Source: Octopus sinensis (lineage: Eukaryota). Taken from it: DNA of 64,000 nt. A program made the translations under genes and the position numbers. Shown one piece after another: positions 1 through 64,000 of this stretch. The notes under the pieces were generated by a model, which did not search any database, had not been told where the DNA came from, and was given only the letters and a program-made list of their open reading frames with translations. The DNA is taken from assembly GCF_006345805.1 (NCBI RefSeq), contig NC_043018.1, positions 5,766,001 to 5,830,000 of the forward strand, given 5' to 3'. How positions within the stretch are numbered: the first letter of the stretch is position 1; each line of letters opens with the position of its first letter.

Positions 1-492
1 ATTGAGATGAAATGCTTTGCGGTGGTGTGAATAAGTTTTTGTGAGTGTGAAAGTTTTTATGCTTCAGCTAGCATTTGCGACGAAAAGACAACGATATGGA
101 ATACCATAAACAATAAGGCTTGCAAAAACAAAAAAGAGAGGAAACAGGTCGGGAACTTAGTGATGTTTTTCATCCTGCGTATTGGCTAGCTGGTTGTGTG
201 GAAAGCGGTGAAGGTGAGATATATTACGAGAGAGAGAGAGAGAGAGAGAGACAGTGAAAACAGAGGGAGAACCGACACCACATAGCGAGAGGAGAGAGCG
301 ACATAGTGACACCGCGCATTGGGAGAAGATGGGGTTTAGGCGGCAGAAAAGAAGACAGGATTGAGATTGAAATGCTTTGCGGTGGTGTGAATAAGTTTTT
401 GTGAGTGAAAGTTTTTATGCTTCAGTAGCATATCAGAAATATTAAATTTCTAAATATCTCATAGAGACATGTATGGTGGTGGAGCGATAGAA

Positions 493-774
493 TGGTTGTA
501 TACTGTCAACCTAACGTGACAGTCCTGTAAGGGAATTTCACCACCACTGTTTAGCCCTAGGAAGCATCAACGCTTCCTGTCAGCTTTGACACATTTCCTG
601 TGTCCTTATATATTTACAGGCCTAGCTGTTGGGGGTATTTGTCTCCCCTTCGTAAATATATAAGGACACAGGAAATGTCAAGGCTGACAGGAAGCGTCGA
701 TGCTTCCTAGGGCTATATAGCGGTGGTGAAATTCCCTTACAGGACTGTCACGTTAGGTTGACAGTATACAACCA
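493..774. repeat. Long inverted repeat (125/123-bp arms, 34-bp spacer), MITE/foldback-like
   Basis: tggttgtatactgtcaacc...tatatttac (493-617) pairs with gtaaatata...ggttgacagtatacaacca (652-774). Confidence 0.9.
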
Positions 775-809
<35 letters not shown>

Positions 810-851
810 CAATAGAAAAAATGAAAAATAAACAAGAAAATTAATTCTTAC

Positions 852-1052
852 AAGAATCCAGCAATATAAGAGTCAGACAGTCCAGGAGCACCACCGCCAT
901 AAGCAGAACTGGTCTCACCAAGCCAGAGATCCTTGTCCCTGGAATATTTATGCAGCATTCCAAAAGCAGTGTCCAATTGATCACCAAACTTCTCCATCTC
1001 CCATGTGCTGAGAAATTGCTCAGCATTGGTATTGTGTCCATTTAGGTAATAC
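852..1052 (-). CDS. HPSE: Heparanase coding exon 6 (catalytic nucleophile)
   Basis: ttttcaag|G YYLNGHNTNAEQFLS...LWLGETSSAYGGGAPGLSDSYIAGF TT|gtaaga. WLGETSSAYGGGAP is the human E343 nucleophile motif. Later exons lie left of the window. Confidence 0.93.
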
Positions 1053-1099
1053 CTTGAAAATGGAATAATGTATTTTGTTAGTCAAATAACTAAACAGCC

Positions 1100-1130
<31 letters not shown>

Positions 1131-1209
1131 ATTAGGGAGTAAATCCAAACTCACAAGGAAAAATTAGATTTAGGATTAAATCTAATTTTATAGTATAAAT
1201 ATATATATT

Positions 1210-1377
1210 AAATTAGAGATCAAACCACTATTAGGCAAATCAAACAGTGAAAACATAAACCAATACAAAGAAATAAAATGAATTAATAAATATTTTTTTA
1301 TTAATTATTTTATTTCTATGTATTGGTTTATGATTTTCACTGTTTGATTGGCCTAATAGTGGTTTTATCTCTAATTT
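1210..1377. repeat. AT-rich palindrome (~82-bp arms, ~6-nt spacer)
   Basis: aaattagagatcaaaccactattaggc... pairs with ...gcctaatagtggttttatctctaattt; about 5 differences. Confidence 0.88.
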
Positions 1378-1380
1378 TAT

Positions 1381-1415
<35 letters not shown>

Positions 1416-1744
1416 CAATGTAAATGCTGTCATAAGAATTTCTAAACTCTCGTGAGAAGGTAAAATAATTTTTTGGGAAGAACGGATCTCACAGAAGATG
1501 AAGCTATAAATAAGGGCATGTATATATTAGGTTGAACAACCCCTTTGGATAAAAAAAAAGTCAAAAGGGGCTCCTGGCTCACAAACCCACCATGGCTACA
1601 AGAGATAATGATTCATGTTCCACAGGAAGCCTTCGACTATTTCTATACTAAAGATGTTTTTCAACCTAATATTTATATGCTGTTATTTATAGCTGTATGT
1701 GCTTTGAGATCCACTATCAACCACCCCAAATTATACATACATAC

Positions 1745-2070
1745 ATGCATGCATTCATACATACATACATGATGGCCATCCACTTGTGACTGAGGAAGAC
1801 CATTGCTGACCTTCAGGAACATTGTGCGCTCTAGGACTAACTTATATTTTGCATTTGCGGCTCCGTTGGTGGCTAATGAACCCTGCTCTTGACAAGCATA
1901 CACGACTGCAAACATTGCAGACCAAGCTTTCCCCATTCACTATACGAGCCGTGCGCTTTCGCGCAACTCGCTTAAGTTCTTCATGCTGGATACGTTCTCT
2001 CTCAAAAGTGTTGATCCCCTCCTTAACCTGCTTCCTCCATCTGTGGCGATGACAGGCATTGTTCTCCCAG
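1745..2070 (-). mobile_element. 3' end of BovB-like RTE LINE
   Basis: ...LKRVARKRTAR...LVCNVCSRVCLSRAGFISHQRS is the C-terminal C2H2-like finger typical of RTE ORF2 ends; (ATGT)n tail. Confidence 0.7.
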
Positions 2071-2362
2071 TCATACATACATACATACACTTTGTCGCAA
2101 ATTATGTCTATTCTGGAAACTGTTATAAAAATAGTTTGTTTTTGAAGTAGGAATGTGGCTCAGAATTCATCCGTTAATGGACAAATTGATTGAGTAATAC
2201 ATGAATACTGACCAATCAAAAAAAAAAATCAACAAAAAAAAAAGAGGGACAGGTCATGTTTTCATGGTCATGTGATGGACAATTTGAGGTAGCAACCTGA
2301 CCACTGCATGAAGTGCTACCAGTTAGTCATTTAAATGTTTTAGAAAAGGCATGGTCACTTAC

Positions 2363-2410
2363 TGGTGGACAGTTACAACATCTACTGTGTCCCTGGAGTG
2401 TTCTAGGAAT
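2363..2410 (-). CDS. HPSE: Heparanase coding exon 5 (48-bp micro-exon)
   Basis: ttttccag|A FLEHSRDTVDVVTVH CA|gtaagt. Phase 2-2 bridges exons 4 and 6 to give KFLEHSRDTVDVVTVHQYY (cf. IDSVTWHHYY). Confidence 0.88.
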
Positions 2411-3476
2411 CTGGAAAAGTTAAAAAAATATGCTTATTTCAATATATACATGGATACATATATAAATATTCATCTATCTATCTATGCATGTGTGCATATA
2501 TGTGTACACACACACATATATGTATACAAACATATATATACATCTTGGCGTTAGGAAGGGCATCCAGCTGTAGAAACATTGCCAGATTAGACTGGAGCCT
2601 GGTGCAGCCTTCTGGCTTCCCAGAACCCCGGTCGAACCGTCCAACCCATGCTAGCATGGAGAACGGACGTTAAACGATGATGATGATGATGATGATATAT
2701 ATATATATATATATGGAGGCACAATGGCCCAGTGGTTAGGGCAGCAGACTCGCGGTCGTAGAATTGCGGTTTTGATTCCCAGACCGGGCAATGTGAGTGT
2801 TTATTGAGCGAAAACACCTAAAAGCTCCACGAGGCTCCGGCAGGGGGTGGTGATCCCTGCTGTACTCTTTCACCACTCTTTCTCCCATTCTTTCTTCTGT
2901 TGGCCTACTCGCTTAGCCAGCAGGGTGGCGTCATTCGAAGGCTAAAACAATGCAAATGCATTGTGACCGTGGTAAGTAGCTTGCTAACCAACTACATGGT
3001 TCCGGGTTCAGTCCCACTGCGTGGCATCTTGGGCAAGTGTCTTCTGCTATAGCCACGGGCCGACCAATGCCTTGTGAGTGGATTTGGTAGACGGAAACTG
3101 AAAGAAGCCTGTCGTATATATGTATATATATATGTGTGTGTATGTGTTTGTCTCCCTAGCATTGCTTGACAACCGATGCTGGTGTGTTTACGTCCCTGTT
3201 ACTTAGCGGTTCGGCAAAAGAGACCGATAGAATAAGTACTGGGCTTACAAAGTCCCGGGGTCGATTTGCTCGACTAAAGGCGGTGCTCCAGCATGGCCGC
3301 AGTCAAATGACTGAAACAAGTAAAAGAGAGTAAAAGAGAATATATATATATACACACGCGTGCGCGATTATGAGCCTACTACTAATCTATACACCCTCAT
3401 CTTCCCTCATCATACATCCTAAAAAATTTTTCTAAATCCTCACAAAAGCACCTAAAACAAATAATTGATCTCTTAC

Positions 3477-3657
3477 TTGATAAAGTATTTCTCCTTGTAT
3501 GCTTTCCTCAAACACCCATCAGTGACATCAGGTCCAACAATAAGGGACTTCTTATATAATGGGAAAGAGTTCTTCAGCTCTTTGAGTTTGTCAAAATCCT
3601 TACTTAAAACAACAGGGTCAATGGCATGACCAACAAGGTGCCGGTAGTGATCTGGTT
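3477..3657 (-). CDS. HPSE: Heparanase coding exon 4
   Basis: ctcag|AA completes GAA, giving ELGNEPDHY (human E225 motif), then ...SLIVGPDVTDG...KYFI AA|gtaaga. 181 bp. Confidence 0.92.
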
Positions 3658-4697
3658 CTGAGAAAAGAAAAGAAAAGAAAAGAATTCTTTTAGTTCCATT
3701 AATTATAGTTAAAGAATAAGGACACATTAGATAATATAGTACTAGATACATTGTGCCTGAAGGAAAACTAACAGACTGAACACAGTAAAAATACCTTTAG
3801 TGACACAGCAGTTAAATCAGGGTTGACCTCGGTGGAAACAACAACAACATTTTCTGAAGCCAAAGAGACACCTTGACTGGTAGAAATAATAGTCAAAGCT
3901 CTTTCAGAGCTCAACCTTCCAAAAACAAGGATAGATTGAAAAATGCAGTCTTACTCTTTTACTTGTTTCAGTCATTTGACTGCGGCCATGCTGGAGCACT
4001 GTCTTTAGTCGAGCAAATCGACCCCCGGGACTTATTCTTTGTAAGCCCAGTACTTATTCTATCGGTCTCTTTTGCCAAACCACTAAGTGACGGGGACGTA
4101 AACACACCAGCATCGGTTGTCAAGCAATGTTAGGGGGACAAACACAGACATACAAACACATACACACACATATATATACATATATACGACAGGCTTCTTT
4201 CAGTTTCCGTCTACCAAATCCACTCACAAGACATTGGTTGGCCCGGGGCTATAGCAGAAGACACTTGCCCAAGATGCCACGCAGTGGGACTGAACCCGGA
4301 ACCATGTGGTTGGTTAGCGAGCTACTTACCACACAGCCACTCATTAGAAACAAAGCAAAGCAAAAAAAAAAAAGGGGGCTGAATAGTCATAGGTGGAACT
4401 TCTATCACCATAGGTTTGCGGGAAGGTACATGGCTTAGTGGTTACAGTATTCAGTTCACGATCATAAGGTCATGAGTTCAATATCTGGCAGTGCTTGGTG
4501 TCCCTGAGAAAGTTTCTTTATTTCACGTCCAATCCGCTCAGCTGGCAAAAATGAGTAGTACCTGTATTTCAAAGGGCCAGCCTTGTCACATTCTATGCCA
4601 CACTGAATCTCCCTGAGAACTAAGTTAAGGTTACACATCTTTGTGGAATGCTCACACACTTGCACATTAATTTCACAAGCAGGCCATTCCACTAGAG

Positions 4698-4898
4698 CAG
4701 TGCTTTTCAAACCTTTTGCTGGAGCGGAACCCCAAGGAAATATTCCACTGGCTCGAGGAACCCCTGAGCAATAATTTAATAGTCTTATGCACATATATCT
4801 GCACAGGAGAATTAAAAATTACTGCCGATTTTAGCAGTTTTGTAACTTCTTGCGGAACCCCTGGACTGTACTGGCGGAACCCTGGTTGAAAATCACTG
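4698..4898. mobile_element. hAT-type MITE nested in a SINE (~4424-4985)
   Basis: TIR CAGTGCTTTTCAA / TTGAAAATCACTG; perfect 8-bp TSD CACTAGAG. Confidence 0.88.
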
Positions 4899-5036
4899 CA
4901 CTAGAGGCCTCTTGTCGTAACTGATGGAGTACCAGGTAAAGTTTGCTGGATCTGAGCTGACCTGGAGCTAAACAACAACAGAGTAAATTTAGAAGAAGAC
5001 AATTTACATGATTTAAAGACAGTGATTATTACTTAC

Positions 5037-5216
5037 CGTTTCCAAGTTCCAGTCCTGCAAGAGGGAACCCTTTCTTCTGAGATAGCTTCAGAAGTTCTGA
5101 CGCATTGATGTTAGGGTCCCAAGAGTTGTTAGTTCTCTGTAGTAAGTTCAGATCAAAAATTAACTCCCATCCAGGGACCGAGTGTACAAAGTCGTTCAAG
5201 TAGGTCCAGTCGAACG
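5037..5216 (-). CDS. HPSE: Heparanase coding exon 3 (ends at catalytic acid/base Glu codon)
   Basis: Not in ORF track; translated by hand: ttgcag|CG FDWTYLNDFVHSVPGWELIFDLNLLQRTNNSWDPNINASELLKLSQKKGFPLAGLELGN G|gtaagt. 180 bp, phase 1-1. Confidence 0.92.
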
Positions 5217-6774
5217 CTGCAAGAAATATTCAAATGAAATAAATAGAACACGAAAAAAAAAGAAGTCTCATTTATATCTTTTGTCTTTCACTAGTGTCAG
5301 TCAATAGACTGTGGCCAGGCTGGGGCATCGCCCAGAAGAATTTTAGTCAAACAAAGCAATCCCAGTATATATATCTCTTTACTCTTTTTTTCTCTTTTTA
5401 CTTGTTTCAGTCATTTGACTGCGGTCATGCTGGAGCACCACCTTTAATCGAGCAACTCGACCCTGGGACTTATTCTTTGTAAGCCCAGTACTTATTCTAT
5501 CGGTCTCTTTTGCCAAACCGCTAAGTAACAGGGACATAAACACACCAGCATCGGTTTTCAAGCAATGCTAGGAGGACAAACACACATACGCATATATATA
5601 TATATACATATATACGACGGTCTTCTTTCAGTTTCCGTCTACTAAATCCACTCACAAGGCATTGGTCGGCCCGAGGCTATAGTAGAAGACACATGCCCAA
5701 GGTGCCACGCAGTAGGACTGAACCCGGAACCATGTGGTTGGTAAGCAAGCTACTTACTACACAGCCACTCCTGCATGTGTGTGTGTTTTTGTGTGTATTT
5801 GTTCCCCACCTCCATCGCTTGACAACCAGTGCTGGTGTGTTTATATCCCTGTAACTCAGCAGTTCAGCAAAAGAGACCAATAGAATAAGTATCAGACTTG
5901 AAAAATATAAGTATTGAGGTCAATACATTCGACTAAAAATTCTTCAAGGCAGTGCTCCAGCATGGCTGTGTGGTAAGAAGCTTGCTTCTCAACCACATGG
6001 TTCCAGGTTCAGTCCTACTGCGTGGCCCCTTAGGCAAGTGTCTTCTCCAATAGCCTCGGGCTGACTAAAACCTTGTGTGTGGATTTGGTAGATGGAAACT
6101 GGAAGAAGCCTGTCATATGTGAGTGTGTGTATTTCCCCATCACCACTTGACAACCACTGTTGGTGTGTTTATATCCCCATAACTTAGTAGTTTGGCAAAA
6201 ACGACCGACAGAGTAAGTACTAGGCTTAAGAGGTAAGTCCTGGTGTCAATTTCAGCTAAAATCCTTCAAGACAGTGCTCCAGCATGGCTGCAGCCAAATA
6301 ACTGGAACAAGTAAAAGAATAAAAGTATATACGTGTAGGAGTGGCTGTGTGGTAAATAGCTTGCTTACCAACCACATGGTTCCGGGTTCAGTCCCACTGT
6401 GGAGCACCTTGGGCAAGTGTCTTCTACTATAGCCTCGGACCGACCAAAGCCTTGTGAGTGGATTTGGTAGACGGAAACTGAAAGAAGCCCGTCATATATA
6501 TGTATATATATATATATATGTATGTGCGTGTTTGTGTGTCTGTGTTTGTCCCCCCAACATCACTTGACAACCGATGCTGGTGTGTTTATGTCCCTGTCAC
6601 TTAGTGGTTCGGCAAAAAACAGACCGATAAAATAAGTACTAGGCTTACAAAGAATAAGTCCTGGGGTCGATTTGATCAACTAAAAGGCAGTGCTCCAGCA
6701 TGGCCACAGTCACATGATTGAAACAAGTAAAAGAGTAAGAGTACGTGCATACATACATATACACGTGTATATAT

Positions 6775-7170
6775 TTCATGGCTGTCCACTTCTGAGAGGG
6801 CAAGACCATCGCTGACCATTAAGAACATTGTGCACTCAAGCAGCAATATCCATGGAAAATATCAGCAACAACTGTGCAACATTTTAGGTCCAAATAAGGC
6901 TTGCACAACACCTCAGAGACCCTCTCCATCCAGATGACATGATTCAGAGACAAGATACCTAGTGCCAACATGGGTCAAAGGCTCAGGAATGTGGGAATGC
7001 CGTGATCATAAGTACAAGAAAAGGGTCCTCCATAATGTCCAGTATCATTCCCTGTGCATCTAGTTTTTATATCAGAGTGACCTCCTAGAGACTTGCTTTA
7101 AACAAAAGCTGAGCGGTGCCTCACTCGCAGTGGTCTTCCATCATGCTGGACACCAAACCAGAATTTCTGA
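6775..7170 (-). mobile_element. Degenerate 3' fragment of the same BovB-like family
   Basis: 3' UTR-like segment gcacaatgttc..atggtcagc.atggtctt...aagtgga..gccat is shared with the 1745-1830 copy. Confidence 0.5.
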
Positions 7171-7178
7171 AGCCTATA

Positions 7179-7222
<44 letters not shown>

Positions 7223-7470
7223 TATAAATATATAGCCTATTATACATCTATTAGCCAGTGTATACAAAGTGATGAATAGCTTTGCGGAAACCATGGTATG
7301 CTTTGTTTTCTGACTTTTTAATCATCTCATAATTAATGACTTTTATTACTACCTCAGTCCATCTAAATGTATATATTTGTCATTACCTTTCATAAAAAGC
7401 CTTTTTTTATTTACAATGTGCATTTTCATTGATTTTTCATATTTTACCCCTATATATATATATATATATA

Positions 7471-8321
7471 CTAGCTGACATACCTGGTAATTCCCAGGAA
7501 AGCGGGGCTTATCCCTTGGTTTCGTTCTCATAACTGTTTCGCTAGTCCAATAACAACAATACAAAATATGTAACCCTTAAAACGGTTTTTGTGCATTTAC
7601 AGAGAATGCCGAACTGGCTTACACAGGATCTTGTTTTTAGAAATTCCCAATAAGTTTTGAATACCCAAATTGTGAAATCATTTATATAATAACATGAAAT
7701 TAGTTACCCGATAGTAAGAATTCAAATAAAGTAGCCCCGAAAAGGGCTTTAATATGTTCCCAGAGTATATAGAACATTGGAGGAAATACTAATAAGGTAT
7801 GTATAATTATATCGTGCTGCATGTTACATAATAAAAGGCTAATCAGATATGAGACAATAACAATTCAAAGTAAATAGCTCTGAAAAGGGCTTTTGTGTGT
7901 CCCCAGAGAATATTACCCTCAGGGGTGCTACTGTTGGTATATTCATAAATAAGTCACTAACTGAAATAAGTGGATCTATTGATTAGGAAAATACTATTTA
8001 CTTGTTTAAGGGTTGTACTGGATAAATTGCGAAAATAACTCTAACAGTTCAAATGCTAAGAAATAAGCATACTCAATTTCATTTCTACCAAATAATTTAG
8101 CAAAATGATTGGGTTATTTCCCTTAGCTATATGTAAGGATCCCTTCCAGGAGCCCTATTATCGATTTTTTTTTTCAACAATCTAAGTATGCCATGAGGTT
8201 TCCAGACAGGAGTTGTACTCACGTGTCAAGTTTCATCAAAATCGATAAAACAATATAGGAAGAGTTAGCTAACAACTCTGCAAACACACTCACAGACAGA
8301 ATTTCCCACATATGTAGTAGA
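7471..8321 (-). mobile_element. Non-autonomous Helitron-type element
   Basis: Minus strand begins A|TC, ends with hairpin cctgggaattaccagg followed by CTAG|T. Confidence 0.65.
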
Positions 8322-8378
8322 TATACACACACATACATGTATGTGCTTGTATATATACATGCACCACACACACACATA

Positions 8379-9208
8379 CAGGGTGCGATGAATGAATTGT
8401 TGTCTAAATTACGCAAAAATGAAAATAACATTGACATTTCATTTTAACAGATATTTTTTACCAAAATTGCATAAATAAATCTTGAAATACTAAAGAGGAA
8501 ATTTATTCAATAAAATCGCTACTGGCTTCAACCACAGTCTCTAGACGACTTCAGAATCTTCTGCAACTCTTCTGGACAGTCTCCTTCGTGAATGCTGCCA
8601 TAATCCTTGCCTTCCGTTTATCTTTGGTCTTACAAGGAGTTTTGTTGGTCCCTCGCTCAACTGCACCCCACACATAATAAATAATCAAGAGGGTTGCAGT
8701 CTGGGGAGTTAGGTGGCCATATGTTAAGGGTTATATGGTTGCAGAAATTGTCTGACAGCGATGACTGAGTTCTCCTGCTTGTGTGGCATGTTGCCAGACA
8801 TAGGGTTTTCCAGCAGTCACCCTGTTGACCCACAACAGCACTATCTCCTCCAGGCACTTGATGTAGGCCTTCATGTTGAGTCTGAGACTGCTTGGGAAGA
8901 TGAATGGAGGCATAATATCGCCATCACTAGTGATCACTCCAAACACCATGATGTTCACGGGATGCTTGATTTTTATTATTCTCAGTACATATCCTCAGAT
9001 TGACCACCCAAACACTTTGAAATGTTCGTACTGTAGCTTCTGGCATGAATGCTGAGCAATACAGTATGTCGTTTGCAAATTTCTAGCAATTATGTCATGG
9101 TGCCCAACTGACCCTACTATACTGTGTAGTTGACAAAATCAAAAAGAAACAATGCACATGCATAAAATTAAAATTATAAAATGGCAACAATTTGCCCATT
9201 GCACCCTG
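8379..9208 (-). mobile_element. Internally deleted Tc1/mariner element, maT (DD37D)-like
   Basis: TA|CAGGGTGCGATG...CATTGCACCCTG|TA (about 24-bp imperfect TIRs, TA TSD). Transposase pieces MVFGVITSDG, WPPNSPDCNPLDY. Confidence 0.88.
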
Positions 9209-9269
9209 TATATGTGTGTGTGTGTATATTTCAATACAGGAAAATAATTCACGAGAAAAAATCATTTGC

Positions 9270-9312
<43 letters not shown>

Positions 9313-9457
9313 ATATATAAATACACACACACACACACGCATAAATGAATGTGTGTGTGTGTGTGTCGTATGTGTCTGAACACACACACACTCATATGTT
9401 TACATGTGTGTATGTGTGTGTGTAAATTCCATAGGACAAATAAGATAAATGGAAATT

Positions 9458-9626
9458 AAGAATTTAAAAATATATGTATTCATGCATTCATCATCATCAT
9501 CATCATCATCATCATCGTTTAACGTCCGTTCTCCATGCTCGAACCGTCCAACCCATGCTAGCATGGAGAACGGACGTTAAATGATGATGATGATGAATGC
9601 ATGAATACATATATTTTAAAATTCTT
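9458..9626. repeat. Foldback inverted duplication centred on a retroposon tail
   Basis: aagaatttaaaaatatatgtattcatgcattc(atc)n gtttaacgtccgttctccatgct mirrored by agcatggagaacggacgttaaa(tga)n atgcatgaatacatatattttaaaattctt. Confidence 0.85.
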
Positions 9627-10149
9627 GATTGGCTGAAAGTGGTTCAAGGCTTAAAATAGATAGATAGACAGACAGACAGACAGATAAATAGATAGAAAGA
9701 TAGATAGATAAATAGATAGATAGATAGAAAAAGAGAGAGAGACAGACAGACAGACAGAGAGCAAATTACTAGTGTTTGTGGTATGTTTAAGAATTAAATT
9801 TGGTGGGCTATGGGAAAAATTCATCAATATCCAGTGTCAAATAGCTTGCTTATTAAGCAACCAGAAAAGAAAACCCCCACATATATACATGCATGTGAAC
9901 TCACACACACATATTTTACTAATCTAGTCTACTAAACCAAACCTGTTGTACACTCCTTAAATTGATGAGCTCTATTTATAAACTTGAGCACTCTAACCCA
10001 CCGAGGAGCAACATCCTGTCCCATTTTCTATGAAGAATATTTCCACAGGTATAGACAAGCCTGTGTTAGGAAGTTTATTGTGCAAATTTGTGGTTTGAGG
10101 TTCAGTCCTATCCTTTCTATAGGAAGCACAAGGCCTCAAATTTGGGGGA

Positions 10150-10925
10150 AGGGATTAAGTCAATTACATCAACCCCAGAGTTTCACTGGTACTTAATTTA
10201 TCGACCCCAAAAGGATGGAAGGTGAAGTCGACCTCGGTGGAATTTGAACTCAGAATGTAGAGGCAGACAAAATACCTATTTCTTTACTACCCACAAGGGG
10301 CTAAACATAGAGGGGGACAAACAAGGACAGACAAACGGATTAAGTCGATTACATCGACCCCAGTGCGTAACTGGTACTTAATTTATCGACCCCAAAAGGA
10401 TGGAAGGTGAAGTCGACCTCGGTGGAATTTGAACTCAGAATGTAGAGGCAGACAAAATACCTATTTCTTTACTACCCACAAGGGGCTAAACATAGAGGGG
10501 GACAAACAAGGACAGACAAACGGATTAAGTCGATTACATCGACCCCAGTGCGTAACTGGTACTTAATTTATCGACCCCAAAAGGATGGAAGGTGAAGTCG
10601 ACCTCGGTGGAATTTGAACTCAGAATGTAGAGGCAGACGAAATACCTATTTCTTTACTACCCACAAGGGGCTAAACATAGAGGAGGACAAACAAGGACAG
10701 ACAAACGGATTAAGTCGATTACATCGACCCCAGTGCGTAACTGGTACTTAATTTATCGACCCCGAAAGGATGAAAGGCAAAGTCGACCTTGGCGGAATTT
10801 GAACACAGAACATAACGGCAGACGAAATACGGCTACGCATTTCGCCCGGTGTGCTAACGTTTCTGCCAGACAAAATACCTCTAAGCACTTCACGTAGCAT
10901 GCTAACAATTTTGCCAGCTAACCGT
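10150..10925 (-). repeat. SINE family B with internal 185-bp unit amplified in tandem
   Basis: gtcgacct recurs at 10227, 10412, 10597, 10782. The tRNA-like head (B box gttcaaattcc on minus strand) is at the right end. Other family B copies: ~22110-22340, 47680-47860, 53270-53640, 54390-54820. Confidence 0.85.
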
Positions 10926-10956
10926 CTTAATAATAACATCAATAATAATAATAATA

Positions 10957-10991
<35 letters not shown>

Positions 10992-11220
10992 GTAATAATG
11001 GTTCCAGATTTTTCCACAAGGGTAGCCATTTTGGGAGAGGGAATGAGTCGATTACATCAACGTATTGACAGACGAAATACCATTAAGCATTTTGTCCGGC
11101 GTGCTAATGATTCTGCCAGCTCACCAATATTACTTAACCTTTCTTTGATATTGCTGTACCTTTTATGTGTCCATAGCTTACAGCGGATATAAATATATGT
11201 TCAAACATCATGGTGTTTAT

Positions 11221-11423
11221 TATTGTTCTTATTCTAATTTATGTCCATTGTTCAGAAATCTTTTGTCACACATCTGTGAATTCTTCAGCGACGCTTTCTG
11301 TCCTTGAGCGTGCTTTTGCTTCACTTGGTCCATTCTGTTCAAGAGCACACACAACGACAGAAGAGGTCACAGATGTGTGACGAAAGATTGCTGGACAATG
11401 GACATGAGTTACAATAAGAACAA
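11221..11423. repeat. Imperfect inverted repeat (~57-bp arms, ~88-bp spacer)
   Basis: ttgttcttatt...gtcacacatctgtga versus tcacagatgtgtgac...aataagaacaa. Confidence 0.75.
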
Positions 11424-11491
11424 CAATAAATAAGTTCAGAATGAATATACAGTTCATGTGTTTATTTGGCAAAAATACAATATATATAAAA

Positions 11492-11694
11492 TGTGACCGC
11501 GCGTGTACCATTGGCGATTTTTTTCGTCCGTCTTCCCTTCTCTGGATCTTTCCTTTTCCTATGTTTCTGACGAAGAGCTCCGCTCAAAACGTTAAACCCT
11601 CATTCTTTCCTTCCTTCCTGAGCGTCCAATAATACTATATTTGTTCAACGTCCTCACGTTGTTGTGTTTTCTCTTTGTTTTCATGTTTGGATTA

Positions 11695-11697
<3 letters not shown>
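11492..11697 (+). mobile_element. ~205-bp hammerhead-bearing repeat (Penelope pseudo-LTR/retrozyme-like)
   Basis: Homologous over its full length to 58169-58367 (minus); abuts a (TA)n tract at its 3' end. Confidence 0.65.
11563..11597 (+). ncRNA. Minimal type I hammerhead ribozyme motif (G12>A in this copy)
   Basis: GTTT-CTGACGA-A-GAGC TCC GCTC-AAAA-C-GT-T-AAAC: stem I GTTT/AAAC, stem II GAGC/GCTC, palindromic AACGTT at stem III. Confidence 0.55.
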
Positions 11698-11739
<42 letters not shown>

Positions 11740-11774
11740 GAGAAAGAAGCAACAAGAATGGATTGGTTTTTTTG

Positions 11775-11829
<55 letters not shown>

Positions 11830-12503
11830 CATACATACATAACACACACACACACATACATGTATTGTCTTGGGTATGATTTTCCCCTACATCCGCTAGT
11901 GGGGCCCTAGTAAAGGAGTTCCAAGTTTCTGAGGAGTGTGGAACCACCTCATAGCCATTATTGCTCCCATGTTTACTCTGATCCACAGCAGCAGCACCTG
12001 AAAGGGTCCAAGCAATGGCTTAACTATGATGCACTTCTTTCAGTTTCTGTCTATCAAATCCACTCACAAGGCTTTCGTCAGCCCAAAGCTATAAGTAAAA
12101 AAACACTTGCCCAAGGTACCACGCAGTGGGACTGAAACTGGAACCATGTGGTTGGGAAGCAAGCTTCTTATCAGACAGCTACACTTGCACCTGTGCATGT
12201 GTGTGCGTGAATGCGAGTGTGTGTGTATGCATGTGTGTTACTGCCACCTTGTTTTAGACACTGAGTGATATTTGTAAGCAGGTGTCATCGTCATACAAGC
12301 AGAATTCTTGATTTCCAATCTTCTGCGGAAACATGTCCAGTCATGGCAAAATATTGGTTTCAAATTTAGGCATAAGGCCAGCAATTTCAAAGGGAGGGGG
12401 GCTAAGTCAATTACATCAACCCCAGTGCACAACTGGTACTTATTTTATCGACCCTAAAAGGATGAAAGCAAATCCATGGCAAAATATTACCTTATTTGAC
12501 ATA

Positions 12504-12890
12504 GGCGCAGGAGTGGCTGTGTGGTAAGTAGCTTGCTTACCAACCACATGGTTCCGGGTTCAGTCCCACTGCGTGGCATCTTGGGCAAGTGTCTTATACT
12601 ATAACAGCCTCAGGCTGACCAAAGCCTTGTGAGTGGATTTGGTAGACGGAAACTGAAAGAAGCCTGTCGTATATATGTGTGTGTATGTTTGTGTGTCCGT
12701 GTTTGTGCCCCCAACATCGCTTGACAACCGATGCTGGTGTGTTTATGTCCCCGTCACTTAGCGGTTCGGCAATAGAGACCGATAGAATAATTACTTGGCT
12801 AAGTCCCAGGGTCGATTTGTTCGACTAAAGGTGGTGCTCCAGCATGGCCGCAGTCAAATGACTGAAACAAGGAAAAGAGTAAAAGAGTAA
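12504..12890 (+). mobile_element. Full-length tRNA-derived SINE family A (representative)
   Basis: Head GGCGCAGGAGTGGCTGTGTGG (A box) ... GGTTCAGTCCC (B box), central (TA)/(TG) tract, (AAAGAGTA)n tail. Approximate other copies: 2969-3340+, 3950-4342-, 5384-5772-, 5965-6320+, 6337-6742+, 16435-16790+, 27440-27850-, 28625-29255-, 30253-30667-, 31663-32001-, 32650-32935-, 42715-43058-, 43231-43470+, 43505-43670-, 46120-46297-, 52521-53175+, 57920-60065- (split), 61050-61345+, 62585-62980+. Confidence 0.9.
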
Positions 12891-13050
12891 AGGTGAGGGA
12901 CAGTGATAAGAAGGGCATCTGGCTACAGAAAAAGCTGCCTCAATAAAATTCTATCCAACCCATGAGAGCACAGAAAAGTGGATATTAGAATGAGGATGAT
13001 GATGACATTTTGAGGGTGAAAGGTGCAAGTAAATAGATAAAACAACAAAC

Positions 13051-13238
13051 TTGTCATGTTAAAGAGATCCATTTTGCCGCCATCCAAACCACCATTTTCG
13101 GTACTGTTATTGTTGGCAAAATCAATGTTTTCTGTCACATCTGAAGTTTCTCTGAAGATAAGGAAATCAGCAGAGGTGCCACCAACTCTTAAATATGCAG
13201 GTGAAAGTCCTCTGGCGAGAGTAAGCAATTTCTTCGAG
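13051..13238 (-). CDS. HPSE: Heparanase coding exon 2
   Basis: ttttcag|C TCG AAG...; [28 protein letters not shown] is the hallmark [15 protein letters not shown] motif. Ends ATG ACA A|gtttgt (phase 1); 188 bp. Confidence 0.92.
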
Positions 13239-13331
13239 CTGAAAAGAAGATGGAAAGAAAAAGTAACTTTTTATGAATGTATAGGTATATATGCATAAAT
13301 ATATGTATATTTATGTGCGTGTGAGTGTTTG

Positions 13332-13383
<52 letters not shown>

Positions 13384-13386
<3 letters not shown>

Positions 13387-15896
13387 TATCTAGCCAGAGG
13401 GGAAGCAGATAAGAAAAAATTTGCCAATGTTCTGCGCCGTGAGGACCAAAGACTGGAGGTGTTTCGCGTTGCAAGACAGTGTGTGAGAGAGAATTGTGAT
13501 GTGGTGGGAGAGAAGTGTGTTCGCATGGAAGATGGTTCACTTGCGCTAAACGAGAATGCAAAGAGAGAGGCTTGGAAACGCCACTATGAAAGGTTGCTGA
13601 ATAAAGAAAATGAATGGGATAAAGAGAGTCTGCCGAACGTTGACCCAACAGAGGGACCAGCAATCAGGGTTGATAGTTCCTTAGTAGCTAAGGCAATTAG
13701 AAGCATGAAGACAGGGAAAGCCCCAGGCCCATCAGGCATCACTGCAGAGATGCTCAAAATATCTGGTAGTGTTGGCTATAGCCTAGTCACCTGTATAGTT
13801 AATCAGGTGATACATGAAGGAGTCATACCCAATGACTGGTGTAGCAGCATAATAGTCAACTGCTACAAAGGTAAAGGTGATGCCCTAGATACAAATAATT
13901 ACAGAGGTATCAAGCTGTTGGATCAGGTGATGAAGGTTACAGAGAGGGTCATAAGCCAACTAATTAGAGAGAGAGTTAGTTTAGATGAGATGCAGTTTGG
14001 TTTCGTGCCACTGATGCTATATTCCTGGTAAGGCAGCTGCAGGAGAAATACCTAGCCAAAGATAAGCCCCTGTACCTGGCTTTTGTTGACATGGAGAAAG
14101 CCTTCGACAGGGTCCCCCGATCCCTTATCTGGTGGTCAATGAGGAAACTAGGAATAGATGAATGGTTAGTGAGAGCTGTGCAAGCCATGTACAGGGACGC
14201 TGCTAGTAAGGTGAGGGTTGGCAATGAGTACAGTGAAGAATTCCGGGTAGAGGTAGGGGTCCACCAAGGCTCAGTCCTCAGCCCCCTCCTATTTATCATA
14301 GTCCTCCAGGCAATAACGGAGGAATTCAAGACAGGATGCCCCTGGGAGCTCCTCTATGCTGATGACCTTGCTCTAATTGCTGAGTCATTATCAGAACTGG
14401 AGAAGAAGTTTCAGGTGTGGAAGCATGGTTTAGAATCGAAGGGCCTTAGAGTCAACCTAGCTAAAACCAAAGTCCTAATAAGTAGGAAGGTAGACAAATC
14501 ACAAACGCCTTCAGGTAGATGGCCCTGCTCGATCTGTAGAAAAGGTGTAGGTAGAAACTCTATAAGATGCACCAAGTGTAAGCTATGGACACATAAGAGG
14601 TGCAGCAATGTCATAGGAAGGCTAACTAGGAAGATGGTTTTTGTATGTGGCAGATGCTCGGGAGCATTAACCTCTGAAAATCTGCAGAAAACAACTTCCG
14701 TCACTTTCCAGGGGGAAAAACTAGAAGTAGTTGATAGCTTCCGTTATCTTGGTGACCAAGTCAGTAGTGGGGGTGGGTGTGCTGAAAGTGTAACAGCTAG
14801 AGTAAGAATAGCCTGGGCAAAGTTTAGGGAGCTCTTACCTCTGTTGGTGACTAAAGGCCTCTCGCTCAGAGTAAAAGGCAGACTGTATGATGCATGTGTA
14901 CGAACAGCCATGCTACATGGCAGTGAAACATGGGCCGTGACTGCTGAGGACATGCATAAGCTCGCGAGAAATGAAGCTAGTATGCTCCGTTGGATGTGTA
15001 ATGTCAGTGTTCATAGTCGACAGAGTGTAAGTACCTTGAGAGAAAAGTTGGACCTAAGAGGAATCAGATGTGTGCAAGAGAGACGATTGCGCTGGTATGG
15101 TCATGTGGTGAGAATGGATGAAGATAGGTGTGTGAAAAAGTGCCACACCCTGGCAGTTGAGGGGACCTGTGGAAGAGGTAGACCCAGGAAAACCTGGGTC
15201 GAGGTGGTGAAGCACGACCTTCGAACTCTAGGTCTCACCAAGGAAATGACCAGAGACCGAGACCTATGGAAGTATGCTGTACGTGAGAAGACCCGGCAAA
15301 ACCAGTGAGAACAATCAAAATCAAATCATATATCAGAAAGCAGGGGTTAAGTGACCCATCCGTTCGTGTCCGCTGTCAGCCTCGTCTGGCACCCGTGCCA
15401 GTGATACGTAAAAGCACCATTCGCTCGTGGCCGTTTGCCAGCTCTGCCTGGCCCCGTGTCGGTGGCACGTAAAAGCACCATCCGTTCGTGTTCGTTGCCA
15501 GCCTCGCCTGGCCCCGTGCCGGTGACACGTAAAAGCACCGTCCGTTCGTGGCCGTTTGCCAGCTTTGTCTGGCCCCGTGTCGGTGGCACGTAAAAGCACC
15601 ATCCGTTTGTGGCCGTTTGCCAGCTCTGTCTGGCCCCGTGTCGGTGACACGTAAAAGCACCATCCGTTCGTGGCCGTTCGCCAGCTCTGTCTGGCACCTG
15701 TGCAGGTGGCACGTAAAAAACACCCACTACACTCGCGGAGTGGTCGGCATTAGGAAGGGCATCCAGCCGTAGAAACACTGCCAGATCTGACTGGGCCTGA
15801 CGAAGCCTTCCAGCTTCACAGACCCCAGTTGACCCGTCCAACCCATGCTAGCATGGAAAGCGGACGCTAAACGATGATGATGATGATGATGATGAT
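13384..15896 (+). mobile_element. RTE-clade LINE, 5'-truncated, one frameshift, in heparanase intron 1 (antisense)
   Basis: RT motifs KAPGPSG, YKGKGD...NYRGIKLL, FVDMEKAFDRVP, GVHQGSVLSPLLF, YADD (14355-14366). Frameshifting deletion near 14010; C4HC3 finger 14526-14657; stop 15308; ~61-bp minisatellite 3' UTR; (GAT)n tail. Confidence 0.95.
15357..15720 (+). repeat. ~61-bp minisatellite (about 6 units) in RTE 3' UTR
   Basis: aaaagcacc recurs at about 15410, 15471, 15531, 15592, 15653. Confidence 0.9.
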
Positions 15897-15973
15897 ATAT
15901 ATATATATATACATATATTTCGTTTCAGCACACGATCTCAGATCAAATCACTTGCTATGCAAATACATCTCCG

Positions 15974-16008
<35 letters not shown>

Positions 16009-16889
16009 TGGAAACAACGGATGCAGATAATAGAGTATCTTGGAAACTTTATCACAACAATTGTTTCAACACATCCTGCATTGCTCCCTCGTGGGTAGGA
16101 AACTATATAATGAATTACAGTGCATCTCACCTCTTCAGGTGATGCAACCCAGTTTCTTGTTACATAAGTAATGTTTATATGTGTGCATGCACATGTGTGT
16201 GTGTCTATTATTGTGCTTCTTCCCTACCACTGCTTGATAACCAATGTTGGTTTGTTTACTTACCAATAACTTAGCAGTTCAGCAAAAGAGACTGACAGAA
16301 TAAGTATCAGATTCAAAAATAGTGAGTACTGGGGTCGATTTTATTCAACTGAAACACTTCGAGGCAGTTCCCCCAGGTTGGCTGCAGTCCAATCACTAAA
16401 ACAATATGTGTGTGTCTTTAGATATATACATGTAGGCACAGGCATGGCTGTGTGTGGTAAGAAACTTGCTCCCCAACCACATGGTTCTGGGTTCAGTCCC
16501 ACTGTGTGGCACCTTGGGCAAGTGTTTCTACAACAGCCACAGGCCAACCAAAAGCCTTATGAGTGAATTTGGCAGATGAAAACTGAAGCCTGTAGCATGT
16601 ATGCATGTGTGTGTGTGTGTATGTCTGCATTTTTTCCCCACCACCATTACTTAGTGGCTTGCCTGAAGAGACTAGAATAAGTACCACATGCTTGAAAAAA
16701 ATACTGGGGTTGATTTGTTGAACTAAAAACTCTTCAAAGCATTGCCCTAGCATGGCCACAGTCTAATGACTGAAACAAGATAAAAGGTAAAAGATACATA
16801 TACATACATGTGTGTGTGTGTATGTGTATGTGCATGCATGCATGCATACATACATACATACATACATACATACATACACACACACATAC

Positions 16890-17232
16890 ATTGCTGCTGA
16901 GGCCCCCTTTGGTCATGACTGACCATGGGATTGCACCTAGAAAGTTACCCTCCCAGGCACAAGTCTGGGCAAGGTTGTTTATGAAAGACCGGCAGTCGCC
17001 CATGCATACCAGCTTCCCCTCTCCACACCACTGATGTTATCAAAGGGAAAGGCAAAGGCTGATACAGCTTGGCACCAGTGACATCGCAACTCATTTCTGC
17101 AGCTGAGTGAACTGGAGCAATGTGAAATAAAGTGTCTTGCTCAAGAAAACAACATGCAGCCCGGTCCGGGATTCGAACTCACAACCTCACAATTGTAAGC
17201 TCAACGCTCTAACCACTGATCCATGAGCCTTC
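16890..17232 (-). mobile_element. tRNA-derived SINE family D (fragments also ~47170-47280, 47415-47535)
   Basis: Head ggctcatggatcagtggttagagcg ... gagttcgaatcccgg (A and B boxes). Confidence 0.8.
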
Positions 17233-17987
17233 ACATACATAGATGCATGCATGCATGCATGCATACATACATACATGCATGCATGCATGCATGTATGTAC
17301 AAGCATGATTACACATGAGAATTTCAGTATTTGCTACTTTAGTCCCATACAAGCCAAGGCCTTCTGAGTAGATTTGGTAAGCAGAAACTAACTGAAAGAA
17401 ATGCCACGTATGTGTGTGTGTTCCATGTCTGGGTTGTTTGTTATTCGTTAGACTGGGAGATTATAAAGAGGCTAGGATTGGTGACAAGAATTGCATCCGG
17501 GTGAAGAAACTCTACTCCAACTTATTTCCTTTCACATCCTCTGGACCTGACCTGCCCATCCACCCTATTCAACCCTTTGCACCACTTTATGTGCACCTCC
17601 TTGTAACTCAGGAGAACCACCTGACAAATCTTTTTCACCATCTTCTCTGTCTCTCCTCTTTCTTTTTCCAACTGGGGTAGCCATGTCTCTCTTCTACAGC
17701 AAGACAGACCATCTATCCACCTATCTATCATGCTACAACCTGACACATAGCCACCACCTTTAATATGACACCTCCCACTGATGGTCCTACCAGTGCTACT
17801 AAGGAAGCCATGAACAGTCATGGCAAAAAGTTTGGAACTAAAGTCTGAAAGCTAGAGTTTTTATATTAAATACCCAAAGTTATATTCAATTTGCAATATA
17901 TTATTACTTGGCCAAAAGTTTAGAACATAGGTCTGAAAGTTAGAATTGAAGAAATGGATCTGTTGTTAGGTAAATATACCTCTACAT

Positions 17988-18190
17988 CAGTGGTTCCCAA
18001 ACTATGAGTCACGACCCACAGATGCAAACAGTCGCAAACGGAATCTTAGTGGATCGCAAAAAGTTATAAAATTACGCATTAGCTTTGATTAACTGCTGTC
18101 TATCGAGATAGTTCAAGACTTATAAGTGGATTGTCATAAACTGGTGTGATAAATAGTGGGTTGTGACTCTAAAAAGTTTGGGAACCACTG
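17988..18190. mobile_element. hAT (Charlie-like) MITE
   Basis: TIR CAGTGGTTCCCAAACT / AGTTTGGGAACCACTG; 8-bp TSD ctctacat/ctctacgt. Confidence 0.88.
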
Positions 18191-18619
18191 CTCTACGTTG
18201 TATATATTTGAATAGAATTGTACTTGGGAATAACAATTTTAATGTTTTAAAGAAATTCTTCAAACTTTTGGCTATGGCTGTACTCACCTCTTTAACAAGA
18301 CCCCCTGTTCCTTTATCGTACTTTCATATCCCTCAATGCTACACCCCACTCTGTTGAGGGATAGGGATCTTGTTTTGCAAGTACCTGGTGACCTCACCAG
18401 TGTGGTTGCCACGGAAAAGAATGTCCAATACACTTTGTAAAGTGGTTGGCATTAAGAAAGACATGAGGCTAGAGCAAATGTTTCTACAGCTGGATGTCCT
18501 TCCTGATGTCAACCACTTAAAAGAGAGTACTGGGTGCGTTTACACAGCACCGACTCGAGTGCTTTTTGCATGGCACCGGCACCTGTAAAGGAAATACCTG
18601 TATGTATGAACGACAGTGA

Positions 18620-18830
18620 TTTTACTTAGCTTAACACGTCTTATCAAGTGCAGCTAATCGCCACAACTCCTGGGTCCTTGTTATTTTCCTCAGTGAGGCC
18701 CAGAATCTACAGATCCTTTCTCACCACATCATCCCACTTCTTTCTGGGTACGTTTGAACAAATTTCCTCCACAGTTACAGATTAGCACTTTTTTACGCAG
18801 CTGCCCTCATCCATACGCATCACGTGGTAT
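18620..18830 (-). mobile_element. Degenerate RTE ORF2 C-terminal fragment
   Basis: Reverse translation RMDEGSCVKKC...PRKKWDDVVRKDL.ILGLTEE is similar to 15110-15250. Confidence 0.65.
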
Positions 18831-18837
18831 GTAATAT

Positions 18838-19141
18838 CACTGTGATCACCGTGATCGACCAGGCTATCAGATGTTGCTACACATCGCTGGTCACAATGCG
18901 CTTTGCATTGTTTTAGCCTTCAAATGACGCCACCCCACTGGCTAAGCGAGCAGAAGAAAGAGTGAGAGAAAGTTGTGGCGAAAGAGTACAGCAGGGTTCG
19001 CCACCACCACCCTGCCGGAGCCTCGTGGAGCTTTAGGTGTTTTCGCTCAATAAACACTCACAACGCCCGGTCTGGGAATCGAAACCGCGATCCTACGACC
19101 ACGAGTTCGCTGCCCTAACCACTGCTCCATTGCGCCTCCAC
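18838..19141 (-). mobile_element. tRNA-derived SINE family C (also 2713-2968 +)
   Basis: tRNA-like head ggaggcgcaatgg...ggtttcgattcccagaccggg; 12-bp TSD GGTATGTAATAT at 18826-18837 and 19142-19153. Confidence 0.88.
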
Positions 19142-19593
19142 GGTATGTAATATATACATCATAATCGTGTAAACGCACCCAGTACTCTCTGTTAAGTGGT
19201 TGACATCAGGAAGGGCATCCAGCTGTAGAAACCACGCAACAACAAACAATTGGAATCTGGACAACTCCCAGCTGGCCAGCTCCGGTCAAACCGGCCAACT
19301 GATGCCAGCATGGAAAACAGATGTGATCGACTCACATCATGAAAAATACAGTGTTTTAAGTTTATATCTTACCAACATTTTCTTTGCTGTTCATCCTTCT
19401 ATAATTGATTCGGCCTCATGCAATTTAAAGTTTCGTGGGGCCAGTCACAGGAACTTCACTCGTCAGGGTAAGTTTCAGAGACTAGCCTACAAAACTTAAA
19501 GTTGCATGGAGCCAAATTAAAGTTCTAAATAATAATATAACTTCTACCAAAGGTGTTAAGCGCACCTTTCTTTTGTTTGTCCACTCACTCGTA

Positions 19594-19624
<31 letters not shown>

Positions 19625-19924
19625 GATCGTTCGTAGAAATACACAAATCCGGAGCAGCACGCAAAACTCTATTTTACACACACGTCTTGTATTGCACCAC
19701 CAGCAGAAACTTGGTAGTAACAAAAGAATGAGTCGACCAAAATAAGAATATTTTTTCGTGTATGTATGCGAAACCATTGGTCACACGACAGAGTGTGTAT
19801 ATAAATATAATTCGATCAGAGGTTATGTTAGCCTCATGACGGGATGGTGTCATCCAAGGAAATACCGGTTCAATACCTAATATTTTGGGGGGATCGATTT
19901 CTTTAAAATAATAGGTATATATTC

Positions 19925-19972
<48 letters not shown>

Positions 19973-20077
19973 ATAATAACAAAGGGTAAAATTAATTAAT
20001 TAAGAAGTAATCAATAATTTCACCAAGTAAAATTCGGCATGAAAAAAGGACCATTTCACGGTAAACCTAAGTAATAC

Positions 20078-20696
20078 TTTGCTTTACCACATACAGAAGT
20101 TTAGAAATAGCAGCCAAAACCTTAGCTATTTCTAAACTTCGGTATGTGGTAAAGCAAATCTTTGCTGAACCCTAATTATTAAGTATTATATATATATATA
20201 AACCATGTAGTTTGTATTCATATATAGGAAGAAGAAAAATGGAAATAGTGAAGTTAATAAATGTTTATACAACTGTATGGGATGAGTAATTTGTTTTGAT
20301 AAACATTTATTAACTTCGCTATCTACATTTTCTTTTTCTTCCCTTATATATATATATATAATATTAGGGAATATAATTACAAACTTACAGGGGAAATTCA
20401 ATTTAGTAATACTAAATCAAATTTCATAATTGTTGTATTTAGGAATGATCATTTTGCCAGTTTAGCCAATATATGTATATTAATTAGAGAAGAACCGCCT
20501 TTTATCAATTCAACAATGAAATAACAATGATATAATTAAATTAAACCATATAGAAAAAATAATAGATATACCAATACTTTATTTAATTATTGGTATATGT
20601 TTTTATTGTGTATCTAATTTTTTTGTATATGGTATAATTTAATTATATCATTGTTATTCCATTGTTGAATTGATAAAAGGTGGTTCTTCTCTAATT
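20078..20696. repeat. Cluster of three palindromes (20078-20158, 20227-20342, 20482-20696)
   Basis: Arms of about 34, 42 and 90 bp verified by reverse complementing. Confidence 0.85.
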
Positions 20697-20849
20697 ATAT
20701 ATATATATGACTATATAAATTCAGATAAACAAAAGCAGGAGTGGTGAACGTATTCATGCATTCACATAGAAAATTGTGTATGTAAATAAGTGTATTTTGT
20801 TAAACTTATCTAAACAAACATAGAGAAGCATAAATATTTATATATTTAC

Positions 20850-21070
20850 CTGGTATCGAAATGGGCCCATTTGTCTCTCAGAAGACCAGAATCCAATGTT
20901 ACTGACAGGAATCGGTCATTAAGGGTATGGAGAGGATAATCGAGTTTCAATTTAAGGGTAAACGTGTGATAGGTTCTGTAAGGCACATGTTGCTCATCCT
21001 GGGAGTGGATCGCAGACGTGAGAAATGCTAAAGCAACACCAAAACGAAGGATGTCCGGCATAAAAGACAT
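20850..21070 (-). CDS. HPSE: Heparanase (GH79) coding exon 1: signal peptide + N-terminal segment
   Basis: MSFMPDILRFGVALAFLTSAIHSQ (hydrophobic signal-like) ... DRFLSVTLDSGLL matches the heparanase FLSVT(I/L)D motif. Ends ACC AG|gtaaat (phase 2), which joins exon 2 in frame. Confidence 0.9.
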
Positions 21071-21269
21071 CTCATTCCAAGACCGATTCTATCCAAGATA
21101 TAACCGTGTTGTAACCTGTTGTAGTATATTATTCTACGTAGTGAATAATAAAAGACACCACCTGTGTCTTGTCGTCTAATGTCAACCTGTGTCTATCTAG
21201 AGATGTTTCTTTGGAAAACGTCCCAAAACAATCTGAAATAATATCGGAAGTAGTTACATTACTCTTTCT

Positions 21270-22700
21270 CTCTCTCTCTCATCTCACATTCGCTGACACA
21301 GTTCTCTCCCACTCTCACTCTATCTATCTTCCTGTCTAATCTCTCTCATACTCTCACTCTTTCCACTGTCTGCCCATCTAACCTCCCTCTCCCATTCTCT
21401 CTGCCTGCCTGTCGAATCTCCCTCTCCCAGTCTCACTCTATCTGTCTTCCTGTCTAATCTCTTTCCTACTCTCACTCTTTCCACTGTCTGCCCATCTAAC
21501 CTCCCTCTCCCGTTTTCTCTGCCTGCCTGTCGAATCTCCCTCTCCCACTCTCACTCAGTCTCTTTGCCTGCCTATCTAACCCCACTCTCTCTCGTACTCT
21601 CATTCTATGTCTGCCTATCTAATCTCTCTTACGCTCTGTTTAATCTTTTCTCTCACTCTCTCTCTCTCTCTTGTTACCTGTCTGCCTATCTAATCTCTCT
21701 CCTCTCTCTATCAATCCAATAACTCTCTTTCCCTGTTAACTCTTTCTCTCTTTTTTTCTCTGTCTCGATCTTTACTTCTCTTTCTCTCTAACCATCTCTC
21801 TCACTCTGTTTATCTGTCTGCCTGTCTAATTTCTCTCATTCTCATCTTCGCTCTTTCTATCTCTCCCTTTTCTCTGCTGCAACCCTTATTTTCTCTTTCA
21901 ATCTAATCAGCTCTCTTGTCGTCTGTCAACCCGTCTAATCTCTTCTCCTCTCTCTATCTGTTTGCCCGTCTAATTTTCTCTCTTTCTATTCCTCTGACGC
22001 TGTCCCTTCTTCTCTCACCCTTTCTTTGTAATTATCTCTATCTCCATTCTCTGTATCTGTCTAATGACATTCCCCTCTCTGTGTAATTCTCACTTCCTCC
22101 CCCCGTTGCTATCCTATTTCCTTATTGCCCACAGGAGGCTAAACATAGAGGGGACAAACATTGGTATTAAGTCGATTACATCGACCCCAGTGCGTAATTG
22201 GTACTTAATTTATCGACCCCGAAAGGATGAAAGGCAAAGTCGACCTCGGCGGAATTTGAACTCAGCACGTAACGGCAGACGAAATACCGCTAAGCATTTC
22301 GCCCGGCGTGCTAACCTTTCTGCCAGCTCCCTCCCGCCTTAATTGCTATCCTGACTTACTTCTCTCCATCTCCATCTGCTTGTGTAATCTCTCCCTCTCT
22401 TTATCCTTTTGTTTTCTTTCCCTGTCTATATCTTCTCTGTTTCATTGTCCTTTGTCTATTTAATAAAATCCGTCATCTCTATTAATCTCTTGTCTGTTGA
22501 TCTAACCAGAGTTCAGTATGTGCTTGTCTAATCTCCCTCTCCACATCCTTCTCTTTCACCCTGTCCATTGACCTAACCAATCCTCTATGTCCTATCCTTC
22601 TCTGTCTCACTTATGGTTTCTCTCTGCCTTCTCTTTCTAGCTGTTTATTCGTGTGTCCGTTATTCTCTTTTGTTCTTTTTCTTTCTCTGAATTAATCTTT
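21270..22700 (+). repeat. Polypyrimidine (CT-rich) low-complexity tract with ~118-bp degenerate repeat, interrupted by SINE B
   Basis: ctctcactctatct...gaatctccctctccc repeated at ~21314 and ~21432; lies directly upstream of the heparanase ATG. Confidence 0.8.
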
Positions 22701-22702
22701 CG

Positions 22703-22949
22703 TGATCTTTTCCTTTTGAACGGCAGTTGTTTGTTTTAAACGCAGCAAATGATTTTAGCTCAACAGAGGCGATCGATTGGTTAAAATTCGAAAAATTAAA
22801 CTACGTTAAATTTACAAATTACAATTTTCTCAAGAAAGCTAAGAGAAAAAAATGTTTTATTTTGACACATTCTACCAGTTTACGAAGTTTAAAAGTGTTT
22901 AGTTAACTAGAAATTGTGTTGAAAACTGCCGTTCAAAAAGAAAAGATCC
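22703..22949. mobile_element. GGATCTTTTCGG-TIR MITE family, short copy
   Basis: About 29-bp TIRs; 8-bp TSD atctttcg/atctttca. Confidence 0.75.
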
Positions 22950-23595
22950 ATCTTTCATCACTCCCGTTCAGTCTTCATTTTCTCTCAGTCAACTCCTTCA
23001 CTCTGGTGATCTCTTCTTTCCCAGCCTTTCTCTTTAGTTCTCAGTTTGTCATATACTGCCTCAGTTACATATTTACGATGACTGTCCACTCGTGACCGAG
23101 AAAAAAAAACATTAACCACTAAAAACATTGTAAACTGAGACAAAATTAGATTTAACACTTGTGGCTCCGTTGGTGACGATTGTCCCAGTTCTTGATAAAC
23201 AACATACATTCGCAGATGAAACTTCTCCCATTCTCTACACTGGTGGAGCGTTTCCGAAGAACTCTTTTAAGTTCAGCAAGCAAAATGCATGTTTCTTCAA
23301 AAATATTAACTTTTCTTTACTCTTTTCCACGGTTGGGGGTGATGACAAGCATTGCTTTCCAAATTGACTTTCCACAACTCTTTTTCTAGCCTCAGTTGTT
23401 ATCTCACGTTAAAACAAAATAAGTTAAAGCGGGGAAACATCGTTTACAATTTTTATTAGACCGTCCGAAGTTGGAAAGATTGGCGAAAGTAAAGAATACG
23501 TAGACCCGGTGTTTAGGGTTTTCGTTACGCCGAAAACGGGTGGTGTACGTATTCTTTACCTCCGCCGAAGAATTGATACTGTTAATATCAAGTTT

Positions 23596-24000
23596 GGATC
23601 TTTTCGGTTTGAACGGCAGTTTTTTCTAGCGATGTCATATGAAATTGTCACCCATAATTATGACCCTAGTATCAATCTATTGCATTTCAGTCTGTTTTAG
23701 GGTTAGAGTTAGTGTTAGGGGGAAGGGTATCTTTTTTTCTTCAGAAATGTAAATAAACCCAATCAATTTCTTAAATGAGGGACATATTCATACGGCACAG
23801 AATGTTTTCACCTCAATAGACGTCAGTGATTGGTTGAAATTGCAGAAAAACAACAAATATCTTACAAACTATAGAATTTTCTCAATAAAGCCAAGAGAAA
23901 AAGATGTTTTATAAACACATTCTACCAGTATACAAAGTTTAAGAGTGTTTAATTACGTGGAAATTATTTTTAAAAACTGCCGGTCAAACCGAAAAGATCC
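23596..24000. mobile_element. GGATCTTTTCGG-TIR MITE family copy
   Basis: GGATCTTTTCGGTTTGAACGGCAGTTTTT ... AAAAACTGCCGGTCAAACCGAAAAGATCC (1 mismatch); no TSD visible. Confidence 0.8.
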
Positions 24001-25562
24001 CTTTCCTGCACCATTCTAACCAAATGTCTATAGTACCTGATTTGTAACTGCTGAGAAATAGCAGCTCAACCTAGAGGAATCTCCCTGACCTCCAAGCTAC
24101 ACACCATCAAGTTACATTACTCCAGGGATCTTAAAAAAACAATACAAAAAAAATGACCAAAATGAATGTGTGAAGGCATACTTGGTCTCCATAGTAAACA
24201 AAACCTTCTCTGAGGAGCAATCAACAAACTGTGAAATGGTGCATCAGGAAACTCCTACCTCTTCTTTTTTTATACATACCAAAGGTATAGAAATACTTAC
24301 ATTTTTCATACTTAAAGCACAGCTAAACTTTGTAATATTTAAATGTATTTTAATTCTTCTGATTCAGTAGGACTGAACCTGAGACCACATAGGAGGTAAG
24401 CTTCTCAACAGGTGCCATACTTTTGCTAATTGTTTACCAAAATTAGATTATGCAATTATGAGCAAACAGATGCCCTCATGAACCAGCAGAGCATCCAGTA
24501 TTTGACAGCAAGAGGGAGAGAGGGCTGTACCAGCACCCACCTGATATTCATTATAGCTGAAGCCATGTGAAATAAACTGCCTTGCTTGGGGGCACAATGT
24601 CCAGGGATTGAAACCATTGGTTTATGATCCTGAACAGAACACTGAAACAACAAAATCCAATACAACCTGTTGCATGGTCAGGTCATCAGCAACTAAACAG
24701 GCAACCAGACAAGCTGGCTTGCTCGGTGAGGAGGGTGATTTTTGGACATCCTACAAGAAGAAAAACAAGACCCATGAAAGAGCGGAGGAATTCGGGAAAG
24801 TTAATAATGGCCATCCAATATTATAAAGGGTGGATGGTGCACACCAGTCAGAGTGAAGACAAACCATCTAAATGGAAGTACCTGAAATAAAAACCGTTCA
24901 GCAAGAACTCACAACCAGCTGATATTATTTTGCACAGAAAAAAATTGACACAATGATAATAAATACATATATCTCTCAGGGCACTTACAATCTATCTGTG
25001 GCTTTCTGCTGCCTAAATTGCCTTACATACACACACACTCGCTACCTATCTTGCCTGATATTTACCGTTTTCTTTGTTATCACAATAACAGCAGGCAACT
25101 GATGTTCTCAGAGTTCACTTGTGAAACCCACAGAATTTTTTTGTTGCTTTGTTAGTTAAGTTCAGTGTAATATATCAAAAAATTATGAAAATATAGCACA
25201 GCAGTAGTAGTAAAATGTTTATAGTCGAACAGATGTGACAAAATTCATTTAATGTAAATATTTGAATAATACAAATATTCATAAAGAATATTAATACAAA
25301 ACAATAAGATTTGTAATTGATCATACATGTGAGTATATAGATTCTTTCCCTCTCACATACATATGCTTCAAAATAATGCCAAACCACAAGAGAGAGAGAG
25401 AGAAAGAGAGAGAGAGAAACGTGAGGCAACAGACATGGTGTAATTGTTTGACACTCAGGAAAAATCGAAATCTTTGACATTTCGAGCCTATGTTCTTCAC
25501 TCAAGAGTATGTGTGTGTGTGTATATATATATATATATAACCATGGCTTAGTGGTTAAGGTG

Positions 25563-25727
25563 TTAGAGACTTAGACTTTAGACTTGACAGTATTCACCCG
25601 GGGTGGGTTGAGCTGGCTTCATTCATCCTCAATACTGCATCTCTCATAAACGCTGATCAGGCCTGGTGATTTGAGGCTAACGACCGCGTGATCTCCAACC
25701 ACTCCTTATTCCAGCGCCGAATGCTGT
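25563..25727 (-). mobile_element. 5'-truncated retroposon with (AAGTCT)n-like tail inserted in a SINE head
   Basis: 11-bp TSD TGGTTAAGGTG at 25552-25562 and 25728-25738; tail reads tcaagtctaaagtctaagtc on minus strand. Confidence 0.65.
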
Positions 25728-26762
25728 TGGTTAAGGTGCTGCACTCACGACTGTGAGATTTTGGGTTTGATTCCCAGACCGGGCGTTGCATTGTGTTCTT
25801 GAGCAAAGCACTTCATTTCATGCTGCTCTGCCATCATTTTGACATCTCGCACGTAGCATCCAGTTGCACCTGTACAGGTAATGTCGATCTGATGGAGAGA
25901 GTGAGCTTATGTCTACACAAACAATTGATCAATATAAACAAATCATCTGTAAGAAACTGTTGGACCCTCGTCTAACAGGAGAGTCCAATCATGCATGTAT
26001 GTGTGTGTGTTTGGCTACAATGAACTATACTCGTGTCCATGCTGCTCTGCGCTCACCCTCCCCTCCTGTACCATCTTGTGTCTATCATCATATTCATATT
26101 CCTTTTCTCCTGCACATCTTCAGCCTCTGTCACTCGTCTTTCTTGCTCTGTAAAGTGGCAGACGAGTGAGCAGAGACATAGAGTCGTGTGGCCTCCTTGG
26201 TCATGTCGAAGATATAGCTACCTCTTTGAAAAGCACATCCAGATCATTCGGTAAAGGATTTGGCATTAGAAAGGGCATCAAATTGTATAAACTTAGCCAA
26301 AATAAAACACGTGAGACGAGTTTTCTAACAACCCATCAACACAACATGCTGCACAGTGAGATCACACCCAGAACAACATGTTTATTATAAAAATTCTTAA
26401 ATAGTCGTACATGGTTCTACAAGCTTCTAATAGGTGACTTGTCTGTCAAGATCAATAATAAACACAATGATCAAAGTTGCAACATATATTGATAACAGAG
26501 ATAAAGGTAAAAGAAAGAAAATAAAATAATTTGGAAAAGAAGATCTACAGTTTAATATATATTTATTTGTGCTGTATGTGTGGATAAATATACATTTATA
26601 TATGTACACATACACACTCGTATATATATGTATATATATATGTATGTGTGTGTATCACACACGTGTATCCATATATATATATAAATAGATAGATAGATAC
26701 ATCGATACATAGACAGACAGATACGTAGATAATATATTAAGTATCCGTCATTTTCTCAAATA

Positions 26763-27275
26763 TTAATAATAATCCTGTCCCCACTGAGTACTGGATTCCG
26801 GGATTTTTAATCCTAGTTTCTTATGTATATTTAGTGCAAGGAAGTGGGAACGAGAGTTCAAATTTTTGGTTTTCTCGATTACTTGCTGGTAAGGGGAAAT
26901 GGCTTTTGTTCCCATGACAACGTGACCTAGTTTAGAGTCTATTTTAGCATCGAGTCGGGCATGTCGGATCAAATTGACAATCCACTGTTCAGCGGCATCG
27001 GGTGTCATGTTCAGCTTCTGCGACAGCATGTTGATGCTGATGCATTCGTGGATCCGACAGAAAATCTCAAAGATGAGGAGACGGGCGTTCTCAATGAACT
27101 CGTTTACGAGATTGCTCAAGAAGAAATCGTAGCAAAGAACAGATTCACATTCAAGAAGTTTATGCTGGGCACCATCGAAATCAAAATTGACATAGAGACA
27201 TTCAATAAATTCGGTGATGGGGTCTCTGTAGGAATAACTCTCTTGTTGGATCACTTTGACCAAATCCTTGAGAAC
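26763..27275 (-). CDS. EIF3E: eIF3e-like paralog A, terminal exon, distal duplicate copy
   Basis: Translation identical to 27948-28460, offset 1185 bp, with its own acceptor. Followed by minus-strand AATAAA at 26562-26567. Confidence 0.75.
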
Positions 27276-27947
27276 CTATAAATAAAAAATAGAGATTAAT
27301 TGTTAATTACAAAAACCAACCAAAAACAAAAAAAAACACTGACCAAAGACAAAAAAAAATTTAATTTAGTTATAAATTTAGTAATAAAGGCTCGATAAGC
27401 TAAACGAAAATGAAGATTTGGGTCCTACTTTGAGCAATACTCTTTTACTTGTTTCAGTCATTTGACTGCAGCCATGCTGGAGTACCGCCTTTTAGTTGAG
27501 CACATCGACCCCAGGACCTATTCTTTGGAAGCCTAGTACTTATTCTATTGGTCTCTTTTGCTGAACCGCTAAGTTACGGGGACATAAACACACCAGCATT
27601 GGTTGTCAAGCGATGTTGGGGGCTCAAACACAGACACACAAACATATACTCTCCTTACTTGTTTCAGTCATTTGACTGCAGCCATGCTGGAGCACCGCCT
27701 TTAGTCGAGCAAATAGACCCCGGGACTTATTCTTTGGAAGCCCAGTACTTATTCTATCGGTCTCTTTTGCCGAACCACTAAGTAATGGGGACATAAACAC
27801 ACCAGCATCGGTTGTCAAGCAATGCTAGGGGGACAAACACAGACACACACACACAATATATATATATAAATAGATAGATAGATACATCGATACATAGACA
27901 GACAGATACGTAGATAATATATTAAGTATCCGTCATTTTCTCAAATA

Positions 27948-28460
27948 TTAATAATAATCCTGTCCCCACTGAGTACTGGATTCCGGGATTTTTAATCCTA
28001 GTTTCTTATGTATATTTAGTGCAAGGAAGTGGGAACGAGAGTTCAAATTTTTGGTTTTCTCGATTACTTGCTGGTAAGGGGAAATGGCTTTTGTTCCCAT
28101 GACAACGTGACCTAGTTTAGAGTCTATTTTAGCATCGAGTCGGGCATGTCGGATCAAATTGACAATCCACTGTTCAGCGGCATCGGGTGTCATGTTCAGC
28201 TTCTGCGACAGCATGTTGATGCTGATGCATTCGTGGATCCGACAGAAAATCTCAAAGATGAGGAGACGGGCGTTCTCAATGAACTCGTTTACGAGATTGC
28301 TCAAGAAGAAATCGTAGCAAAGAACAGATTCACATTCAAGAAGTTTATGCTGGGCACCATCGAAATCAAAATTGACATAGAGACATTCAATAAATTCGGT
28401 GATGGGGTCTCTGTAGGAATAACTCTCTTGTTGGATCACTTTGACCAAATCCTTGAGAAC
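27948..28460 (-). CDS. EIF3E: eIF3e-like paralog A, terminal exon (PCI/winged-helix), proximal copy
   Basis: tttatag|[26 protein letters not shown]...[17 protein letters not shown]...WGQDYY*. With exon 1 it gives 442 aa (human eIF3e is 445 aa). Confidence 0.9.
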
Positions 28461-29044
28461 CTATAAATAAAAAATAGAGATTAATTGTTAATTACAAAAA
28501 CCAACCAAAAACAAAAAAAAACACTGACCAAAGACAAAAAAAAATTTAATTTAGTTATAAATTTAGTAATAAAGGCTCGATAAGCTAAACGAAAATGAAG
28601 ATTTGGGTCCTACTTTGAGCAATACTCTTTTACTTGTTTCAGTCATTTGACTGCAGCCATGCTGGAGTACCGCCTTTTAGTTGAGCACATCGACCCCAGG
28701 ACCTATTCTTGGAAGCCTAGTACTTATTCTATTGGTCTCTTTTGCTGAACCGCTAAGTTACGGGGACATAAACACACCAGCATTGGTTGTCAAGCGATGT
28801 TGGGGGCTCAAACACAGACACACAAACATATACTCTCCTTTACTTGTTTCAGTCATTTGACTGCAGCCATGCTGGAGCACCGCCTTTAGTCGAGCAAATA
28901 GACCCCGGGACTTATTCTTTGGAAGCCCAGTACTTATTCTATCGGTCTCTTTTGCCGAACCACTAAGTAATGGGGACATAAACACACCAGCATCGGTTGT
29001 CAAGCAATGCTAGGGGGACAAACACAGACACACACACACATATA

Positions 29045-30456
29045 TATATATATATTATATATATATATATTTATATATATATATATATATATATACGACA
29101 GGCTTCTTTCAACTTCCGTCTACCAAATCCACTCACAAGACTTTGGTCGGCCCGAGGCTATAGTAGAAGGTACTTGCCCAAGGTGCCATGCAGTGGGAAC
29201 GAACCCGGAATCATGTGGTTGGTAAGCAAGCTACTTATCATACAGCCACTCCTGCGCAATGTTTTTAAGTTTTTTACAACATTGATTTTGTGCATGATCG
29301 AAAGAAATCCTTTTCCAAGAGATAAAACTTGTATCTTCTCCAGCCACTCAAGGACTGTATCTTGTGAAAGATGATAGAAGACACTGGGAAATTTCTTTTG
29401 TTTAGAAAGGAAATTATCATCATTTTAATGCCCATTTTTCTATTCTTGCTTGGGTCAGATGGAGCTTACTGAGGTAAATTTTCTATGGCCAGATATCCAT
29501 CCTGTTGCCACCCCTCACCTGCCCCCCCCCATGACCAGGAGCATTCTTGCAAGATACTGGACATGAACGACACTGCTTCTATGACAGTGACACTCTTTTA
29601 CAACCATCAAACAATGACAAAACAAAAAGACACAAACTAATACACACACACTTATTACCTATATCCTTCCATGTTTTCATTAGGAAGGGCATCCAGCCAT
29701 AGAAACCATGCCAGAACGGAACAAGGAGCCTGACCTGCTCCTGTCAAACTGTCCAAATCTCAAGTGCAAATTTGAAATAAAAAAGGGCAGACAACTCCAA
29801 GGCAAATCAATGATATTGGCTCTCAAGCCCAAAGATAAGCATATCGAGTTTGAAGATACACTAAGCCACTTATTAGAGACAATGGACAACTCAACTCTCT
29901 CTCTGCTGAGGATAAATGGATCAAATTTTAGAACACTGTCATACAAAGTCTCAAGGAAAATAGAATGCAAACACCAAGACTGGTTTGATGAGAATGAAGA
30001 TAAAATAGCATAATTGTTAAACAGGAAGTAACAATTACATCCAAAGTTTCTGGCAAACAAATACACAGGCTTATGAATCAGTATATAGTAGTTGTCATCT
30101 ATTAAAGAAAAGCCTTTGCACTGTGGAAAACGAGTGTTTTCAGCAATGAGCTACTTATGAAATATACAACCTGGCTAAGACAAAAGACTTTAGTATTTAA
30201 ACTGACCGTATCCGGTCAAAATATCTATCATCATTTAACCCTTTCATTACTCACTTTTACACTTTTAGTTGTTTCAGTCATTTGACTGCGGCCATGCTGG
30301 AGCACCGCCTTTAATCGAGCAACTCGACCCCCGGGACTTATTCTTTTTATAAGCCCAGTACTTATTCTATCGGTCTCTTTTGCCGAACCGCTAAGTAACA
30401 GGGACATAAACACACCAGCATCGGTTGTCAAGCAATGCTAGGGGGACACACAACGC

Positions 30457-30496
<40 letters not shown>

Positions 30497-31880
30497 ATAT
30501 ATATATACGACAGGCTTCTTTCAACTTCCGTCTACCAAATCCACTCACAAGACTTTGGTCGGCCCGAGGCTATAGTAGAAGGTACTTGCCCAAGGTGCCA
30601 TGCAGTGGGAACGAACCCGGAATCATGTGGTTGGTAAGCAAGCTACTTATCATACAGCCACTCCTGCGCAATGTTTTTAAGTTTTTTACAACATTGATTT
30701 TGTGCATGATCGAAAGAAATCCTTTTCCAAGAGATAAAACTTGTATCTTCTCCAGCCACTCAAGGACTGTATCTTGTGAAAGATGATAGAAGACACTGGG
30801 AAATTTCTTTTGTTTAGAAAGGAAATTATCATCATTTTAATGCCCATTTTTCTATTCTTGCTTGGGTCAGATGGAGCTTACTGAGGTAAATTTTCTATGG
30901 CCAGATATCCATCCTGTTGCCACCCCTCACCTGCCCCCCCCCATGACCAGGAGCATTCTTGCAAGATACTGGACATGAACGACACTGCTTCTATGACAGT
31001 GACACTCTTTTACAACCATCAAACAATGACAAAACAAAAAGACACAAACTAATACACACACACTTATTACCTATATCCTTCCATGTTTTCATTAGGAAGG
31101 GCATCCAGCCATAGAAACCATGCCAGAACGGAACAAGGAGCCTGACCTGCTCCTGTCAAACTGTCCAAATCTCAAGTGCAAATTTGAAATAAAAAAGGGC
31201 AGACAACTCCAAGGCAAATCAATGATATTGGCTCTCAAGCCCAAAGATAAGCATATCGAGTTTGAAGATACACTAAGCCACTTATTAGAGACAATGGACA
31301 ACTCAACTCTCTCTCTGCTGAGGATAAATGGATCAAATTTTAGAACACTGTCATACAAAGTCTCAAGGAAAATAGAATGCAAACACCAAGACTGGTTTGA
31401 TGAGAATGAAGATGAAATAGCATAATTGTTAAACAGGAAGTAACAATTACATCCAAAGTTTCTGGCAAACAAATACACAGGCTTATGAATCAGTATATAG
31501 TAGTTGTCATCTATTAAAGAAAAGCCTTTGCACTGTGGAAAACGAGTGTTTTCAGCAATGAGCTACTTATGAAATATACAACCTGGCTAAGACAAAAGAC
31601 TTTAGTATTTAAACTGACCGTATCCGGTCAAAATATCTATCATCATTTAACCCTTTCATTACTCACTTTTACACTTTTAGTTGTTTCAGTCATTTGACTG
31701 CGGCCATGCTGGAGCACCGCCTTTAATCGAGCAACTCAACCCCCGGGACTTATTCTTTTTATAAGCCCAGTACTTATTCTATCGGTCTCTTTTGCCGAAC
31801 CGCTAAGTAACAGGGACATAAACACACCAGCATCGGTTGTCAAGCAATGCTAGGGGGACACACAAACGCATATATATATA
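29045..31880. repeat. Direct tandem duplication, unit ~1412 bp
   Basis: ORF offsets 31092-29680 = 31120-29708 = 1412; substitutions seen include gataaaata/gatgaaata and actcgacc/actcaacc. Confidence 0.9.
29760..30040 (+). mobile_element. RTE LINE APE-RT linker remnant (duplicated at ~31172-31452)
   Basis: KHQDWFDENEDKI resembles the RKHQDWFDEND motif of RTE ORF2 linkers (compare NPDWFN at ~44700). Confidence 0.55.
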
Positions 31881-32220
31881 TATATATATATACGACGGGC
31901 TTTTTTTTTCAGTTTCTGTCTACCAAATCCACTCACAAGGCTTTGGTCGGCCTGAGGCTACAGTAGAAGACACTTGCCCAAGGTGCCATGCAGTGGGACT
32001 GAACCCGGAACTGTATTTATTTTGAGATGCTCTGTTTTACTCTCAGTTATTTTAAATATAACAAAGAATTTAGTAAAATAACTTAGTTATCATTCAGCTA
32101 GTGTTAGGAATATTAATTGTGACTAAGGTTTGGTGGAAAATTTTAATTCAAAACTTATGAAAGCAAGACATTTGTACTACAGAGCCAGAGGCGGTTTCAG
32201 CCAGGTTGGTAACGAAAGGG
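31651..32220. mobile_element. piggyBac-type MITE split by a SINE insertion (~31663-32001)
   Basis: Left end TTAA|CCCTTTCATTAC at 31647-31662; body resumes ctgtatttattttgagatg at ~32001; right end GTAACGAAAGGG|TTAA at 32220. Confidence 0.8.
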
Positions 32221-33037
32221 TTAACGTCCATTTTCTACGCTGGCATGGGTTGGATGGTTTGATACGGAGCTAGCCAGCCGGGGAGCTGTCCAGACTCAAA
32301 TTGTCTGTTGTGGAATGGTTTATATGGTTGGATGTCCTTCCTTATGCCATCCTCATTAGAGTGTGTGCTGGGTGCATTTATGCAGTAGTGGCACAAGTGC
32401 ATTTCATGAGGCTCTGCATGTTTTATGTCCTAACTGCCAGATCCTACCTCTCACGGCTACCCTACAATGTTATACTAAAAATAAACCCCGCCCCATTTTT
32501 TTCATATTAGATTCTGAAATAATTGTAATATTCAACATCAAAAATGCATTTATATAAAATTTTATTTAAAAAAAAAATATCCGTTTAATCTTTTATGATT
32601 TACTTGCACCAACAAATAAACCCCAGTACTTATTATTTTTTTGTAATAAGTACCTGGCACTTATTCTATCGGTCTGTTTTGCTGAGCTGCTAAATTACGG
32701 GGATGTAAACACACCAACACTGGTTTTCAAGCAGTGGTGGGGGACAAACACAGACACAAAGACACATACACAAACAATGGACTTCTTTCAGTTTCCATCT
32801 ACCAAATCTACTCACAAGGCTTTGGTCGGGCTGAATATATAGTAGAAGGCACTTGCTCAAGATGCCACTCATTGGGATTGAACCCGGAACCATGTGGTTG
32901 GGAAGCAAACTTCTTATCACACAGCCACGCCGGCGCCTACAAGTTATACAGAACAAGGTCAGGTGAAGTACCCACAATGTAATTTCTGCTTTATATATTT
33001 GTATCTGAAGTCACAAATATCTTAAAATAGATATCCA

Positions 33038-33610
33038 GAATCTTTCCGCTTTGACCGGCAGATTTTTAAAATAATTTCTTTGTAACTAAAAACTTTTAAA
33101 CTTCGTATACTGGTAGAATGTGTCAACTGCAAATAATTGTTGTTGACAAAGATCCGGAGATATTGTATTCACCTCAATAGACGTTATTGATTGGTTGAAA
33201 TTGCCGAAATGCAAGAAATTAAACAACAAATAGCTTACAAACTACAGAATTGTCACCCATAATTATGACCCTAGTATCGATCTATTACATTTCAATCTGT
33301 TTTACGGTTAGGGTTAGGGGTGGGGGGAAGGATATATTTTTTTTCTTCAGAAATGTAAATAAACCCAATCTGTTTCTTAAACGAGGGACATATTCATACA
33401 GCACAGAATGATTTTCACCTCAATAGACGTCATTGATTGGTTGAAATTGCAGAAAAACAACAACAAATATCTTACAAACTATAGAATTTTCTCAATAAAG
33501 CCAAGAGAAAAAGATGTCTTATAAACACACTCTACCAGTATACGAAGTTTAAAAGTGTTTAGTTACGTGGAAATTATTTAAAAAATCTGCCGTTCAAACC
33601 GAAAAGATCC
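33038..33610. mobile_element. GGATCTTTTCGG-TIR MITE family copy
   Basis: Same TIRs; perfect 8-bp TSD GATATCCA (33030-33037, 33611-33618). Confidence 0.85.
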
Positions 33611-36600
33611 GATATCCACACTTATCTTTTAAAATAAAATCGCGATTTTTCAGAAAGTAACGAGGAAACTAAGGCAGGGGAGACACACCCACATCTGTCG
33701 TTATATCGAATCAGTTTTATTTCCAGCCAATTTCAGGAAAAAGTGGGAAAAAAAGTGTTAAAAGGGACATAACTCGTATTAGTTCTGTAGTGCTTTCCAA
33801 ACCTTGTGGGAGGTGATCCATCAAGCGGAACACTTGCCTTTGCCTCTGTTGGAAGCAAAGCAGTCACAGAGATGCTGATATTGATTGCAGCTGCTACAGT
33901 TGCAGTGACGGACTGACTGCCACGTGCACCTGACAGTGCGGAGAATATCTAAAGTCAGGTCAGTCGCAATCTGTAGTGCAAGGCAAGATGAATTGACTGC
34001 ACAAGCTCCACGTCCGCCCTCCCAAACTACATCACCTGCCAGAACGAATCAATACATATGCTGTTTTAACCCCAGGTCGATCCCGGCGGAAGAATCCCCC
34101 CACCCTACATCATGTAATTACCGTTGGGTTGGCAGATAAATTCGTTCGCTTTTCTTCTAAATCTTTTTAATCCTTTCCATCGTTATGTGATGATTCACAT
34201 AATACACGAAAAATGTTTTTATCGTAGTAATTTTTTTTTTTTGCTTTATGCTTCCTCTATATAGTTTTTTTTTAATTTTAATAAATGGTGCCCCAGCATG
34301 GCCGCGTCCTTCGGGCTAATACATTTTTAAGGATTTAAGGATCATATGACGATGGAGAGCCAATCTTTAACTTGTTTCCGTTTACGAACTGCGGCACTAC
34401 TTTGAAGGGTTTGGCCGAACAAAGCGACCTTAGTAATTATTTTAAAGCCTAATATTTATTATATCGGCCCCGTTTTGCTGAAACGCAATGTTACGGGGAC
34501 GCAACCAAACCCACATTGGTTATCGAGCGGTTAACGGGACAAAGAAAGACACACACGACGGGCTTGTTTCAGTTTCTGTCTACCAAATCCACGCACAAAG
34601 CTTTGGTCATGCGGGGTTATAGCGTACGAGACATGCCCAAGGTACTACACGCAGCGGGACTGAACCCAAACAGACAAAAAAAAAAAAAAATCGAGTTTAT
34701 CTGACAACCTAAAACATTCAATGCAGATTTAAATATCAAAAGGATTTTTTTTTTACTGTAGGGTAAATGTGGCTGCTCTTTTTAGCAAGTCGAATGACCA
34801 TATAGAAGAGGTTCCTTCGTAGAATCTCAGTCGGGGTTGGAAAAATGGCAGTAAAGCATCGAAATCAGCTGATTTTCGCTATGCGCTATCTGAGTGCGAC
34901 GGAGGTAAAGAATAAGCACACAACCAGTATTCGGCGTAACAAAAACCCTAACCCTTCTCCCCGAGTACTTCAAATCTGTTTCTCTCAGTAAAGTAGCAGT
35001 TTAGCCCCAAGTCAGCCCTAATTGAGTGGGTGTGTGTGTGTGTGTGAGCTATAATTAGAGGCATTCCAGCCGTGGCTATCTCAGCTTTTAATTTTTTTTA
35101 ATGTCAATGTTTTCTTTCCTTAAAGTTGGTTAAATTAGTTTAGGGAATCTGCTTGCTATTTCTAGCAGCTCCAGCGATTCTGTGAAGACTCTCTAAGTCT
35201 AAGTAACATCGTCGACTTTATCTCGTATCTGAGAACTTAGTTTCTTTGCTGACCGCTTCCTTTAGGGAGATAGCATCGATGACCATGTAAACCAATTCTT
35301 GCCTAGAAGAGTCGATGGCACTGAGTGCAAGGTAATGTTGGAAGACGAGGTTGATTTTATCGAGTTTTTCTTTCCTGTCGTTTGATTCTTCCTTTTCTCT
35401 TCTTGTAGCTTTCGAAGATGGTTTCGGTGGTGATGGAACACCGCCACTTGGTACGGTCTCGGGCTTGTGTTTCAAACGATACAGGCTAAAGTTCAGTGGC
35501 TTTGAGTGTTGTTTTGAGCTGATACCTGTGTCTTCGAAAAGGGCAAACCCCTGGTCTTTTCCTTGAAGTGAGCCCGCTGACGTAGGAACCTCGACTCTTC
35601 CATTCTTGTTCCATGTCCAGATCATCGAAGACGATGTTTCATGATCAGCGATTCGATGCTTTGACTGTTGGCAAGCCGATTACATCGATCCCACTAGTCA
35701 ACTGCTATCTTATTTTATCGACTCCGAGAAGATGAAAGGTTGACCTCCATGAGATTTGAACTCAGAACGTAAAGACCTAGAAGAAATGCCTCTAAAGCAT
35801 TTTGTCCGATGCGCTAATGGTTTCACTGGCTTACTACCTTTATTAACGAGAAAATAAAATCAAGTCTGTATCCAAAAGGTAATATTCTTTCCCACAGTGT
35901 TGGACAACTTTAAAAAGGAAACTTATCCGGTCCCTTTTCTTAAATTTTTTATCAACCTATATAAAAAAAACCAAAAACTATTGGTTAAGATCCGTACTAG
36001 TCCTGACCAAAGAAATCTACGATTGAAGACTTTCCAGCAGTGGTGACCCGATTTTTTCTCTAGACATTGTATCTTAACACATTAACCAATATGTCTTTCT
36101 ATCATTTCAGTTCCGAGTTCAGAGGTTTCACTTTCTGGATCATAAAACGAAAGATCTTTTTTTTTTTTTTGCTTAAAAAAATATTACCGTGTACTTTGAG
36201 GTAGATCTTTACTATTTCCAACAGGTGAAAATGACTAAATAAATAAAAACCCCATCGTTTGCAATGTTATATGGTAACGAGCATATTTCTTGACTTCACA
36301 ACTTGACTGTGCACAATAAAATATACAGCACAAGTCACCACATGTATGAGAAAATCTCTCAACAAAGGCAGCAAAATTTATTCCCAATTTTCCCCAACCG
36401 TCTTAAAAATTACCGAATATAACTCGATAACTCGATCCAGAATATATTTATCAGGTAAAAAAATAATTGGATTTATATGAAAGGTGGAAATGTCCAGACA
36501 CAGCACAAACCCGTCAAAGATAGGTGTGCAATGAAGAATAGGGTTAGGGTATTTCTACACAAGCGAACATCCCCGCCCCATCGACTTTGTTTCCTCATAA

Positions 36601-37840
36601 TTTTCAGAAAAATAGATATTTTTGAATTAAATTTTTACCAAATTCGTTTCAAATGGTGTTAATTATGATTATATCGGCATTTAATGTAAAAAGAAAATAG
36701 TTGATGGTTGCACATGTATACATACTGACAAACATCACATTTTTATTTTCTAAATTTCACAAATATTTCGTGTATGATCTCAAAACGTAAGACTTTCTCA
36801 CCTTCCCGAACGTCAAACTAATACACCCGCTTGTTGTTTATCCACCTGTCTTCGGGTTTTGTTTTCTATAAATTTCAACTATGATATATATATATATATA
36901 TATACGTGTGTGTGTATACAATGTTTTCAGTAAGTATGTGTGTTCGTCCACTAATTAAAAAAAATACAAGTGAATTAATTTCCGATATAACCCTAATCTA
37001 CACCTTCTGAGAGGTATCTCCAGAAAATTTCATTTAAAAGTATCCCAATTTTTCTAAAAGTTATGAGGAAATAAAGTCAAGTGGGAGGGGTACACTTTTG
37101 TAACTATGTCACAGTTGGAACAATGTGAAAGCTGGGAACATCCAGAGACAGTACAAGTCTGTGGAGAGATAGCTATGCAATGAAGAATGATGCCTTAAAT
37201 ATCACAAAATCATAAGTGTCATAGACATCTTAGGAATACGTTACCAAGGTATGATATCTAATTAATAAGTTGAAACTGTTATTACTCATTAGTGTATATG
37301 CAAATGTGTGTTTAGATGTAGATTATTATTTAGTTACCGCGATTTCTTTTGGCCAGATGCACAAGAGATCCATTTGGGTGCCTGAAGATGAGGGGGGAAA
37401 AATCGAATGGAATCTGGTATTTTGCGGTTAATATATTTTAACGATCGTGCACCTAACGACACCAATTTAAACGTCACAAGACATTGAAAAACCATCTCAC
37501 CAGCTCGGCATTCCCAGTTGCTGCATAATCACTCAGCTCAACCCCTTTAATTGATAATTAAGCAGATTTACGATCAGACAATCCAACTACGACCATGCCA
37601 TTTAATTTTTTCACGCGTAGTGTCTCTAGAACGACGTTATCCATCATTTTTTGACATGATAGGAGGCGATCTGAAGGAAATTTGGCTGCTATTTCTAGAA
37701 AGTTTCTAACGACTACAGAGGCGCCTTAAATTGCACGTATCAATTCCCGTATTTTTAGTGAGATGAACACATTTCCTGGAACGCAGATTATTTAATCTAT
37801 TTCTAATATAATTAGAATGTTTTCCCCTTCTAAGCTATCA

Positions 37841-38150
37841 TTTAAGATCGTAGCAGGGAGTTGAGGAAGATTTGACTGTTATTTCTAGCAAGTCTACCGA
37901 CTACAGGGGTGCTCTGAATGGCTCGTGTCACTTCCCGTATTTTTAGTGAAATGAACACATTTCCGAGAATGTAGTCCCCTTCTAAGCTATTATCCAATGT
38001 ATCCCCTCTCATTTAAGATCGTAGCAGGGAGTTGAGGAAGATGTGACTGTTATTTCTAGCAAGTCTACCGACTACAGGGGTGCTTTGAATGGCTCGTGTC
38101 ATTTCCCGTATTTTTAGTGAGATGAACACATTTCCTAGAATGTAGTATTT
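37841..38150. repeat. 171-bp tandem duplication near the 5' end of the eIF3e-A intron
   Basis: tttaagatcgtagcagggag at 37841 and 38012; a more diverged third unit at ~37660-37790. Confidence 0.8.
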
Positions 38151-38279
38151 TCAATCTACTTATATTCTAACTAAAACGTCTTTTCATGAGTAAGTCATAT
38201 GTAATATTGTATAAATTAATTAGATCGACCATAGTTTCGTTTAAAATGAAATAAAAAAAGAATAAGTGTGTCAACTCAC

Positions 38280-39095
38280 CGATCTTCGGCGACTCTTGTT
38301 GATAATAACAGCTGTGGTTAGGTATCGAAGAATATGAGGACATACAGTTTGTACCGTATTGAGATAAGGTGGTTGATAAAGAAGTAGGTCTATGACGAGG
38401 TCCAGACCATCTCGATGTTTGAAGAAGACGAACAGGGACCAGTGAACGAACCAGGTTCTCTGCTGTAAGGTCTGCAAGGCTGGCCAGAAAGAGGCGTTGT
38501 TGTCGATATATTCTCTCAACCTGTTTAATTCTTCGAGAGCCGTGTCGAAGTTTTCTAGAAGAATTTCAGAAGCCAGGATACCCCACAGTGAATTGAGGTA
38601 GAGCTTGTCATTAGTTGGTAGTAGGGTACTGACAAAGTAGAGATATTGACTAGTGAATTCATAGTTTCCACATTCGAACTGGTATTTGGCATAATTGTAC
38701 ATGTCTTCTGTAATATTTTCGCTGATGCCGTGACGAGTGACGAGGTATTCATACAAATGACTACCATCTCGCACAGTTTCAATTTGGTTTATAACCTCAG
38801 GGAGATTCATCAATTTTGAAATGTTTTCAACACGAGATTCCAATATTTCCAGTTGTTCCAACACGCTTTCTCTTTCTTCTTGAAAACTTTTGCTTATATC
38901 TTGTGAAGGATACATTTTGTCGTGTAGATTTTTGGCGTAATCTACCATCTTAGTCTTCTTAATTAGCTCCAGTTTTCCACGCAGTATTTGTTTTTCATCG
39001 AATATCTTCTGGGAATGTACAAATTCCAAGAGTTTCAGCATTAAATGCGGATCTAAATACTGTGAAAACCGGCTGAGCAGATCGAAGTTCGACAT
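38280..39095 (-). CDS. EIF3E: eIF3e/INT6-like paralog A, exon 1 (272 codons)
   Basis: MSNFDLLSRFSQYLDPHL...YAKYQFECGNY...LASEIL...LQQRTWFVHWSLFVFF...CPHILRYLTTAVI are eIF3e motifs. Ends TCG|gtgagt (phase 0). Confidence 0.93.
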
Positions 39096-41165
39096 GTTTG
39101 CTCTACCTCGCTAATGGAAAAGAATTATAGCCGGGGTAGTTTACAAAACCCGGAATCACGCACTGATTCCGGTGAAGCAACAGACCACTAGCAATTATAT
39201 ATGTATTTCCTTTCCTGAACGGGAAAAAAAATTTTAACTTTATCAGAACCTCGTAAATATAAAATAAAGCAAAAAATATAACAAGGAATATATTAAAAAT
39301 TTTTTTTCACACTTAGGGATAGATTTTAGCTCGATACAAATGAAAACAATTAAAACGGAAAACGAAACAACTAGTAGGTTCTCCTTAATTACATGGCTAA
39401 TGTCATATGGTGGATGATAGTCACGTGTCTCTTCCACCGGTAAGCATGGTCTTTCGAATTAATCTCCGTATTAAATAAATATTTTTTTTAATAAACCCGA
39501 CTGTTTAATTAATGTAATTTTAACGATGTCAAAGATCATTAAATGAGTCGTTGCTTAGCTCCAATTCAACTCAGAATAAGTACATCTGTGATCAAAGACA
39601 TTCCAGTCGTGCCCATCCCATCTTTTTTTTTGTTTATTTTTTTTTTTTACTTCGGGATAATACATTACGGATTACATACATACATAGAAATTGCGTCCCT
39701 TCTCTAATGCGAATTTACAAATTTAGGTTATCGACCACGGTGCTACCCTAATTCGTGACTGCTTTTATAAGCAGCTGATGTACTAAGTTCCCCCATTCAT
39801 TGGAGAAGGAAGCCGGGTAGGTTTTCTCTGGTGTCAACGAACTGTGAAACGGTCCGCCAGGAACTCTCTCTCTCATTTTACTGTATCATAGTAGTATAGA
39901 AAAAAACGTGTTTGTGTTTCTATTTAATTAACAGCGAAGCTTTTTTATAATAGTTACATTTATTTTGTTTCCTCTGATTCACGCTGTTGTACATAATTCG
40001 ATGTTGTTCTTTCTTTTAAGACGCGAGAATGTAAGTAGAGGGCAATTTGGCTGCTATTTCTAGCACATCAAGCGCCCATGTAGGTTCGCCTACGCCGTAG
40101 TGGAAGTGGAGTAATCGATCGGCGGATCATCTGTGCTGCAACTCTGCTTCGATTTTCAGAAGAAAAAAAAAACACACACACACACATACCGTCTCTCTCT
40201 CTCTCTCTTTCACTCACACTTTTTCTCTCTCTCTCTTTCACTCACACTTTTTCTCTCTCTCATACACACTTTTTCTCTCTCTCATACACACACTCACGCT
40301 CTCTCTCTCCCACACAAACTCGTACTTCTGACCCCCTTTCTTTACATTGCTCTCTCATAAACTCTGCCGAAGAAGTGTAAAGGAAGAATTTCCAATATTT
40401 TAAGGGAAGGTCGAAACAAGAGTTTTAGATATTTAGGATCTTTAAAAGTGTTTAGTTACGTGGAAATTATTTTAAAAAACTGCCGTTCAAACCGAAAAGA
40501 TCCGATATTTATGAATGAGATTTGAAATGTGCATATGTTTTTACATATTCATTCCTGGTCATGCACCAAAAAAAAAAAAAAAAACCTTTTGCCACCATTT
40601 TTCTGTTGAAGATAAAACTGGCTGTGTGGTTAACATTGTGGCCTTGTGTTCAGTCCCACGGCATGGCACCTTGAGCAAGTGTCTTCTGCTACAGTACAGG
40701 ACTGACCAAAGCATTGTGAGTAGATTTGGTAGACAGAGACACAAAAAAGCCCACCTGATATGTGTGTGTGTGTTTGTATATTTGTGTATGCTCTTGTCTT
40801 GACATCATGTGATGGTTATAAAAGTTTGTTGTTTATTTCTAGTCTTTCATGAAAACGTGTTTGGTCACAGGAAAAAATTACCTTGCTTGGAAATAGATGA
40901 GAGTTGGCAACAGGAAAGGTACCCAGCTGTAGAAAATACATCTCAACAAATTCTGTCTAACCCATACAAGGAAAAATGGATGTTAAATGATGATGATGTT
41001 GATAATGATGGAATCAGAATTGGTAAAAATGTATCAACCCTCACTTGAACTAAATCTAAAATGTAACATTTACGGAGATGTACTTGCATAGCAAGTGACC
41101 TGATCTGAGATCGTGTGCTGAAACGAAAACAATTGCAGCGTGGAAGGTGTTTGTAAGCCATTTAA

Positions 41166-41370
41166 CCCTTTCGTTACTGTATTTATTTTGAGATGCTCTG
41201 TGTTTCTTTCAATTACTTTAAATATAACAAAAAATTTCGTAAAATAACTTCGTTATCATTCAGCTAGTGTTAGGAACATAAATTATGACAAAGGTTTGGT
41301 GGAAGGTTTTAATTAAGAACTTATGAAAACAAGACATTTGTACTCAGAGCCAGAGTTGGTAATGAAAGGG
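41166..41370. mobile_element. piggyBac-type MITE
   Basis: TTAA|CCCTTTCGTTAC ... GTAATGAAAGGG|TTAA. Confidence 0.85.
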
Positions 41371-42918
41371 TTAAGAAACACACAAAAGCCATTCGATTCA
41401 CTTCAACATTTAAGTTTAATTTGTCAAAATATTTTCGTCGCTTTGAGACCGCGACCTGTTCGTAATACATTAAATTTTCAATTCCACAACTACTAATTTG
41501 GTTAATTCCACAGATAATTTGAAAACAATCATTTCTAGAAGACCTGAGATTTGGCAATGCCTAACTGGTACTTATTCCATCAACCTGAAAGGATGAAAAG
41601 TAAAACTGAACTGGACAGAATTTGGAATCAAGACCTAAAGCCAGAAGAGATGCTGTTTTAAAATTTTCCACGAAGACAGATCAGGTAGAAGCAACATTGT
41701 TCCTAAGAACATAATGTTGGTAAATTTGGGGTTTGGATTTTTGATTTAACCATTATTCTGTTACCATCATCATTGCTGTAATTTAACGTCTATTTTCTAT
41801 CCTGGATCCAGTGGCTCCCAGGACTGAATAATGCTTCAGCGTGATTTCTATATGTCTTTCCCAATGCCAATTGCTTCATTTTACATGTACTTAGTGCTTT
41901 TTTCATGCTACTGGCACCAGCAAGGTCATTAAGCAGCTTGCAGAACAAAACCCAAGGTAGTGGTCCTTTATGCTTGTAGATAAGGGGTTAAAGTATGAGA
42001 GATGGGAGGAAGGTGTGAGCAGGTTCTTGTTGTAGAGGAGCTTCATGGTCATTCACATTTAGAAGAGAAGGAGGGTGAGTAGGAACTACAAGTCCAGGTA
42101 GTAAAAAAAAAGGTAAAGTTATCTTCTCGAGTCATGCGGACTCATAAGGGCTTGTACCCTAGTTTCATAGTGTATACATTCCCTACCTGGATGGGACGCT
42201 GGTCCATCACAGGATTACTAATTTTTGCCAGCTGGTCCAGGATTTGAAGCCATAATCTTATGATCATGGGTCCAACACCCTAACCATTAAGCCATGTGCC
42301 TCCACAAGTCCTGGTGGCACCTTGTGGTACAAGGACAGGGGAACTAGGAGTATAGCTGGGTGGGGTTTTGTAAGATTTCTTATTCTTTTAACCTCTCATC
42401 AACAGCCAGAAAGCCACCTCCCTCAATACTAACAACACCGCATCACCACCGGTCAAGGGTACTTTGTCTTGTTTTGCAAGTTTCTTGATGACTCCACTGG
42501 TGCTTATGCCATGGAAACATGCACCCTGTACACTCTGTAAAATGGTTGGCATTAAGAAGGGCATCCAGCTGTTGAAACCATGCTAAAACATACAATAGAA
42601 TTTGATAGAGTTCACTTGCTTGTCAAACTATAGAACCTATGCTGGTATGGAAAATGGGCAATAAACGATGGTGACGATGATGATGATGATTGTGTAAGGA
42701 TAAGCTTTCCAATCTCTTTACTCTTTTACTTGTTTCAGTCATTTGATTGTGGCCATGCTGGAGCACCACCTTTAATCGAGCAACTCGACCCTGGGACTTA
42801 TTCTTTTGTAAGCCCAGTACTTATTCTATCAGTCACTTTTGCCGAACCGCTAAGTAACGGGGACATAAACACACCAGCATCGGTTGTCAAGCAATGCTAG
42901 GGGGACAAACACACACAC

Positions 42919-42957
<39 letters not shown>

Positions 42958-44122
42958 CACAACGGGCTTCTTTCAATTTCTGCCTACCAAATCCACTCAC
43001 AAGGCATTGGTTGGCCCGAGGCTATAGTAGAAGACACTTGCCCAAGGTGCCACGCAGTTACAATATCATTTTTATTTCCTTTCATATATTTCATATTACA
43101 TTCACTTGACACTGCTGTCAACTCACAGGAAAAGCGAGGTTTTGCATCTGATTCTATATATTTTATTTAATGCTGAACATTCAGATTCAAATATAATACT
43201 TTTTTTATTCATGTTGTTTTTTAATTAATCGAGTGGATTTGGTAGGCGGAAACTGAAAGAAGCCCGTCATATATATATATGTGTTTGTCCCCCCAACATC
43301 GCTTGACAACCGATGCTGGTGTGTTTACGTCGTCGTAACTTAGCGGTTCAGCAAAAGAGACTGATAGAATAAGTACTAAGCTTACAAAGAATAAGTCCTG
43401 GGGTCAATTTCCTCGACTAAAGGCGGTGCTCCAGCATGGCCGCAGTCGAATGACTGAAACAAGAGTAAAAGGGTATTACGTTGTAACTCTGAAATTTTTG
43501 ATGATATACTCTTTTACTTGTTTCAGTCATTTGACTGCGGCCATACTGGAGCATCGGCTTTAGTCGAGGAAATCGACCCCAAGACCTATTCTATCGGTCT
43601 CTTTTGCCGAACCGCTAACACACCAGCGTCGGTTGTCAAGCAATGTTGGGGTGAACAAACACAGACACATATATACATATGATATTGCTGTGGGCGAGCC
43701 CACAGCAATATCATATCTTCACTATTTCAGTATTACGTGTTAAAAGTGAAACAAAAACATCTCTCTAGTGTATGTATATGGATGTGTGTGTATATATATA
43801 TATACATGTATATATATAGCTGTATATGTATACATGTATTTCTATAGATATACATGTATGTCTAGATGTACATGTAATATGTACACATATATACACCCAT
43901 ACACACACATTGGTGCAGGTGTGGCTGTGTGGTAACAAACTTGGTTCCAAAACACATGGTCCTCAGTTCAGTCCCACTGTGTGGTAACTTGGCATGTGTC
44001 TTCTGCTATAGCCTCAGACCAACCAAAGCCATGTCAGTGGATTTTGTAGACAGAAACTGAAAGAAATCAATTGTGTCTCATATTTTTGTTTGCCCACTCA
44101 GTTGTATCTATCAGTTTATCTT

Positions 44123-44155
<33 letters not shown>

Positions 44156-44224
44156 GGATTTCGTAGACAGGAACTGAAACAAATCAATTGTATATATATG
44201 TATGTATATAAGTGTATGTGTTTT

Positions 44225-45995
44225 GGTATTGGCAACATGAACGACAATGGTCAGAGACTTGAATTTTGCACATACCATAACCTGTGCATCACTAACACAT
44301 TCTTCGCCAACAAGACATCACACAAGGCATCTTGGAGACATCAAAGATCTCACCACTGGCATCAGCTGGATCTCATCATTATACGAACATCCTTTCTGAA
44401 TTCTGTTCAACTGACCTGTAGTTACCACAGCACGGATTGTGACACAGATCATTCACTAATAAGAAGCAGGGTGAAGATTCTGCCTAAAAATGTCCATCAC
44501 TCCAAGAAAATGGGCTGACCATGCATTAACACTGCCAGAACCTCGGACCCTACACTGCGACAATGTTTTGCTGTTTCTATCAAAGTTGCCCTCAGTAGCT
44601 GCCCAACCTCCTCCGCTGAAAGTAGGTGGAATTATATCACGGAAGCTTTGTATACCACATCAATAGATACTTTCGGCATGAGAGAAAGGCAAAACCCAGA
44701 TTGGTTCAATGCTGGGCTCTCAGAGCTGAAAACAGTTATCGAAGCAAAGCGTGCAGCTCTGATGCAATACAAGAGGGATTCTTCTACAAAATCACTTGAA
44801 GAACTCAGAAAGGCAAGAAATAAAACCCAACTGACTGACAGTGGCGACATCTGTGGGATGTATGCTGGTTTGAAGAAGGCCCTCGGTCCATCCGCAACCA
44901 AGTCAGCCCCTCTGAAATCAACTACTGGAGATCTCATCAAGGACGAAAGCAAGCAAATGGATAGATGGGTGGGGCACTACCAGGATCTCTACTCACGGGA
45001 GACCACGGTAGCTGAGGCTGCAATCGAGGGAGTCAAGATCTTGCCAGTCATGTGCGAACTTGACAGTCTGCCATCTATAGCAGAGCTCACCAAGGCTATT
45101 GACTTCCTAGCAAGTAACAAGGCTCCAGGAAAAGATGGCATCCCCTTAGAGATCATCAAAACCAGCAAAAACACCATCTTGCTTCGGCACCTTCATGAGC
45201 TTCTGTGTCAGTGCTGGGAAGAGGGTACAGTCCCTCAGGATATGCGGGATGCTAACATCATTACGCTTTACAAAAACAAAGGTGACCGTGGTGATTGTAA
45301 CAATTACTGTAGAATATCTCTTCTAAGCACTGTTGGAAAGGCCTTTGCTTGCATTATCCTGTCCAGGCTACAACTGCTTGCTTCTCGAATTTATCCAGAA
45401 TCGCAGTGTGGCTTTAGAAGAAGTAGATCAACTATTGACATGATATTCTCAGAAGTCCAGAGACCAGAAAATGCCATTATATATGGCCTTCATTGATCTG
45501 ACAAAGGCCTTTGACTTGGTAAGTAGAAAAAGCCTCTTCATCCTGCTCCAAAAAATCAGATGTCCACCAAAGCTGCTGAGGATTATCAAATCTTTCCATG
45601 ATGATATGCAAGGCACCATACAGAATAATGGTTCAACATCAGCTGCCTTCTAAATAAATAAAAAAATGGGGTAAAGCAAGGTTGTGTCCTTGCTCCTACA
45701 TTCTATTTGCTGATGATGCCGCTCTGGTATCACACACAGAAGCCCTACAAAGGCTCATCAACAGTTTTGAGCAGGCATTTATCAACTTTGGCTTAGTTAT
45801 CAACCTCAAGAAGACCAACATCATGGGTCAGGCTACATCGGACATCCCAAACATACATATTGGAGACGACAGGAGGTGGAGAAGTTTACCTATCTTGGCT
45901 CTACCGTCATCTACAACCTATCCCTTGATGCTGAGCTCAATATACGCATTGGCAAGGCAGCTGCTGTGATGGCCCAATTCACCAAACGTTTGTAA
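44225..45995 (+). mobile_element. Degenerate RTE/BovB-type LINE (APE endonuclease + RT)
   Basis: APE end NDNGQRLEFC...NLCITNTFF...HWHQLDLII...DCDTDHSLI; RT KAPGKDGIP, NKGDRGDCNNY, QCGFR, FIDLTKAFD, LFADDAAL. Multiple stops and frameshifts. Confidence 0.92.
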
Positions 45996-46319
45996 AGAGG
46001 GAAATAACCCTCATCTGCAGATGATGATGAAATTCGAAACATAGTTATTCCAGTTCATTACAGAAAAGTCTAATTCTTCAATTGAATATAACCAAGCAAC
46101 ACCGGGTATCTCTGCTAGTATATATATATATATATACACAACGGGCTTCGTTCTGTTTCTGTCTACCAAATCCACTCACAAGGCTTTGGTCGGCCCGAGG
46201 CTATAGTAGAAGACACTTGCCCAAGGTGCCACGCAGTGGGACTGAACCTGGAACCATGTGGTTCGTAAGCAAGCTACTTACCACACAGCCACTCCTGAGG
46301 ACAGTTGCATCAAGAACTG

Positions 46320-46740
46320 CCAATCTCTAATTGTAAAGGGAACATGTCGAAGGGGTAAACCTAGGAAGATGTGGGATGAAGTGATAGGAAAGGATCTACA
46401 AACGTTAGGACACACAGAGGGGATGACAGGGAACTGAGACACTCAGTGGTTTGCTGTGCTTGAAAAGACACATCAAAAGCCTATTAAAATCATGGTTGCC
46501 CTTGCACACAGGCTTGTTCCTTGCAACCCTCCAGCTGAGCATCTCTAATCTTGCCGATCGTGGGTACTGGTGCCATGTAAAAAGCACCTATGCTGGTCAC
46601 CCAGTACGCTCTGTAGAGCGGTTAGCATTAAGAAGGGCATAGAAACCATGCCAAAACACACATGGAGCCTGAACAGCCCTTCAGCTCCTGTCAAACCATC
46701 CGACCCATGCCAGCATAGGGACGTTAAATGATGATGATAA
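46320..46740 (+). mobile_element. 3' remnant of the PHD-RTE family
   Basis: VKGTCRRGKPRKMWDEVIGKDLQTLG is homologous to 15160-15240; ends with acgttaaatgatgatgat tail. Confidence 0.7.
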
Positions 46741-47279
46741 CGAGTCTGAGTTTGCAGTTGTCTGAAGATTTATCGGTGAAATTTGATATATGGAAACTAT
46801 TGAAACCCCCTCAAAGGGACCTGTCCTGTTTTTGAGAGGTGGAATTTGTTGTGATGCCCTGTTTAAACCACCATCTGGTTCTTGGATGCCATTAGCAGGG
46901 TCCACTTTATTGTGAGTATAGGTCTTTAGTTTGAGAATAAGTTCCTACATGTCTCAGACAGTCTGAAAAGGGTTATACTTACCTGAGCCCTTTTCTCCCT
47001 ATGGACCATAAGCCAATAACAACTTCTCTCTACTTGACCTGTTTTTTCTAATTTTGTTCATTTGGATCCCCTCTTTTCAGATCTGCTTCAGTATCCCTCC
47101 CCTAGCTATTCTTAGGATGTCCTCTCTTCTGCATCCCTTGTTAGTTCCAGGTAATGTTTTCCTGAGGGAAAGCACATGGTACAGTAGTTACAGCATCGGG
47201 CTCACAACCATGAGGTTGTGAGTTCAATTCAGGGATCGGACTGTGTTGTGTTCTTGAGCAAGATGCTTCATTTCACATT

Positions 47280-47364
47280 GCTTATGGTGCTCCTGGACTG
47301 TCTGACTTTTATATTGCTGGATTCTTGTAAGAATTAATTTTGTTGCTATATTTCATTTTTTCTT
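47280..47364 (+). pseudogene. Orphan inverted fragment of heparanase exon 6 3' end plus donor site and start of intron 6
   Basis: gcttatgg[cggtgg deleted]tgctcctggactgtctgact(c>t)ttatattgctggattctt|gtaagaattaatttt matches the reverse complement of ~815-905. Confidence 0.85.
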
Positions 47365-49126
47365 GTTATGTATTTTAATTTTTTTGTTTTGTTTTGTATA
47401 GACATATATAAGAGGTAGTAGTTCAGTTCCCAGACTGGGCTGTGTGTTGTGTTCTTGAGCAAGACGCTTTATTTTTCATTTCTCCAGTTCACTCAGCTGT
47501 AGAAATGAGTTGCAATGTCACTGGTGCCAAGCTGTTGTCTTGGAGCTGTTGACGTTACTGCTTTGAAGGATGTATTCGCTCTTGGTAACTGTTTATTAAG
47601 TGAAGGTGATGTCCAGTGTGTCTAGGATTCCATGTAGATAACTAACTTGTGGAAAGGACCAAGGTGGATGACCAGATGACAGGCAAGCTGGCAGAAACGT
47701 TAGCACGCTGGGCGAAATGCTTAGCAGTATTTCGTCTGCTGTTATGTTGTGAGTTCAAATTCCATGGAGGTCGACTTTGCCTTTCATCCTTTCGGGGTCG
47801 ATAAATTAAGTACCAGTTACGCACTGGGGTCGATGTAATTGACTTAATACCTATGCCTGTCCTTGTTGGTAATAGAGAAATAGGTTGTTAACACTGCTGA
47901 GTATGGGTGGCTTCAATTTAAGACCAGACAGAAGAGAAACAATGATGGGGTGGTTATATTCATGTCTATAGAACTCCTGTCCATCACTCACTACATTTCA
48001 CCTCCAATCATCAGGTACTCTTCCCCCATACTCTTACAACTGCTCCCCCCACCATCTCATGATCTACTGCCTGTATCATCTCTTGCTTCCTGAAGGTTTT
48101 GCTTTGGTACTCCATCACCACAAGCCTATCTTTTTCCCTTATACTCTCACACGCCCAGGGTAGCCATGTATCTTTAGCTTGTCCTTGTTAATAAAATTCA
48201 CCTTTCTACCCCTTCAAATACACCACCACCACAATTTAGTTTCTTTTTCCCTTTCTTGTTTTCCATGTTACTTGGCAAATCCCACTAGTGCTGGTGGCAC
48301 ACACACACACAAAAAAAAAAAGCACGCAGTGATGATGATGATGATCATCGTTTAACATCCGCTTTCCATGCTAGCATGGGTTGGACAATTTGACTGAGGA
48401 CTGGTGAACCAGATGGCTGCACCAGGCTCCAATCTGATCTGGCAAAGTTTCTACAGCTGGATACCCTTCTTAACGCCAACCACTCCGAGAGTGTAGTGGG
48501 TGCTTTTACATGCCACCAGCATGGGGGCCAGTCAGGCAGTACTGACAACGGCCACACTCAAATGATGTTTTTTATGTGCCACCTGAACAAGATCCAGTCC
48601 AGCAGCACTGGCAATGACCTCGCTTGAATGTTTTTTCACGTGCCACTAAGGCGACACTGGTAACGATCACGCTCAAATGATGCTTTTTATGTGCCACCAG
48701 CACGGAAGCCAGTTTGCTGCTCTGGTAACAATCACGCTCAGATGGTGCTCTTAGCGCTCCCCTAGCACAGATGCCAGTCATCAAATTTGATTTCGATTTC
48801 ACTTGCCTAAACACAGCAAAAAATGGTTGGCATTAGGATGAGCATCCAGCTGTTAAAACCATGCTGAAACTGACTTGGAGCAAGCATGATGGTGCCCTGT
48901 AGCTCACCAGATCCTATCATACTGACCCTGCCAACCCATGCCAGCATAGAAAACAGACATAAAACAACTATGAACCTTAGCATTAACATTATAAGAATAA
49001 ACTAACTTTTGTTAAAAATCAAAATGTGATTGTATACTGAACTTGCTTGTATGAAATTGAAGTAAAAACACTGAAATTAAAAAGGAATTCAAAAGCCCAA
49101 TGTATTTATTTATTTATTGTTTATAT

Positions 49127-49180
<54 letters not shown>

Positions 49181-49232
49181 ATACACACATATATATGTTC
49201 ATAAATTTACTGTACATTTGTAAATTTTTATA

Positions 49233-49739
49233 TTAATCCTGTCCCCACTGAGTGCCAGATTCAGGGAATTTCAATCCTAGTTTCTTATGTATATTTAGTG
49301 CAAGGAAGTGGGAACGAGAGTGCAAGTCTTTGGTTTTCTGGATTACTTGCTGATAAGGGGAAATGGCTTTTGTTCCCATGACAACGTGACCTAGCTTTGA
49401 GTCTATTTTAGCATCGAGTCGGGCATGTCTGATCAAATTGACAATCCACTGCTCGGCAGCATCGGGTGTCATGTTCAGCTTCTGCGACAGCATGTTGATG
49501 CTGATGCATTCGTGGATCCGACAGAAAATCTCAAAGATGAGGAGACGGGCGTTCTCAATGAACTCGTTTACGAGATTGCTCAAGAAGAAATCGTAACAGA
49601 AGACGGCTTCGCATTCCCGTAGTTTTTGCTGGGCACCATCAAAATCAAAGTTGACATAGAGACATTCAACGAACTCAGTGATGGGGTCTCTGTAAGAATA
49701 GCTCTCTTGTTGAATGACTTTCACCAAATCCTTGAGAAC
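49233..49739 (-). CDS. EIF3E: eIF3e-like paralog B, terminal exon (PCI domain)
   Basis: ttttcag|[47 protein letters not shown]...WGQD*; 440 aa total. Tandem minus-strand AATAAA signals at 49105-49118. Confidence 0.92.
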
Positions 49740-49964
49740 CTGAAAATACAGAGAGAAAGGGGAGGAAAAAAAAACAAAAACATATTGTTTAAAAATTTAC
49801 AAAGGTTATTACAGATGATTTGCTGGTCAGGAAATTGAACTGGTTATCACCTTAACACACATGTATCAGAATATTTTCAATGAAGGCATAAGAAATTTCA
49901 AAACTACATTTGTAAATCTATCTCAATTCAGACAGAGTAGCTAATTTTTTATATTTATTATTTA

Positions 49965-50308
49965 CTAGCAGTATCGCCCGGCATTGCTCGGGTTTGTAAG
50001 GGAAATAACTATATAAGCATTTTTAGAAAGTTATAGCCAAAAAGTAGCAAAAAAAAGTAATTAAAAATGGAAAAAAATTATGGTAATTTTTTTTAAAAAT
50101 CGTTGACTCATCGTAGACATTTTTAGAGAGTTACTTCCCTTATATAATAGCGAAAAAATGCATTAAAATGAAAAAAAATTATGGTAAATTTTTTTTTAAA
50201 TCGTAGACATGCGCTAATACCCAGAATCACTGCACCGCAAAATGTGGGAGTAGTTAGGAATCTAAATCGTAGGAGACAGACACACAACTTCACTTTTATA
50301 TATAAAGA
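49965..50308 (-). mobile_element. Non-autonomous Helitron (family also at 61903 and 63751)
   Basis: A|TCTTTATATATAAAAG start; 3' GC-rich palindrome-like gcaatgccgggcgatactg then CTAG|T; no TSD. Confidence 0.8.
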
Positions 50309-50360
50309 TATATGCTAGAAATAGCAGTCATCTCTTCATCATTTTAAAGTTTTCCTTTAA

Positions 50361-50582
50361 CCCTTTCGTTACCGTATTTATTTTGAGATGTTCTGTGTTT
50401 CATTCAATTAATTTTAATTATAACGAGGAATTTAGAAAAAGAACTTAGTTATCATTAGGCTAGTGTTCAGAACATAAATTGTGACTAAGGTTTGGTGGAA
50501 GATTTTAATTCAATATTTATGAAAGTAAGACATTTGTACTACAGAGCCAGAAGCGGTTTTGGCCGGGTTGGTATCAAAAGGG
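50361..50582. mobile_element. piggyBac-type MITE (same family)
   Basis: TTAA|CCCTTTCGTTACC ... GGTATCAAAAGGG|TTAA; body homologous to 41166-41370. Confidence 0.85.
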
Positions 50583-50754
50583 TTAATGCTTGCATAGTTC
50601 AGATGGAATTCACTGAAACAATTTTCTTTGGTCTGACGCCATTCCTGTGGCCAAACATTTTGGTTAAAGGCTAATCAGATAGGCATCTGACTGTCTCAAA
50701 ACACCAGAGATTTGCGCCTGGAGAATTTTGTGCCAGCTGCGGCTGTACAGATCC

Positions 50755-51460
50755 ACATTCAATTCAATTTTTATTGGCTCAAAAAGCAAGGCCATGTAAG
50801 GGGACAGGGAGTTATGTACAGGGAGGGTGGTCATACAAAGAGTGCAGGCCATTTCTGGTCAAGAGAAACTTTGAACCGAGCGGTCGCCGGAATCTTCACT
50901 ATCTTGTCAGGCAGCTTATTCCACGGATCCGCAACCCGGACGGAGAAAGCCCTTCTCCTTTGATTGAGATGAAATCGACGTAGATAGAGCTTTTCGGAGC
51001 AGGAGTGAAGAACAGCTCTTTCGAGAGGTTACACTTTCTGCTTATGATGTTGTGAGCAAGAATGAGATCACCATGGTGTCGTCGTTTTTCGAGAGAATAA
51101 AGGTCGAGCGTCTTCAGCCTTTCTTCATAAGACAAATGCTTGAGACCAAGAACCATGCAGGTAGCCAGCTTCTGGACTCTTTCGAGATGATGTATGTCTT
51201 TGAGGAGATAAGGAGAAGAGACTTGACTCCCGCACTCTAATATGGGTCTCACCAGCGTGACATAGAGCGGTAGGAATATGGCTGCTGTGAGCATTCCGAA
51301 TGACCGTCGGATCAAAAACAGAACTCCATGTGCTTTGTTGGCAGCATGGATGCATTGGACCAAAGGCGAAAAGGAAGAATCCACCAAGATACCCAGGTCC
51401 TTTACTTGGTCGGTCTTCTCCAGCAGCAGACGACCCGGCTCGAAATCAAGTTGCTCTCCA
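50755..51460 (-). mobile_element. CR1-group LINE 3' fragment
   Basis: VKDLGILVDS...LYVTLVRPILE...HLERVQKLAT...LSYEERLKTLDLYSLEKRR.GDLI is a CR1-type RT C-terminus. Confidence 0.88.
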
Positions 51461-52954
51461 TTGGTGTTGCTGAGTTTTTTCTCTGAGCCACACTTTTCCT
51501 CGGTGGCAGGTTTCAGTTTCTCTTCCCTCACCTCCACCTCCTTGCATAATACTAATCAGTTACATAATAAAATTACCAGTTCCAGTCAAACTGTCTAACC
51601 CATGCCAGCATGGAAAGCAGACGTTAAATGATGATGACAATCCTGATTCCAATTAGATTTAGATTTTAGGTTTCTTTTTAAAATCTAAATTTGAGTTTGT
51701 ATGTCTTAATATCTGGCATAATGCCACCTTCTCTACTACAACCTCATTCAGTTGAGTGTCTTTTCTTAGTCTGGCAAGCAGTGGTGTAACTGGGGGGCAC
51801 GAGCCCCGGGCGCTGATTGAAGGCGGGGGCTGCAGAATTGACCATAATACAATAAGCTTGAATTCCATTTATAAAATTTATAAAAGCAAGCATTCAAAAA
51901 ATATACTTTGGATTACATGCTCTACCGAACCAGCAGGCAAATGAACCCCGGTAAAGTATTTATTCCTAAAATATTGCTTCAAAACAGTAATTACTAGTAA
52001 TAAATAAGTACTATTTAATATCGTGGATTTTGAAATTGGGGGGCATCAGTCAACTAGGACCTTGGTCTGTCATGAGCCCTATGACTCATATGGTCGGAGC
52101 TAAACCCAGTTGAATGGTAGACTTAATCCGTTGCTCAATTTAGCACTACAACCTGATTCTTGGGTGCTTTTGGTGGGGGGTCCACTCTGTTGCAAGAATT
52201 CGAACCCTATCTCCAGACAGAGGAGAACTTTCTCATACGAGTTTTGTGCTCTTCTTCCTTACGGAGCCATTACAAAAATATCTGGACAGTAGACTAGGCC
52301 AAGATTTACAAATATTTACACCACTTGGTTTTGGGAAATTTTAAAAGAACAGAAGAATGGTAGTATTGCCATTTCTGTCTTTTAAATAAAGAAGCAGGAT
52401 TAAAAGGCATACCTACACAAGTGTGCCCCTCCTAAGTGTAATCTAAACCAACTGAAAGGTATTTATCTTTTACTAGACTGCAGCAATGCTGAGGCACCAC
52501 TTTGAAGAATCTTTAGTCAGTAGTGGCTGTGTGGTAAGAAGCTTGCTTCTCAACCACAGGGTTCCCGGTTCAGTCCCAATGCTTGGCACCTTGGGCAAGT
52601 GTCTCCTACTATACCCTTGAGCCAACCAAAGCCTTGTGAATGGATTTGGCAGATAGAAACTGAAAGAAGCCTGTCATATATATTGCCAGCCTCGTCTGGC
52701 CCCCGTGCCGGTGGCACATAAAAAGCACCATCCGATCGTGGCCATTTGCCAGCCTCGTCTGGCACCTAGCAGGTGGCACATAAAAAGCACCCACTACACT
52801 CTCGGAGTGGTTGGCGTTAGGAAGGGCATCCAGCTGTAGAAACACTGCCAGATCAGACTGGGCCTGGCGCAGCCTCCTGGCTTCCCAGACCCCAGTTGAA
52901 CCGTCCAACCCATGCTAGCATGGAAAACGGACGTTAAACGATGATGATGATGAT

Positions 52955-52987
<33 letters not shown>

Positions 52988-53638
52988 GTATTCTTGTCTG
53001 GGTTTGTCCTCCAACCATTACTTGACAACCGATGTTGATGTGTCTATGTTCCCATAACTTAATGGTTCAGCAAAAGAGACCTATAGAATAAGTACTAGGC
53101 TTAGTGTTCAACTAAAGGTGGTGCTCCAGCATGACCACAGTCAAATGACTGAAACAAGTAAAAGAATGAAAGAATAAACGTACTGCCCCCCCCCCCCAGC
53201 ACTTACTATTTTCAAAGCCTGGTAATTAAGAACTTGTACAAATACACCACGAGTGATAGTGATAATAATAATCCTTTCTACTAAAGGCACAAGGCCTAAA
53301 ATTTTAGAGGAGGGGACTAGTCGATTACATCAACCCCAGTGTTTCACTGGTACTTATTTTATGAACCCCGAAAAGATGAAAGGTAAAGCTGACCTCAGAA
53401 CGTAGCGACAGATGAAATACCTATTTCTTTACTACCCACAAGGGGCTAAACACAGAGAGGACAAACGGATTACGTCGATTACATCGACCCCAGTGTGTAA
53501 CTGGTACTTAATTTATAGACCCCGAAAAGATGAAAGGCAAAGTCGGCCTCGGCGGAATTTGAACTCAGAACATAACAGCAGACGAAATACAGCTACGCAT
53601 TTCGCCCGGCGTGCTAACGTTTCTGCCAGCTCACCGCC

Positions 53639-54400
53639 TTAACCCTTCCGTTCCTGTATTTATTTTGAGATGCTCTGTGTCTATTTCAATTATTTAAAAT
53701 ATAACAAAAGACTTTAGTAAAATAACTTAGTTATCATTAAGCTAGAGTCAGAAACATAAACTGTGACTAAGGTTTGGCGGAAGATTTTAATTCAGAACTT
53801 ATAATAATAATGGTTTCAAATTTTGCTACAAGGGCAGCAGTTTTGGTGGGAGGGATGAGTCATTTACATCGCCCCAATGATCAACTGGTACTGATTTTAT
53901 CAACCTGAAGGATAGAAAATAGAGTGGACTTCAGCAGAATTTGAACTCAGAACATAAACAGCAGACGAAATACAGCTACGCATTTCGCCCGGCGTGCTAA
54001 CGTTTCTGCCAGCTCACCGCCTTAACCCTTCCGTCCTGTATTTATTTTGAGATGCTCTGTGTCTATTTCAATTATTTAAAATATAAAAAAAGACTTTAGT
54101 AAAATAACTTAGTTATCATTAAGTAGAGTCAGAACATAAACTGTGACTAAGGTTTGGCGGAAGATTTTAATTCAGAACTTATAATAATATGGTTTAAATT
54201 TTGCTACAAGGGCAGCAGTTTTGGTGGGAGGGATGAGTCATTTACATCGCCCCAATGATCAACTGGTACTGATTTTATCAACCCTGAAGGGATAGAAAAT
54301 AGAGTGGACTTCAGCAGAATTTGAACTCAGAATGCTAAGACGGAAGAAATACCGCTAAGCATTTTGCCCGGCGCGCTAACGATTCTGCCAGCTTGCCGCC
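53639..54400. repeat. ~383-bp tandem duplication of a piggyBac-MITE/SINE-B composite
   Basis: ttaacccttccg at 53639 and 54022; second unit differs mainly by single-base deletions. Confidence 0.75.
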
Positions 54401-55745
54401 TTAATAACAATATTCCTTTCTACTAAAGGTAGAGGGCATGAAATTTGGTGGGAGGGGACTAGTCTTATATCGACCCCCAATGTTCAATGGTACTTAATTT
54501 ATCGACCCCCAATGTTTCGTACTTAATTTATCGACCGAAGGATGAAAGGCAAGTCGATCTCGGCGAATTTGAATCAGGAAGAGCGGCAGACGAAATACCT
54601 ATTTCTTTACTACCCACAAGGGGCTAAACACGAGAGGACAAACAAGGCAGACAAACGGATTAAGTCGATTACATCGACCCCAGTGCGTAACTGGTATTTA
54701 TTTAATCGACCCCGAAAGGCTGAAAGGAAAAGTCGACCTCATCGGAATTAGAACGAAGAGACGAAATGTCGCTAAGCATTTTGATCGGCGTGCTTACCTA
54801 TTCCACCAGTTCGCCGCCTTAAATAACAACAAGGATTTCAAAGTTTGGTACAAGGACAGCAATTTAAGAGAAATGGCTAAGTCGATTACGTCAACCACAA
54901 TGCACAACTGGTACTTATTTCGTCGCCCCCCCCCCAAGAGGATAAAGATTCAGAGTCGATCCTGGTGGCATTTGAATAAGATCCAATTTTTTTTTTTTAA
55001 AGTGGGATGGTCAAAATCATCCTAATAGAATCCGGGTGAGAACAACCAAGGGCAACAGGAGCCACTGACAGATTCCTTGAGTGAATTTATTTTGTCGCGT
55101 TTCCTTCAATGCAAACACAGTTGAAATAGAAGAATGGTGTAAAAAAGATTTGAGCAAACCCTTCTTTTTTCAAGAAGCGGGCCGCATGAGACGTACATCA
55201 TCATAAGGTGAGCCACACTATGAAAAAATAAAAAAAAATTTATAGTAATTTTTTTTTGGTTTGGCATACCATATTGAGAATCCCAGGGTCGCAAGTTGCT
55301 CACGAACTTTCTAAAACTAGAACTGACGAGATGTGAAACTCCTGGGAGTGGGGTAAGAAAAAACATGGCAACGAGGACTGACTGTGCTTCAGGCAAAGCC
55401 TAACAGAGCAACTCGTAGTCTTTTAACCGAATATGGTTCCACATGGAAACGTTCGTTGGTTCATTTATAGTATTCTCAGAATCATTACAGTGTTTCGTAA
55501 TTGTTTGTAAACAAATTCCTATACAATAAATATCGGCAATCCTAGCTTTTAGCGTACCATTTTAATTCTTAGCATAAGGTAAAATAGGTCGAAATATTGA
55601 CACACGTGTATAGGTGGTTTAATTAAGAGAGAGAGAGAGAGAGTGCGTGTGTGTGTATAGATGGAGTATGTACTTTAATTAATTAATAGGAGTTAGTATC
55701 AGACACATATTAGTTTATAATAGCATATAAATAAATATAACTAAC

Positions 55746-56561
55746 CGATCTCCGGCGACTCTTGTTGATAATAACAGCTGTGGTCAGGTATCGAAGGATG
55801 TGAGGACAAACAGTTTGGATTGTATTCAGGTATGGAGGTTGATAAAGAAATAAATCTACGAGAAGATCAAGGCCATCCAAATTGTTAAAAAACACAAACA
55901 AGGACCAGTGAACGAACCAGGTTCTCTGCTGTAAGGTCTGCAAAGCAGGCCAAAAAGCTGCATTGGTGTCGATATATTCCCTCAACCTGTTTAATTCCTC
56001 CAGGGCGGCATCGAAGTTCTGCAGAAGTATTTCTGATGCCAGGATACCCCATAATGTGTTGAGGTAGAATTTGTCGTTGGTTGGTAGGAGAATACGCACG
56101 AAATAGAGATATTGGCTGGTGAATTCGTAGTTACCGCATTCGAACTGGAACTTGGCGTAGTTGTACATGTCTTCTGTAATATTTTTACTGATATCATGAC
56201 GAGTGGTGAGATATTCGTACAACTGGCTTCCATCTCTGAAATTACTGATGGTCTTCATAACTTCAGGATCGTTCATTACTTCAGCGATTTTCTCGACCCG
56301 TTCCTTGAGTTTTTTATCTTCGGCCAAGACACGATTTAAGTTCTCGTGGTAACTTTTGGGGATGTCTTGCAACGGGTAGAGATCGTGATGAAGGGTTATG
56401 GCATAACGGGCCATCTTAGTTTTACTGATAATTTCTAGTTTCCCTCGAATTAATTCTTTATTGTCGTACACGTTGTTGTCGGACAGGAATTCCATGAACG
56501 GTAAGATGAGATGCCGGTCGAAATACTGCGACAAACGGTTAGTTAAATCAAACAGTGCCAT
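55746..56561 (-). CDS. EIF3E: eIF3e/INT6-like paralog B, exon 1 (272 codons)
   Basis: MALFDLTNRLSQYFDRHLILPFMEFL...YAKFQFECGNY...LQQRTWFVHWSLFVFF...AVIINKSRRRS|gttagt. Same length and intron phase as paralog A. Confidence 0.93.
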
Positions 56562-57720
56562 GGTGCTGTTGTTTATTATTAAATGCTTTGTTTGTTTGAT
56601 CAAATAAGGATGAAGAAACTACAATCACATTGGAGGGGGAAGAACAAAAGATTTTCAAAGTACAAACGAAAACCTTGGCCTCACACAATCCTAAAACTTT
56701 TTAAATGTTCCGTCTTTTTCTTTAAAAATATTCGTCCTTTTACAAAATAACTTCCGAGCCAAATGGTTTCCTCGCTAAATAAGTAAATCCGGGAGATATT
56801 TCAAGATGAAACTCGTTAAACTTTTCCAAGACGTGACACGATGACATGAGAGAAGTCAAGCGCTTCTTGTAAGGTTATTACAAAAACTGAAACGGTTACC
56901 AACACCGCTTAGTCATGTCTCACGAAGGTTTAAAAAAAATTACAATATAATACTCACTAACGACATTTATTCTAAATAAAGATTAATATTTAAATTTCGA
57001 ATAAAGAAAATAAAATCTATTATATAGTTTTAAATTATATACATTAGACGCTATAATGATTTCTTTTCGTTTTCGCAAACACTGAATAAAGTTTATACTT
57101 ATACGTGTTGGGTTACATGTAAAACGCAAACATGCGCTTCCTGAAACTTACATATAACTACATTTTTTTTCCGTATTCTTAATTTTTATTTATTCTAATT
57201 GCAGTGGAATCAAATATATTAAATAGAAACACTTGATGAGTAAAAAAAAATAGATGTTTATTTTCTATTTATTAAAGTTTATATTGCATTATATCCGTTC
57301 CCTCTCCTCCTTCATGGTATACACGAAATTCCTTCGTGAACCGTGAATAAAACGGACAATTTATGGTTGTTTATCGAGATAAACACATAGATATAAAGAC
57401 TTACTTCCAGAAAAAACACAGTAAACTTAATAATAACGTATTTTATTAGGAAACAATTTAATCAGAAACTATCAAACAATTTCGATGTTGTCGATTTTAA
57501 TATCCGCACTTACGACATAGAGCAAAATTGATTAGTCGATGTTAAACTATTTTTATCGGCGGTTTTTTTTTTGATTAATTCTATTTTGTAAATAAAAAAA
57601 TAACTAATATTTTATTCATAATAATATAGTAAATAATTTTTTTGTTTAATCAATTGCTAATGTATTTTTGAAATAACGAAGCGTTATATTATTATTTTTA
57701 ACTGTGCAATTTAATGCTGC

Positions 57721-57826
57721 TTATGGCGGGAGAAGCAACAGAAAAGTTGCCAGTCCTTGTTGCTTTCGTCTCGGTTACTTCCGGTCGTATCTCCCCTTAA
57801 GAAGTTAACAATTTTGGCGCCATGTT
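57721..57826 (-). promoter_or_regulatory. Candidate housekeeping-type promoter upstream of eIF3e-B
   Basis: GC-richer island in AT-rich DNA with ETS-type ACCGGAAGT (57777-57785) and YY1-like AACATGGCGCC (57816-57826) on the minus strand; motif-level evidence only. Confidence 0.3.
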
Positions 57827-58119
57827 TTAAAAATATGCATTTATATATATTTATATGTATATCTATAAATATCTATCGATTATATAATACATACATATAT
57901 AACATACATACATGTACACATATTCTTTTACGTGTTTCAGTCATTTGACTGCGGCCATGCTGAAGCACCGCCTTTAGTCGAGCAAATCGACCCAAGGACT
58001 TATACTTTGGAAGCCCAGTACTTGTTCTATCGATTTCTTTTTGCCGAACCACTAAGTTACGGGAACGTAAATACACCAACATCGGTTGTCAAGTGATGGT
58101 GGGAGGACAAATACATACA

Positions 58120-58168
<49 letters not shown>

Positions 58169-58169
<1 letters not shown>

Positions 58170-58367
58170 GTTAATCCAAACAAAAAAGCACAAAAAAACA
58201 ACAACAACGTGAGGACGTGGAACAAATATAGTATTATTGGACGCTCAGGAAAGAAGGAGGGTTTAACGTTTCGAGCGGAGCTCTTCGTCGGAAACATAGG
58301 AGAAGGAAAGATCCAGAGAAGGCAAGACTGAGGGGAAAAAATCGCCAACGGTACACACGCGGTCACA
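58169..58367 (-). mobile_element. Second copy of the hammerhead-bearing repeat
   Basis: Reverse complement aligns with 11492-11697. Confidence 0.65.
58261..58295 (-). ncRNA. Minimal type I hammerhead ribozyme motif (U4>C in this copy)
   Basis: GTTT-CCGACGA-A-GAGC TCC GCTC-GAAA-C-GT-T-AAAC. Confidence 0.55.
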
Positions 58368-58380
58368 CACACACACACAT

Positions 58381-59897
58381 CATCATCATCATCATCATCA
58401 TTTAGCGTCCGTTTTCCATGCTAGCATGGGTTGGACGGTTCTACTGGGGTCTGTGAAGCCAGAAGGCTTCATCAGGCCCAGTCAAATCTGGCAGTGTTTC
58501 TACGGCTGGATGCCCTTCCTACGCCAACCACTCCATGAGTGTAGTGGGTGCTTTTTACGTGCCACCCGCACTGGTGCCAGACAGAGCTGGCAAACGGCCA
58601 CGAACGGATGGTGCTTTTTATGTGCCACCGGCACGAGGGCCAGGCGAGGCTGGCAACGGACACGAAACGGGGCGGTGCTGGCAACGGTCGCGAAACGGAA
58701 AGTTCTCTTACATGCCACCGGCACTGGTAACACATCTGCAATTTCCATTGATCGATTTCCATTGATCGATTTCGATTCTGATCCTCACTTGCCTCAATGG
58801 GTCTTCACAAGCAGAGTTTCTACATGCCACCGGCACTGGTAGCACATCCGCAATTTCCATTGATCGATTTCGATTATGATCCTCACTTGCCTCAACACGT
58901 CTTCACAAGTAGAGTTTTGTGTCCAAAGGGAAGGTATGCATACGTAGGCTGGCTCCATCCCATGTAGAAGGCCACGGGTTGTGGACTCACTTGTCCTGCT
59001 GGGTCTTCTCGCGCACAGCACACTTCCAGAGGTCTCGGTCTCTAGTCATTTCCTCAGTGAGACCTAAAGTTCGAAGGTCGTGCTTCACCACCTCGTCCCA
59101 GGTTTTCCTGGGTCTGCCTCTTCCACAGGTTCCCTCAACCGCTAGGGTGTGGCACTTTTCACACAACTATCTTCAGCCATTCTCGCCACATGACCATACC
59201 AGCGCAACACGTCTCTCTTGCACACCACAACTGATGCTTCTTAGGTCCAGCTTTTCTCTCAAGTACTTACACTCTGCCGAGTGTGAGTACCGGCATTACA
59301 CATCCATCGGAGCATACTGGCTTCATTTCTAGCGAGCTTACGCATATCCTCAGCAGTCACGGCCCATGTTTCACTGCCATGTAGCATGGCTGTTCGTACA
59401 CACGCATCATACAGTCTGCCTTTCACTCTGTGCGAGAGGCCTTTTGTCACCAGCAGAGGTAAGAGCTCTCTGAACTTTGCCCAAGCTATTCTTACTCTAG
59501 CAGTTACACTTTCAGCACACCCGCCCCCGCTGCTGACTTGGTCACCTAGGTAACGGAAACTATCAACTATTTCTAGTTTTTCTCTCCTGGAAAGTGACGG
59601 AAGTTGGTCTCAGAGCATTTTCAGTGTTTATTGTTCCTGAGCATCTGCCACATACAAAAACCATCTTCCTAGTTAGCCTTCCTTTGACATTGCTGCATCT
59701 CTTATGTGTCCATAGCTTACACTTGGTGCATCTTATAGAGTTTCTACCTACACCTTTTCTACAGATCGAGCAGGCCATCTACCTGAAGGTGTTTGTGATT
59801 TGTCTACCTTCCTACTGATTACGACTTTGGTTTTAGCTAGATTGACTCTGAGGCCCTTCGATTCTAATCCTTGTTTCCACACCTGAAACTTCTCCTC

Positions 59898-59899
<2 letters not shown>
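58381..59899 (-). mobile_element. Second copy of the same RTE LINE family (3' part, frameshifted)
   Basis: Near-identical fragments EEKFQVWKQGLESKGLRVNLAKTK, CSICRKGVGRNSIRCTKCKLWTHKRC, GRLYDACVRTAMLHGSETW; (CAT)n at 58378-58400 is the tail. Confidence 0.93.
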
Positions 59900-59948
<49 letters not shown>

Positions 59949-61902
59949 ATGACGGGCTTCTTCTAGTTTCCATATACCAAATCCACTCACAAGGCTTTAG
60001 TTGGTCCAAGGCTATGGTAGAAGACACTTGCCCAATGTCACATGGTGAGACTGAACCTAGAACCAAGCTTTTTTATTTCATCAGATTAGCCATAAAGGCT
60101 TTACATTGATAGAAGCATTTGCGGGCTGGACAAAACACAAATGAGATGAATGATAAATAAAATAAATGATATTGATGAGGGAAGGCAATCACTGCTTCCC
60201 TTGTTTTTTTTTTTACATCAAAAATGGGGTAATAAACATCTTACACAGTTCAAGCTGCACTCAAGGTCCTTACAAATGAGGCACTAAGCCTCTTACCTTT
60301 TTCCCTACATATTCATATAACGAGGCTTCTTTTTTCCTCATCTCCATTACCCAACTAGGCTTAATACCTCATTCAAGCACCTTGATGGTGCTAAGTCAGG
60401 GCACTCTACCATGAACCGGAATGTGTCCTTGGGGAAGGAGTTCATCGCCCTGTATAATTCTGTCTCCCATATGACCTCCGCAGCTACCTGTGGGGGCCAA
60501 TCAGGGCCCTTGGCACAGGCTGTAACCCCTTACCTCTGACCTTTGGGTAACTTTTTAAAAAAGTTCTCAAGTGTCCCTCCCTTGTGAAAAAGGATTAAAA
60601 ATTCCTCCTCTACCCTACTGGTAGAGGCCATAGCATCCTCCGTCGGTGGCACAATTCCCACCGACAGGGTTTCGGGACATGCCCGCAGTATATTAATAAC
60701 CACCAGCAATTTCTCATCTTTTTTTTTCCCCTTTTTCCTTGTGCAACGGGAGAGTGGAGTTCTTCCGTTTTGTCCAGTTTTCCCTCCCTCCTGTAGCCTT
60801 AGGATCCCTTGGTGGGCAACCATTGTTGCTCACATTCTTCCTTTTACGGCCCTTTTTTGAAGAGGTTTCCACCTCCTCAACTATCTCCATCAAGTGAATA
60901 TTAAGTTATTGGGCAAAAATTATATTATTAACAAAACTTTTATAAAATTATAGGTTTTATTATAGTTTTAAGAAAATGCTATTATTCATCATCATCATCA
61001 TCATATTTATATATATATATATGCGTGTGTGTGTTTGTGTGTCTGTGTTTGTCCCCCTAGCCTCAGGCCAACCAAATCCTTGTGAGTGGATTTGGTAGAT
61101 GGAAACTGAAAGAAGCCCGTCGTATATATGTATATATATATGTGTGTGTGTATTTGTGTGTCTGTGTTTGTCCCCCTAGCATTGCTTGACAACTGATGCT
61201 GGTGTGTTTATGTCCCCGTTACTTAGCGGTTCGGCAAAAGAGACCGATAGAATAAGTACTGGGCTTACAAAAGAATAAGTCCCGGGGTCGATTTGCTCGA
61301 CTAAAGGCAGTGCTCCAGCATGGCTGCAGTCAAATGACTGGAACAAGTAAAAGAGAGTAAAGAGATCCTTATATGATAATTTATAATTATTAATTGGTAC
61401 TTATAAAATGTTATTTACTTATTCATTTATAATTTATTTTTGTAAAGCTTTCTAATACATATAAAGATCATGAGGTTAGAGCTGTTTTAGAGAAATAGAA
61501 ACTAAGTAACTTAGATATTATTATTTATTCTTTATCAGGTTTTAAACATTAATTAAGGAGATTTAGAAGATCTTTTTATGAAGAGATTCTCAGTAGATAA
61601 GAGATTAATTGACTGACATGCCAAAATCCCTAAAATACAATGGAAGGGAGGTAACCAAAATGAAATTTTTTAAATGAAAATATAGAGCAATAGAATTAAT
61701 TTTTTATGGAAATCTTATATTTTATATTAAGAGAAAAGTATTGTTATATGGGGCATAATAATTTAGGCTTATATAAAGGTAATATTTATAGTATCGAAAA
61801 GGATTAGGTGGAATAGAATTCTCGTAGAAATAGATGTGAAAATTACCAAATCTTTAAAACTTATTGTGGAGTAAGTATACAACTTTATAACTTCATTAGA
61901 TA

Positions 61903-62419
61903 CTAGCAGTATCGCCCGGCGTTGCTTGGGTTTGTAAGGGAAATAACTATATAAGCATTTTTAGAGAGTTACTTCCCTTATAGATGCCAATTCGAGCTTT
62001 CTTAGCCATTTCTGTTTTGGCGTCTTCAAGCCATGAAGTCGTTGTTCTAAAAGAACGCTGGTCTCCTTGACAACGCATTACGACGTTGATTTCCTTACAC
62101 TCCCTTCCCCACAGCTTCACGAGGGAGGGAAGAAGGGGGAGAAGCAAACACAGGTGCAGGTGTTTGAGCATGGACACCAACTCCGCCTCCATCAACACAC
62201 GAAAAATTATGCATTAAAATGGAATAAAAAATGATGTTAAATTATTTTTTAAATCGTAGACTCATCGTAGACGCGCGCTAATAGCCAGACGGGCTCGATA
62301 TTAATCACGACTATAAGATACCCGAATTTGGTTAAACTGCACCGCAAAATGTGGGAGGAGTTAGGAATCTAAATCGTAGGAGACAGACACTCACACAACT
62401 ACAGTTATATATATATAGA
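61903..62419 (-). mobile_element. Non-autonomous Helitron
   Basis: A|TCTATATATATATAAC start and ...gccgggcgatactgCTAG|T end; homologous to 49965-50308. Confidence 0.8.
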
Positions 62420-62727
62420 TATAGAATTTATGTAATTTAAAATTTTTTTATTCAACTTTATTTAATTTGCCTATGTTATTAAATTTCTTAATACCTAGTG
62501 CTGATTAAATAATAAAATATAGCAGGGTATGCTATTTCCTTATTGATTTAAAAAAAAAAACAGTAAGATCTTAGGTGTGGTTTATTTACCAACCACATGG
62601 TTCCGGGTTCAGTCCCACTGCGTGGCACCTTGGGCAAGTGTCTTCTACTATAGCCCCGGGCCAACCAAAGCCTTGTGAGTAGATTTGGTAGACGGAAACT
62701 GAAAGAAGCCCGTCGTATATATCTATA

Positions 62728-62776
<49 letters not shown>

Positions 62777-63058
62777 GCGTGTTTGTGTTTGTCCCCCTAG
62801 TATTGCTTGACAACCGATGCTGGTGTGTTTACGTCCCCGTTACTTAGCGGTTCGGCAAAAGAGACCGATAGAATAAGTACTAGGCTTACAAAGAATAAGT
62901 CCCGGGGTCGAATTGCTCGATTAAAGGTGGTGCTCCAGCATGGCCGCAGTCAAATGACTGAAACAAGTAAAAGAGTAGAGAGTATCTAAAATTCAGGAAT
63001 AACAGAATGGTGTAAGTATTAACTTTTTCGATGGAGAATATGTTAAAATATTCTAACC

Positions 63059-63715
63059 GGATCTTTTCGGTTTGAACGGCAGTTTTTAACATAATTTCTA
63101 GGTAACAAATATCTTACAATCTATAGAATTTTCTCAATAAAGCCAAGAGAAAAATATGTTTTATAAACACATTCTACCAGTATACGAAGTTGAAAAGTGT
63201 TTAGTTACATGGAAATTATTTTAAAATCTGCCGTTCAAACCGAAAACGATGGACATATTCATACGGCACAGAATGTAGTTTACCTCAATGGAGGTCATTG
63301 ATTGGTTGAAATTGCAGAAATTGAAGAAAAAAAATAACAAATATCTTACAAACTATAGAATTTTCTCAATAAAGCCAAGAGAAAAAGATGTTTTATAAAC
63401 ACATTCTACCAGTATACGAAGTTGAAAAGTGTTTAGTTACATGGAAATTATTTTAAAATCTGCCGTTCAAACCGAAAACGATGGACATATTCATACGGCA
63501 CAGAATGTTGTTTACCTCAATGGAGGTCATTGATTGGTTGAAATTGCAGAAATTGAAGAAAAAAAATAACAAATATCTTACAAACTATAGAATTTTCTCA
63601 ATAAAGCCAAGAGAAAAAGATGTTTTATAAACACATTCTACCAGTATACGAAATTAAAATTTTTTTAGTTACGTGGAAATTATTTAAAAAACTGCCGGTC
63701 AAACCGAAAATATCC
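63059..63715. mobile_element. GGATCTTTTCGG-TIR MITE copy with internal 232-bp tandem duplication
   Basis: Same TIRs; gatggacatattcatacggc recurs at 63248 and 63480. Confidence 0.78.
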
Positions 63716-63750
63716 GCAAAACATTAAGAGTGGATAAACCCCGGTCTTAA

Positions 63751-64000
63751 TCTATATATATAAAACTGTAGTTGTGTGAGTGTCTGTCCCTTTCGATTTA
63801 GATTCCTAACTCCTCTTATAGTCGTGATTAATATCGCGCGTCTACGATGAGTCTACGATTTTAAAAATAATTTAACATAATTTTTTATTCCATTTTAATG
63901 CATAATTTTTCGTGTGTCGATGGCGGCGGAGTTGGCGTCCATGGTCACACCTGCACCTGTTTGCTTCTCCCCCTTCTTCCCTCCCTCGTGAAGTTGTGGG
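63751..64000 (+). mobile_element. Non-autonomous Helitron, 5' part (runs off window)
   Basis: A|TCTATATATATAAAAC start; reverse-complement homolog of 62060-62419. Confidence 0.75.

Follow-up and report, generated by a model that had tools for sequence, protein, structure and literature searches.

Two full-length genes for the eIF3 subunit eIF3e, which we call eIF3e-A and eIF3e-B, lie on the reverse strand of the window analysed here, a 64,000-nt stretch of Octopus sinensis chromosome CM016880.1 that is 100% identical to GCA_006345805.1 (Table 1). Both encode already known O. sinensis RefSeq proteins, exon 1 having 100% identity with XP_029649712.1 for A and with XP_029649713.1 for B. Three Pfam domains, eIF3_N (PF09440), PCI (PF01399) and EIF3E_C (PF21357), are recognised in A and B alike with scores exceeding the curated cut-offs, residues 1-438 of A are collinear with the human eIF3e chains of solved structures (E 3.7e-174), and by similarity search and protein tree both proteins nest inside metazoan eIF3e. 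Coordinates and domains confirm two claims of the original prediction: two full-length open reading frames without stops, and one phase-0 intron with canonical splice sites after codon 272 of each.

Table 1 Coordinates of the eIF3e genes and associated features in the window.
Feature	Position	Strand	Details
Heparanase exons	851..21070	-	aa 1-340; downstream of eIF3e-A; neighbour also in O. bimaculoides and O. vulgaris
eIF3e-A exon 1	38280..39095	-	ATG at 39095; 272 codons, then donor TCG/GTGAGT
eIF3e-A intron	28461..38279	-	phase 0, GT-AG, ~9.8 kb in GCA_006345805.1
eIF3e-A exon 2, proximal copy	27948..28460	-	codons 273-442 + stop; acceptor TTTATAG/GTT
eIF3e-A exon 2, distal copy	26763..27275	-	coding sequence identical to proximal copy
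eIF3e-A product	39095..38280 + 28460..27948	-	442 aa
1185-bp unit, two copies back to back	26671-27855 + 27856-29040 (span 26671..29040)		0 mismatches
1412-bp unit, two copies	29056-30467 + 30468-31879		inside eIF3e-A intron
eIF3e-B exon 1	55746..56561	-	ATG at 56561; 272 codons, then donor TCG/GTTAGT
eIF3e-B intron	49740..55745	-	phase 0, GT-AG, ~6.0 kb; dispersed repeats and 212-aa ORF at 50899-51537
eIF3e-B exon 2	49233..49739	-	codons 273-440 + stop; acceptor TTTTCAG/GTT
eIF3e-B product	56561..55746 + 49739..49233	-	440 aa
A/B homogenised stretch	49140..49748	-	in B; 88% DNA identity to A 27856-28469 and 26671-27284

Exon 2 of gene A is doubled in the window. The exon and the 1185-bp unit are single-copy in O. 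vulgaris, where the second copy is absent, so that the doubling has arisen either very recently or as an artefact of assembly. The original prediction built gene A from the distal copy and overlooked the proximal one, whereas in the source annotation it is the proximal copy that belongs to gene A, the distal one being entered under a 170-aa product of its own. The downstream AATAAA of that prediction is present after the B stop (signals 115-123 nt past it, near 49105-49118) and after the distal A copy (26562-26567, 196 nt past its stop), but the proximal copy is followed by none for 1.38 kb. The intron of eIF3e-B measures ~5.7 kb in O. vulgaris, and the 212-aa ORF within it has no Pfam match.

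Constraint, mosaic divergence and the eIF3d contacts

A- and B-type genes with the same intron occur in O. bimaculoides, O. vulgaris, Argonauta hians and one further octopod, and comparison of these genes places the duplication before the Octopus/Argonauta split. The tandem, same-strand arrangement originally described extends to O. vulgaris and O. bimaculoides, where A and B are likewise adjacent, but not to Argonauta, in which the pair is convergent on opposite strands. No species examined has a broken reading frame in either gene, and both are under strong purifying selection, with dN/dS between orthologues of 0.02-0.05 for A and 0.007-0.014 for B. The earlier description of intact, divergent eIF3e paralogs is upheld; the protein tree separates an A clade from a B clade, and dN/dS is 0.007-0.05 overall.

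The sequence changes pointed out earlier are also real: WGKLASE has become WGILASE in both proteins, HPKGRD is HRDGLD in A and NLDGLD in B, and DRHLVFP is DPHLMLK in A. Among 123 other eIF3e proteins, 177 columns reach 95% conservation or more; of these, A is changed at 24 and B at 23, compared with 4 in a canonical-type cephalopod eIF3e and a median of 2 (maximum 15) in background eIF3e. Octopod eIF3e is unusually altered at positions where other animals are nearly invariant.

The divergence between A and B is unevenly distributed. Amino-acid identity is 48% over residues 1-110, 88% over 111-272 and 94% over 273-440, and the exon 1 protein as a whole differs by 28%. In codons 331-385 the synonymous difference between A and B is 0.09-0.12, as against 0.62-0.68 between orthologues. 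The DNA of codons 1-110 groups by orthology and that of exon 2 by species, each with 100% bootstrap, which argues for gene conversion in exon 2. Besides exon 2, the homogenised stretch takes in 9 nt of intron along with ~93 nt of 3'UTR; one tract of 137 nt inside it is identical in A and B. Conversion has repeatedly homogenised the PCI/C-terminal exon and, more weakly, the 3' half of exon 1, while the first ~110 codons split early and have been distinct ever since.

In human eIF3, the N-terminal arm of eIF3e holds the N-terminal tail of eIF3d, the cap-binding subunit that serves selective translation. Contacts with eIF3d and eIF3c were moved from the human 43S structure to octopus by alignment, and the eIF3e residues touching the eIF3d tail are those given by Kratzat et al. 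(PMC7780240). In A of both Octopus and Argonauta, proline stands at R16 (96% conserved) and phenylalanine at Y32 (98% conserved); B retains both contact residues. W170, G171, L208, Q283 and Y286 are unchanged in A and B, and K172 (99% conserved), which adjoins contacts W170 and G171, is I in both. Three further published contacts tell less: H12 and N164 are variable and already altered in the canonical cephalopod type, and Phe132 in the numbering of the paper is Tyr in the present alignment and unchanged in A and B. The Y32F replacement is a conservative one.

These observations bear on the possibility that A and B are biochemically equal and merely divide ancestral tissues or stages between them, with inconsequential N-terminal differences. 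Such plain expression subfunctionalisation agrees with the strong constraint on both genes, with the retention of all domains and of most eIF3d and eIF3c contact residues, and with the promoters, which must differ because no non-coding similarity is left upstream of A and B. However, if residues 1-110 were interchangeable, conversion should have homogenised them like the rest, yet they stay distinct (48% identity); Octopus and Argonauta differ little in either N-terminal version (non-synonymous difference 0.01-0.08), and both lineages carry R16P and Y32F as fixed changes in A. We therefore consider equal proteins unlikely, though deserving serious consideration.

Copy number and intron history

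A third eIF3e gene was sought with A and canonical-type queries among annotated proteins and in a partial sample of sequencing runs. The annotations of O. bimaculoides, O. sinensis, O. vulgaris and Argonauta hians yielded no eIF3e protein beyond A and B, and canonical-type and A/B-type sequences never occurred in one run among those examined. Judged from these sequences, A and B look like the sole octopod eIF3e genes, not accessories. The canonical type itself is known solely from contigs of sequencing runs, and its carrier is presumably a non-octopod cephalopod. It retains WGKLASE, HPKGRD and DRHLVFP, and its genomic contigs, which cover exon 1 and the donor, have a 272-codon exon 1 followed by CAG/GTAAGT, with the donor positioned as in A and B. 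Polyadenylated mRNA joins the parts before and after codon 272, and we assume that the gene past exon 1 is one exon. The protein tree has the form (canonical,(A clade,B clade)) with 100% bootstrap at every relevant node and a long stem branch ahead of the A/B split.

The intron position was set against one non-cephalopod, Haliotis, whose eIF3e has ~13 coding exons (~12 introns). None of these exons ends at the codon-272 site, the nearest intron lies 33 nt (11 codons) downstream of it, and A, B and the canonical-type exon 1 lack every one of the Haliotis introns. Given that the canonical type already has the 272-codon exon and its donor, the loss of ancestral introns and the gain of the new one predate the duplication, and the two-exon structure is that of cephalopod eIF3e itself rather than of a side copy. 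Intron loss with a single gained intron would fit an RNA-mediated origin. The event predates the split of octopods from the canonical type, so flanking traces are expected to be erased, and a poly(A) remnant and target-site duplications are probably past detection at such age; no non-coding resemblance persists even between A and B. Hence, of the originally proposed retrocopy that gained one intron and was then duplicated, the intron loss, the single new intron and the duplication stand, but their order and meaning change, the structure being older and present in the canonical type.

The original prediction further took A and B for an added specialised family beside a canonical multi-exon parent. 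No such parent is annotated in the four octopod genomes, two of them RefSeq, which lack any other annotated eIF3e, a result near the one that the prediction itself had named as contrary to it. A retrogene family of this kind, for example germline or neural and building variant eIF3, could account for A and B being the most divergent eIF3e of the set at conserved positions, which is easiest tolerated beside a standard copy, past or present. It would also accommodate the long stem branch, and the canonical-type sequences come from runs alone, with a presumed carrier. Yet the canonical type shares exon 1 and donor with A and B and is thus not a multi-exon parent, the two types do not co-occur in any of the runs examined, and many of the common changes sit in converted regions, where conversion can spread them without a third gene. 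Such an added family beside a hidden parent is accordingly improbable. A known gene has here been duplicated in one lineage, and A and B are more plausibly co-orthologs that took the place of the standard gene than an extra family.

It is very improbable that the locus is a single complex transcription unit with alternative first exons (of B and A) spliced to alternative last exons. Two gene models suggest it, XP_014777263.1 (O. bimaculoides RefSeq 'isoform X2'), which combines B exon 1 with A exon 2, and CAI9739021.1 (O. vulgaris), which fuses B, A and heparanase, and chimeric mRNAs would be in frame because every exon junction is phase 0. However, the O. bimaculoides assembly has a gap (N run, L002 12757-13304, directly before the remainder) where the 5' half of B exon 2 should be, and the chimeric model was probably a way round the missing sequence. 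Moreover, each exon 1 has its own stop-bearing exon 2, with AATAAA after the B stop and the distal A copy, and in Argonauta the opposite strands make a shared transcript impossible. That one copy is decaying or silent, or that the pair is an assembly artefact, is hardly credible even though perfect artefact-like duplications adjoin gene A in GCA_006345805.1, given the divergence of exon 1, the recovery of both genes from four independent assemblies as well as from assembled raw reads, and the intact frames with dN/dS <=0.05.

A two-exon eIF3e pair and its possible roles

The octopod proteins resemble human EIF3E/INT6 (PDB 6ZMW, 5A5T) over their full length, being collinear with it at ~59% identity and sharing the same three domains, but octopods have two genes instead of one and two exons instead of ~13. 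Orphan retrogenes, such as amphioxus SYCP1 (PMC5803294) and human cases (PMC3548309), and introns newly evolved within retrogenes (PMC3565874) offer parallels. As in retrogene replacement, octopod eIF3e lacks all ancestral introns at once, a multi-exon parent was not found among annotated octopod proteins, and the ancestral-type gene has no intron where the single octopod one lies. In-place, cDNA-mediated intron loss may have occurred instead, and the intron is a clean insertion between codons, in contrast to intronisation of coding sequence.

Lineage-specific paralogs of translation initiation factors include eIF3e-A and eIF3e-B of teleosts and Xenopus and Drosophila eIF4E/eIF4G, and S. pombe has separate eIF3e-containing and eIF3m-containing eIF3 complexes. 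E-A/E-B names also appear among our eIF3e similarity-search matches. In octopods, too, a core factor is kept in two versions that could define alternative complexes; unlike those paralogs, the pair stems from local DNA duplication, not whole-genome duplication, and each of its copies is a mosaic, the N-terminal arm divergent and the core homogenised by conversion. Partial gene conversion of duplicates is classically exemplified by globin genes, and in the octopod pair, too, synonymous sites in part of the gene differ less between paralogs of one genome than between orthologues of different species. Here, however, the conversion boundary matches a functional module, and in Argonauta conversion continues despite the inverted genes.

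The explanation that we favour, and consider probable though by no means certain, is that A and B are functional, ancient octopod counterparts of one two-exon cephalopod eIF3e. In a cephalopod ancestor, to judge from gene structure, the ~13-exon gene would have been swapped for a copy without any ancestral intron, either by a retrogene displacing its parent or by in-place conversion with cDNA. This intronless copy would then have acquired one phase-0 intron at a CAG/GT site after codon 272. The DNA-level duplication itself took place ahead of the Octopus/Argonauta divergence, and strong purifying selection has kept both copies since. A subunit of a PCI complex is anchored in the core by its C-terminal helix and the winged-helix portion of its PCI domain, and the N-terminal helices form an outer arm, so both proteins would be expected to enter the eIF3 core through their common PCI/C-terminal part and to offer different N-terminal arms. 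As B keeps the conserved eIF3d contacts and A is altered at two, the pair likely provides two eIF3 flavours that differ in how, or whether, eIF3d docks, to which unequal expression of A and B may contribute further.

Octopods thus have two conserved eIF3e copies, apparently in place of the usual single gene, and their cells may build two versions of eIF3. The fuller proposal, that octopods without a standard eIF3e build two holocomplexes with a shared, conversion-kept core and different eIF3d-docking arms, the A-type having weaker or altered eIF3d binding, is speculative and we hold it only tentatively. If true, it would give octopods a switch, built into their gene set, between two ways of selecting mRNAs, possibly in the nervous system or the germline.

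Two eIF3e genes and their annotation

Two intact, two-exon eIF3e genes were originally predicted in the window, and both are borne out by the ORF listing, by direct reading of the sequence and by Pfam. The listing and the direct reading supplied the gene structures (see table), in which A and B each have a phase-0 intron after codon 272. Both products match the Pfam families eIF3_N, PCI and EIF3E_C, all above curated cut-offs, and human eIF3e from solved structures aligns with A over residues 1-438 (E 3.7e-174). The window itself matches O. sinensis CM016880.1 (GCA_006345805.1) at 100% identity, and the two products are identical to the RefSeq proteins XP_029649712.1 (A) and XP_029649713.1 (B), already named eIF3 subunit E. 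A tblastn search of the window with A and B returned, beyond the two genes, only an extra copy of A exon 2. The original model of eIF3e-A was built with the distal exon 2 and overlooked the proximal copy.

Features of the O. sinensis window (window coordinates) and of related octopod loci
Feature	Position	Strand	Remarks
eIF3e-B exon 1	56561..55746	minus	272 codons; donor TCG/GTTAGT
eIF3e-B exon 2	49739..49233	minus	acceptor TTTTCAG/GTT; product 440 aa
eIF3e-A exon 1	39095..38280	minus	272 codons; donor TCG/GTGAGT
eIF3e-A exon 2	28460..27948	minus	acceptor TTTATAG/GTT; product 442 aa
eIF3e-A exon 2, second copy	27275..26763	minus	identical to the 28460..27948 copy
Shared 3'UTR, B	49140-49232		directly after stop codon
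Shared 3'UTR, A	27856-27947 / 26671-26762		directly after stop codons
1185-bp unit	26671-27855, 27856-29040		two copies, 0 mismatches
1412-bp unit	29056-30467, 30468-31879		two copies, two mismatches
SINE-like repeat copies	27446-27855, 28630-29040, 30268-30468, 31680-31880, 57902-58119, elsewhere		about 200 nt
Heparanase exons	21070..851	minus	downstream of A
Reverse-transcriptase ORF	14091-15308	plus	Pfam RVT_1, weak sub-threshold PHD-finger match; inside heparanase intron
Long ORF	13291-14031	plus	no Pfam match
Long ORF	44648-45496	plus	no Pfam match; between the two eIF3e genes
Long ORF	50899-51537	minus	no Pfam match; inside B intron
ORFs	58987-59778	minus	translations repeat parts of the reverse-transcriptase ORF
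Argonauta hians eIF3e-A	BAAFZT010000065.1, 10001-18334	plus	locus L010
Argonauta hians eIF3e-B	BAAFZT010000065.1, 28180-24735	minus	locus L010
O. bimaculoides eIF3e locus	CM046622.1, 10001-27309		locus L002; N run at L002 12757-13304
O. vulgaris fused model	OX597835.1, 3001-66347		locus L014; CAI9739021.1

Strong purifying selection has acted on both genes since before the Octopus/Argonauta split. Between O. sinensis and O. bimaculoides, dN/dS (Nei-Gojobori, orthologue pairs) is 0.031 for A and 0.007 for B exon 1, and between O. sinensis and Argonauta it is 0.023 for A and 0.010 for B, which excludes a decaying copy or pseudogene. A-type and B-type genes with the same GT-AG intron occur in O. 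bimaculoides, O. vulgaris and Argonauta hians, and read assemblies of a further octopod contain an A-type exon 1 with the donor at the same position. Two other readings of the pair, a single gene with alternative exons and an assembly artefact, were rejected.

The eIF3e genes are annotated already, but two of the four octopod annotations examined model them wrongly. RefSeq gives O. bimaculoides one gene, with A as isoform X1 and a combination of B exon 1 and A exon 2 as isoform X2 (XP_014777263.1). These isoforms are two separate genes; the 5' half of B exon 2 lies in a run of Ns directly before the surviving part, so that X2 is probably a consequence of the gap. In O. vulgaris, the public model CAI9739021.1 runs eIF3e-B, eIF3e-A and heparanase together as a single protein of 1343 aa, with a splice that leaves each eIF3e exon 2 after ...SPYQQ. 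Heparanase neighbours the pair in O. bimaculoides and O. vulgaris as well, and the fused model explains its presence in the octopus eIF3e protein cluster. A histone-deacetylase gene lies upstream of B in O. bimaculoides; no histone-deacetylase exon was recognised among the ORFs of at least 50 aa inspected by reading alone at 56.7-64 kb, where several translations recur from the SINE-like repeat and the reverse-transcriptase ORF found elsewhere in the window. The ORFs at 13291-15308, 44648-45496, 50899-51537 and 58987-59778 are possible retroelement remnants.

The 1185-bp unit duplicates the last exon of eIF3e-A and adjoins the duplicated 1412-bp unit. Each unit is present once, with a single A exon 2, in the independent O. 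vulgaris assembly, whose overall identity to the window is 98-99%, and A exon 2 is also present once in O. bimaculoides. The two duplications are therefore likely to be assembly artefacts or very recent events, and the A protein is unaffected by them. AATAAA follows the distal exon 2 copy, and none is found across 1.38 kb downstream of the proximal copy. The 170-aa product adjoining gene A in the O. sinensis annotation is the duplicated exon. Some of the many copies of the SINE-like repeat (core ...GGTACTCCAGCATGGCTGCAGTCAAATGACTGAAACAAGTAA...) border the duplicated units and could have mediated the duplications or misled the assembler.

Origin of the two-exon structure and of the pair

The original prediction had a retrocopy gain one intron and then duplicate in tandem, with a standard multi-exon parent elsewhere. 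The nearest non-octopod relative of the pair is a canonical-looking cephalopod type (proteins P0002 and P0143), known from sequencing-run assemblies only. It retains WGKLASE, HPKGRD and DRHLVFP and is 79% identical to other molluscan eIF3e, against 58-63% for A. Its genomic contigs represent at least two species, related to each other at 86% DNA identity with non-coding sequence included. They hold an uninterrupted 272-codon exon 1 followed by CAG/GTAAGT, exactly where A and B have their donor, and a polyadenylated mRNA contig (L011) carries the spliced product. No synteny with the octopus locus was apparent from the ORFs upstream of the canonical-type gene in the run contigs.

Outside cephalopods, intron positions were compared with Haliotis rubra only, where eIF3e extends over about 20 kb and has about 13 coding exons. 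The 18-residue stretch at the cephalopod intron site lies inside one Haliotis exon; the closest Haliotis intron begins 33 nt farther downstream. All ancestral introns seen in Haliotis are absent from A, from B and from the canonical-type exon 1, and the loss of all introns at once points to an RNA intermediate. The new intron is a clean insertion that splits no codon, at a CAG/GT site for which the homologous Haliotis sequence is CAA GTG. This comparison supports the predicted sequence of an intron-poor origin via an RNA intermediate, the gain of one intron and a later duplication. It does not favour a side copy of a standard gene, given that the canonical cephalopod type already has the 272-codon exon 1 and donor. 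As judged from gene structure, the two-exon organization appears to be older than the A/B duplication, and the retro-type gene would be the cephalopod eIF3e itself. The multi-exon gene would have been replaced, via an RNA intermediate, by an intron-less copy that either inserted elsewhere in the genome or overwrote the original gene where it stood; one new phase-0 intron would then have been gained, before the duplication.

The expected multi-exon parent was not found among the four annotated octopods. Searches of a 5.8-billion-protein collection that takes in the O. bimaculoides, O. sinensis, O. vulgaris and A. hians annotations, with A and the canonical type as queries, gave no named octopod eIF3e besides A and B among the matches listed. 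The canonical cluster contains no NCBI-named eIF3e, and the canonical-type runs (SRR30931879, SRR8281676, SRR9969973, ERR129213xx, ERR123703xx and ERR148571xx) do not overlap with the A-type octopod runs (SRR118693xx). That cluster is mixed with UFC1, and two of its members of 163-176 aa (P0141 and P0144), considered as exon-2 frames, are UFC1 with no relation to eIF3e. Exact-protein look-ups placed A and B in the NCBI assembly only, with no transcript contigs, in a resource where octopod runs appear sparsely sampled. Taken together, A and B are probably the only octopod eIF3e genes, with the canonical type belonging to other cephalopods.

The presence of both types in Octopus and Argonauta, and the topology of the neighbour-joining protein tree, (canonical cephalopod type,(A clade,B clade)), in which each clade has 100% bootstrap support, place the duplication before the split of the two genera. 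The tree has a long stem below A+B, long A and B branches and short branches inside each clade. The tandem arrangement holds for Octopus but not for Argonauta, in which the genes are convergent (tail to tail) and about 6.4 kb apart; an inversion must therefore have occurred in one lineage. What had been described as a tandem family is an ancient pair that is not always tandem and whose divergence is concentrated in one module.

Mosaic divergence and gene conversion

As a core subunit, eIF3e is usually single-copy and slow-evolving. Of 177 alignment columns with 95% or higher conservation across 123 other animal eIF3e proteins, 24 are changed in A and 23 in B, against 4 for the canonical cephalopod type and a background in the 123 proteins with a median of 2, a 95th percentile of about 8 and a maximum of 15. 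Nine departures are common to A and B in both Octopus and Argonauta and are not in the canonical type (L45I, K173I, W183F, D189E, A247T, N321Y/H, A327N, T343I and A357S); a tenth, I217V, is common to A, B and the canonical type.

Divergence between the copies is very uneven: amino-acid identity rises from 48% over residues 1-110 to 88% over 111-272 and 94% over 273-440. Exon 2 of A and B in O. sinensis differs at 39 nucleotides and includes a 137-nt identical tract, compared with 94-97 differences between Octopus and Argonauta orthologues. Over codons 331-385, A and B differ at a synonymous proportion of 0.12 in Octopus and 0.09 in Argonauta, against 0.62-0.68 between orthologues; over codons 1-110 the corresponding A/B value is 0.63-0.91. 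In bootstrapped DNA trees, codons 1-110 cluster with their orthologues (100%) and exon 2 sequences with those of their own species (100%), and codons 111-273 are intermediate. Exon 2 has evolved in concert by gene conversion, independently in the Octopus and Argonauta lineages, and conversion has persisted despite the inversion between their arrangements. It is confined to the PCI/C-terminal part and, to a weaker degree, the 3' half of exon 1. DNA similarity between A and B ends at most 9 nt into the intron and extends about 93 nt into the 3'UTR; the conserved stretch there either belongs to the conversion tract or marks a conserved UTR element. Eight of the nine shared departures, all except L45I, fall inside the conversion-touched region and could have arisen in one copy and then been copied to the other, so that a third, standard gene is no longer needed to explain them.

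The eIF3d-docking arm and its possible meaning

In PCI complexes a subunit is anchored in the core by its C-terminal helix and by the winged-helix portion of its PCI domain, and its N-terminal helices form an outer arm. A and B would therefore occupy the same place in eIF3, with selection and conversion keeping that part uniform. Together with eIF3d, eIF3e forms a module that has been linked to the selective, cap-dependent translation of certain mRNAs.

The 43S structure of Kratzat et al. (PMC7780240) places the N-terminal tail of eIF3d along eIF3e helices 1-3, 7, 9, 10 and 12; named eIF3e contacts include His12, Arg16, Tyr32, Asn164, Trp170, Gly171, Leu208 and Gln283, and Tyr286 is stacked on eIF3c. 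When these human contacts are transferred by alignment, A carries R16P (a position conserved at 96%) and Y32F (98%), in Octopus as well as in Argonauta, and B retains R16 and Y32. W170, G171, L208, Q283 and Y286 are retained in both, and K172, a 99% conserved neighbour of the W170/G171 contact, is replaced by Ile in the two proteins. These substitutions suggest that B would present a standard eIF3d-docking surface and A an altered one.

Retrogene replacement, new introns in retrogenes, paralogous initiation factors and partial gene conversion are each known, but their combination at the octopod eIF3e locus is unusual, and our literature search found no paper on cephalopod eIF3e paralogs or retrogenes. 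The practical value lies in a corrected annotation: the O. bimaculoides isoforms become two genes, the O. vulgaris model is recognised as a fusion of three genes and the 170-aa product in O. sinensis as a duplicated exon. The locus would also serve well for teaching, as it shows three processes at work on one gene: probable intron-less replacement with a new intron, ancient duplication and module-confined gene conversion. If this picture is true, octopods would run on two divergent eIF3e proteins whose only sustained difference is the eIF3d-docking arm, and, if they truly are without a standard eIF3e, they would offer a natural experiment on the permitted variation of the eIF3e-eIF3d interface.
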